64,000 nt of DNA from Thalia democratica (GCA_965202585.1 OZ241826.1:104036001-104100000), one strand, 5' to 3'; positions 1 through 64,000 are shown, counted from the first letter of the stretch. Numbers and translations: made by a program. The notes: generated by a model from the sequence alone, not told the origin.

Positions 1-59
1 ACCTGGTTCAACCTTTTCAGTTGTCGTAGTTACTTTAGGTCTTTCCGGTGAAGTCGTGG
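1..59 (-). CDS. Start of another 33-bp PTS exon, cut off by the window edge
   Basis: CTTACAG acceptor at 60-61, phase 1; reads TTSPERPKVTTTTEKVEPG. Confidence 0.8.
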
Positions 60-3000
60 CTGTAAGTTAAACAACGCACTCTAATTAAGATTCAGATAGT
101 TTTAATATAAGATATGGATAAGTTTTCAGAACCTCAAAAGCTAGCATAATCTTTTTAAGTGCAAGTAAATGTTTAGTACTTAAATTAATCAGTAGACGAA
201 TTTGTCATTATACTTTACTGAAATACACAATAGTTGAGTAAGTTGTAGAAAAATTTAACTAAGTTTCTATCTTATTGTTTAAATGTTTTTATTTTAAGTT
301 TGACTTCATACTTGATAAAAAATTTGCATTTAACACATACTAGTAACGTCAATGCTGCACAATTTTCTTCCAATTTCCTCCACGCTTTGTGACGTCATAG
401 CACTCGGGTCTACGTCGATCACTAGAGTGTGCGGTTCTTCTGCCAACATTTCACGCTTCAATTGTAACTTTGTGACGTCATCGTCAGGCACATCGGTTGC
501 CATGACAACCACGGCGAAGGTGCGGTACTTCCTCACACCCTCTCCGGAGTGGATGGTGTCGGTGACCAGGTCGAGGGCCGGTGAGAGGTAAACTTTACCG
601 TAGGTCGTCGTGGGCGCTGTCATGGTGATGGACTCGATGAGATGCCGCGCCATTTTCGGTGTTTCTGATTGGCGAAGGCTCACCAGGGTTTTGGGGCCGG
701 ATGAAAATTGAATGATCGAGAATCTTGTTCTGGTTGGCTGCAAGTTTATTAAATACTTTAATTAAATACATTTGTGCATCTAGATATTTTTGAATCTTAA
801 AGAAACATTTTAAGTTCGTTTTTAAAAAGTAAGTTAAGTATAACAGACAAATAGTAAAATTTTTATAGATTTTAATTAGAAATATCTTAGATTTATAATC
901 AAATTTATCTTTTAACTACATTATAAAAACTTTAAACTTAAAAATGTAGTTTCAAACATATAATCCAAAAAAAATTGTACTAACCTGTACATCCATCTTC
1001 TGAATTATTTCTCTTATCACGCTCTTCACAGTCGCAATCTTACTGGCTGATGACGTCTGTCTCCTGTCCAATAGGAACACGATATCCATGGGTTTCGAGC
1101 AGAACAGCTGGCTGGGTGGCAACTCAGTGACTGGTGTCTTCGGTTGCCTAGTAACCACATCGATTTCAGTGTTCTGGCAAACATCTTTCCACAAGATGGC
1201 AGCTACTTGTTTCGCCTTCACTATCAGGTTCTTTAGTCTGTATAGTATTAATTTATTATTAATATGAAATATTTCTATCTTTAGAAAATTTGATAATACC
1301 TATAAAATTTTATTTAATTATAGTAAAAGTTTTCAAATTAAGTTAATTTTCTTACGAGCAGTTTCACTCTCAGCAATGATCAAAAAAAATGTTTATTATA
1401 TTTAAAAACAAGTATTAATAACAATTTGTATAAAACAGCTTTAAAGATTTAAGAAGCACAAGTTTAGTTTAAATATATTTTAAACAATAATTTTGATTAG
1501 CTTATTGTAATTTTTATACAATTTTTTGTTTTTTGAAATTTACAAAACTGTTTGCCTTTATTGTTAGATAATACCTTAAAGTATGTTAGATATGCTAACA
1601 AAACCTTTAAACAACTGTGATAAAAAAATCTTTTAAGTGAAGATATTTTCAAATATGTTAAACCGAACAACAAAGTTATTTTTTACTTTTCATTGTAATC
1701 ATTTACAAACCTCTTAGCTTTGATGAATTTACCGATGTTGCTCAACCTTCTGTCACCTATAAAAAGCGCGTCGTCAGTGACAACCGATATTACTTCAACC
1801 CCATTCTTCAAAACTCCTTTCAACTTCTCAACCGACAACAACCTCTCCTTCTTCGGTTTCCTCCTTGCTACGAACATCACCACCTTAAGAACATCTTCCT
1901 CGTTTCTTCCGTTTTCTTCAAGGTAGTTTGTTGCAAAATCGAGGGTGTCTTTGTAGTTGACTGGTCCGCTTTGCGTTTTCGGTTTTATTTTGTTGACTAA
2001 ACCGTCAAACGACTCTTTTGTGGTTTCCATGCCGTTGCTAACCACTTTGGTCTTCTTACCCATGGTTGTTATGACGATGTTGACCTGATCCGGTCTGATC
2101 AGTATAGACCCGCTGAGCTCCAACAGGAATTTTTTGAGGAACATAACGCTCTTGGGGTGACCCAGGTAGAGGTCGTCAATGACAACGGCGATGTCGAGCT
2201 TGCAGGGCATCGTTGGCACCGGTGGGGGAATTGTGGTTGTCATGGGAACCGTTTCCACGGGTTCCTCCGCGCACACCAGCTCCAGTATCTCGTACTCGAG
2301 TCCCTTCAGGTCGTACAGACGCCTCGCAGGAACCGCTCCGTAGTTCATTGTGGAAAGGAGGTCCATCTGCTTGCGAGGCAGACTGAAGCCACCGATGTAG
2401 AATGTGATCACAGCAACACCTTGTGATTTGGCGTCCTGTATGGCTCCAATGACGTCATCGTAGCTGTCTCTGCCGTACAGCATGACTACATAGTTGCTTT
2501 CCTGCCCCGTAACTTCCGGTGTCGACCTCGAAACGGCGTACCTGACTGCCCTTCCCGCGTTCGAAGGGTTGAAAGGTACTACATCGTGGCTCGCAGACCC
2601 TAAACTCTGGTACAGTTGATTTACCGCTATCAAGTCTTTGGTTTCGACAAAGAATTCCGACTTTGCTGTTCTACCGAACGCGACTCCTTCGAACTGGGTG
2701 GCTCTGGAGTAAGTGGAACCATATTGCAATAGCTTCATTATGTTTTTTACGAACAAGTTTACTTTACGCCCGTCTCTCATCGGCGCGAACAACGCTACGT
2801 CGTAGAGGAACGTCATCTGGCCAGTGGGGCACGTCACGTTCTTTGGTTCGATTGTTTCCGTGACGACGGGGGTAGGGGTGCAGGCGATTGAGACGACTTC
2901 GCCCGCAGTAGCACCCAAGTATTTGTCGTCGGTAATGTGAACCTTGTGGTAGTCGTGGCTCTCCGCGAATGTTGGGAGGAAGTAATCCGTTTCCACGGTA

Positions 3001-6000
3001 ACCGCCACCACGGTGACCTGAAGACTCTTGAGAACCTTCATCGCTTTTTCGACACCGTTGGCATCCGACGGTTTGCCCGAAACCACGACCAAGACTCGCC
3101 TGGCGTTGGTGTGAGATTTTCTGAAGTGCTTGGCGGTGAGTTGCAAAACTTTCAGCATTTTAAACTCGCCTTCGGTGATAATGTTTGTAACTGTTTGCTT
3201 GTAACTACTGTAATCAAGTGTCAGTTCTTCGTCACCGAAAAGCGTCATCGGGCTTTCGAAACCCACCGAGGTTGAAACAGTGGTGAAGAAATCAACCAGG
3301 CCCACTTTGTTTTTGATTCCGGTGTCCACGGCAAATATCATCTCCATCTGTGCGTCGCACACGTCCAAACCAGCAGGTATCTTTGGAGTCCTGCAGGCAA
3401 GTTCCAAGAACGCCTTGCTCTTGCTTATCACCTTCTTCGGCCCGACATCCTTGTCCATTTTCAACGATCTCTTTAGCGGACCTTTGACTCTGTGGTCAAT
3501 TATGATGTCAGAGTTGGGAGAAATTACTATCGATGTGAAGTTTTTAGCCGAAAACTCTTCGATTGTTTCGACCATTTTTTCTTTTCCTTCTATCGTTCTG
3601 CCCGTGAGTACGAGAACAACTCTTCCCGCCGGTACAGGCCGCTTCGTGAAGATGCTCTCCCTTTGCACGAAGTCCAAGGTGGTTGTGAAATCTACGGATT
3701 CGGGAAGATCCACCTTGTTTCCGTCCTCGTCCACCAATCCTTCGTGCTTCAACTTCCATATAAGGTCAGTCAACCTCGCGTCTTCAGATGATTCGTACAC
3801 TTTAGGTGGTTCCCCGTCTTCGTGGAGAACTATCTTGGTCCTTATCTTCTCGTTACCCTCGATGTCTATCTTGTCAACTATCAGCAGCGCGAGATCCGAC
3901 AACGCGAAAGACTCGTGGCTCCTCAGAGACTCCTGATCGACAATCACGACGAAGTCGGCCACCATGTCGTCCTTGCAGGGCAGCTGGAACTCCTCGGGAA
4001 CTTCAAAGTTCTCGCAAACGGCCTTCAACGTCTTCCTGCCGCTCATTGCTAGTGACGTCATACCTGCCGTGGGGATGTACAGTTGCGGGGACGAAGAAAG
4101 GGTCCTGGCAGTTCTACCGGCAGCGTGCTTGTCGTCGGTCACCATGGAGATTGTTATGTTGTTGTCGTAGATTGTTTTTCTAACCGATCTGGCAACTGGG
4201 CTCAAGTGGCGTAGTATCATCATCTGGATGTGAATTTATAAGATGTCATTTTTGCTTTTGTTTTTTAAACTTTTTTGATAAATTACTAGAAAACCTTTAA
4301 TAAATAATTAAATAATAGTGTATACTTATCACATAAATTTCAAGATAAACAGAGGTTTACTATATACAGTATACAAATAATAACAAAAATATCAGGTTAA
4401 TGATAACTGAAAATTATAAACTTTTATGATTCAAAAGTAATAATTCAATTTGAAAATCAATCTTATATATTTAAAATAACAAATTATGTTCATTATTTTA
4501 ATAAGCACTAGAAACAAATTTTAATTTTAATATAACTTCAGAAAAGAAAAAATAACAAATAAGTCAAAAATGTAACAATAATACTTACAGAAATAACAGG
4601 CTTTGACCCTTCATAAGAGTTCATTTCTAGTTTGTTAAAAGCGTCCAACAAGACAGATGTGGTGTTGATACTTTCTTGTAAAGTATTGCGTTGTAGGCTA
4701 GAAATAACTTGTATTTGGCTGATTATTTGTACGATAATTTCTTCTTTTGTTATTTTTCCTACTGAGTTGTACTCTAGCAACGGGTTTACTACTTCATTGG
4801 CTATGGTATAAACTGAAAGCTGAAAAAAAATGTTTATAAATGAGGCTAAAGTATAAGGTGACAAAAACAGTTATGTTAGCCTTAAACAAAGTGTAAAAAT
4901 AGTTTAAATACTTATTAAACTGAAAAAAAAATATCACCAACCTATATCAATTTCAAAATCTAAAAATTTTACTTGTATAAAATAAACTTATATAACTTTC
5001 AACTTTTAATCTTTTTTTTTTGGGATTTCAAGTAATGTAGTGTAGTTTTATTATAAGCTTATTTGTATGGAGTATATTAATATTTTCCAGTAATTTTATT
5101 GATAAATCATGCTTAAAATACGAATACTGTATTATATTGTGACAAAACATACATGGACACTGTTTTCGGAAAGCTCCAAGCTTTCGAAAGCGTTTTTAAA
5201 ATACATCTGAAGAGCTTGGTGCGATTGTGCTTGAGGCTCCCTTGATATATAACTTTCATCAATCAGGTAGATGAGGTTTGATTTAATGCTACAGACTTTG
5301 ACTAGAGGTAATGTTGGTGCTAAAGTAAAATGTAAGTTAAGAATGAAAGCACATTACTAACTATAAATAAGTAAAATTTTACCAGTTGAAACATATCTAG
5401 TAGAAGTAGTGGTTTTAGATCTTCTAGTAGTAGCTTCTGGTTCGACCTTTTCAGTTGTTGTAGTAACACCTAGTTCGACCTTTTCAGTTGTTGTAGTAAC
5501 TCCTGGTTCAAGCTTTTCAGTTGTTGTAGTAACGCCTGGTTTTATCTTTTCAGTTGTTGTAGTAACACCTGGTTCGACCTTTTCAGTTGTTGTAGTAATA
5601 CCTGCTTCAACTTTTTCAGTTGTTGTAGTAACACCTGGTTCAACCTTTTCAGTTGTTGTAGTAGTACCTGGTTCAACCTTTTCAGTTGTTGTAGTAACTC
5701 CTGGTTCAATCTTTTCGGTTGTTGTAGTATCGCCTGGTACGACCTTTTCAGTTGTTGTTGTAACACCTGGTTCAACCTTTTTAGTTGTTGTAGTAACAAT
5801 TGGTTCAATCTTTTTAGTTGTTGTGGTAACACCTGGTTCAATCTTTTTAGTTGTTGTAGTAACACCTGGTTCGACCTTTTCAGTTGTTGTAGTAACACCT
5901 GGTTCGACCTTTTCAGTTGTTGTGGTAACACCTAGTTCGACCTTTTCAGTTGTTGTTGTTGGTCCTGGTGAATCTTCAGGTGCTTTAGTTGTTGTAGTCA

Positions 6001-9000
6001 ACAAAGCAGATGTAGTCGCTGTTTAAAAAAATAATTTAAAACTGTGAACACCTATAATGAACTACAACAGTTATTAGATGTTTTCTGTTAATACAAGTTT
6101 AATTTATAATAGCGATCTTTCTAAATTTAGTATTTCTTAATATACTGTTTAGAACAAAATATTGTTCTGTTTTTTTTAAACTTATATAGAAACAAACAAT
6201 TTTTATTCTATATATAAGAGTTATACAAGTCATAAGAAGCATTATAATGATTGAAATAAGTATACCAACGAACTACCAATTTAAAAAACATAGAGTACTA
6301 TGCAAGGTAAAACTTACTTATGGGCATTCTCAGATTGCACAACTCTTCAACAAGTTCATCGGCTTTCTCTTGCAATAAAAGATCTTCTTCTTGTATCTCA
6401 AACACATTGATTCCTTTTTCTTCCAACAATTCGAAAGTGGCCTCTTCATCATCAAATCCAGATCTGAAAATTTGAAAAAAAAATTTCAGTTTACTACTCT
6501 GGCTGTAAATACAAATTTACTACTCTAGCTTTAACAAAAAAAAAAGCACAATCTACAGTTAGTATATGCGCATATTTTATTAATGGATATAAAAGGACAG
6601 ATTGCTAAATTTTGTGCTTTACCTTTTTTATACTTGGTTCCAAGTAAAGAAGAAGAATGTAAAATCTTGATATTTTTGTACAAAACATAGTATTACGTAA
6701 TAAACAAAAATTTAAATAATTTTCAAAAAAGACGATAAAAGTATTAAAGCGCAAAATAATTCTTTTCAATTAATTTTAAAACTTTTTGAGTTCAAAAAAT
6801 CAAACCTGTGCACAAAGACGATTGCCTTGGGGACTCCCCTCCTAACCCCGTCACCTAGCAACACGAGATCGGCAACCGACTCAGCAGCGACCGCGGGGTT
6901 GGACAAGTCCTCGCTAGGTGGCGCAACAACCCGGATGTTGGTGTGGATGTTTTTCCTTGACTCCATGACGTCACTGCTGTTGTCGAACGTGATGAGTTCC
7001 TGGTGGGCGGATCCGTACTGAACTATTGAGAAACGCGTCACAGAAGGCTGTTTAAAGAGGTAAATTTATATTTAATAAGTTCAATACTATTTATTTAAAA
7101 GAAATCAAATCACAATGTACTGAATAACAAAAAGTATCTCTATGCTGACTGATAAAATATTTTAAAAACGTTTTGTAGACTTCTTTTTAAGTATGCAAGT
7201 CAAAAATGAATTTTAAAGTTCTACAGTAAAATGAATTAACTTTGGAACTGAAAAAAGTGTATTTTGTTAGTTTTAGAAAAACGTTTTAGTCTGAAAATGT
7301 TAAACACAACTTTAACTGTTACGGAAGCAAAAAAAAACTTGGAAAAAATTCATAGACCTTTCTTGTTCACCATTGTAAAAACCTAATATGTAATGATAAA
7401 TAGTTGTTTACACTAATGCTAGGTTTACAAACGTTTTTAAATCCTTTAAAGTATTTTTATACCACACTAATTGTGTTGCTTTTGCATATATGTAGTTACC
7501 TGCACATCAAGTTTCAGCACGACAGCAGCTAGGAACGCTCTCGCATTGTTGACATCGGTGATTGTAGTCAACAACCTCCTGTCAACCACAAACGCCACGT
7601 CCATCGCCACACTGCAGTGAAACTCTCCCTGGGGTTGCGGCGGTAATTCAGTTTCGGTGGAGGGGAAACCCTCAAACGTGCACGCGTCCTTCCACACGAA
7701 CTCCGCCACGTTCTTGGCGAAGTATGGCAGGTATTTCGTTCTGTTTTAAAAAGTAACTTGCTAAGTTATAAATTTATATTATTAGCTTGTAGCACTTCTG
7801 ATAAAACTAAATGTATTTTACTAGTAATCTTAAAACATTAAATGCTAAATTGAATTAAGGGTTTTAACAAAAACAATAGTTAGTGGTTTTTCGGTTTATA
7901 ATTGAATTTTTAATTTAGTTCATTTGTATATCATATTGTGTTTAACTTTGTGTTTTCATTTAAATTATGTTTATATATATACAACTTATCTTAAAGTTTT
8001 GAATATAAGCTTATTTTCTTTTTCTCTTTTTGTGTGTCCTGTTTAAGTGGCTCAGGTTTTGATGCCTGAGTCCAACATTGCACAATAAACAATATAATAA
8101 TAATAATAATACAGTTATTGAATTTACTGTTAAGTATCATTAGTGTTTGTTAAATTTGAATCTCATTGACTTTATATTCTTAAATTTTAATTGCATGTAT
8201 ACCATCACGACAAATTTTAAACACTAGCAATTAAAACTATTTTTTTTAACTTAAAACACCTATAGTAGCTTAAATCATTCATAACAAACTTGTGACTGCT
8301 GAATGATTTTTCCATGTTTGTCAACGACGAAGTTGGTATGGAAGTGGCGTCCGACGCGGTCAGTGACGTCATAATGATTCCTTCGTCTGACGTCTCCTGC
8401 ACCTTGCTGGGATCCAACAAGTTGTAACCCCTCCTCTTCAGTATGAAAACGATGATCTTCTTCACATTCGGTCCCTGCCTACCGTAATCCTTGAACATCT
8501 CGTTGGCCTGATCCAGCGCTCCCACGTACGAAATGGGCCCCGTAGCCGACTTGGGCCTCAGCTTTCTCTTGTACAGTTTGGTGAACAGCTTCTTGTTGTC
8601 CGCCATCTTTTTGAACAGGTCCCGGATTTTCTTGCCGAAAGCGATCACGCTGATCTGCGTCTGATCGGGCCCCATCACCAGCTGCTTGCTCACTTCCTTC
8701 ATGAACTTCCTGATGGCTCTCAACCCGGTGATGGTGTGACGTAGCAAGTCGTCAACCGCGAATATCAGGTCTACCTGACACGGTTCGGTGGGTTCCGGGG
8801 GAGAAATAGCCGGTGGGGGCGTCGGTTCGACAGGCGAAGACACGCAGCTGAACTCCAACAGTTCGTACTCCAATCCTACTAACTTATAAGACCTGTCAAC
8901 TTTGATGAATCCGTAGTTTTTAGTTGTTAGTCCATTCTCGTTTTCGTACTTGATACCTCCTATTGAAACCGTCAGCACGTCTACGCCACTCTCCTTGGCT

Positions 9001-12000
9001 AATGCCACCGCTTCGTGAAGATCGTCGAAGCTGCTTCTACCGATGATCAAAATGACCAAGCTCTTACCACCCTTGCTACCTTGCACCACCTTCTTCAGCG
9101 CCTTGCCAGCCATCGGTGGATCGCTCTTGACGTTCTCGTGACTCATCGTCTCCAGCTTGTGGTAGGCCCTCGCGATTGCAATGCTGTTGCTTGAACTCTC
9201 GCTAAAATCTTTCACTTGGTTCGAACCGAATCCCACTCCGGTGAATGTTGAAGCTTGCGCGAACGACGAGGATTTTCCGAACACTTCCATCGCTCCCTTG
9301 ATGAACGCCGTCACCCTTCTGCCATCTCTCTTTGGTGTGAACAGCGAAACGTCGTACAGGAAGGTTATTTCCCCTAAATCGCAAGCCTTGCTGGGAGTGG
9401 TTGGAGGTTGTGGGATGAATACAGGAGCGCAGGCAGTTGATACGACTTCTGATACGGCGAACTGAAGGTATGGGGTATCTGAAACGACGATTTGCTTGTG
9501 CTTTATCGCGATTTCAGTTTCTGGCAAGAAGTACTTCGTGCCGACTTCGACTGAAACTAGAAGTACGTCAAGTTGACCGAGTCTCGTCAGAATGTCCTCC
9601 AAGTTTTCAGAGTCGCTTGGGTTTTGTGTTAACACAACAACGACTCTCACAGCTTGAGACGCGCTCTTTTCAAAGTAATCTGCAGCCATTGTGAGTGATT
9701 TTACCCCAGGGTACTCGTCTTCTACATCTGGAACAACTTCTACTAAACTGTAATCAGCTCCAACATCAACATTTTCTGAGTTTGTCGAGTACACGTTCGG
9801 TTTCACACCTTCGTAACCGATCTTTGAAGACATGAGTGAGAAGAACTTGTTTAAGTCAGGTTTGTTTGCGTCATCTTCGTACAAACTACCGTCGAGGACG
9901 AACACCAGGTCCATCTCAGCCTCGCAAACGTCTTTGGTAATTTGTTGTTCGGGTGCTGAGCAAACAGCAGTGAAAACTTGCTTGGTCGCGTCAAACACCT
10001 CGGGCAGGTTTCCTGAAACTGGCATCAGTACACCGTGAGTGTTTTCACCACCCTCAGGTAGGAAACCGACTTCAGGAGCGATAAAGATCGTGGTCACGTC
10101 GACACTTTGCAGCCTGTTTAGCTCATTGCTGAACCTTATTGACTGCTGAACGTTTCTAGAAGTGATTGAAATGATGCTTTTTGACTTCGCGGTGTAGCTT
10201 CTCGACAAAACTGGGTGACTTCTCAGGTAGTCGAAAGTTGGTAGGAGATCGACTTGATCAGGAAGATCTTTACTAGATTTATCCAAGGTTGATTCGTACC
10301 TGAGCTTCCACAAGATGTCCTCAAACGTCTTGTCCACGTTCGTCAGGTGCACCTTCGGGGTTTCCCCATCTTCATGCATGACCAGGGCCGTCCTCGTGTC
10401 CCTATTGGTCCCTGACAATGATGTAGCAATCTGCATCGTCATGTCAACCATGACTCTCGCGTCTTTAGCCAGGAAAGTTGAAGTGTCAACTACCAGTATA
10501 ATGTCAGTTTCAACAGTGTCTCGACAAACGAACACTTCTTGTGGTTGCGGCACGGCCTCGTCGCAAACAGTAGTGACAATCTTCCTCGCCGCGTCTACCA
10601 TCTGCACGTTACCTATAAATGGCACGTACAAGTTTGATGATGTAGCCAATGTTCTTGCTGATGAACCTGCGCCCGACCTGTCGTCAGCAAAAACTGACAC
10701 TCTGACGTCATTGTCGTAAATTCGCTTCATCAGATCGTGCGATGGTTGCTGTAGTTCTCTTTTCGTTAGTACCTGTAATTTTTTGTTGGGTATCTCTTTA
10801 AATGCATCATAGGATACAGCAGTATAAAGCTATGTATAAAGTATAATGTGAAATGCCTAATTTTAGATACGTTGTAAAAATTGATTATGTTTAGTATCTA
10901 AAAAAACAAAAAATACTTTGGTAGAAACACATTATAATAATAGCAGTAAAATGCAGATATTCTTATTTTAAGTTAAATTGGCTCTTTGTAATAATTAAAC
11001 TAACTATAGTATGCTTAAGTATATTATGTCTATGAATAATACAACAAAACTAACCGTAACAGCTTTTGTGACATCACCAGGTAGCGATTGGAAGCTGTCC
11101 AAGGCGTGCGTCATCAAAACTTCTGTATTTAAACTTCCAGTGTATCTCGTTTGTGATGTTTCAACTTCGATGCCATTCGTGACGTCACTGATGAACTCAT
11201 CCGTGTCCATTTCGTTGTAGAAAGACACGAAAGGTTCGATCGTGTCTTCCTTCACTATGAACACGTGCACCTGTTTGTAGGTTTTTTTTTTGCATTTATT
11301 TTCATTTAGTTACTAGCTAAGACATTAAGTGTTTAAACTTGTAAAACCTATATAGCAAGTTTCGAAGCAAATGTTGGTTTTTAGTTTTAAAAAGATGTTT
11401 GGTACTTTTCAACTTTACTCGTCTTCGCATATAAAATTATTGAAAGGTTGCATTATTTCATTACACGTTTTTGCAGCATTTTGGTTACAATTATAACTTT
11501 CTTACTGAAATTTAAGTACTACTTACCCTTACTGTATCCTGAGAAATGACGAGGCTGCCAAAAGCATCACTGAAGAAAAGTTTCAGGGCCGATTTCATGT
11601 CTCCTGCGTCAGTATCAAACAACGATGCATCGATGTAAAACACGTAATCTGATCTGACTTCGCATCTGTATGGCTCTGTATGAAAATATATTTTAACTAT
11701 TAACCTCAATATTTAATTGCAGTAATTGCTTTGAAAAACCTTTAGGTCCTATCTTATGAGCAAAACTTACTAAGTTGTAAGAAAAATAGTTTATAAAAAT
11801 ATTGTTTTAGAAATATAATTGTTAAGATTATCTAACTACATATCAGCTCAATTTAAATGGCCAAAGATGTGTTTTAATGTTATAAAGTTTTTTAAATCAT
11901 TTAAAAAATTTTAAATATTCAAAAATAAAACTAATGTAATACACAAACCTGTAGTAGTACCAATAACAGAAGAAGGTGTAGTTGTCTTAATAAGTTCTTC

Positions 12001-15000
12001 AGTTAGTGTAGTTGTCTTGACAACTTCTTCAGTTGGTGTTGTTGTCTTAACAAGTTCTTCAGCTGGTGTAGTTGTCTTAACAACTTCTTCTGTTGATATA
12101 GTTGTCTTAACAACCTCTTCTGTTGATGTAGTTGTCTTAGCAACTTCTTCAGTTGGTGTAGTTGTCTTAACAAGTTCTTCAATTGGTGTAGTTGTCTTAA
12201 CAACTTCTTCAGCTGGTGTAGTTGTCTTAACAACTTCTTCAGTTGGTGTAGTTGTTTCTTTTGGTTTCCTTGTTGTTGTTCTTTGAGGTGTCGTGCCTAA
12301 AAATTAAAATTTTAAATTTTATAGGTAAAAAATGAATAAACTTTCTAAAACAAAAGTTTTTTAGTATTTTTATTACAGTAGTAGTAGTACAAACAGTACA
12401 GGTAAAAGCTTAATAATAAACTTGTATTTAACTTAACCAGTCGATTTAATATATTTTAGCAATAAATAAAATCACAAGTGTTATTTTTTTCAATGAAACT
12501 TACTAATAGCAGGTAGTGTAGTTGTACTAATGGGTTTCAAGCTGCACAGCAAATCAACGAGACTCTTAGCCATGACGTCATCATTGAGCATGTCGTCAGT
12601 CACCTGACCAACTTCGAATCCACGTGACGTCAGATCGTCGACGTACTTGCTCAATTCTGATTGGTCGTCGTCGGACGGTTGCGTGGCAACGTACACCACA
12701 GCTTTGGGCACTTCTCTTCTAATTCCGTCGTCAAGCAATTTCGATGATATGGCGAACTGGAGGGCGGGGATCAACAGGGTGCCTCCTTGGAGGTTGTCAG
12801 AGGCAACCGGTATGGTTTCCAGGTTCTGCCTGGCATCGTACCTGTCCTGACTGTCGAGGAATCCGTAAATTTCCTCAACTGCTGAACTGTATCTGACCAA
12901 CGCGAATCTCACTCCAGTTGACTGTTTAATTATTTAAAATTAGAAAATAGGTTCCAAACATTTTTTCTCTTGATAATGGTTGAAATCAAACACTCAAGCT
13001 GAAAGATTTTTTTTTTATAAACTATGAAACATGAACTTTTAACATTATTTTTAGATTTTAAACTGAATCTGAAGTGTTAAATTAAATACTATTACAGCTT
13101 GTAATAATATTATATAGAACAAACAAACAAAATTAAAATAATTCTTAAAATAAGTTATTACCTCTACATTCATGCGGAGCACGGTTTCCTTCAAGAAAGC
13201 CGACACCCGATCAACTTTGCTTTGTGACGTCACAACTCTGCTATCCAATAGAAACACGACGTCCATGGGTTTGTCGCACACAATGCCTCCCTCTGGTGGT
13301 GAAGTAGGTTTCGGAGGGATGGGTGGTAGTTGAGCAGTAAAATGACAGATGTCAGACCACAAGAGAGCGCCAATGTCACGCGAGTATTTCGGAAGCATTC
13401 GCACACTGTGTTGTTGTTTTGTTTAAAACAAAACTTACTTCAATTAAATCAAATTTACTTCCGTTAAAGCATTTATTATATTCACTTGTCAGTTTCATTT
13501 TAATATATGTTTATTATGGAAATTGTTTTCATCAAATCGTTTTTATCAAAATTGTGAAAATTTAATATAAACACAACCCCTTTTTTTAATTGTTATCAAT
13601 ATTAGTTCCTCAAAGGCTTTTAAATATTTTTCAACTTACGTTTTAGCATTGAGCACTTTAGCAAAGTTGGTCATCTTCGAAGACTTAACGGAGCTTGCGT
13701 CATTTACAGTCAGTGACGTAACGAACACGTCATCATTGATTGCGTTTCTCAAATCTGCTTGCGTCAGAAGATCTTTTCCCTTCCTGCCTGACACAAACAC
13801 TACCAATTTTCTGACATCAGAATCTTTTCTGCCGTGCTTCTCAAACACTTGCTTGGCTTTTTCCAGCGCCAGCCTGTAAGATATCGGAGCGCTCGCAGAC
13901 TTGGGTCTCAATTTTTGAGCGATTCTTTTCTTGAAGGCGGCTTTGGATCCGACCAGGCCTCCGAACAAGTTCTTGGCGAACTTACCGAACCTCAGCATTC
14001 CGACGCGAGTCTGATCCGCTCCAAGTGAAAGTTGGTTCTGCAACTGACGCATCAATAGTCTCAATGATTTGACGGCTTTCTTTCTGTGCAATAACAGATC
14101 GTCGACGACAAACACTAAGTCGGTCCTACAAGGCCTTGGTGGAATTATGGGAGGCGGTGTAGGTTCGACCTGAACGTCACTTATGTCCTCGGAGCACAAC
14201 AGCTCTAATAACTCGTACTCGAGGTTTCTCAGGTCGTACACCCTCGTCACCTTCTGAGCACCGTAAGCCATCGTTGAAAGTCCCGACGGGTCTTTGAACT
14301 TTATCCCTCCAATGTAGAACGTGATGACGCTCACTCCTTTTTGTTTCGCTTCCTTGACCGCTTGAGGTATGTCGTCGTAGCTGTATCGACCTAATAGAAG
14401 AATTATGGTGCCTTTCTCCGGACTTCTGTCGGTGGCGAAGCGGACCGCTTTACCAGCGTTTGATGGATTGAATTTTGAAACTTTGTGCTCGGCACTGTCC
14501 AAATATTTTTTCCTCTCGTTCATTTCAATGTAGTTCTCGGTTTCAACGGAAAACTCCAAGTTCACATCGGCACCGAAACCAGCAAAAGTGAACTTTGAGG
14601 CTCTTGCGAACGTACTTTCTCCCCCGATCAGCGTCATCGTGTTCTTCAGGAACGACGTCACTATTCTGCCTTCTCTCTCGGGAGAAAATAACGCTACGTC
14701 ATACAACAAAGTAATTTCTCCTGCCGGGCAAGCGTAAGTCACGTTGTCCTTGGGATGAACCGGCTCAGGAGTGACGTAAGGAGTGCATGCTATGGAGACG
14801 ACTTCAGCAGCCGTCCTCGATATCAGGTCATTCTGTGATACGCTGATGACTTTTTGGTTCATTTCCTGGTCCAATTGAGGCAAGAAGTACTGGCTGTCGA
14901 CCACTAAGGAGATTATTTTCACGTTTAGACCGTTCAACACCTTCAGGGTCTGGTCTATCGTCTCCGTGTCTGAGGGTCTCGTCGTTATGGTGACCACGAC

Positions 15001-18000
15001 ACGCCTGGTTGACTTCTTGCTCACATCGAACTCATTGGCCGCCTCTCGGAGCGCGTCCATGCCTGGGAACATGTCCCCGTCACCAGAAACTTTAAAATTT
15101 TTCAGCGAAAATTTATCGCTTACGTCAATATTAGTGACGTCACTGCTGTAAACCACGTGCTTCTCGTCAGATGTTATCGGATTCTCGATTGTGCTCAAAA
15201 ACTCGTTGACGTCATTCAGTCGGTGTTGGTCTTGTAACAACGCGCTGTCAACTACAAAGACGACGTCCATCTTAGCTTCGCACTTGTCGACCACTGGAGG
15301 GACTTGTTTCGAATCGCAAACTTCTTCTAGCACCTTGTTGGATACCACGAACAGCTGCTTCGGTGTTGGTACCCTCGGTAAGCTGACGACGTTGGCAAGA
15401 GAAGTTTCTTCTTCGGGTGTCACGAAGATCACCGTCTGCTGTTTGTCCTCGAATTGCTTCAAAGATGTTGCAAAACTTTCGTCTTGTTTTTGCTGGTGCA
15501 CTCTGCTGGAAATCGCTACAATAGATTTTGAGGCGAAGTCGGGTCTGTTAGGCAGTACCGGATTTTCTGCCAAAAACTCCAAAACGTTCGCGTAGTTCAA
15601 ATCTTTGGTCGGGTGGTTTTCCTCGTCTTTTCTCAACTCGTAGGAATAATGCTTCAGATCCCAAACGACGTCAACCAGCTTCTTGTTCGGTTTCTCCACA
15701 AATACTTGCGGTTTGTCGTAAAACTCTGATACCAACACCAAAGCCACCCTCACTCTCTCCTTGTCGACATCAAGCGAGTTCAGCAACTGCACGGCTGTTT
15801 CAAAGCTCGCCTGGGAACCCCCTTCGACGAGAAACGAGTCGGCGTCAACGACTATCGTGACGTCAGCTTTCATCACGTCACCGCACGGAAGCCTGACCTC
15901 TGGTGGCGGCGGCGTGACGTCATCGCAAATCGCTTCCACTTCCTTTCTCCCCGAATCCGCCAATCCGGCCAATCCTGTTGATAGAAATAATTAGCAAACG
16001 ATAAAATTAATCATTATAATAATTTACAACTAACAGCATCAACTTTTTTATATAAACAAAATTGTGTTGTTTTATATATGTAATAAGTTAACTTAACTAA
16101 GAATAAACAAAAGCAAATTTTAAAAATATCCAACCTGTCACGGGCACGTATAGATTGGGGGCTGACACCAACGTTCTCGCTTCGGAGCCCGCAGCCGTGT
16201 CGTCATCAGCAAACACTGTGACTATGACGTCATCGCTGTACAGTTTCGTCATCAGTGCGTGACCTTCAGGGGTGTTGAGCTCTTTCAAGTTTCTTTTCAG
16301 CAGCACCTGATAAAGTTAAAAATGCTTTTATAATTGCTTAATAAGCTGAGTTTCTTTTAACAAGATATAATTTTTAAACATTTCTTTAAATTTTAAGATT
16401 AAAATTTTATTTACAAACATATAAATGTTTAGTTTACGAATTATAAAATTTCAATAAAGCATACTTTAAACTTTGAAATATTTATTCATAAATAAGCTCA
16501 TAAAGTTTTTTTTAGTTAAGAAAAGTATCTCATTTACAACATTTGCAAGTAGTATAAATAAAATTATACAAAACGAACCGAAGTTAGTTAAACTAAAAGG
16601 GTCATTATAATATTTCCTTATTTTTCTTATCTTTTTACTTAAAATGTTTTATTAAGTGATAAAACTTACAGCAACGGCTTTCTTTGCATTCGCATCACTA
16701 TTTTCCTCCAATATGTCAAAAACTTCGGTGAAAATCATCGAGGCGTCAATCCTATCAGTGATCTGATCATCAGAAGTGTTTTCGAAATACTCGAGCAATT
16801 CGGCGAGTATCGCCTTCCTGGAACTGAACTGATCCGTGAAGCTGATTATTGGAACAACGCTCGTGTTTGCTATACTGTACACAGCTACCTGTTGAAATAA
16901 AGAAAATTATAAATAAAATACACATTAACTTGATCATTATACTGTACACAGCTACCTGTTGAAATAAAAAAATTATAAATAAAATACACATTAACTTGAT
17001 CATTATACTGTACACAGCTACCTGTTGAAATAAAAAAATTATAAATAAAATACACATTAACTTGATCATTATACTGTACACAGCTACCTGTTGAAATAAA
17101 GAAAATTATAAATAAAATACACATTAACTTGATCATTATACTGTACACAGCTACCTGTTGAAATAAAAAAATTATAAATAAAATACACATTAACTTGATC
17201 ATTATACTGTACACAGCTACCTGTTGAAATAAAAAAATTATAAATAAAATACACATTAACTTGATCATTATACTGTACACAGCTACCTGTTGAAATAAAG
17301 AAATTTTGTATGATATTTATGATTTTTTATACATAAAAAAGCTGTATGATATTTATGAATTTTTGTGTATAAAACAAATTAAATGATATTTATGATTTTT
17401 TGTACATAAAAAAGTTGTATAATATTCATGATTATTTATACATAAAAAAGTTGTATGATATTTATGAAATTTTATACAATAAAAATTTGTATGATATTTA
17501 TGATCTTTTATACAAAAAAAATTTGTATGATATTTTGTGTTTAAAAAAATTGAATGATATTTATGATCTTTTATACATAAAAAAGTTGTATGATATTTAT
17601 GATCTTTTATACATAAAAAAATTGAATGATATTTATGATCTTTTATACATAAAAAAGTTGTATGATATTTATGATCTCTTGTGTATAAAAAAATTAAATG
17701 ATATTTATGATGTTTTATGTTAGTATTTCAACATTAATTGTACACAGCTACCCGTTGTGATAATAAATAGTTTTGTAACCATTAATCTTAGTAATTGTTT
17801 TTGTATTTATAACTTGAAAATTTTGTTCTAGCTTGTTAACATTTTTTGAATGTGTACATATGTCTTTTAAGTTTGCTGAAATATATATTATGGAATTCTA
17901 AATAAGTCAGCGTACAGTTTATAATCATAATGAGATTTAACTATAACTTTTTAATTGATATCCGAATATATTTAACAAATTAAAAGATTTTTTTTTTTAA

Positions 18001-21000
18001 AACTATAAAGAAAAACAATTTCCTATGCTATAGAAATGTTCTATTATTTTCTCTCTGTAATGAACGTCATAATAAATGAGATTTATAAATGTAGCTAAAT
18101 AGGTGATTTTTTTAAAACATTACATAAACACATGTATAACAAAACTTTACTGCCTTTTATATTGAAAAGTATTTTAAAATAACTTTAACAGTTTTTCTTT
18201 AATCTTTAACCTTTCAGTTAAGACAACTAAAACAATAAAATTTTTAAAATTTATTAAGACTTATCAAGATGTCTGTTAATAATATTGTATCTGACTTTAA
18301 AAAATTGATCTTTTAATCATAACAAGCAACTAACGTGAACGCTGTCTCGACCGATGAAGAAATTTTTCAGAGCGTTTTCAAAATAAATGGACAGAGCTTC
18401 ACGGGACACATCGCTGGGCTTCTGCTGGAAGTAAGCCTCGTCAACAAGGAACATCAAGTCAGCTCGCAAATCACATACAGGCTTGCTCGGTTTGGTGGTT
18501 GTTTCAGGTGGACTGGTGGTTGCTACAGATGTGGTTTTCGTGAACATTGAGGAAAGAGTTGTGCTGGAAGCAATAAGCTCTTTAGGTGTTGTAGTAACGT
18601 CTGGTTTGACCTTTTCAGTTGTTGTAGTAACTCCTGGTGTAGCTTCAGGTCCAGTCTTTTCAGTCGTTGTTGTAACTCCTGGTACAACCTTCTCAGTCGT
18701 TGTAGTTAAACCTGGTTCGACCTTTTCAGTTGTTGTAGTAACACCTGGTTCAATCTTTTCAGTTGTTGTAGTAACGCCTGGTTCGATCTTTTCGGTTGTT
18801 GTAGTAACACCTGGTTCAACCTTTTCAGTTGTTGTAGTAACACCTGGTTCAACCTTTTCTGTTGTTGTAGTAACGCCTGGTTCAACCTTTTCGGTTGTTG
18901 TAGTAACACCTGGTTCGAGCTTTTCGGTTGTTGTAGTAACTCCTGGCGTAGCTTCAGGTGCAATCTTTTCGGTTGTTGTTGTGACCCCTGGCTCAACCTT
19001 TTCAGTTGTTGTAGTAACTCCTGGTGTAGCTTCAGGTCCAGTCTTTTCAGTCGTTGTTGTAACTCCTGGTACAACCTTCTCAGTTGTTGTAGTAACACCT
19101 GGTTCAACCTTTTCAGTTGTTGTGGTAACACCTGGTTCAATCTTTTCAGTTGTTGTAGTAACTCCTGGTTCAACCTTTTCAGTTGTTGTGGTAACACCTG
19201 GTTCAACCTTTTCAGTTGTTGTAGTAACACCTGGTTCAACCTTTTCAGTTGTTGTAGTAACACCTGGTTCAACCTTTTCAGTTGTTGTAGTAACACCTGG
19301 TTCAACCTTTTCAGTTGTTGTAGTAACACCTGGTTCAACCTTTTCAGTTGTTGTGGTAACACCTGGTTCAACCTTTTCAGTTGTTGTAGTAACGCCTGGT
19401 TCGACCTTTTCAGTTGTTGTTGTAACACCTGGTTCAACCTTTTCTGTTGTTGTAGTAACACCTGGTTCAACCTTTCCTGTTGTTGTAGTAACGCCTGGTT
19501 CAACCTTTTCTGTTGTTGTAGTAACACCTGGTTCAACCTTTTCTGTTGTTGTAGTAACGCCTGGTTCAACCTTTTCAGTTGTTGTAGTAACACCTGGTTC
19601 AGTCTTTTCAGTTGTTGTAGTAACGGCTGGTTCAACCTTTTCGGTTGTTGTAGTAACGCCTGGTTCAACCTTTTCAGTTGTTGTGGTAACACCTGGTTCA
19701 ACCTTTTCAGTTGTTGTAGTAACGCCTGGTTCGACCTTTTCAGTTGTTGTTGTAACACCTGGTTCAACCTTTTCTGTTGTTGTAGTAACACCTGGTTCAA
19801 CCTTTCCTGTTGTTGTAGTAACGCCTGGTTCAACCTTTTCTGTTGTTGTAGTAACACCTGGTTCAACCTTTTCTGTTGTTGTAGTAACGCCTGGTTCAAC
19901 CTTTTCAGTTGTTGTGGTAACACCTGGTACAACCTTTTCAGTTGTTGTAGTAACGCCTGGTTCGACCTTTTCAGTTGTTGTGGTAACACCTGGTTCGACC
20001 TTTTCAGTTGTTGTAGTAACACCTGCTTCAACCTTTTCAGTTGTCGTAGTAACACCTGGTTCAACCTTTTCAGTTGTTGTAGTAACGCCTGGTTCGACCT
20101 TTTCAGTTGTTGTAGTAACTCCTGGTTCGACCTTTTCAGTTGTTGTAGTAACACCTGGTTCGACCTTTTCAGTTGTTGTAGTAACACCTGGCTCAACTTT
20201 TTCAGTTGTTGTGGTAACTTCAGGAACTGTTTGCACAGTTGTTTTTGGCTTGAAAACTGTTACAATTGGTTCAATAGTTATTTTCTAATCTATACCTAAG
20301 CATGAGATAAAAGATATTAACTAACTTGATGTTGAAAAGACACTTGATGTAGTAGTTTCTTTGTCAACTGGCTTTGTAGTTGTTGTTTTTGGGGTAGTTT
20401 TTACAGTTGTTGTTGAAACTGTAGTAGTAAGTTCTTCTGTATGTTTTATTTATAGGTATAAAATGCTTTTAACCCATACTTACATCACTAAAACTAAAAA
20501 TTATTTTAGAAGCATTTGTTTTATGTTTTTATTCTTTTGTAATAATTAACACTATTAAAACTATTCAGTTTATAATAAATTTTTAGTTCGTTGATGTTGA
20601 CATATCTAGCTTTACGTACTAGAAATATTACTACAAGTTTATACTTATTTACTTCAACAACTTAAACAAAATATATGAATCACTTTATACAGATGTTTAA
20701 CACTTTAACGATGTTTTTAACAAGAACTTTTCAAAATACACTTTAGGCCTTCAAGAAACAAATACAACTAACCAGTAACTTCAATTATTTCGCACAAGGC
20801 CATGGCCACATACTGCACAGCATCTTGCAGCTCATCGACAGTGTGGAAGTTGAGCGAGTAGTTCTCATGGCTGGCAACCTGGTACAAACCGTCCGTGTCA
20901 ACTTCGTCTCCCAGTCCTATTGTTACTACGTGGAACGGCTGCTCTGCTTTCTTGAGATACTTGTTTAAATTAAGCGTTGTGTAAAGCTGTTCTTCGCTGT

Positions 21001-24000
21001 CCTGTGAAAGAAATTAAATTTTTACTTAGTGCACGTTGACTTATTACAATCTACTTATATGCAAAAGGATAGAGGTAAATTTTAGCACGTTCATTTCTAT
21101 GTAAAAAACTCTATAAGCTGTAACTTATGACTTTATTAAAGTTTTGCTTTTAAATGACAGTTAGATTGCTGTAAATAGGTAGACAACATAAGTTTAGAAC
21201 TAGGTAGTACAATTAAAATGTCATACACAGTGCACGTCTATTCATTAAATATTGAGTAACATAGCTTATGACAAGTTTTAAATACACAAACGCTATGAAT
21301 TATTGTAAGATGACGTACTTGAGCGTATCCATCGGTGATGAGCAACACAGTTGTGTTTGCATCAGAAGCCTGCAGATCGTCGGTGAAATATTGCAACTTG
21401 AGCGCTTTTTCCAACGCAAAGTAGGGTCTGTTGAACTGTGAAGTTATTTTCAGGTGGTCTATCAAAAACCTGATGTCTCGTGTTTTGTTTGCGGCGTTGT
21501 ATGGCCAATTAACTATGACAGCGTCGTCATTGTTGGAGTAAGACACTAAACTCACCTGTAAAATAAATAGCTGTTAAAGCAAAAATTGTTTTTGATATAT
21601 GTTAAACTATCTGGAAATAATTATAAAAGCATTGTATAATAAAAGTTTTCACTAAAAAAATACGTCGATTAGTTGAAAGTTTTAACAATTTTCAGTGGTG
21701 AAAAAAATTATAAGTACAAAAAACTTACCCTGACCATACCATTGTCAATATTCAATCTGTCAACAAGTCTTCTCAGGAAAAACTGTACTTTCATGAAATT
21801 TGGCTCGTCAGACAAGTCAAGCACGACCAGCAAATCAAATGAGCATTCCAATGCTGTTTAAATATATTAGTTGTATTTAAACTTGATTTTCAAAACTTGA
21901 AAGTTTAGTTTTAGCATTAAAAATAAGATCATTTACTCTCAAGCACATGTGCTAAAAGGTAACCTTTTTGTAACATATTCTTATAGAATATTTATTATGT
22001 TGAAAAAGTATATTTTTATGCTTTCAAGCTTACGAGAGTTAGGTAATTGTATTTCAGCCTTTAAAAAAGTAGAAGTGTAATCGAATAAAACCAAACCTGG
22101 CAAGCACACGAGCTCATCGAGGTACGGAGCGACGTCACTCAACATTGAAGTGTGCTGCACAGTGATCAGGTTCCTAGTGTTCATGTCAGCACCGAAACTA
22201 AGAGCGATCTGATCCACGTAGCTGATCTCCACCTGACTGGAGGACCCGTTGCCTCCGTAGCTGTAATCCCCGAACACTCCTCCGTACTCGTTGGAAACAG
22301 ATCCGTTGCTAAGCGACCCGTTGCCAGGACCTCCGTAGTAGCTCGTCGAGTTGAACATGCCGTTGTAATCGGTGTCATCTCCCTTTAGTTATTTTGTTTT
22401 TAATATACTTTTAATAACATTTCAAACTAATATCAAAATTATAAACGTTTTTTAACCAGCCATGACTAAACATAACGTAAGTTGTTTAATTTGGTTTAAA
22501 CTTTCAACATAATTTATTTTAATATTGATATTATACGATTTATTTAGCTTTATGATAAACAGTCATAGCAAACAAATAAGTTTTTATTTACTCCATCTAT
22601 CATGATGTCACTGGTTGCTATACCGATAACTTCGATGTTCTGCTCTGCTGCTTCACTTATGACGTCACTTAGATCCATTTCCTCGGTTATGATGATGACC
22701 GCTAGTCTCTTGTGGTTTAAGTTGCCACCAAACTCAGCTGAAGTTATACTTTTAAGTTTTGACTTTGTCAAATTTCAAACCAAACTTTAAGTATTTGAAA
22801 AATTAGATTTATTAGGAAATTAGTAAACTTTAAGCTTTTTTGTATTTAAAGTTATTTGTAATAGTATAACAAAAAAGGCAGATCAATACTGTTTGACATA
22901 TTGAAAAACTTGACCGTTAGTAAAGTAATAAGTTATTTTCAGTTCATTTTAGTTGATTTTAATACAAAATAGTGCTAATATAATTACTTTTTTAGGCGAG
23001 ATATTATGATTAAGTTAAAAACTAGGTTTTAACATTTAAAAAATTAAAACTTACGTTCAAATCTAGTATAAAGCGCATCCTTTATGTTTTTAACTCCGTC
23101 AAAACCGTTATTCAATCGTTGAAGGTTATTGATAGCGTTCACAAGTTTCTTGTGGGTATCAAATTTACCCAACGGAAAGCTGTACGGGAACGAGTCGTGC
23201 AACTTGTGTCCATAAGTGTAAACACCCACCTTTCACAATGAAAAGTAGTATAAGTTAAGAAAACTTATCTGGTCATTAAGTTAAATTGTTACTGCTTTAA
23301 CAGTTTTTGAAATAAACTTATAATGTTTAGTTATATCTAATACGCAAAAAGTTTATCTAAATGATAGGGTGTATAAATACCGATTTTAGTAATAATATTA
23401 GCGTTTTTTTATTATACAAAAAAAAGTTTTGCTTTTTAAAGCTATTCTAATTAAATTTAGTTATGCTGTTTGTTAACAAATGTACCTGAGTTGCAAAAGG
23501 TCCAACTGGAAGTGCAAGTGTGAAATTCCTGATAAAACTTTTCAGGTTTTCTTCATCTTCAAATGGTAGGCCACCGACCAAAAACAATACATCAGTCGGT
23601 TCCATCGTTGTACAAACTGCAAGTTATTTTGTCATTTTTATAAGTACTTTCAAAAAAAATGTACGAATTGAAAACTATTGCCTAAATAGTTTCATACGTT
23701 TTAAAACGCATCAACAGCTTTGGAGCTGAAACTTTTTAAATTATAAACAAAACGATGTATAAAATGTAATTATGTTAATCTGAACTACCTATGACGTCAT
23801 CATCACGCGTCGCCACAACTGTTAAAGGTGGGTGTTTAAACTAAATAAGTATATCTTAAAACAAACTAACTGTCACGTGAGAGTTGCGGAGCGGTGCAAA
23901 CAGCGTCGGACACGTTCTGCACGAGCGATCCCACCTGATCCAGACTGGTCACCTGGAAAGCGTGCTGCTCATCTGACGCGAGCTCAATCAGCTCCTCGTA

Positions 24001-27000
24001 GTTCATCGATCCCGCTCCCACCGAGATCATGTAGAAGTCCCCGCCGTCCATCAGCGTCTTCTGCTTCACGTGCTCCACCAAGTCCAGTGCTTCCGAGTGA
24101 ACGCGCGCCAAGCTGTCCTGTGTTACAGATATTGTGACGTAACAAATATTCTTTTTTCTGATTATTTATCTAAAACTAAATCCTCCCATATTACAAAAAA
24201 TGTTAAATTAATCTGTGCTGCGTAGTTTGTAGTTTGTTGTGTCATAAATGAACAATCATAAACAATACTTAGTAACTATTTAAATTACTAATGAAACAGT
24301 AAAAAAAAATTACTGTTAATTTAATGAGTCCCAAAAATGAGTTATGAATGTTAATAAATGTATACTAAAGTTTTATTATCGGAAAATTTATTATTTCAAA
24401 AATTTTTGTAAAAATTTAAACATTCATCAAAAAACAAAACTTTTAATGGACTACATACATAAGGGATTTTTATTAAAACACTTTTCAGGATTGGTTTTAA
24501 CGCTGAGTAAAACAAAAATTTACAATTTGTTACCATAGTATAATACAAAATACAAGTTGTTTTACCTTTGCTCTACCATCAGTGATGATTATGACGACAA
24601 ACGGCACTGATGGCCTCCTACCGGGATAATCAACATCCAGTTCCCTCTGCAGTACAGCTTTGAGCGTGGTGAACGTCTTCGTGGTGCCTGACACGTCGTT
24701 GAAAACCTTCAGGCTGTCTATCTTGTTCTTCAGCGCTTCGCTGTCACCCCCCTGCAGCTCCCACACGAACCTGTGGATCGAACTGTACTGCACTATGCCC
24801 ACCTGACAGAAAAATTGTATTTCAAAATAGACAGATATTATTTCTGAAAATGTTTACAGGCTCAAGTTGAAGTAGCTCAAATTTTGTTTTTCATGGTGAT
24901 TTATTTTGAAATAAATGTAGTCATTATGTCAACTAAAACAAATGCTAAGCGTTGATTATTTAAAATGTATATCACATTTAAAATGTAATTAAAAATAGGA
25001 TACAGTAGTTGTCTTAGCATATTTAATCAAAAGTGTATAAAACAAAATGCTCAGAATACTACTTACTCTGGCCATATCATTGTCAATATCAAAGTGTCCC
25101 GTCAGCTCATAGATGAAATCTTTCAAAACTTCCAAGCCAGTTTGCTGGAGACTACTGGATGAATCTACGAGGATCATCATGTCTACCAGGCATCCTTCGT
25201 CTGTAGTAAAATTATAATTTAATTATTAAATTTTGGCTATAGTTATATGCAATACAAAACAACTTTTACTAACTATTTATAGCAATATTACAATAGTTTT
25301 AATAAACAACAACTTGTTTGATCAAAACTAACAACAGATTTTTAATTGTTTCTATCCATTTTAAGTTCTTACTACAATTATCAAGAAATAAAGTAATAAA
25401 CTTTAAATTGTTTGTATTTTTAAACAAAAGTAAACTTTGGTTACTTTATGTATAACGGTAACTTTTTAACTTGAAACTTTAAGTTACACATGTTTGAAAT
25501 AGTTAAAGAGCACCACATACAACTCTAAATTATATTTAAATATACAAAAACGAACCCAGTAAAGTAGAAAACTCGCGAGGACTTGGTTTATTTGTAGTTG
25601 TTGTTTTTCTTCCGCTTGCTGTAAGGAAGTATTGTTAAAACTTGTTGTGATAGTTTTTTATTTTAGAAGATATTTGTTTCTTAAATGTTTCTTTTTAAAG
25701 TTTATTAAGCTTAGGTGGTAAGTATTTAAGCATTCTAATGTTATATCCCTTTTTTAAACTATATTTTTTAACAGGTACTAGCACTACTTAAGCATATATA
25801 TTTAAGCATTCTACTTGTTATGAACCAAAGCAAAGGTGTGTTTAAATTTATATTTTAAAAATCTTACTTGTAGTATGAATTATTGACGTTGTTGAAACTT
25901 TTTCTGTTGTGGGTGTAGTTGAAGCTGTTTGTTTTTATGTAGATGAAACAATATCAAAAGCTTAAACATTAACAATCATTTAAACTTTTATGTTTCATAA
26001 TTTTTACATTGTTTTTCATAAGTTTTTTAAAAGTTCAGTTCATCTATTCATCATCTATTGTATAACCATAAGTTTGTTTTAATGGTAGAATTTTAATATT
26101 TTTTAATCCCAAAAGCAAAAGTCTTTTTTTGTCTTGTCTGACTTTATAACTACTATTTTAGGTATAACGTTTCATAACAACAATTTAAACACATAACAGT
26201 TTGTTTAATCTACTTTCAATCAAACCTTCCTTGACTTATGTTTATAATTAAGTTAAAATAAATTAATAAAATTATAAAACATATTTTTTTATAAATATTA
26301 CAGCGAGCTTGTTTCGCTAGGATCTTTATTAACAAAACATTAATTTTAAATTTTAAATATTTGCAATCAAATATTTATAATACTAATACAAACTCGTAGT
26401 CATCTCAGGCATCATCTTATGCGTGGTGGTGGTCTTTGCTACCGTAGTGACTTTCTCCTCACTTCCAAGATCGCACAAAGACTCCCTTAACTCTTCTGCC
26501 CTCATCCTAGTGAGACCTTCATCTTCGTCAATTATGAACAGTGAAGGAAGATGAGGAGTTCCCTCCAACATCTGGTGAAATTCTCCCAAGTCGTCGGGAT
26601 TTCCCTCTTGCAGAACCACTATTGCCTGGGGAATACCCGTTCTCACCCCCATTCCCATCAAAACCCCCTTCCACGCATAATTGAACGCGGGAGTTATCAG
26701 CTTGGAGTCTTGCAAAGGGGGGTTCACCTTTTCAAGGGAGTCGAGATTCATTACAGCTTGGTTGTCGGTGTTGCTGTCGATGAATTGAAGAATGTTTTTG
26801 TGCGTAGCGCCGAAAGTGACCAATGAGAAGCGGGCTTTGTTGTCCTGATAATATATAAAATTAAATTTTAAAATTTTCCAGTCCATAAAGTTTGTTTTTT
26901 GAAAAGAAAAATGAAAATTAATATTACATACAACTAAGTGCTCATACGCACATCAAGCATTTTCAAAGTTAATAACTTTAACTTAAGTAGTGTTAATCTA

Positions 27001-30000
27001 CAGCTTGAAAACTAGAAAATGAAACTTGCTGTTTAACCTAAGTATACTTATCATTGCTATAAAGAAAATATATTCTAATCGTAAAGCTAAACCAATTCTA
27101 AAATTTAAATGCAGTTAGTACCTTGATAGTCATTTTAAGCAGGACTTCTTTCAGGAAAGCCCTGACGCTTTCCAGTTTTTCAAACATCAGCATTCTATCC
27201 ACTAAAAACACAACATCCATCTGTTCATCGCAAGTTTTGGTGAACTGTGGTGGAGGTACGGGTTCAGGGGGCAACGTGGGAACTACCTGCTCGTCAAATT
27301 CGCAAATTCCGCTCCAAATCATCTTTGCAACGTCGCTTGCAACGTACGGGAGCCTCTTCATTCTGATAGACATAAATGTTAGATTGAAACGCAGTAAAAT
27401 TGTGATGTACTGTATACTGTAGCTTTGTTGCAGACTTCTTATTTTAAACTATTAAACTTAATAAAATACTTTACTTCAACAATTTTAAATTTTATAAGTA
27501 AATACGAAATAAAATTTTTACCTATGAAGCTACTTAAACTCTTAAAATTAATTCAAACTATCAACTATTTAAAATCACCTGATCGCATCATGATACGAAG
27601 TTTCAACGTTCATGTTAGTCAGCAACTCGGGAGGAATGGAAGAAGCGTCGTGAGTCGCAACAGTGCTGATCATGAGTCCTTCAGACTTGTACCTCCTCAG
27701 TGACGTGGTAGACATCAGCTTCCTCGGTCTTCGTGCCATCACGAATATAATCAGTTTGTTCACATCGTCAGAACTTCTTCCACTGAATGACAGCATTGCC
27801 TTCGCTACATTGACTGCGTCACTGAACAGAGCAGGTCCCGTTGCCGCTTTCCTGGTTATTTTTGCGGGTATCGTCGCTTGGAAAGCTGCTCTTTCACTGA
27901 TCATTCCTCCCAACATGTCTTTAAAGTTTATTCCAAACTTGAGTATTCCAATTCGGGCTCCGTCATCACCAAACACAAGGCTGTTTGAAAGCTGCTTCAA
28001 AAACGACCTCACGTACTTGACTCCTCTGATCTTGCTCAAAAGGATGTCGTCGACAGCAATGACTACGTCAGTCCTACAGGGCTTCGTGGTTGGTGGAACA
28101 GGCTCAGGGGGTGACGGCGTCGTGGGAACTTCGTATTTCTTACAGATGAGTTCAAGCAGTTCGAACTCAGAGTGCCACAAGTCGTATGACCTTCTCACCG
28201 GCACGAAACCGTGGACCACGTTCGACATTTTTGTGGGGTCCACGTCGGGTTTCTGGTCCCCGATAAAATAAGTGATCACCTGGACGCCTTCGTCCGCCGC
28301 CCTGGCAACAGCTTCTATTACGTCATCGAACGAGTTTCTTCCCAGCATCAGAATGACGGTTTTCTGTTGGTCTTTACCGCTGAAGCCGTCAACCAAGCTG
28401 TACCTCAACGCCTTGGCTGCATTTAACGGAACGCTGCTTCCCTCATTGGACATCACCTTCAAGTTTTTCAAGTCCTCATTGAACTGTATGTGTTCTTCGG
28501 TCGACACCGAGAACTCTTCCTTCGCCGTCGAACCGAAACTTATGCCGTTGAACCGTGAAGCTCTGGCGTGCGTCGAACCGAAACCGATCAGCTTCATGAC
28601 CCTCTCTATGAAAGAGGTGACGATGCGAGCATCTCTTGGCGGGCTGAACAACGCCACGTCGTACAGGAAGGTGATCTCGCCGGCAGGGCAAGTGAAGTCA
28701 GGTTCAACAGGCGGGTAAACTGGTGTGGGTTCGACAGGGGTACAAGCCAGGGTCATCAGGTCAGCAACTTTTCTTTCGTCATTTATGTATTCAGTGGTGA
28801 CGAAATCAAAATTTTTGAGGTTGCTGTCCTCGCCAAGCTCTGGGAAGGTTTTTTGGTCGGACTGACTGAAGTACACGTTGACGACTCGAGCTTCTATTTC
28901 GGACAGGACCGTTTCTACTGCTTTGATGTCGCCGTCAGTGTCTTGTTGCTTTGTTAGAAGCATCACTGTTCTGATGCCGCTTGGTTGGTGAGATTTAAGG
29001 TAATCCGATGCAGTTTGCAGCAAAAACAAGTTGTAGCTTCCTAACTGAGAGTCATAGTTGTAATAACTTACTTCTGGATAGCTAATAAAAGTGCCTTCAT
29101 CAACGTTTACTGCTAAGATTTTAACGACGTTGTTTTTGTCTTTATAGCTCACTTTCATCGATTGCATAATGTTTGAAACTTCTGTAGAATGCGCATCGTC
29201 AACAACAAGCACAATTTCCATGTCAGCAGTACAAACACCCTCAGGAGTTGCTGGTTTCGTGGGAGCGTCGCAAGCAATCTGCAGGATCTGGTTGCTAAGG
29301 GTGACGACCTGCTCGTTGCTAAGCGACCCTTCAACGTCCAACCCCGTCAGCAATGAGCTTCCAAAACTCGTTTCTTCGATGTCTTCCCCGTTTGCAGCCA
29401 CCAGCAACACTGACGTTTGATCGCTGGTAAGTTTGTTCAACGACTCGTAAAGATTCTGGTTCGAAACAACTTCCCTGCTGGTTATAGCGACAATAACCGT
29501 CGATTTTTCAACTTTGGAAGGAGGCAGAAGAACCTCGTTCGCCATAAAAGAAAACGATGGCTCCAGATCAATGTCAGTAGAAGTTTGTTCAGTCGTTTTT
29601 TGCCGTAGCATCCAAATGACGTCATTCAGCTTGACGTTGTCGTCGGGTAAATAAAGCTGCGGCTGCTTGTCGTCATGGTGAACGACTAATGCGTGACGTA
29701 CATCATTACTACCCGAAGAAGCGACAGATCTCAAAACTCTTGACACCGTGTCAGTGACGTGATCTTCGTTCAACGAGTGGAAGTCAACCATGACGATGAC
29801 GTCAGACCTCATGTCACGTTCGCATGGCAACACGACTTCCGGGGTCGGGAGCGGGAAGGTCTGACACACATGACCCACGACGAGCTTGCCCGATTCGGCT
29901 AGATGCAAGTCGCTCATGGTGGGGATGTAAAAGTGGGGTTTGGTGGGAATTCCCCTAGCGGACGAGCCCCCGGCGTTCTTGTCGTCGGCGAACACTGATA

Positions 30001-33000
30001 CTTGAACTTGTGAGGAGTATATTTGAGTGAGAGTGTTTTTGCTGGGTGCTGTCAGTTTGCGTGATGCTAGTATCTGTAAGAAAAGTTTGTGTTTAGACAT
30101 GTTTAAAGCTGGTAAAAAATGTCTAAGTGTTCTTTTTGTATCATTTTATAGCACTCGTATATTTTTGATGAGAAATAGGCTTAGTAATATAAAGATAACA
30201 AAACACGTTAAACTTCTTATTGATAATAATAATAAAAGGCCCGCCATCAGCCGAGATCGGCTATGCGTAATTGTGCATAGAGAGTAAAAATTAATAATAA
30301 TTATAAATTAGTATTAGTTTCTTATTGGATTAGTGTAGTTTAGTAAAAATAAAAAACAGTGTACTCATAAATTTTTTTTTTAAATCAATATTTTTGATTT
30401 GAAGCATTATGACGCATTTGAGCATACCTAAAATTATTATCATTGTTTTAGTTAAACTGTTTAGTAGCGCACTTTGTGTGATTTTTTCTTGAAAATTGTT
30501 TCGAATGAAAACTTTCAACTCACTGAAACGGCACACAGGAAACAACATTTAGTTGAAGTAAATGATTTTATTCAATATTTCTCTATTTATGAATTAATGT
30601 ACAAAAATAACATATAGATTTAGAAAAAATGAATTTTGGCTCTTCCCAATTTTTTTGTTGCTTAACAACTTCTCAATGGTAAATAAAATAGCAATTACTA
30701 TTAAACATCAAATGCTAAACTAACTGCGACGTATTTGAAGTAAGTAGCATCAGTGGTGACCAAACTCATTGCTTTTGACAACAGAACATCACTATTCACT
30801 ACATCTTCATCAACTGATCTTGGTTTGTATTGGTCAATAGCAGCTGAAACGTCAGCGAGGTACAATTGAGGTGTTGCATAGTGAGCAGAAGTTGTGGACG
30901 TAAGAAGTGAAAATCCATTTTTGCCATTTGTAAATGTGTAAACTGAAACCTAAAAATAGAAATATTTTAAAAGTTTTCATAAACAAACTTAACCTTTTAT
31001 AGTATTGTTTTCTTACTTTTGCTTTTTCTGATCCGATCGAAAATTCTTTCAATGCATTGTTGAGATACAAAAACAAAGACTGGTAGAACAAATCGTTCTT
31101 GAAATAAATTTCGTCTACAAGGAAGACCAACTCTGCTCTTACATCGCAAACATTAATTTCAGTTTTCTTAGTAGTTGTTACGTCTGGTTCGACCTTTTCG
31201 GTTGTTGTAGTAACACCTGGTTGAACCTTTTCAGTTGTTGTAGTAACACCTGGTTCGACCTTTTCAGTTGTTGTAGTAACACCTGGTTCAACCTTTTCAG
31301 TTGTTGTGTTAATTCCTGGTGTAACTCCTGGTTCAACCTTTTCAGTTGTTGTAGCAACACCTAGTTCAACCTTTTCGGTTGTTGTAGTAACACCTGGTTC
31401 GATCTTTTCAGTTGTTGTAGTAGCAACTGGTTCGACCTTTTCAGTTGTTGTAGTAACACCTGGTTCAACCTTTTCGGTTGTTGTAGTAACACCTGGTTCG
31501 ATCTTTTCAGTTGTTGTAGTAGCAACTGGTTCGACCTTTTCAGTTGTCGTTTTAACGCCTGGTTCAACCTTTTCAGTTGTTGTGGTAAAATCTGGTTCAA
31601 CCTTCTTAGTTGTTGTAGTAACACTTGGTTCAACCTTTTCAGTTGTTGTAGTAACAGCTGGTTCAACTTTTTCGGTTGTTGTAGTAACACCTGGTTCAAC
31701 CTTTTCAGTTGTTGTGGTAACATCTGGTTCAACCTTCTTAGTTGTTGTAGTAACACTTGGTTCAACCTTTTCAGTTGTTGTAGTAACAGCTGGTTCAACT
31801 TTTTCGGTTGTTGTAGTAACACCTGGTTCTACCTTTTCAGTTGTTGTAGTAGCTCCTGGCGTAGCTTCAGGTTCACTCTTTTCGGTTGTTGTAGTAACAC
31901 CTGGTTCAACCTTTTCAGTTGTTGTAGTAACACCTAGTTCGACCTTTTCAGTTGTTGTGGTAACACCTGGTACGACCTTTTCAGTTGTTGTGGTAACACC
32001 TGGTTCGACCTTTTTAGTTGTTGTTGTTACGCCTGGTTCGACCTTTTCAGTTGTTGTGGTAACACCTGGTTCTACCTTTTCAGTTGTTGTTGTAACGCCT
32101 GGTACAACCTTTTCAGTTGTTGTAGTAACACCTGGTGCAACCTTTTCGGTTGTTGTAGTAACTCCTGGTACTACCTTTTCAGTTGTTGTAGTAACACCTG
32201 GTTCGACCTTTTCAGTTGTTGTAGTAACACCTGGTTCGACCTTTTCAGTTGTTGTAGTAAATCCTGGTTCAACCTTTTCAGTTGTTGTAGTAACACCTGG
32301 TTCAACCTTTTCAGTTGTCGTAGTAACACCTGGTGCAACCTTTTCGGTTGTTGTTGTAACACCTGGTTCGACCTTTTCAGTTGTTTTAGTAATTCCTGGT
32401 TCCACCTTTTCAGTCGTTGTAGTAACACCTGGTTCGACCTTTTCAGTTGTTGTAGTAACACCTGGTACAACCTTTTCAGTTGTTGTAGTTGCTCCTGGTG
32501 TAGCTTCTGGCACAGTTTTTTCGGTTGTTGTTGTAACTTCCGGTCCAACCTTCTCAGTCGTTGTTGTGACCCCTGGTTCAACCTTTTCAGTTGTTGTAGT
32601 AACTCCTGGTACAACCTTCTCAGTCGTTGTGGTAACACCTGGTTCAACCTTTTCAGTCGTTGTAGTAACACCTGGTTCAACCTTTTCAGTTGTTGTAGTA
32701 ACACCTGGTTCGACCTTTTCAGTTGTTGTGGTAACACCTGGTTCTACCTTTTCAGTTGTTGTTGTAACGCCTGGTACAACCTTTTCAGTTGTTGTAGTAA
32801 CACCTGGTGCAACCTTTTCGGTTGTTGTAGTAACTCCTGGTACTACCTTTTCAGTTGTTGTAGTAACTCCTGGTTCAACCTTTTCAGTTGTTGTAGTAAC
32901 ACCTGGTTCGACCTTTTCAGTTGTTTTAGTAATACCTGGTTCGACCTTTTCAGTTGTTGTAGTAACACCTGGTTCGACCTTTTCAGTTGTTGTAGTAAAT

Positions 33001-36000
33001 CCTGGTTCAACCTTTTCAGTTGTTGTAGTAACACCTGGTTCAACCTTTTCAGTTGTCGTAGTAACACCTGGTGCAACCTTTTCGGTTGTTGTTGTAACAC
33101 CTGGTTCGACCTTTTCAGTTGTTTTAGTAATTCCTGGTTCCACCTTTTCAGTCGTTGTAGTAACACCTGGTTCGACCTTTTCAGTTGTTGTAGTAACACC
33201 TGGTACAACCTTTTCAGTTGTTGTAGTTGCTCCTGGTGTAGCTTCTGGCACAGTCTTTTCGGTTGTTGTTGTAACTTCCGGTCCAACCTTCTCAGTCGTT
33301 GTTGTGACCCCTGGTTCAACCTTTTCAGTCGTTGTAGTAACACCTGGTTCAACCTTTTCAGTTGTTGTAGTAACTCCTGGTTCAACCTTTTCAGTTGTTG
33401 TGGTAACACCTGGTTCGACCTTTTCAGTTGTTGTAGTAACACCTGGTTCTAATAATTTTCCTGTTTTATTTTAACTCAATTTTCGATCTTAAAGTTTTTT
33501 TTTAGTTTATTTTATTATAATTACTTATTTTATCTAATTAAAAAACAAAGTTTTAAAATGTTGTTAATAGTCCTTATAACTACTCTTACGCTACTTAGTT
33601 CTGTAACACTAAAGGTCTTTCTTTTGCAGAAATATTAAGTTTTTAAAGACTTTTAAATTATAAGTTATAAAAAATATACCTAAATATAACATTGTAGGTA
33701 AAAAAATGTTTCGAGAATTTTAATGAAATAATTTTCCTACTGAGAAGTGCACAATTGTGTTCAGTTTAACTTAAATCATATCAATAACTTTATAAAAATG
33801 TTTAAAAAAAATTGAATATTTATCACAAAACAGAAGTTTGTAGAGTCATTAAGTCTTTTACAATAACAATTAGTGAATAGGTTATTACGCTATAAACAAG
33901 CATATTATTTTAAAACAAAAATATAATCATGTTTATATGTTTTTAACAATTTCACAAACAATTTTTAGAATAAACAAACCTCCGCAAATTCTTTGCAACA
34001 GAGGACCTACAACTTTCGGCAGCTCAAACAAATCTTCGGGGAATTCAAATAAATCACTATGTATGTCCTTCAACCCGTAAATACCTCCTTCAGTGTCGTT
34101 GAAGGTCGTATTTGTTTGGGGAGCCACCACTAGGTGCTGAACTTGTTCGTTGAAATCAGGTTGGTAAGGTTGTTCGAGGTAGAGTTCCTCGGAATTAAAC
34201 AGAAGAACGATTTTGCGAGCATCATTTCTTACGCCGATGCCGTCTGTAACAGTTTAATAAGTCCCTTGATGTTTTTTATTTTGTAAGCGTTTCTTAAAAA
34301 TTTAGAACTAAATTTCAAACTAAAATAAACAGATAGTTTATGAGAAAATATAAAAAGTTAACTATAACTTGTTTAAATAATCATTAAGTAATTACATCTT
34401 ATGCCTTACGTTAATTGTAACAATTAATTACGATATTTGTTATTGATAATTGTAAGAGATTAAGCAGCTGTTTACCAAGGAAGTCCATTGTAAGAGTATT
34501 ATTGACGAGTGATTCTTTGTCAAGAGTCATGTCTGTTGATTCCATTTTGTTTATATTCAAAACAAGCTGGTTTTCATCTGCTGATTCAGTTATTCCTACT
34601 CCGTGCGGTAAACTTGTTTCCAGTTCATACTCCCCAAATGTAACTATTTGTACCTATGAAATAAAAGTAATTTATAATTAATGTTATAGATAAATAAAAT
34701 CGCTTCTTTAGCCTGTATCCAATTTTATTGTTCTATTAATTTTTAAACTTAGTCGAATTAAAAAAAAATGTTTTTTATTAAAAACAAAAATGTAATCAAA
34801 CACTCGATAACAACTTACTCTGGTTTGTGATTGGCTTATGTAGAACTTAGACACGAGATCGGTCAACACTTCCTTGTATGTTGGTAAATATTCTTCTTCA
34901 CTATCCAACACAATAACCAGGTCCGTTGGTGGCATCGATATGCAACCTGGAAGGTTTAATAAGTCATGTTTTAAAGTATGAATGTTAAGTTTTTTTTTTT
35001 TAAGTTATCCAATTCATTGTTAAAAGCTGTAACTGTATTTATAACGTACTTTACACAAACTCACTAATTATTTATTTCGTCTTTATGAAACAAAAATGCT
35101 TTAAAAGTACATGTGTAGAACTGGTGTAGAAATCAGATGTTTGTTTTAAAAGAGGTTTAAAAAGAAGCTGATTTGTTTTTATAACTTTTTTCAAACATTT
35201 AAGTAAGTACTATGTTAGGTAGCATTATGTAAAGTTAATCGTGTGTTCATTTAAACATTAAACGCTACTTTCAAATCTGTTTAAAAATGTACTAAAAGAA
35301 AAAATGATTAGTACAAGTTGAAAGTTTGATAAACTAACGGTCAGGTTGTGGAATATTGCACACACTGCTACCGACATCAAACACAATATCAGCCAGCTCA
35401 TCGAAATCATCAACTGTCAGCACACTAGAGGGCACCGAAGATATTTCTTCCAACTTCATGCCGTCTGTTGAACCCACACCTACTGTGACCACGTGGAAAG
35501 ATGTGTCACGCTTCAGTGAATTCACAACCATATCCTTCTGCTTCTTGAACGCCTCTGGTTTCATGTGGTAGTCCTACAAATTAAAATTTAAAAGTTTATA
35601 AAGTTACGACGTTAAAGTAGAAATTTAAGCTTCATAATATAGCCCATTAAAAAAACAACCATAGCAATTAGTCGATAAACTGTTTGAAAATAATGAAAAT
35701 AATAAAACTGCACTAATAGAAATATAAAGTATTATGTTTTTACACTACTATAATTAAATCAGCCTTTACTCGGACTGTTGTCGTTAAAAAAATTGATGCA
35801 TTACGTACAATATAGCACTATCAGTTAAATTGGAGTAGAAAGCATACAACGTTTTAGAATTTAAAATAACAAACTAACCTAAGCTTTTCTACCGGTAAAA
35901 CTATTACAGCATTAAATTGGTAACAGTTTATAAATAATATCAAGCCAACCTTAGCTCTGCCATCGGTGATGAGCACAAGCACGAACGGAACTTTCTCCCT

Positions 36001-39000
36001 CCATCTCCTGCCCTCATCTCTGCTCTCCAGGTAGTAGTCCAACATGTCGGACACGGCCGTGTAAGTAAACGTGGATCCGTGCATCCTCTTCATGACGTCA
36101 ACTGCGTTGTAGAGTCCCGATCTGTCCCGCTTGTATGCGTTCATGTCCCATTCTAATTTGTTCGTTTGAGTGTATTGAGCCATGCCGACCTGGTTTGATT
36201 ATAGTTTTGTTTTATAGAGTGTTTCTAGTGTTTTGTGTTTTAAAAGCGCTGGTGTTAGAATAAGTCACAATACTTTAGCTTATAAACTTTTGATTTATTG
36301 AAATGAAACAAAATAATGTTGGCTATATTTTTACTGTGATAATTTTAAGAACTTTTAAACAATTTAGTAAGTGTACAACTAAAATATTCTTCTTATGTAT
36401 TTCAAACAAACTAACTCTGAGTTCGTCTTGGTCGACATCAAACCTTTCAATAACATTTTTAACAAACAGCTTCATTTTTTCATAATCTGCATCTGGTACG
36501 CTGCTGGTTGAGTCCAGTAAAAACAATACGTCTCTCACGCAGTCAAGCGGAACGTCTTTAGGAGGCATCGTACTTGAAGAAGGAGGCATTGTGCTTGACA
36601 CTGAAGGAGCTTTAGTTGTAGTTGACACGACAAGTGGTTTGGTTTTATCTTTTTCAGTTGTTGTTGTTTTGACTGCTGGCGGTGGCTTCGTGGAAGGTGT
36701 TGTCGTCTTTTTCGGTTCTGTGGACTTTTCTTTTTCTGTTGTTGTCGTTTTTACTCGCTTACTGGTTGTTTTCTCTGTTTCTTTTGTTGTTTGTTTTTGC
36801 GTACTTGTAGTTGTTTCTTGCTTTGTGGTTGTAACTATTTGTGGTCCAGTAGTTGTTTGTCCAGCAGCTTAAAAAGTATTAATTCAAGGTTTAAAAAATA
36901 TTCATTATTTTGTCATAAGTATAACATTTAACAAATGTGTGTAGTTATTAAAAACCTTTTAATATTGGTATCGAAGTAAGGTTGACCGTGGTTTTAGTAT
37001 TTTATAAAATGGATAAAACTTAAAAAACTTGACAATTATTTTATATTTAATCATTATCTTTAATAGTATCTGACAGAACATACCTTGTACACCGGTCACA
37101 TAATCGATGGTCACTGTAAAAAACACAATTTTTAATATATATATTATCAAACTACTATCTCATCAAAAACTGTATTAAATAAAATGTATTCGTGCGGAAC
37201 CAAACGAAATTTTTATCTTGTGTTTTATAAAATAAGGTACACATATCAAATACATAAAGCAGTTTAAACTTGTTTAAGAAAAAAGTCTACTTTTTCTAAA
37301 CATTTATAACTAAGCAGAACAAGTACATTGTACTTAGTACGGTTGTAAAAGCTCAAAAAACATCTAAATGAAAAATAAAGTTCTTATTTTATTTTGTTGT
37401 AATAAACAAATACAAGCAAAGCTACACAAGCTTTAAGAGTAAATAAACAACTAACGCTTGACGCAAATTTGTTCCAACAGCGGGTTCAAAGTATCAGTCA
37501 GATTGCTCAAATCTTCCTTGACTTGCACGTAGCTCTGGTTCTGTATCTCCCCGTAGTACAATGATTCCTGCAACTCTTTCATAAAGTTCACCGCACCCAC
37601 CACCGCTATTTCAGGTTTCTCCAATGTGTCCATCCAGTCAAAGGGGTACAAGTAGTCGTCCTTGGGGTAGCTTGTCATCATTATAACCACTTCCACGCGT
37701 CTGTCTGCTTGGATTGCAAGCTCGCCTGCAATGATTCGTTTGTATATTTTACAAAGTGATAAGTTTTGAAAAAAAACACATTTTTATCATACTTCATCTC
37801 AGCTCTATGTTTCAATGCTTATTTTTGTATCTAATATTTACTAATTTTTGGCAACCATGGTATTGTTTTAAACTTATAAAAATTGTTCAATTTTTTTGTA
37901 ATATGTTATTAAGATCCTTTTATATTTAAATAACTACTATAAATACATAAAGCAGCCTTTGTTAAAAAGTTGATATTCGAAAATTAAAGTAATTGTTATA
38001 ATTTGCTTGCTAAGTTTACTGTTCATAATTCTTTTTTGCAGAACCAAAAACTGTTAAATCACTTAAACTGTTCAAAACTTTTATTTCTTATACAAAAATT
38101 ATGAAAACAAAACTAACTCAACAACACTTCTTCAGTTAAGAGATTGTTAAATCCCTCATTGAAGTCAACGGGACCTTCAACGCTCTGCAAGTTCTGAATG
38201 TTCGCAGTCACTGTTTCGTATTTGTCCTCCATAGCGAACCCATGCGGCATTTTTGTGTGGTGGCCCGCTCCGTACATTGCTACGCTCACCTGGATATTTA
38301 TTATTAATAATAAATTTAAATTTTGTTTGTTTTTGCAATCAAACTTCTTTTAACATAACTTTATTCTAAACATACTACTACGTAAAAACAAGGTACAGGT
38401 ATAATCTCTATCAAATAAGCTTAAAATGTTGAACTTTTTTAGACTTCTGCGATTATAACTCGTTTAATGCAAAGCTGTATTCGAGTTAACAAGATTAAAA
38501 TGATTAAACTGTACTATTTTTCGAAACTCAGACTGATCAGAAAATTTTGTATGGGTTCTTGTTTTATACTAGTGTAATTATAGTCTAAATACTATACTAG
38601 TAAATTTGACTATTACTATTTAAGAGTGCTCGATTTACAAGTGTAAAGAGCTAATAATACAGAGCTAACGCACAATACAACAATCAATTGCAAACCTGAT
38701 AACAGAAACTACAATAAATACGTTAATTCAACAGAACTATCAAAACTAATTCACAAATTGAAAAACGAAGGAGAGGATTACAAATTAAATTGGAAGATCC
38801 TAGAAAAAGTAAACAAACACCAACCAGGAAAAACAACATGCAAGCTTTGCTTGAAAGAAGCCCTCAAGATATTACAAGCAAGCAACAACTGTATCAACAA
38901 AAAATCCGAACTTATGGGCAGTTGCAGACATAGGAACAAATTTCTGTTGATGAATTGGAAGCAAGCAATTAGCCAGCATAACAAATGTTCAAATTAGGGT

Positions 39001-42000
39001 TTTGAATTTTGAGTTTTTTTTTTTTTTTTTTTTTTGTTAAATGTTAAATATTCCGTTTCAACTTAAATTAAATTCATGCATTGTGTTTAACCATTACTAG
39101 TTGATATGTTGCTTTTTAATGTTTTGTTTTATTTCGAAGTATATTAAGAATTAAAGCCAATCCTCTTGCCAAAACCTTTAACTATAATCAAACATTTTGA
39201 TATTATTATTATAGTTACAATACAATACATTTTTCTAATTGCTAACTTAATCTAATCAAAATAATTAACAAAAAGCATTTCTACTTTCTCTCTCTCTCTT
39301 TTTTCTCTCTCTTTTTACTTTCATTTACTTTATTTTTACGCATGAATAGTTATTTTGTATTTATTAACAGTTGCCTAAAACGTGCTTATTCTTATTTTGT
39401 TGAAGCCTGAAGAGATTGACTATCTGTCTTTCGAAACAGCTGTTGTTAAATAAAATAAACTATAGCACTCTATTTGTAGTCTAAATACTACATACATAGT
39501 TAAGTTAAGTATACGTATATAGACTAACTCTGCCATTATCAGGATGAATGGGTATCTTATCAACAATCGACTGCATCCAAGACTTAAAAAGACTCAGATC
39601 GTTTGCGTTTGTTCCTTCGATAACGAACAACAAGTCCGTATCCGGCATCAAACATTCTGGATAAAGTGAAAATTGTTGTCAACAAAAGCGTGATTGCATT
39701 TTAGATTTATGAAAAAATTATAAACGTAAATAAACAGTATATCCTTTTTCTTTTATATATTACTGCTTTAATTTGAAAAATAGAACTTAGATTGATCAAA
39801 GTTTTCAAAAACTAAAATGTCATAATCTTATAAACTTAATTTTAATTGCTTCAAAAAAAGATTTAATATTTTTAAAGCTCTTCTATTAATATCATAATAG
39901 GTTTACCCAAAATTATAAAACAATAACACGCTCTTGTTAATTAGTAGCTTTAAAATCTGCACCTAAAAACTTTATAACCTTAATAATCCAAAGTTAGGCT
40001 TTCTTTAAATTTTACCAACCGTAAACCAGACGGGTTGTTACTTCACGCAGAAGAGTTGTAGTTGCTCCTGGTCCAACTTTAATAGTTGTTGTCGTTACTA
40101 AAGGTTCTTCTGTTGACGTAGTAACAACAGGTTCTTCGGTTGTTGTAGTAACTACAGGTTCTTCTGTTGACGTGGTAACTACAGGTTCTTCTGTTGACGT
40201 AGTAACAGCAGGTTCTTCTGTTGACGTAGTAACTACAAGTTCTTCGGTTGTCGTGGTAACAACAGGTTCTTCTGTTGACGTGGTAACAACAGTTTCTTCT
40301 GTTGACGTGGTAACAACAGTTTCTTCTGTTGACGTGGTAACTACAGGTTTTTCTGTTGACGTGGTAACAGCAGGTTCTTCTGTTGACGTGGTAACAGCAG
40401 GTTTTTCTGTTGACGTGGTAACTACAAGTTCTTCTGTTGACGTGGTAACAACAGGTTCTTCTGTTGATGTGGTAACAACAGGTTCTTCTGTTGATGTGGT
40501 AACAACAGGTTTTTCTGTTGACGTAGTAACAGCAGGTTTTTCTGTTGACGTGGTAACAACAGGTTCTTCAGAAGTAGTAGTTTTGACTTCTTCAGCTGTT
40601 TTAGTTGTTTTAAAAGGTTTTTTGGTTGAAGTAATTCGGGGAAATTCTTTCGAGGTTGTTGCACCAACAGAAGATTGAGTAGATGGTGGGCCTTCTGTAA
40701 TATATTTGTTTATTTGGTTTAATTGGAATGTTTTATGTATTTAATGAATTATTATGGGTTAAAACAGTTAATACAAATAAGCAAATTCAGCAAGAAATAA
40801 AAACAATACTAAAACTGTGATTATATTAATACAAGTTTTCGTGATCAACAGCTACTTTAAAAAACAAAACTACCTACAACATTTAAAATAGACAGATTTT
40901 CGTCTGTTTTAGTTTAACAACTAAATGGAATTAAAACAGCTGAAAAATAAAAACTTACCCTGACAAATGTTTTGGAGAAGGAACTCTTCTGTGTGCATTA
41001 GAGAGTTATTATAGTCGACAAACATAAAGTTTTCAACCGGAACGTCAATAAAAGCATCTACGTAAGACGTATCATTGTTGAGTTCATCCACCGCTCCTAT
41101 GACGTACACGTTGGTATTGGGAGAAACTGTTTTCATCGAAGTTTGATTGGCGGGTGATTCTGATAAAAGCAAGATTACGTGCCGGATGGATCCTTCTCTC
41201 ACACCCAAGTGATCTGTATTTTGTAAAAGTTTTATTTATGCATGTTTTATAAAACAATATGCTTAGAATTTAGAAACTTGTTAGTCTTGCGTAAACACTA
41301 TCTGTATTATAAAAGTTTCAATCTTATTTTGAAATTTAAGAACTCTTTGGAATAAAACTCTAAAGATAGTGTCTCTACTCTTATACCCAAATTAGTACCA
41401 GTTTAGCTTATTTGCTTTGTATGTATTAAATATTACTAATTTAGTACACTTTCTACCCAATTTTTAAAAAACCTCATTATAAGTTTTAAACCATTTTAGT
41501 TACAATATCAAACGAACCTAGCGTATCTTGTAGAACTAGTTTCTCGAGCATATTTTCCGTGGAATTTCCATCGTCGTAATCATAATCCTGGCTATAATCG
41601 TGAGCTGCAATGTTGAAAGCATCAAGATTGTTCATGAGATCTTCCAAGTTTTCAGAGCTGGTGAGTTGGAAACCGTACGGAACCACCCAATGAGGTCCGT
41701 TTCCGTCAAATGTCACGACTGATATCTGTAAAATTTGTGTTTTTACAAGTTAAAGTTCAAAATAGATAAACTGAAACTAACATAAAAACTGTAATATGAA
41801 TTATTGTATTTTTCTTGCACCAAAATATTTATGTAAACTTAAATTTCTGTGTAATTTTTTTTTTTGATATACGAAAACTGTTAACCAGTGTTGTAAAATT
41901 TATTAAAAAAAAAACAATTTTACCAAATTTACTATGTAGTACCCACACAAAAATTAAACAAAATATAATTACTTTAGTATGAGTGTTGCTGATAATGAAA

Positions 42001-45000
42001 TTGGTGCTCAATTTTGTCAACCATTCTCTTAAATAGTACATCATACTATTAGAAACATCAGTGGTGTCTTCCAACTTGATACCGATTATCACATCAGTTG
42101 GCTGAATCATGCGGCAATCTGAAATTTATGTGTAAAATATTTAATATATTTCATGACGCTTTTAGCTTTTTTTTTGTGGTTTAATAAAACAAAAATTATT
42201 TAAGACATTGGTTGATATATTGCGAAAAGTAATTGATTATTTTTTTTATGAGCCAAATGAACCAAAATATCAAATGTTATACTTACAATCAGTAGTAAAT
42301 TTGCTGCAAAACAGTTATAAAAAAGTTCTTATTTTGAAGTTTTAAATAAAACAACAAAAATTAAAAGTTAAAAATAAATTTCTTAACTTCATTTCATTAG
42401 TAGTAGTAATAAACACGGTTATTAAGTAACTATTATAAGCACTTGTACTAAAACTTCTATTAAAAATAAAATGAATAGTTTTATATACTAGTAAAACGAA
42501 ATCATATTTTGAATATTTTTGTAAATATTTGTAAAAATATTTTAATACTCACAATCGGGAGCTAGTGGAGCGCACAATGACGTAGTGATGACGTCAACTA
42601 CGTCATCAAGTTCACTCATCTCGTCAACAAAGAACTTGAGTTGGTCCTGTGTGGCGAAGTTACCCAGCGTTTTCTTCACACCTTCGGGATCTCTCACTTG
42701 CACTCCCACACTTAAAATGTGGGCATGACTTCCTTGCATGTACGATTGATCTAGTATTTGTTGCCGGTGGATCATCGCTTCGGAAAGTTTGTGACCATCC
42801 TTGATAATGTATATATATTTATATATTAAATATGCTAATATTCAGTGTTGTACGCTTACTTTTTTTTTGCTTTAAATTGTGATATAAATGTTTAAAACAT
42901 TTGTTGCAATCAAATACAAGCTGTTATTGAAACTAAAATTTTGTTTTTACATGTCTAAAAATTTTATATATGCTTGGAAACTCTCAAGACCTATTACAAA
43001 AGTTAAGATATTTTGTTACTTTACGGTAATACTCATATATTTAAATATTGATAATCCTAAACTTTAAAAGTATTCAACAGATTCGCATATATAACTAAAA
43101 AACATAAACTAACTTTAGCCATTCCATCAGTGATGATGACGATATACAGAGGAACATTCTGCCTTCTACCGCTGTCTTCGCCATTCAAGTAAGTGGTGAC
43201 GAGCTTGCTGAACGCAGTGTACGTGAAAGTGCTACCACCTTTCTGCTCCATGTTGTTGATTGACCTTTCCAAACCACTGACGTCTCGGATGTGATCTTTG
43301 AGCAGAAACTCCACTTTGTAAGTGTTGGTGAATTGTGCAAGTCCGAACTAAAATATGTATGGGAAATTTTGAAAACATTTTAATCATAACTTTGTGCTGC
43401 GTTTTGTAATAAGCACTTTAAGTTTGTTTTGTAGTCTATAACTTACAGCTTTAAAGTTCTAAAGATCTTGAGATGCAGTTAAAACTACAGTTTTTAAATA
43501 CAACAAACCCTAAAGAGATCGTTTTGTACATCCTCTCTCTGAGTAACATCGAGTAAAAAGTTTTTCAGTAAAATAAATTCTTTTGGTGGTATGCTGCTAG
43601 ACGTGTCAACCAAAAAAAGCACGTCTCTTTTGCAACCTTAACAATAAACTTAATAAGCATAATACATAAATAGTGACAACTGTAAAGTTTTTTTTAACAA
43701 CCAAACAAAATGTCTGTCATCAAAACTAAGTAGCGTTTAATGCAAAAAATAGTTAAATTTTTCTGTGGACTTGCTTTTCAACTTTAAAACACTTTTCATT
43801 AAAATTTATTGTGGTATCCCTATACAACTTTACAAAAAACTGTCAAAATTTTAATTAGAACATTTTATATTTTTGACTATATTTAATAAATTTTGATTTA
43901 AATCGCTAAATTTTAGCAGTTTTCAAAAAAAACCAAAAACATTTACCTCCAACAACAGTAGGTCGGGTTTCAGGTTTAACTGTAGACGAGCTTGTAGTTT
44001 CCTTGAACATGGAAGAAACGGTAGTAGTTGCAAACTCAGATGAAGTTGTTTCTGCATATTTCGTAGTGGTTGTTTCAATAAACTTGGATATTGTCGTGTC
44101 AGCAACCTTGGTAGTTGTTTCAATCGGATACTGATCTTGAGGGTAGCAGATCATATCCACGAACTCTTTTATTTCATCTTCAACTCGCACGTCACCACTG
44201 ATGTCAATGGTTGACGACTTGAACACATCATTCACCATAAATTCTACTTCTCTATCAGCATAAACCAGTGTTTGCAGTTTGAGTAAGAAGAAAGTGTACC
44301 CGTATCTCTGAAGTCGTTTGATGTCATTGTAAGATTCTTTGAAGTCTTGCGGAACTTCGGAAAGTACCAAAATTATGTTCTTTTGGTACTCCGTCGACCT
44401 TATGTTGCTTTCAAAGTCGATTTCGGCCATTTCCAGAGATTTTTTAAGAGAAGTTGGTCGAGTTTGCGTGCTCTGAAGTTCGGAGCTCTCTTTAAACAAA
44501 CTAATCTTACTTAGTATCTCGTTTTTATCAGATGAAAGGCCAGTTTGCGACGAAAACGACGAGCTTGTGAAAACGAAACCGAATCTTGATACTGTCACTC
44601 CAAAGTAAAAGTCAGTAATTAGTTCAGAAAGTGCAAAAGAAGCTTTGTCAACAATTTCGTTGTTGTCTGATATTTTGTTGCCTAAAATAACAATATTATC
44701 AAGTGAACTACTACATGCTGGAGCACGGGCTGCGTCTTTCTCTGTTGTCGTGGTTACACCTGGTGTAACTTCTGGTATAACCTTTTCAGTTGTTGTAGTA
44801 ACACCTGGTTCAACCTTTTCAGTTGTTGTAGTAACTCCTGGTTCGACCTTTTCAGTCGTTGTAGTAACACCTGGTTTAATCTTTTCAGTTGTTGTAGTAA
44901 CACCTGGTTCGACCTTTTCAGTCGTTGTAGTAACACCTGGTTCAACCTTTTCAGTTGTTGTGGTAACACCTGGTTCGACCTTTTCAGTTGTTGTAGTAAC

Positions 45001-48000
45001 ACCTGGTTCGACCTTTTCAGTTGTTGTAGTAACACCTGGTTCGACCTTTTCAGTCGTTGTAGTAACACCTGGTTTAATCTTTTCAGTTGTTGTAGTAACA
45101 CCTGGTTCGACCTTTTCAGTCGTTGTAGTAACACCTGGTTCAATCTTTTCAGTCGTTGTAGTAACACCTGGTTCAATCTTTTCAGTTGTTGTAGTAACAC
45201 CTGGTTCGACCTTTTCAGTTGTTGTAGTAACACCTGGTTCGACCTTTTCAGTCGTTGTAGTAACACCTGGTTCGACCTTTTCAGTTGTTGTAGTAACACC
45301 TGGTTCGACCTTTTCAGTTGTTGTAGTAACACCTGGTTCGACCTTTTCAGTCGTTGTAGTAACACCTGGTTCAACCTTTTCAGTTGTTGTGGTAACACCT
45401 GGTTCGACCTTTTCAGTTGTTTTAGTAACACCTGGTTCGACCTTTTCAGTTGTTGTAGTAACACCTGGTACGACCTTTTCAGTTGTTGTGGTAACTCCTG
45501 GTTCAACCTTTTCAGTTGTTGTAGTAACTCCTGGTTCGACCTTTTCAGTTGTTGTGGTAACACCTGGTTCAACCTTTTCAGTTGTCGTTGTAACACCTGG
45601 TTCGACCTTTTCAATTGTTGTAGTAACACCTGGTTCAACCTTTTCAGTTGTTGTAGTAACACCTGGTTCGACCTTTTCAGTTGTTGTGGTAACACCTGGT
45701 TCGACCTTTTCAGTTGTTGTAGTAACACTTGGTTCAACCTTTACAGTTGTTGTAGTAACACCTGGTTCGACCTTTTCAGTTGTTGTAGTAACACCTGGTG
45801 TAGCTTCAGGTTCAGTCTTTTTGGTTGTTGTGGTAACGCCTGGTTCAACCTTTTCAGTTGTTGTAGTAACAACTGGTTCAATCATTTCTGTTGTTGTAGT
45901 AACACCTTGTTCGACCTTTTCAGTTGTTGTAGTAACACCTGGTTCAACCTTTTCAGTTGTTGTAGTAACTCCTGGTTCAACCTTTTCAGTTGTCGTAGTA
46001 ACACCTGGTTCGACTTTTTCAGTTGTTGTAGTAACACCTGGTTTGACCTTTTCAGTTGTTGTAGTAACACCTGGTTCGACCTTTTCAGTTGTTGTAGTAA
46101 CACCTGGTGTAGCTTCAGGTTCAGACTTTACGGTTGTTGTTGTAACACCTGGTTCGACCTTTTCGGTTGTTGTGGTAACTACTGCTTCAGTCTTTTCAGA
46201 TGTAGTTTTACCTGGTACAGGTGCTTTTGTACTAACTATGCCTTCACTTACAGTTGTAGTTGTTTCTGGTTGTACTGTACTTTCAATTGTAGGAGGAACT
46301 TTACTAAATGAAAGACAAACGTCCTTTGCGATATTTGACATCACAGATTGCTGCAATAAAGCATCCGACGACTGTATTGCTGTGTATTTAACATTTTTTC
46401 CAGAATCCCCAAAAGTGACAGATGTTTCTCCAAATTTGTAAATGTTCAAATACATTGGCTTGTCTTTGAGTAAGTCTTTTAGTTTAGTTATTGTAGACAA
46501 AGACACAGTGTTTTTCACCAAAGCTGCAACTGTAATTGCACGTTCCCAGTTGTTGTTGCGTCCGCTTTCATAAATTTCCGCAACTGCACTGAACAAGTCG
46601 GACTCGTCAGAAAAGCCGTACACTGAATTTTCGCGCACCATGTATTCAACAAACTCCTTGTAAGTGTGCTCGATGCTCAGCAGACTCTCAGACGCGTAGT
46701 CGTACCTCACAACGGAAACCCTGAGGTCCCCGTCTTCGAGCGCCTTGTGAGAAATCGACCCGAACAAGCTGTGAGTGGCCTTTTCAAACTGCACGTTGTC
46801 CATTGAGCTAGCGCTCTTGTCCCACATTATATACAAGTCGGACTTGTGGAAGCAGTTTAGTTCTGGTATTTTCGAAATTCTTGGCTGCCTGCAAATCTTG
46901 CTGACTACGTTCTTCACTTTGCTCGGTTTCGACTCCGTTATCCTCTGCACCAGCAAGTTCTTCTCTCCCACCGACTTTGTGAATTCTTCCTGGATAGAAG
47001 GAGAAACGAATATCCGCGGGTCTGCGATCACGGTCACCACGCCTCTGACGTCATTAGTGAAATGACTTATTTGCTTCTGTGCTTCGTCAAGTTCGACCGG
47101 TTCAGTAGCTTGCAGTATGACGACAGCGGCGTGCACGTCATCGCTCGACCTCTGTCCGTCCAGCCGCAACCTCGGACCCACTTCTTTCAGAATGCTGCCG
47201 ACGTCGAAGTAGGTGCTGTTGACGCTGTCGTTGCCGAACTTCACTGCTTCGATGACGTTCAAAGCTTCGAATATGAAATCGTCCAGATTGGTACTGAAAC
47301 CCACGTGCTCATCTAGTAGAAGGTCGTTGTTTGCCACGTGCAGGGATACTTTCGAGCGTTCTTCTGAGATGTCGACGTCTTTCAACAGGTTGTCCAACGA
47401 GAAGAGGACTTCTTCTATTGATCCTGACTGGATGTACATGGAGTCTATCACGACGGCGATGTCCGCTTTCATTGAACACCTGTAAATATGTTTCTGTTTA
47501 GCAATAAATACTGAAATGAAAACTACTTTTTATAGTAAATGATATTTAAAGCAAAACATATACTAAAATGCTTCTTAATTTGTTTACACTATAAAGAAAT
47601 TAACTTTTTTATATTAACTTTTTGTTTTTTTTTTGTAACTGTTTTATAAACTCTTTTACGATAAGCAATAAATAAATCCAATACTGAAAAAAAAACTGGT
47701 TCACATTTAAATAAAAAAAATTTAAATACAGTTAGTAATACTCACCTGTCCAGTGGAAGTTTTGTAGTTTTCGGATGCGTAATAGTTGGATGGGTTGTTA
47801 AAAGAACAAGTATTGTGGTGGTGGGTTCCGATGTTGGTGCAGTTGTAGTTTGGGGGATTTTTGGTGGCGGGAACGGTTCAACGCATTCTTTCTTTTGCGT
47901 GCAAGTAGGATTACCGTTTGAAGAACATGTGCTGAAATGTAATTTTAGTTGAAACGTAAAAAAAGCAATCATAATTTTAATTTTTTTACCACAAACTTTA

Positions 48001-51000
48001 TTTTTTGTATATAAATAAATATTTCTCAGATTCAATTACTCTTGACTTTCTAATGATAAAATTCTACGAAAATGACCTAGTAAACATTTAATTACTTTCC
48101 TTTTTATTACCACCATCTAAAATATTTAACTGAAAAAGTAACTATCATGGTAAACTTATAAGTATCACGTTTAAATACCATATATTGCATTCATCATTCA
48201 GCATTGTAGCGCCAACAGGGTAAAATTCACCGTACATTCTACATCCAGCTTCACAGCTAACAACGCATTGCTGAGTTCTTTCGTCATAAATCAGTCCTGA
48301 AATATTTTGACTAGTTTTCTGTATGTCTTTATGCTAGTACGCAAATAACTCATGTACTAAAATTTCTTGGTAAAATTATAAAACAAAATTAAACAAGTGT
48401 TTTAACTGTATAAATTGTTAGTATGCATGCGTACAAACTCTACTATGTATAGAAAGCTTTATATAAACTCAGTTTATTGATAAAAGAAGAAAAACATTAT
48501 CTAACTTGATTTGAGAAATTTCAAACAATTACCTTGCGGGCATACTGGAAAGCAACCTTCAACACAAGGTAGCGGTAGTGAGCAGTGTGGTGAATTATTC
48601 AGGCAAGTGTGAGGGCAGGGTGAACTGCATTCCTTATAATGCCAAGTACATACTTCTTGCGGCAAGTTCTTGTTGTTGAATTCCTCACACATTAGTGCTG
48701 TTTTATTTGTTTTAGTTTATATCAGTTTATTTAAATACATTTTGTAATTTATTTGTTATGCTAAGTACAATCAACATAAAGTAAGTTCTTGTTGTTGAAC
48801 TCCACACACATTAATGCTGTAATATTTGGTGATGTATTTAGTATATGTTTGTATAAATTTTTACTTAGTTTTAATGCCAAGCGCATTCTTGTGCTAACTT
48901 TTCAGAAACTAGTTGCAGTTCTGCAAATTTAACCTAAGTTAACTGTTAGGTTACATAAATTAAATAGGTATTCTCTTTCCTGTTGCTAATTCAGGTACAA
49001 ACCACTTCGCTTTAGCTTTAATTAATAAACCAATTTGAACTGGTACTGTATTTACAAAAAGCTAGTTATAAAATATATACTAATGTAGGTCAATTTATCT
49101 CAAAAAAGACTACCAAAAACAACCACAAGTATAAAGAAAATACTAATATACGTATATGTATTTCAACGAAGCCTTACTAAATAAACACATCAAATACTAA
49201 CGACAGATGTCAGGGGTCCTCCACCGGACAGGGATACCAACTTCTGAACAGGCAAGCGCAAATGCAGATATTACAGTGCAAAAGCATTCACAATCACCAC
49301 CTTCGTCACAAGTACATGAATCGTATAAACAATTTGAGTAGTATTCGTCTACATTGACCTAGAAAATGAGAAAAAACTAACAATTGTTGGAAAACTTGTC
49401 TTAATTTATCTGAGTAATGGTTACTAAAAATTAATTAGAAATTGTAAGTAGCTTTCTTAATATGATTGATATACTATTTTGCACTGTATCATTGTTGTAT
49501 GTTTATAAATTAAGACAACATTATTTTTTTTAAGTAGCATACAAAGTTAGAGGTTATTACTAAAACATAAAGTGTTTGATCGATAGTTCTTATTGTTTAA
49601 AAGTAAATCGTCTTAAACATTTTCATAAACTTGTACTTTGATTGTTTTTCACAGAGTATACAATTTACAACAGCAATACTAAACTTAATTTGTTATTGTA
49701 CTACATAAATGTATCAACTAACAAAAGGTCTGCAAGCTTCGAACACATCAGAATAAAGAATGCTGCATTTCTGCTCGGCCCACGGAAGTCTGTGTGGTTT
49801 CAATTGGCAAGGTCTTTGTTGGACCTCAGTGAGATCAGCACATTCCGATGATGACTAGAACGTTTGAATTTAATAAATACTAATATTAAGTCTTAAATTA
49901 AAACGGTAGATAATACATAACAAAGAAATAATTATTAAGAACTTTTGGCGGCATCTATTAATAAAAGTCTTCTGAAGTACAGTAGCTTTATGACGTCGAT
50001 AAAAATATTAGAAAAAGCTTTCATGTTTTTTGTTTTAAAATCTCTACCATTTTATTTAATAACTTTATCAATTGAGCTTACACAAGTTCCCAGTTTACTT
50101 AAAATAATGATTCATCATATATTTTTATTTCCTTCTATCAAGTATAATTTAATGATATAAAACCTTCCAGCTGTTACCAAATTCTACAGATGATACAGAC
50201 ATCAATTTGTTGCTTGACATTTGATCATTGTTCTGGTTCCCATCAAAATTACCGCATAAACCACATGTTTCACCCTGTGAATTAGTATAAGAGTTATTTG
50301 TATAAATAATAATTGTTTTATGTATTTTTATCATACTGTATGCGACACAAGTTAAAACATTAGCTTGTTGTACTTAAAGCAATTAAATATAATACAGATA
50401 TCATGATACGTAAAAGTAGTTTGAACAGTCGTATAATGTAGATTTTTTTTCTTTTTAGTTTGTAGCATTATAGCTTTATCCGCACACAATTTTATGTATT
50501 TGTTTCTATACGTAAAGTCAACGTTTAAAAATTTTGAAAATTCTCAATACTTTAAATAACTTTCTTGAAGATAAGATAGCTTAAGATTTCTTGTTATTGA
50601 CATACCTGTCAATATGTTCTAATCAAAGTTTAATCAAGTTTGATTTAGGCTCATTAGAATTCTAGAAAAATTTTCTTAGTTTTTAGCTTAATTATTTTTT
50701 TTAAGTTTTAAGAAATATAATATCGAACCTTGTAAGAAGGATCAAGTTTCAGTATGATTGAAGTTTTCCGATCCCACATCACAGTAATACCGATATCAAC
50801 ACTCACAACAACGTATATTCCAACAGAGTGGAAATCCCACGTTGCTTTCGTTTGATTGGATAAATCACCAAGTTGCTTGTACGTCACTAGTTCGCTGTCG
50901 GCTGTTGTGGCGTTTGTTTTAACATATTTGCTACATAACGTTTCTACTGTTAAACTATAATGCATTTAAAATACACAAAAGACACTCGTTATTCTTAGCA

Positions 51001-54000
51001 AAGTTTTTTTTTTCTTTTTTATAATTAATAAAAATTTATTTAGGCTCGTTTTACAATAGCTTATTGTTTACGACATCTTAAAAATGCAGTAGTATTCCAA
51101 CAACCACAATTAACGTTTGTTAAGTTTTTTGCTTACAAAGTTTGTTTTTAAATTTCATTAAATAAAACTTAAAAGCAATTAATTTGAAACTTGTACATAA
51201 TTTTACTTCAACAAATATAATGAGTTCAAACAAACTTGAAGCAAGACCACCGTGATGCAATCTTATTTCAAACTGATCTTTTATGTTCATTGTGACGCTC
51301 CTACTGCAAATTTGATCCTCATTTTCACAATACTTGTTCTCAACATTTATTATAAAGCTACCAGCTGGCTTTCCGAAACAATGGTCCTATTAATATAATT
51401 AAAGTTGTTTTTATTTTGGTAGAAAGAAATTTAACAGCGTTTCAAATGCGTAAGTGTAAATCATTTAAAACGATAAACATATTCTATCTCATCATTTTAT
51501 AGGCTTTTATAGCTTAACTAAAGTTTACAAACCATTTTCATAAAAAGGCACAACAAATAACACTTAAAAGATTGACAAAAAAAAATTAAATAAAATTTTA
51601 AAGCAATGCTATAATATCATACAGAGTACACACCTGTGCAAGCACATAGCTGCAGGGGCCATTGAAATCATATGAAAGTCCGTCAAAAGTGGTGTAATGA
51701 GCTTCACCGTATGACAAACAAGTTCCTACGCAAGCTTCTTCGTTCTTTGTACAACTCCATTCGTGGTTTACACAGGTACTGTTGTTAAATTAGTAACAAT
51801 TTAACAAAAGAGAATCTATAAAAAAATTGTTATAAAAATGTTAAAAGCTTTTTCCCGAAGTTAACTGTGTCGAATACCAAAACTACTTATTACACAACTT
51901 ATTTTTACTAAAATTGTAGTGTTTTAAAATAACTTTAGACAAAGTAACGTACTTCAAAAGATAAAAAATTACAACTTAAATTACAAATTAAAAAACAAAT
52001 AACCAACAAACCATGTTTGGCAGTCTTTTTTGAAAGTGTACCCGTCTTCATATGACCTACCACCGTGGAAGCAGGGACAACTTGTTAATTCAATACAGGT
52101 CATCGTGTCCTCGTTCAATACTTGGCCGTCAGGACAACCGCATCCCGGTTCGCACATTTCTGTTATAAAAGTTGTTTAATTATATGTAAAAACGAGTTCA
52201 ATATACATTACAAGATTCAAAAACTTCTATGATTTGATTAAAATTGAATTATATACAAATAGAATTTGTTTGTATTGAGCTTAATATAGAGTGTTTTTTT
52301 ATTTAGTTTTATTTACTAAGATTATAAAAAAGCCTTTTTTCCTTAAGATTTAAATATTTTTTAGTTTATATGGAATGATTTATAATCAAAATTGCTTATT
52401 CAGATAACGAATTTAAAATTGCATTATTTTACGTACTAGCATAGCAGTCATGATTAGGGTTCTGACAAGTTGCTCTGCAAGCGATACCTACTCCACTATT
52501 ATATATATATATATATATGTTTATTTATTTTTTACAAGTTAAAACATACTGGCATAACAGTCATGATTAGGGTTCTGACAAGTAGCTCTGCAAGCGATAC
52601 CTACTCCACCATCGTTACATGATTTGTAAACTTCTCCCGGCATACACATTGCTGATCCTTTATTAAATATTATATAAATTATGTTTTTAATTATATTGCT
52701 TTACAATTAACACATTCAACTTTATATTTTTACAATAAATTTAAAGTTTGTTACTTAATTTTGTAAAATCTTATGTAGTTTTTTAGTTTTACCTTTATCT
52801 AAAGCAAATTGAAAATGTATTATACGATAAGAATTATATTCTTTCTATAAAAATTCACATACTTATTTTAAGTTTAGTGTGATAATGTTCCAAATCGTCC
52901 TTCATATCAATACAAGCCATGTTTCCGTCTATGCAGTGACTGTTAAAATATTTGATTTTAATTTATTTTTTAAACAAAATAACTTGTCCGGATTCAAGTA
53001 GTTAACTACATTTTTTATTAACACGTATGGTAAAGTTAACAAAAAAATATAATTTCTTATTTGAGCCAAACAACGTACCAAGCGGTGAATTCTCGGTGAA
53101 TCCCCTCAAGAGGGTTGTACCACTGTCCGTGGTACCTGCAGTGACAGTCCTGCTTCTCAACGCATCTTCCATCTACGTCCATGTACGTACCTGCAGGGCA
53201 GTTGCACCCCTCTACACACTGTTCAGTGCAGTGTAGTGAGGTTTCTGATATCGACCTGCACGTAGATTGGCAGCTTGATCCGCATTGCTGGTATACTTGG
53301 TTGTGTGGGCATTCCTGGTCTGTTGGGTGGAAAAAATAGTTTTGTACCACATAAATAAATGATTTTTAAGTTAAATACTGCTGGTTTTTTGCACTGCTAG
53401 TACACTTTGTTTTGAGAAAAGTTTTAGATAGAAAGTTATAGGTTTTTTATTTTTGTCAACTATTTGCTAGTATGGGCATGGTAATGTTTGTAGCAGAAGA
53501 GGTTGTAAGGTTCTTTTATACAACTAGTTTACCAGTAATTAAAAAAAGATATAAATATGGTGTGTAGAAGTTATAAAGAAAAAAAAGGTTGTTCGTTAAA
53601 ATACATTGTATTTAACAACATTATTATTATAAATCTGATACAAAACTTAATAAATAATGAAAACTTTAAAAGCTAGATGTCAAGCTTCTATAATTTAAAT
53701 TACTTATTTTGTGACACTAATTAAACAAACTAACAGCAGAAATCGTCTTTTCTCCACTCCACAATATGTCCATTGTGACGACACACTCGCGCGTAATGAC
53801 TGACGTAATCGCACACGCATGACGTCATCTCGTCGCCACACTGGCAAGCTTGGAACATGCAACGCTGATGGTGGGGTTCCGGATCAACGTCGACGTGGCA
53901 TGACGCGAACATCCGAGACATTATGACGTCACACTGCTGTCGAGCGAACGTGGCTATGTGGGGATTAGTAGTTTAGTATAAAAAATATTAATGTTAAGTT

Positions 54001-57000
54001 GCTTTCGTTATACATGAAGTGTGTTGAAATTTATTGAAGCTGTTATTTATTTATCTTGAATGCTATTAGCTACTTGAATGTCAAAAATATTTTTAAATTA
54101 AAAAAAAAAACGTTTATTTTTGTTGTATTGTAAAAGCGAGGTATGTTTTATAAAAGTTTTAGTAGACTTAGACTTAAATGTTTTTCAATATTACATAATT
54201 TTTCACCTTTCTGGCTGCTGACTTGACAAGGATCGGGGATTTTATTTTTAGTCATGAAATTATGTTCTATACAATCCGAACTCGTCTTCCAAGATCTTGT
54301 AAAAGATAATGCATCGTTTTCAATCAGTCCTGTGTTTTGTTTTATTAATAATAAACATTGCTGTATTGCTAATTGAACAAGTTTTTCAAAAATTTCAAAA
54401 TAAATTTAGAGTTGTTGAAAATTGCGTTTTTGTAAAAAAAATACTAGATTTTATTTACCTAAGCTACCGTGAAAAAGATTAATTAAGCTTAGTTAATGTT
54501 TTGAAAATATATAATATATTAACAGAGCTTGACTCAGGGTTAATTTTTACAGGTTTTAATGTACAAAGATTTAAATAAAGTTCTTACCATTGTAACTTTG
54601 CATATCGTCTTTTTGATTTGAATTGTAATTTCCACAAAGACCACACAACTTTCCGTTCCATCTGTATATTTTTTACTTAACTTTAATAATACTTGATATA
54701 ATTAAAATGTCTATAGTGATACCTAATTGTTCAATGTTTTATCAGGAAATAGTTCTAAAACTTTCGTCAAGGCAGCATAACAAACCAAAATAATTTTAAC
54801 ATTAAGACCATAGCAACTTAAATCTATTTGGTAATTTTTAAATAAATGTTTGAAAATTTCAATGTTTTTCTTTTTAATATGTTTTTCTTAACAAACTTTC
54901 TAAAGAAATAAAATTAATCAACAGCAATTAAAACTAAAAACCTGTTATCAGCTTTCACGTAAAGTCTGCTTTCTCCATCCCAGTCAATTGTTACACCGAT
55001 ACTCAAAATTACTTGCACAAATAATGATGACACTTTGTAGATTTGTAGTGTGTCTGTAAAATACATTAATGCTTTACTACAGGATATCGATGTAAGTTTT
55101 TGATTAATGTGATTTTTTGGAACGTTTAGTGTTTTTTTGAATTTTTGTTACAAATGATCAAAGGATATTCTATAATATACATTTATATTGTTATCAATAC
55201 AATTGCAACATTTTGTTTATTTATTCTACAGATAAAAAAAGATTTATAATAGTCATATTTTAATCAAACCTCTAGTAAACGGGGCGACAATTTCTTTGCT
55301 GTTAACTTCGATGATGTGGTTCTGGGACAAACTGACGATAATCGGGTCGTTATTGGGGTCAGGTCTGTACACAATGACCACATTTTTGGTGCACGTTGAT
55401 ATACCAGTCGCCCCGCACTCTGTACTGTCTATTATCACTCTGTTGAAAAATGAAAATGTTTTTATAATTATATAATTTGATAAACTAAAAATAAAACAAT
55501 AGGTTAATACCCGTTAAAATTTTTCATAATACTGAATTTACCCTTTCTACTGCTTTTTTACCATTCTAAATAGAAAAATTAAACAGTTTAAATTTTTTTT
55601 TTATTATGAAATTTATATTTACAATCACCTAAACTTTTATATACTGTTTAAATATCAACATAGAATACCAACGTAAGAGTTATAACAGTCAGTGGAAAAA
55701 GTGTACAGGTACTTATAAATAAGAACTAATAACAAAAACAATAAAATATACTACGACAATAATTTATACATTTAAAAACAAACTTAAAAGTAGAAATGTC
55801 GTTGTAGCAGTCTTTGGCAAATGTGTACTGACACTTTAATAGAAAAAACGTATGAAAAAATAAAATAAAATAAATCTTACGTGAATGTAGGAATGTCATT
55901 AAAGCAGTCCTTGGCAAAAGTGTACTGGCACTTTAATATAAAAAACATGTGAAAAAAAATTAAAATAAATCTTACGTGAATGTAGGAATGTCATTATAGC
56001 AGTCCTTGGCAAAAGTGTACTGGCATATTGATATAAAAAACATATGAAACAAAAAATCTTACGTGAATGTAGGAATGTCATTAAAGCAGTCCTTGGCAAA
56101 AGTGTATTGGCACTCTCCTGACTGGAGACGAAAATGGAGTTTGTCGAAAGTGTGAATGTGGGAATTACCCGTGACCGAGCATTCTGATGAGCACTCTGTT
56201 GCGTCACATTCCCACACTGCCGCTCTGCATGTACTGTAAACAAGTTTGTCAAATTAAACATTAAAGCATTAAATTTAAAATAATGTTAATATACAACGCG
56301 GCTGTTGTAGGATGAAAGGTTAGTTAGCTTTGTTTCAATTATTATTAGCAAGTTTGTAAAAAATTTTATCAAATGATTAATATATTAGCAATTGTTTTCT
56401 AGTTAAATGACAAACTTGCGTTGTTTGGATAGACAAAGCGGCTCGCATTTGCTGTTGTTGGATGAAAAGTTTTCTAAATTTAATCAATTTGGAAAAAGTA
56501 AGCTCAATGTTGCTACTAGCGGATAAAGTTAATAAAACGTTTTATTCTTACTAAACATGGGAAAAATTTTAATTTGTTCTTAGTTAAGGCTGAATGGTGT
56601 ATCTTACTACGTTTCGTATCACACAAAGTAGTAAAAAGCAAAAAATGGTTACTTACTTGAGTGTTATAAAAAAAAATCAACATTGTATATATTATTGTTG
56701 TTTACCATACTCGTTTGCCATTTGTTACCAAAAGTAAAATAAAGTAATAAAAAATTTAAAATGGTTATTTCTTTGAGTATTTTAAAAAAATATATCAAAA
56801 TTTTTAAATTTATGTTATTTACTCGTTCGCCATCTGTTACCAAATACTCACCATGAACTGCACTCCTGCTTGAGTACCGACCCACTCTTGTACTCCACCC
56901 CGTTGTGGGTGCACGGGCACTCTTCAGCTTGCAAACACTGCCCCCTGTGCAAGTACGTGCCATCAGGACAACTGCACCCGTCCACGCAGTGACGTTTGCA

Positions 57001-60000
57001 GGGTTCGTGGGGGGTTAGCAGGTGCTGGCATGTTTTGGGGCAGCTGGAGCCACACTGCTTGTAAACCATACCGTAGTCGCATGTTTGTTCTGTATATTAA
57101 ATAGTGTTAAGTATATATTATGCCATCCAAATTAATCGAACAATTATTTATTTTACTGCGACTATCTATAATTCCTTCACATTCAACTTTTAGATTAATT
57201 AAAAAACTTAAGTGTCAACAGACCTAAAACAGAAGCGCAGCACAATAAGTAAAGTTATAATTTTGTTTTTAGTTATATTAAGTTACAAATTAAACTGTTT
57301 TTCAAAATCTCTTTTTAGATTTTTCAAGCTACTTGTTTATATAGATTTATCACGGCTAAAAACTCATTTAAAAGCTTTAAAAACTAAAAAACTGTATTTA
57401 CTTATTAAAGTTTACTTATAACAGAAAAAACTTGTACTACTACTACTTGTTCTTAAAATACTCAGTACATATATACTATATCTAACCACAAAAACCGCGA
57501 GTTCTCCAATTAGCATCGAAATCAGTTTGGAGAGAACACTGTCTTAATATTATTTACTTACACTTATATCTTACTAACCACAAAAACCCCTAGTTCTCCA
57601 GTTTGCATCCAGGTCAGTTTGTAGTGAACACTGTCTGGCGTATTGAGCAACTGAGTCACAATGGCACCCTTCTTTATTTGTTTTCTGCTTGTTAGAAAAA
57701 CAATGAGTTTGTGTGGTATGCTTGTTTATGGTAATAAGTATAACGAAATTTATTTGAATAACAATAAATAGTTAACAAAATCCATAAAGGACGAAACATT
57801 GTGTCATATTAATAAACTTTGGTAAAATAGTTATTAGTAGTACTCTTTTGTGTAAAAACCTCTCAGCTCTACTGAAATATAACATACAGTACTTACAATT
57901 ACACTAACCTTACATTTACAAAGATCTTGCATGCAGGAATACAGGATGTTCCTGGAATCAACTCCAGATTCCATACAACCTCTAAATGCCTCATTTCTTG
58001 CAATAAATATCTCACAAATCGTTTTGATTGTCTGCATTGAAAAAAATGCATAAGTTGTGTTATACTTATATACCAGGAAAAACTTTCTCTTTTGCTAGTT
58101 TCAAATCATTTAAGTAAACATTGTTTATTTTTCTATTGCATTTAATAGAATTAAAGTATTTAATTATACTACAAACAATGCTATGATTAAAGTTTTTTTT
58201 TTTAATCTTGAACTGTACTATATAGAACTCTTATAGTTAAACTCACATCAACTTCGTGCTGTGAAACGCTTTCACACATGTTTGTGACGTCATAATGATC
58301 TTTACATTTCTCATGAATTCCCGCCACTTTCCAACTCTTCATAAACCACTTTACATCTGATGTTTCGGCGCCTGAAAGATATACGGTTTTATTTTTTAAT
58401 GAACTTTAAGTATGCCAAAAGGAAATTATAAATAATATATGTTCTTTACTTTGAAAACAAAAACAAAATACTTACACAATCAATCGATCATCAGCTAAAA
58501 TCAGCATAAAGTAAATTTGAAATAAATATTACAAACAGCAAACCATCAATCATATTGAGATCGTTGTATTTGTCTCCATCATTGTCGCCACAAAGACCCC
58601 CTACTACCTCATTGTTGCCAACATGAACCTCCAATGAACCATAGCCCGTCCACAGTACAACCATGTTTGTGTCACTGGTCACACGAACGTACCTTCCTAT
58701 GATGGATATTGGGGGAAGGCCCTTGATTTGTATGGGAAGCTCAGATGGTGAGTAGCTGTTATTAGGTTAACTGTAAAATTTTGTAAAAAAATGTAGTTTT
58801 TTTAAATAAAGCTTAGATTCAGAATAAATATTTAAAAACCAATTGTAAACAAATTTAATATGCTTAATCTTATTATTGATTGTTATAAGTATGATTAATA
58901 TTCTTATTATTGATTTCGAAAAGTTTAATTAGTTTTTTAAAGCACGTTTTAATACAAGCTTTATACAAAGCTTTGAAACTAACATTCTGTTTTTGTAAAT
59001 GACATATTTCTTAGGAAGAAGAGTGATTGGTTCATAAGAATGGAAATTTACTTCCAAAGCAAGGAAGTTTTCAGGTAGAAAATCAGAATGGTTGAGAAAA
59101 CTTTGCATCTAAAGTTATAAGATTGTTAATTGTATTCATAAATCAATACTTTAGTATGTTTTTTAAACTATTTCTTAAAATAATTTGTTGTATCATATAA
59201 GTTTTGTGCATATTTCAAACTTATGTATTTTTAATGGTTCATTAATAAATGAAACTACTCTTCAGCTAATTTCGAGAACCAAGCAGTTTACAGTTTTAAA
59301 TAATATAAATAAGTTTGAGACTAATTAACATAAAACTATAGTAATATCAATAAATGTGCCAACTTATCATGAATATTTTTGAGATATATCAAATAGTTTG
59401 TGCTTGACCAAAAAAGAGCAATAATTCATTTAAACTTTAATTTATAAGCTTCACACTTTTATATTTACTTTTTTTTTAACAACTTACTAAACAAGTAATG
59501 ACAATAAAAATATCATTGGGTTAATTTAAAAATAAAACTGACGGTGTTAGCCACGTGAGGGGGTTGTTCACTCAAAAACTCCTCCCCACTCCTTATCAAC
59601 TCCAAGTTGAATTTCTCCTCACTCCTGTCCACCATCAGGGTGTACCTGCACACTCCTGTGACGTCATAGTTGTTGCCGTCGAACGTCACGTGATGCCTCC
59701 CTCCCCACAAGCTGCACACCTTGTGCTCAGACGTCGTGTTGCGCACTCCTGCGGATAAAAAGTAATTTATTTTCTATCACTATACATTTTTATTATTTAT
59801 TAAAAAATTATATCATTATATTAGTTTTAATTGTTTTGTTAAAGCTTTATTTTTGGATTTTTTTTCAAACTTAATCAAAGTTAGTTTTTTAATTCTATTG
59901 AATTTTGCGCACTCCTACAATTATTATTTAATAAGGTTTTTTTCAAACAGTTTAAAGTAGAGCTTTTTTTTAGAGCTTTTTTTTCATTTTAATTGGTGAT

Positions 60001-63000
60001 TATTTTATGTTAAAATCAGTATTTTTCAATCAGAATGTGTTTTTTCAAAAGTATTTTTTTGTCTATTACTTAAGTTTGACTTTTTTTTATGTTTTTTCCT
60101 GGTCAATATTAGTTTCAAAATGAGTTTGATTAATAATCGATCACTTTTAGTTGTGTAATAAATAAACATTGATTCTAGTTAATTGTGTTAGAATATTTGT
60201 ACAAACTCGATTACGTATAAACAAATATTTTGTGACTTACTATATTGACACTGCGGTCCATGAAATTGGTCAGGACACAAACATTGGTCGGGAGCCACAC
60301 AAAATCCACCATTAAGACATGTTTCATGGCATATTGCTGTGATAAAACAATTTAAATTTTATTTGTTCTAACTAATAAAAAATAATCAGATTGGTTTAAA
60401 TAGCTGTTTGTGATATTATTTTATATTAATAAAACATCATGTTTTATCATAACTAGTTTTTAAATATCTCACATTGCTGAAATATAGATGATCACATTTT
60501 TTGTGGTACTTATATATTAGATATACAAACTTTATCACAGTTATTTTTTGTAGCATATTGCGGTGATGTAGTCTAAAGCCTTATTCATAATTTTAAACTT
60601 TCGTTGCTTATTTGTTGATTAAGAGAGTTTGCTCAGTGAAGCGCAAATATTTTTTGTACTAAGTTACTATTGGTAAAACTCTCTATTGTTGTAAAACTTT
60701 AGCATTTTTTGAATATTATTAGAAAATATGCTTTTTTTTGATTATAGTTTAACTACATACCAATTTCGCACTTATTTCCCATCCACTTTCCTCGGACACA
60801 TTGGCAAATATCAGGGGCAACACACAACCCTCCGTTTTGACATTTTTCATGGCATAATGCTATAAAAGTAATTTAGATGTAAACAATATTTTAAGACCTT
60901 ATTTTCATGACAATGCTTTACTTAAAAAAATAAATCGTCAGTAAATGATAAAATCTGGGAAAATATGGTTGATCATGTAAGAAGACATTCCGCTTAAGTT
61001 TAGTTAAAACTGTCAACAAGGCATTACTTTGAATATAAATAATAATCTATAAAAAAAAGTGTTTTAATTAAATTGAAAAATATCAGGCTAACACATATCA
61101 ACCATTTTGACACTTTTCATGAATTAAAGCTGTTTAAATTAATAAGAAAATTTTATTATACAAAGTTATGCACTTTCTTAAAGCAAAGTTGTTTTAATAA
61201 ATGGGGCATTTATCTTCCTTATTGTTTTTAAAATTAACTCGTTTTAACTTTTTGGTCAATTTTTAAGTAATGGTTTCTCATATTTAGCGCTAAAAATTTA
61301 ATGTTTTCTGAACTAGATTTATTTTTCGTTATTTAACAAAAACTTAATTTGTTTTCTGGTAAAATTAAAGTACAGCCAAACCACAAAAACAAAACTTTAT
61401 TAACAAATTTAGGTTCAAAGTACGTCATTTTAAACTCAAAACGGATATTTTTAACTTATAAACGGAATTGAACTTTGAAACAATCGGCATTAAGCCACAA
61501 TAAACAAGGCAATAGAAATATATTGGTTATTATAATAAAAAAACCTTGAGTGCAATTATTTCCAGTATATCCGATTTCACATTCGCAGTGATTGTTTCCA
61601 ACACATTTGCCGTGATCACAGGGTGGGTCGCATATTACTGTAAAGATAATTTCATTAATTATATTAGCTAGTTTTATTAACAACATTGATAGTACTAATG
61701 TAAAAAGCAAATGAACAGTTGTTGATTAAATTAAAAATACTGCTCTTCGGTTTTTTATTGGCAAAATTGTGCTTTACAAACTATGTAAAGTCGTTGAAGC
61801 ATTATTTGTGTTAAAAGAATAATATGTATTTATTTCCGTAAACTAGTTTAATAATTTTTTATTTTACTATAAGAATTATTCCAACTATGATGGTTAGAAG
61901 TAGATAAAAATGTTACACAACCAAGTTTAAAAATAAAACTAAAATTACATTTAAAAAACACATAATTTAACTAACAAGTTTGACACTGTGGCCCACTGAA
62001 ACCGTTCTTGCACTGACAAGTATTAGGTGCGATGCAAATACCACCATTTTCGCATGTTGTATTGCAAATTGCTGAAAAAGTATTTAATTGTTATGAACTA
62101 GCCATGAAAATGGTATTCAAAAGTTGTTATCTAGTTTAAGGTGTATCCAGCAAGTAAAATAATAAAATCACAGTTTTTGGTTGTATTGTAAGAAAATTAT
62201 TAACTGCCGCAATAGTTAGACTAATTTTCGTAACGATTAAGTTAACTCAGTTTCTACTCAAAGTTGAATACAAAAGTCATCTTTCGAAAAAACACAGTAT
62301 AATAATCTTATCAGTAACAAAAACAAATTATAAATTTTCATAATTTATCTCTGCTTATAAACAGATTAAATTACCACTATAAACAAGTATTAATTAAAAA
62401 CTAACCTGTATCACAAGTAGTATTTGACCATCCTTCGTTACATTTACACGAATTCGGAGCAAAACATTCACCATTCACACATTCGTTTTCACATGTAACT
62501 GTTGGTAGAATTTGTAACGATTAGTTACTGCTGTATTTTATTCATATGTACATAAAGTACTGTTTTTTTGTTGCAAAATCGTTAATTTAATGCATTGCTT
62601 TTTGTGTTACACAAAAATCACAAACAACACCATCTAAAAGAATTGTTTTTGCGCTTTTTTTGACGCAATAAACTAACAACAAAGTTGTTTACAGTATTTA
62701 AGTGAAACATCGCTTTTTCTGTATATAATACAATATTCAACTCACACTCAGTACAGTCTTTTCCAAGCCATCCTTCTACGCAGGAACATTTATTTTCACC
62801 GGAACATTTGCCATTTTTCTGGCAGGGCGGGTCGCATATTGCTGCTATGTTGTTAAATTTTAATTTATTTCTAAATACAGAACTACAATAAACATCTAAG
62901 TCGGAGTTACAAAACTTGTACGTATATAAACTTTAATTACAAGTAAACTTTTATAATTGTTTTTTTTATAGAATGATTCTTAAACTAATTATATGGTTGA

Positions 63001-63428
63001 GCTTTATTAATACAAATAGAAAGCATAAAAAACGAACATTTATTGTTAGCTTAATTTAGTTAGCACAGTTCGCAACTAAACATAAACAAATCAAATCTTT
63101 AATTAACAAGTAAGTATAATAGTTGATAACTCAAGGATAGTTAAAGCTTTAACTTTATAGTATATTAAAAAGTTAACTGTTAGAAAAATTTTTGGTTTTT
63201 AAACCAAGTTATTATGCTAATAAGTAAATCGGTTGTTTAGGTTCTACAACATGTAAAAAGTTAAAAATTAAAAATTTCTAGACGTAAATATATATAGATT
63301 ATACTTTATGTATAATAGTTAACAGACAAATATACTTACGGTCTGGCGGTTTAACGACTTTTACTTGTTTATCTTCTCCCCACAAAATATTATTTGCTTG
63401 TGCAAGCCATTGGTTCAATTTGCTGTCT
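1..63428 (-). CDS. Giant secreted VWF-like / gel-forming-mucin-like protein (EGF x6 - VWD/C8/TIL x3 plus D' - about 35 VWA with PTS mucin repeats); partial, 89 exons in window, continues past both edges
   Basis: All exons have canonical GT-AG junctions and consecutive phases match when joined by hand (33,568 nt, about 11,190 codons, no stop). No start codon, signal peptide or terminal exon is seen. Domains were recognised from motifs: EGF Cys spacing, CGLCGN, TFDG, CECFC, DxSxS...TDG. Confidence 0.9.
341..6018 (-). CDS. Super-module copy 4: PTS array + 6 degenerate VWA
   Basis: Exons 5383-6018, 5153-5319, 4589-4819, 1711-4223, 985-1237, 341-737; motif CPTGQMTFLYDVALFAP. Confidence 0.9.
5425..5960 (-). 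repeat. Coding 33-bp tandem repeat, about 16 units
   Basis: Same unit, directly visible. Confidence 0.95.
6318..12296 (-). CDS. Super-module copy 3: 10-aa PTS repeat + 6 degenerate VWA
   Basis: Exons 11949-12296, 11527-11675, 11055-11270, 8290-10772, 7500-7740, 6806-7047, 6318-6463; motif CDLGEITFLYDVSLFTP. Confidence 0.9.
11975..12255 (-). repeat. Coding 30-bp tandem repeat (KTTTPTEEVV), about 9 units
   Basis: Plus-strand unit similar to TTCTTCAGTTGGTGTAGTTGTCTTAACAAC. Confidence 0.9.
12504..20256 (-). CDS. Super-module copy 2: PTS array + 6 degenerate VWA
   Basis: Exons 18335-20256, 16670-16888, 16135-16306, 13640-15974, 13162-13405, 12504-12921; motif CPAGEITLLYDVALFSP. Confidence 0.9.
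16871..17300 (-). repeat. 66/67-bp tandem array carrying 7 copies of a splice acceptor plus the first 18 nt of the exon
   Basis: Acceptor AG (plus-strand CT) at 16889, 16956, 17022, 17088, 17155, 17221, 17287. Confidence 0.93.
17305..17720. repeat. Intronic AT-rich 36-bp minisatellite, about 11 degenerate units
   Basis: Unit similar to TTGTATGATATTTATGATCTTTTATACATAAAAAAG. Confidence 0.85.
18590..20220 (-). repeat. Coding 33-bp tandem repeat, about 49 units
   Basis: Same unit, directly visible. Confidence 0.95.
20326..25924 (-). CDS. Small Thr-rich exons plus three VWA domains (first has intact MIDAS DSSSS...TDG)
   Basis: Exons 25868-25924, 25556-25618, 25067-25200, 24566-24802, 23871-24117, 23486-23616, 23055-23229, 22592-22737, 22097-22382, 21729-21853, 21319-21555, 20773-21001, 20326-20436. 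Confidence 0.84.
26394..33460 (-). CDS. Super-module copy 1: PTS array + 6 degenerate VWA
   Basis: Exons 31017-33460, 30725-30949, 27579-30073, 27122-27362, 26394-26844; shared motif CPAGEITFLYDVALFSP. Confidence 0.9.
31165..33450 (-). repeat. Coding 33-bp tandem repeat, about 69 units, with higher-order duplication
   Basis: Same unit as 44740-46180; rare variants recur at a 738-bp offset. Confidence 0.95.
33980..36867 (-). CDS. Thr/Lys linker, VWA with near-intact MIDAS (DSTSS...TDG) and a degenerate VWA
   Basis: Exons 36416-36867, 35950-36189, 35339-35573, 34819-34946, 34476-34653, 33980-34243. Confidence 0.86.
37084..39656 (-). CDS. Degenerate VWA (3 exons) plus a probable 30-nt micro-exon
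   Basis: Exons 39529-39656, 38118-38289, 37456-37725, and 37084-37113 (TTTTTACAG acceptor, GTATGT donor, phase 1-1). Confidence 0.8.
38595..39476 (+). mobile_element. 5'-truncated Penelope-like retroelement fragment (C-terminal GIY-YIG endonuclease region and 3' end), antisense within an intron
   Basis: Frame 38701-38997 reads NKYVNSTELSKLIHKLKNEG...WKILEK...CKLCLKEAL.I...INKKSELMGSCRHRNKFLL, which I recognise as the PLE endonuclease tail. Flanked by a 14-bp direct repeat TAGTCTAAATACTA (38581-38594, 39477-39490). Has poly-T and (CT)n tracts and a hammerhead motif near the 3' end. Confidence 0.8.
39404..39447 (+). ncRNA. Minimal type I hammerhead ribozyme motif of the kind found in PLEs
   Basis: CTGAAGA (39407-39413); stem II GA.TT.GAC-TATCT-GTC.TT.TC; GAAAC (39433-39437); AGCT; GTT cleavage triplet. 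AACAGCTGTT is a perfect palindrome. Stem I has only 3 bp, so activity is uncertain. Confidence 0.6.
40020..40694 (-). CDS. PTS mucin exon with a 9-aa repeat (VVTTSTEE/KP)
   Basis: Phase 1-1 exon of 675 nt, open frame, 27-bp tandem unit. Confidence 0.88.
40100..40570 (-). repeat. Coding 27-bp tandem repeat (VVTTSTEEP), about 17 units
   Basis: Plus-strand unit GTTGACGTGGTAACAACAGGTTCTTCT. Confidence 0.9.
40959..43636 (-). CDS. VWA with intact MIDAS followed by a degenerate VWA (6 exons)
   Basis: Exons 43509-43636 (DVLFLVDTSSS), 43114-43347 (GGSTFT...IIITDG), 42553-42799, 41973-42118, 41518-41725, 40959-41213; phases consistent. Confidence 0.87.
43947..47479 (-). CDS. 3.5-kb exon: two degenerate VWA domains, a 33-bp PTS array, a third VWA domain and a Thr-rich tail
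   Basis: ORF 43906-47472; acceptor TTTACAG at 47480, donor GTAAAT below 43947; VWA first strands ADIAVVIDS, SDLYIMWDKS, DNIVILG. Confidence 0.9.
44740..46180 (-). repeat. Coding 33-bp tandem repeat (VTTTTEKVEPG), about 43 units
   Basis: Plus-strand unit ACCTGGTTCAACCTTTTCAGTTGTTGTAGTAAC; unit count is span/33. Confidence 0.95.
47746..51778 (-). CDS. D3 assembly: VWD3 - C8 - TIL - E, then a Pro/Thr linker
   Basis: Exons 51634-51778, 51236-51386, 50729-50946, 50164-50274, 49723-49854, 49202-49358, 48533-48697, 48179-48296, 47746-47931. Motifs YGEAHYTTFDG, GETCGLCGNFDG, YDSCTCDEGGDCECFC...WRTPDICP...CTWHYKEC, closely matching VWF/MUC2-type D3. Confidence 0.92.
48781..48816 (-). pseudogene. Intronic copy of the acceptor plus 5' part of exon 48533-48697
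   Basis: TTACAG then ALMCVEFNNKNL; parent AAACAG then ALMCEEFNNKNL. Confidence 0.8.
52012..52651 (-). CDS. D' region (TIL' - E')
   Basis: Exons 52550-52651 and 52012-52159: CMPGEVYKSC...CRATC...CEPGCGCPDG...CPCFHGG. Confidence 0.88.
52437..52496 (-). pseudogene. Intronic copy of the 3' half plus donor of exon 52550-52651
   Basis: 60 nt with 3 differences from the parent, all synonymous; separated from the parent by a 53-nt spacer containing (AT)n. Confidence 0.85.
52499..52518. repeat. (AT)n microsatellite
   Basis: Directly visible; lies in the spacer between an exon and its half-exon copy. Confidence 0.8.
52863..56233 (-). CDS. D2 assembly: VWD2 - C8 - TIL
   Basis: Exons 56063-56233, 55270-55439, 54942-55053, 54588-54661, 54207-54329, 53735-53953, 53079-53319, 52863-52939. 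Motifs CSVTGNSHIHTFD, WNGKLCGLCGNYN, CMFQACQC...WRKDDFC, QVYQQCGSSCQSTC. Confidence 0.9.
55784..56025 (-). pseudogene. Three intronic copies of the 3' end plus donor of exon 56063-56233
   Basis: Copies at about 55976-56025, 55881-55932 and 55784-55835; each ends in a GT donor in the same phase. Confidence 0.85.
56852..59748 (-). CDS. D1 assembly: VWD1 - C8 - TIL
   Basis: Exons 59543-59748, 58984-59108, 58544-58755, 58247-58371, 57909-58031, 57579-57684, 56852-57089. Motifs CSLWGGRHHVTFDG, GGLCGDNDG, MVYKQCGSSCPKTC. Confidence 0.88.
57487..57544 (-). pseudogene. Intronic copy of the 3' half plus donor of exon 57579-57684
   Basis: Reads RQCSLQTDFDANWRTRGFC then GTTAG; parent reads RQCSLQTDLDANWRTRGFC then GTTAG. 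Confidence 0.85.
60241..62844 (-). CDS. Six single-EGF exons
   Basis: Exons 62746-62844, 62406-62498, 61976-62071, 61545-61637, 60761-60859, 60241-60336. All are phase 1-1, 93-99 nt, and encode six-Cys EGF patterns, e.g. ICDPPCDHGKCVGNNHCECEIGYTGNNC. Confidence 0.92.
63340..63428 (-). CDS. First visible exon (DSKLNQWLAQANNILWGEDKQVKVVKPPD), linker before the EGF array
   Basis: TTCAG acceptor and GTAAGT donor; 89 nt, phase 2 in and phase 1 out, which matches the next EGF exon. Confidence 0.7.
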
Positions 63429-64000
63429 CTGAATTTTTTTAGTAAATAGTAGACTTCTTATTTATAAAAGAAAATAAATATCAACTACTATAAAATATTA
63501 TTTGCTTGTGCAAGCCATTGGTTCAATTTGCTGTCTCTGAAATTACTTAGTAAATAGTAAACTTCTTATTTATTAAAAAAAATTAAATATCAACTATTAT
63601 AAAATATTATTTGCTTGTGCAAGCCATTGGTTCAATTTGCTGTCTCTGAATTATTTTAGTAATTAGTAAATTTCTTTTTAAAAAAGAAAATTAATATCAA
63701 CTACTATAAAATATTATTTGCTTGTGCAAGCCATTGGTTCAATTTGCTGTCTCTGAATTTTTTTAGTAAATAGTAGACTTCTTATTTATTAAAAAAAATT
63801 AAATATCAACTATTATAAAATATTATTTGCTTGTGCAAGCCATTGGTTCAATTTGCTGTCTCTGAATTATTTTAGTAACTAGTAAACTTCTTTTTTAAAA
63901 AGAAAATTAATATCAACTACTATAAAATATTATTTGCTTGTGCAAGCCATTGGTTCAATTTGCTGTCTCTGAATTTTTTTAGTAAATAGTAGACTTCTTA
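63385..64000 (-). repeat. About 108-bp tandem array: acceptor plus first about 45 nt of exon 63340-63428; at least 6 copies, runs off the window
   Basis: Acceptor positions 63429, 63537, 63646, 63753, 63862, 63969; the exon-derived part is identical in all copies. Confidence 0.93.

Follow-up and report, generated by a model that had tools for sequence, protein, structure and literature searches.

A giant predicted salp gene with a gel-forming-mucin/VWF scaffold and both PTS repeats and a large VWA array in its centre

The 64,000-nt stretch of Thalia democratica DNA analysed here (the window) appears to hold about three quarters of one giant gene of a pelagic tunicate, which would encode a secreted, polymer-type protein of ∼13,000–14,000 residues with a centre of PTS and VWA; we put the probability of this reading at ∼0.75. 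The predicted protein has all the parts of a gel-forming-mucin/VWF scaffold and, in its centre, PTS plus a large VWA array. The scaffold itself is of a known kind, and what appears to be new is the two fillings occurring together. Coding potential was found on the minus strand only, and all features below lie on that strand; the long ORFs that the plus strand shows opposite PTS arrays were rejected as antisense readings of the repeat. In the best model, the window contains ∼76 exons and ∼10,700 codons, running from six EGF modules through D1-D2-D′-D3 to ∼35 VWA-type domains that alternate with Thr-rich PTS. Flanking DNA extends the gene by ∼21 kb beyond the window start, to a total of ∼85 kb and ∼110 exons, with no in-frame stop in the frame-consistent predicted chain. 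Four dynamic-programming gene models gave proteins of 12,500–13,800 aa, and the two best had no in-frame stop and regular phase patterns (1-1 for EGF and PTS exons, 2-0/0-0/0-1 for VWA triplets). Every splice junction in these models is predicted, the ends of small exons are approximate, with boundaries that vary among the models, and the lengths of the PTS arrays depend on the assembly. From the exon phases and the domains split across exons, we infer a single transcript and one protein, and the D4/VWC/cystine-knot end in the flank makes a polymerising secreted scaffold the natural reading.

The original prediction, a giant protein joining a VWF/mucin head to VWA domains and mucin arrays, was confirmed in its domain content and order by Pfam, HMM and tandem-repeat evidence. 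The size it gave, >11,000 aa, is slightly above what the window encodes (∼10,700 aa), and the whole protein is larger (∼13,800 aa in the best model). It had also described a frame open at both window edges; this holds at the low edge, since position 1 falls inside a PTS exon, but not at the high (5′) edge, since nothing coding was found in 62842–64000, most of which is a 109-nt tandem repeat. No signal peptide was found inside the window, and the sole first-exon candidate (43 nt, 64613–64655), with a putative 15-residue signal peptide, lies outside it. As had been proposed, six EGF repeats precede D1: six exons within 60241–62841 (62746–62841, 62406–62498, 61976–62071, 61545–61637, 60761–60859 and 60241–60336) match Pfam EGF_2/EGF, each with six Cys and phase 1-1.

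Pfam matches on single exons likewise bear out the proposed D1-D2-D′-D3 head. Their order was VWD1 (59.7k, 58.7k), C8 (57.7k) and TIL (57.0k), then VWD2 (56.2k, 55.0k), C8 (53.9k) and TIL (53.3k), followed by TIL′ (52.1k), VWD3 (51.7k–50.3k), C8 (49.3k) and TIL (48.6k), and the head exons aligned to the corresponding residues in solved VWF, MUC2 and MUC5AC. Based on both Pfam and solved-chain matches, the D1 assembly (56852–59748) comprises VWD1 (59543–59748, 58544–58755), a post-VWD exon (58247–58371), C8-1 (57909–58031, 57579–57684) and TIL1/E1 (56852–57089), the last corresponding to approximately VWF residues 294–368 (122 bits). VWD1 ends in GGLCG instead of CGLCG, that is, without the first Cys of CGLC, and CGLCG is present in VWD2 and VWD3. 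The D2 assembly (52863–56233), delimited by the same kinds of match, consists of four VWD2 exons (56063–56233, 55270–55439, ∼54917–55147 and 54574–54672, the last with CGLCGNYN), C8-2 (53735–53953), TIL2/E2 (53079–53319; approximately VWF 650–721, 122 bits) and a Cys-rich exon (52863–52939). A furin-type R-x-K/R-R motif after D2 was absent in every frame of the D2–D′ exons, and the sole such motif of the model lies inside the VWA array. D′ (TIL′/E′; 52012–52651) is encoded by exons 52550–52651 and 52012–52159. The D3 assembly (48179–51778), again from Pfam and solved-chain matches, contains VWD3 (51634–51778, 51236–51386, 50729–50946 and 50152–50373, with CGLCGNFDG), C8-3 (49723–49854, 49202–49358), TIL3 (48533–48697) and E3 (48179–48296), with matches to MUC5AC 1087–1134 and VWF 1078–1126. 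A linker exon (47746–47931) carries the Cys-rich end of D3 and then a short Pro/Thr stretch.

The first VWA-type modules start 270 nt past the final exon of D3, and modules of this type reach to just before D4. PTS and VWA already share one ORF in the single open exon at 43934–47479 (∼1,180 codons), which encodes two divergent VWA-like modules (47463–46330), a PTS stretch of ∼45 units of 11 aa (46326–44727), one VWA (44673–44205) and a Thr-rich tail. Five three-exon VWA domains occupy 33980–43625 (43625–42553, 42118–40959, 39656–37456, 36586–35339 and 34946–33980), the first with a full MIDAS (DTSSS motif), and PTS exons lie among them at 40020–40694 (9-aa unit) and 36416–36774. Next comes a PTS exon of ∼64 units of 33 nt (30989–33442), whose 3′ end (31187 onward) encodes the β-A strand of the following VWA, located at 31133; this domain goes on in exon 30725–30942 and then in the next big exon. 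The four-VWA exon U1 (27579–30073) encodes the tail of the preceding VWA and four Cys-bracketed VWA domains. In 20773–27362, a VWA with a short PTS (27362–26394) is followed by three three-exon VWA domains (25200–23871, with the MIDAS motif DSSSS, 23616–22592 and 21853–20773), and a Gly/Ser/Tyr-rich exon is located at 22097–22382.

The remainder of the window continues in the same manner. Two PTS exons (20326–20436 and 18335–20256, the latter with ∼48 units of 33 nt) fill 18335–20436, and the longer one ends with the β-A strand of the following VWA at 18460. VWA pieces at 16670–16888 and 16135–16306 then lead into the four-VWA exon U2 (13640–15974; whole segment 13640–16888), after which 11949–13405 holds a VWA in two exons (13162–13405 and 12504–12921) and a PTS exon with a 10-aa unit (11949–12296). 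The segment 8290–11675 is composed of VWA start exons (11527–11675, 11055–11270) and the four-VWA exon U3 (8290–10772), and the segment 5383–7740 of VWA exons at 7500–7740, 6806–7047 and 6318–6463 and a PTS exon at 5383–6018. Within 1711–5319, a VWA start exon (5153–5319) and an uncertain middle exon (∼4598–4812) precede the four-VWA exon U4 (1711–4223). Finally, one VWA is encoded in two exons within 341–1237 (985–1237 and 341–737), and a PTS exon starts at 59, passes through position 1 and leaves the window, ending at ∼−968 in window coordinates.

Two HMMs, one built from the gene's own domains and a general one from collagen VI-like matches, detected 30 VWA domains in the window at E < 0.01 in the spliced model. 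Five further domains have weak support from a β-A strand motif, weak hhalign matches or a language model, which together bears out the ∼35 VWA domains originally counted. For the whole gene, we arrive at about 43 VWA-fold domains, 7–8 of them beyond the window start. The first two modules after D3 had no Pfam match, no solved relative and no database homologue, and their single-sequence AlphaFold model was unusable (pLDDT 38); their weak hhalign matches (E 0.0016 and 0.007) and their language-model neighbours were VWA. The AlphaFold model of the U3 exon (pLDDT 71.6) contained four α/β VWA domains, for which Foldseek returned PTMP1, collagen VI, integrin I and VWF A1/A3, a generic likeness as far as the fold is concerned. 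In a phmmer search against all solved chains, the VWA domains matched collagen VI α-3 (E 8e-19) and integrin α-1, with no VWF A domain at E < 0.01, and their nearest database relatives were collagen VI-like proteins. The VWD scaffold was absent from the 70 VWA proteins retrieved, as judged by local phmmer with the head and tail models. Nearly all VWA domains lack the MIDAS motif, and the pattern Cys, Pro-rich linker, Cys, β-A occurs 28 times in the array. With respect to collagen, there was no run of at least five G-x-y triplets in the model and no Collagen Pfam match on the big exons.

Selection on the four-VWA exons is strongly purifying, with a dN/dS of 0.058 at a dS of 1.4 for U3 versus a Tara Oceans contig. 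Sequence comparison further shows the five four-VWA units to be ancient: every one of them has a separate orthologue in ocean metagenomes, with which it pairs (support 100/100), and the orthologous exons of all five are open in other organisms. No copy of a four-VWA unit was found elsewhere in this genome.

The mucin arrays of the original prediction also proved real. Eight tandem arrays with units of 27–33 nt are present in the window; the 33-nt repeat has the unit VEPGVTTTTEK, of which the model contains 103 exact copies. About a dozen Thr-rich PTS arrays in the whole gene amount to ∼3,500 aa of the whole model, or about a quarter of the chain, and Thr makes up 13.7% of the chain. Pfam 'Apolipoprotein' matches on these arrays were dismissed as spurious, being due to the 11-residue periodicity. 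Past the window start, the flank adds the 7–8 VWA domains, one putative CysD, a D4 assembly (VWD-C8-TIL), VWC-like modules and a cystine knot, with Pfam matches to VWD, C8 and Cys_knot. The two exon halves of the CysD match complementary halves of PF13330 (E 0.062 and 0.011, below the gathering score), and the VWC-like modules are motif calls plus one weak Pfam match. Solved chains gave no match to the D4 VWD exon at E < 0.001, and the only one of them to match the cystine knot was the VWF CK.

Could the giant protein be an artefact of reading across two or more same-strand genes (EGF-D1-D3, VWA/PTS and D4-CK)? The junctions from D3 to VWA (47746 to 47479) and from PTS to D4 are indeed predicted splices, which leaves room for such a reading, but we consider it distinctly unlikely. 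The locus has a single head at one end and a single tail at the other, in the canonical mucin/VWF order, and the array has neither an internal ATG with a hydrophobic leader exon nor a terminal cystine knot. Many VWA domains are split over neighbouring PTS, small and big exons, and the 110-exon chain keeps its frame without an in-frame stop. Moreover, a head or a tail alone is no known functional form in the mucin/VWF family (established knowledge; PMC9169620). That the locus is a relic, in decay or not expressed, or was created by misassembly of repeated DNA, is very improbable: long, near-identical PTS tandem repeats are poorly handled by assemblers, but the exon sequence exceeds 40 kb without an in-frame stop, and both the low dN/dS and the open orthologous exons speak against decay. 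A search of sequencing runs returned no RNA run carrying the locus. DNA unitigs from two runs, which may share the assembly's sample, covered the tested 6 kb at ∼45x with two haplotypes, and in both runs they span introns and exons alike. Rfam gave no match within the window.

A different question is whether the gene is a tunicate (co-)orthologue of VWF, with VWA domains derived from the same insertion as A1–A3 and later amplified and mixed with PTS. VWA-type modules stand directly after D3 and before D4-C-CK, as in VWF, and the cystine knot matches only the VWF CK among solved chains. The VWA domains have terminal Cys pairs, as do A1 and A3 of VWF. VWF also outscored the mucins on TIL1/E1 (122 versus 69 bits), TIL2/E2 (122 versus 79) and TIL′/E′ (68 versus 51), although bit scores on exons of 50–100 residues are no phylogeny. 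Against this, the VWA domains themselves point to collagen VI α-3, integrin α-1 and collagen VI-like proteins rather than to the A domains of VWF, and the bit scores of the VWD and C8 exons are higher for mucins and FCGBP than for VWF. D2 is not followed by a furin site, and CysD and PTS are characteristic of mucins. Orthology to VWF seems unlikely to us. Equally doubtful is a descent from a pre-vertebrate VWF ancestor, a mucin scaffold that already had VWA between D3 and D4 alongside PTS; if true, the entry of A domains into a mucin, by which VWF is defined, would be older than vertebrates and blood clotting, and its first use would have been in mucus or matrix adhesion in filter feeders.

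Under the single-gene reading that we prefer, homology with MUC2 and VWF suggests that chains would dimerise tail to tail via the cystine knot, and that the dimers would then join head to head via D3 disulfides into long linear polymers. O-glycosylated PTS stretches may act as stiff, hydrated spacers, and the disulfide-stapled, mostly MIDAS-less VWA clusters with their short Pro-rich linkers as protein-binding beads that could form cross-links within the polymer or between it and other components of the matrix. The gene would also be a blueprint from nature for polymers in which bottle-brush spacers and adhesive beads take turns. Our guess is that its most likely role is in structural or adhesive mucus, for example a pharyngeal feeding net or a gut or tunic coating. 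It is a concrete candidate for the protein that forms the backbone of tunicate mucous filters, for which recent proteomic work yielded no peptides specific to mucus (bioRxiv 10.1101/2025.01.21.634085).

We found no description in the literature of a protein with a D3-(VWA+PTS)n-D4 architecture, in keeping with the earlier remark that it was not recognised as a named family. VWA in VWF takes the place that PTS takes in mucins; textbooks and recent structural accounts regard the two as alternatives that can fill the same ancient polymer scaffold, and VWF as having arisen in vertebrates, restricted to them and with no invertebrate orthologue (PMC4948705, PMC6109156, PMC9169620). Here, the sister group of vertebrates would combine both fillings in a full scaffold of very large scale, reflecting either an independent entry of VWA into the scaffold in tunicates or a pre-vertebrate stage of VWF. 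Ciona Ci-GFM1 and CiVWFL, which we compared by published description only, represent this scaffold family in tunicates. Ci-GFM1 comprises D1-D2-D′D3, D4, VWC and CK in 2,880 aa, with a chitin-binding domain, a PTS of 50 residues and no VWA array (PMC6109156), and the CiVWFL genes are endostyle-specific (PMC8462739).

With gel-forming mucins of the MUC2/MUC5AC/MUC5B type, the salp gene shares D1-D2-D′D3, central PTS repeats, a putative CysD-like module, D4, VWC-like modules and CTCK, and the highest scores of its VWD and C8 exons are with MUC2, MUC5AC and FCGBP. It differs from them in its ∼43 VWA domains among the PTS, in the six EGF modules before D1 and in having one putative CysD only. Vertebrate VWF is alike in having VWA-type domains between D3 and D4 of the scaffold, and is nearest to the TIL/E exons and the CK among solved chains. 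However, the salp gene has 43 A domains instead of 3, by sequence nearer to collagen VI than to A1–A3, as well as large PTS arrays and a putative CysD, and it lacks the furin site after D2. VWF carries CGLC motifs in D1 and in D2, whereas here CGLCG occurs in VWD2 and VWD3, with GGLCG in VWD1. Collagen VI α-3, matrilins and the mussel byssus protein PTMP1 resemble the central array in their tandem, mostly MIDAS-less VWA domains, which in those proteins bind matrix proteins; collagen VI α-3 was the best sequence match, and PTMP1 and collagen VI N2/N5 were the best fold matches. In contrast to collagen VI-type proteins, the predicted protein has no triple helix, its VWA domains are two to four times as numerous as in the retrieved collagen VI-like proteins (18–19), and its array is set, together with PTS, in a VWD/CTCK polymerisation scaffold.

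Throughout the window, the minus strand holds all long open frames with coding-like codon usage, and GC content alternates between ∼42% and ∼30%. Long plus-strand ORFs were discarded as antisense readings; their positions coincide exactly with the Thr-rich tandem repeats. Covering also 30 kb of flanking DNA below the window (negative coordinates, the 3′ side of the gene) and 10 kb above it, a simple exon-chaining program that scored codon log-odds, applied trained splice matrices and gave a bonus for homology produced a gene model of 101–110 exons and 13,000–13,800 residues with zero in-frame stops, of which ∼10,100–10,700 residues lie inside the window; the boundaries of small exons vary between model runs.

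Six short exons (62841 to 60241) encode one six-Cys EGF module apiece, match Pfam EGF_2/EGF and have phase 1-1 in 6/6 cases, in agreement with the six EGF repeats predicted ahead of D1. Above the window, the sole exon with the required phase (64613–64655) reads MKSFNFFVLTVILT, joins the first EGF exon in frame and may encode a signal peptide. The gap between these two exons is occupied by 109-nt units in tandem (63384–64000), an array that runs on into the upper flank L006 (216-nt super-unit, 91–96% identity).

Single-exon Pfam searches recovered three canonically ordered sets of VWD, C8 and TIL, plus an additional TIL′ ahead of the third VWD; this order identifies the head as D1-D2-D′-D3. Among solved proteins, the TIL1/E1 exon aligned with VWF residues 294–368, the TIL2/E2 exon with VWF residues 650–721, and the C8-3 exon with both VWF 1078–1126 and MUC5AC 1087–1134. 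VWF scored far higher than mucins on the TIL/E exons (122 vs 69, 122 vs 79 and 68 vs 51 bits), whereas FCGBP, MUC5AC or MUC2 outscored VWF on the VWD1, C8-2 and C8-3 exons. With such mixed scores, the head is placed by similarity in the mucin/VWF superfamily, the scores fixing the superfamily only and not the mucin or VWF branch. CGLCG ends VWD2 and VWD3, with GGLCG in VWD1, and a motif check of the gene model found no furin-type site after D2. The D′ exon (52550–52651) has its 3′ half duplicated in the next intron at 52432–52524 (peptide GVGIACRATCQNPNHDCYA), and a 95-nt unit present 3.5 times at 55790–56114 overlaps the end of the first VWD2 exon; such ‘exon echoes’ can mislead gene finders. 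DNA unitigs from two public runs contained two haplotype-like variant sets over 46201–52200, with clusters in exon 46588–47476 and the C8-3 exon (49215–49367).

The exons of the centre, from 47479 to position 1, encode VWA-type domains and PTS (Thr-rich mucin) arrays. Tandem Repeats Finder reported eight tandem arrays in the window with periods of 27–33 nt, and the main PTS unit, VEPGVTTTTEK, occurs in 103 exact copies in the gene model. Pfam ‘Apolipoprotein A1/A4/E’ matches on PTS exons (18320–20284, 30855–33470 and 43909–47529) were rejected as products of the 11-residue periodicity; they reach 118 bits, over that family's threshold, and automatic annotation could mislabel these exons. A low-complexity exon rich in Gly, Ser, Tyr and Asn (22097–22382; GDDTDYNGMFNSTSYYGGPGNGSLSNGS...), unlike the PTS arrays, separates two VWA domains without breaking the frame. 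An intronic 66-nt tandem repeat (16871–17305; 6.6 copies, 98% identical) is followed immediately by a 36-nt repeat (17306–17718; 11.7 copies).

Four minus-strand exons of ∼2.5 kb, U1 to U4 (27579–30073, 13640–15974, 8290–10772 and 1711–4223), each contain the last part of one VWA followed by four complete VWA domains; in the gene model, other VWA domains occupy three exons apiece with regular phases 2-0/0-0/0-1. At E<0.01, a general HMM and one derived from the gene itself placed 30 VWA domains inside the window and 7 outside it. Five more in the window have the beta-A strand motif plus weak hhalign matches or language-model support, giving estimated totals of about 35 in the window, the number originally predicted, and about 43 in the whole gene. 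The full DxSxS MIDAS motif is present in only two of the domains. At 28 junctions in the array, a Cys, a Pro-rich linker of 8–30 residues and a second Cys precede the beta-A strand, so that every VWA is bracketed by cysteines. Neither Gly-X-Y runs nor RGD occur in the gene model.

An AlphaFold model of the U3 exon, with 23 aligned homologues as input, showed four alpha/beta domains (mean pLDDT 71.6), for which Foldseek returned mussel byssus PTMP1 (two VWA), collagen VI alpha-3 N2/N5, integrin I domains and VWF A1/A3. At the sequence level, collagen VI alpha-3 was the top match among solved proteins (E 8e-19), and no VWF A domain was among the solved relatives at E 0.01 or better. A search of 1.8 billion representative proteins returned only 62 matches; metagenome ORFs without names make up the close group, and collagen VI-like proteins the distant one.

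As predicted, the frame is open at the low window edge: the PTS exon at position 1 extends below it and is followed by U5, the fifth of the four-VWA units, which is interrupted by one intron. More VWA domains and PTS arrays, CysD, and a last VWA and PTS come after U5. The CysD-like module (−8208 to −8783; L003 1217–1792), the only one in the gene, lies near the C-terminal end of the VWA/PTS array, and its exon halves weakly match complementary halves of Mucin2_WxxW (E 0.06 and 0.01). The last part of the gene encodes VWD-C8-TIL (D4), then five or six VWC-like modules and, finishing near −20,790, a cystine knot. From domain order, shared open frames and exon phases, we infer that the whole locus would form a single transcript: one head and one tail stand at opposite ends in canonical order, with neither a leader exon nor a terminal module inside the centre. 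Furthermore, a single open frame in exon 43934–47479 runs through VWA, PTS and VWA; for several VWA domains, the 3′ end of a PTS exon encodes the first part and the big exon that follows encodes the last; and the phases chain through all exons without stops.

In sequence terms, the exons are functional. Between U3 and a Tara Oceans contig, dN/dS was 0.058 (dS about 1.4), with unalignable flanks. U1, U3, U4 and U5 have 72–89% identical exons in ocean metagenomes, and more distant counterparts (34–46% identity) were seen for U2, U3, U4 and U5. Each unit groups with its own orthologue in a maximum-likelihood tree (100/100 support), indicating that the five-fold duplication predates the split of these organisms. 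No four-VWA unit was found elsewhere in the 800 Mb genome. Metagenome/Logan contigs (L007/L008 10001–12616; L009 2575–5601 and 10001–14095) carry large multi-VWA exons with about 25% identity to the four-VWA unit and additional VWA ORFs on the same strand, and may be members of this gene family from more distantly related organisms.

Taken as a whole, the original prediction of a VWF/mucin head joined to VWA domains and mucin arrays was confirmed by the minus-strand exons, the Pfam order of the head and the VWA and PTS centre. By homology, the protein can soundly be expected to polymerise. The evidence mildly favours acquisition of its VWA domains independently of VWF. Lang et al. 2016 (PMC4948705) use the VWA domains to define VWF and list no orthologue in invertebrates. 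We found no description of a D3-(VWA+PTS)n-D4 protein in the literature, and this architecture would be a new form within the mucin/VWF kind, its centre holding both VWA and PTS. Mucins and VWF have been described as one scaffold with a centre of either PTS or VWA (Nakashima et al. 2018, PMC6109156; Javitt & Fass 2022, PMC9169620). In tunicates, Ciona Ci-GFM1 shares this scaffold and contains a chitin-binding domain and a PTS of 50 residues (PMC6109156), the CiVWFL genes show endostyle-specific expression (PMC8462739), and the Oikopleura house proteins carry VWD and VWA on separate proteins.
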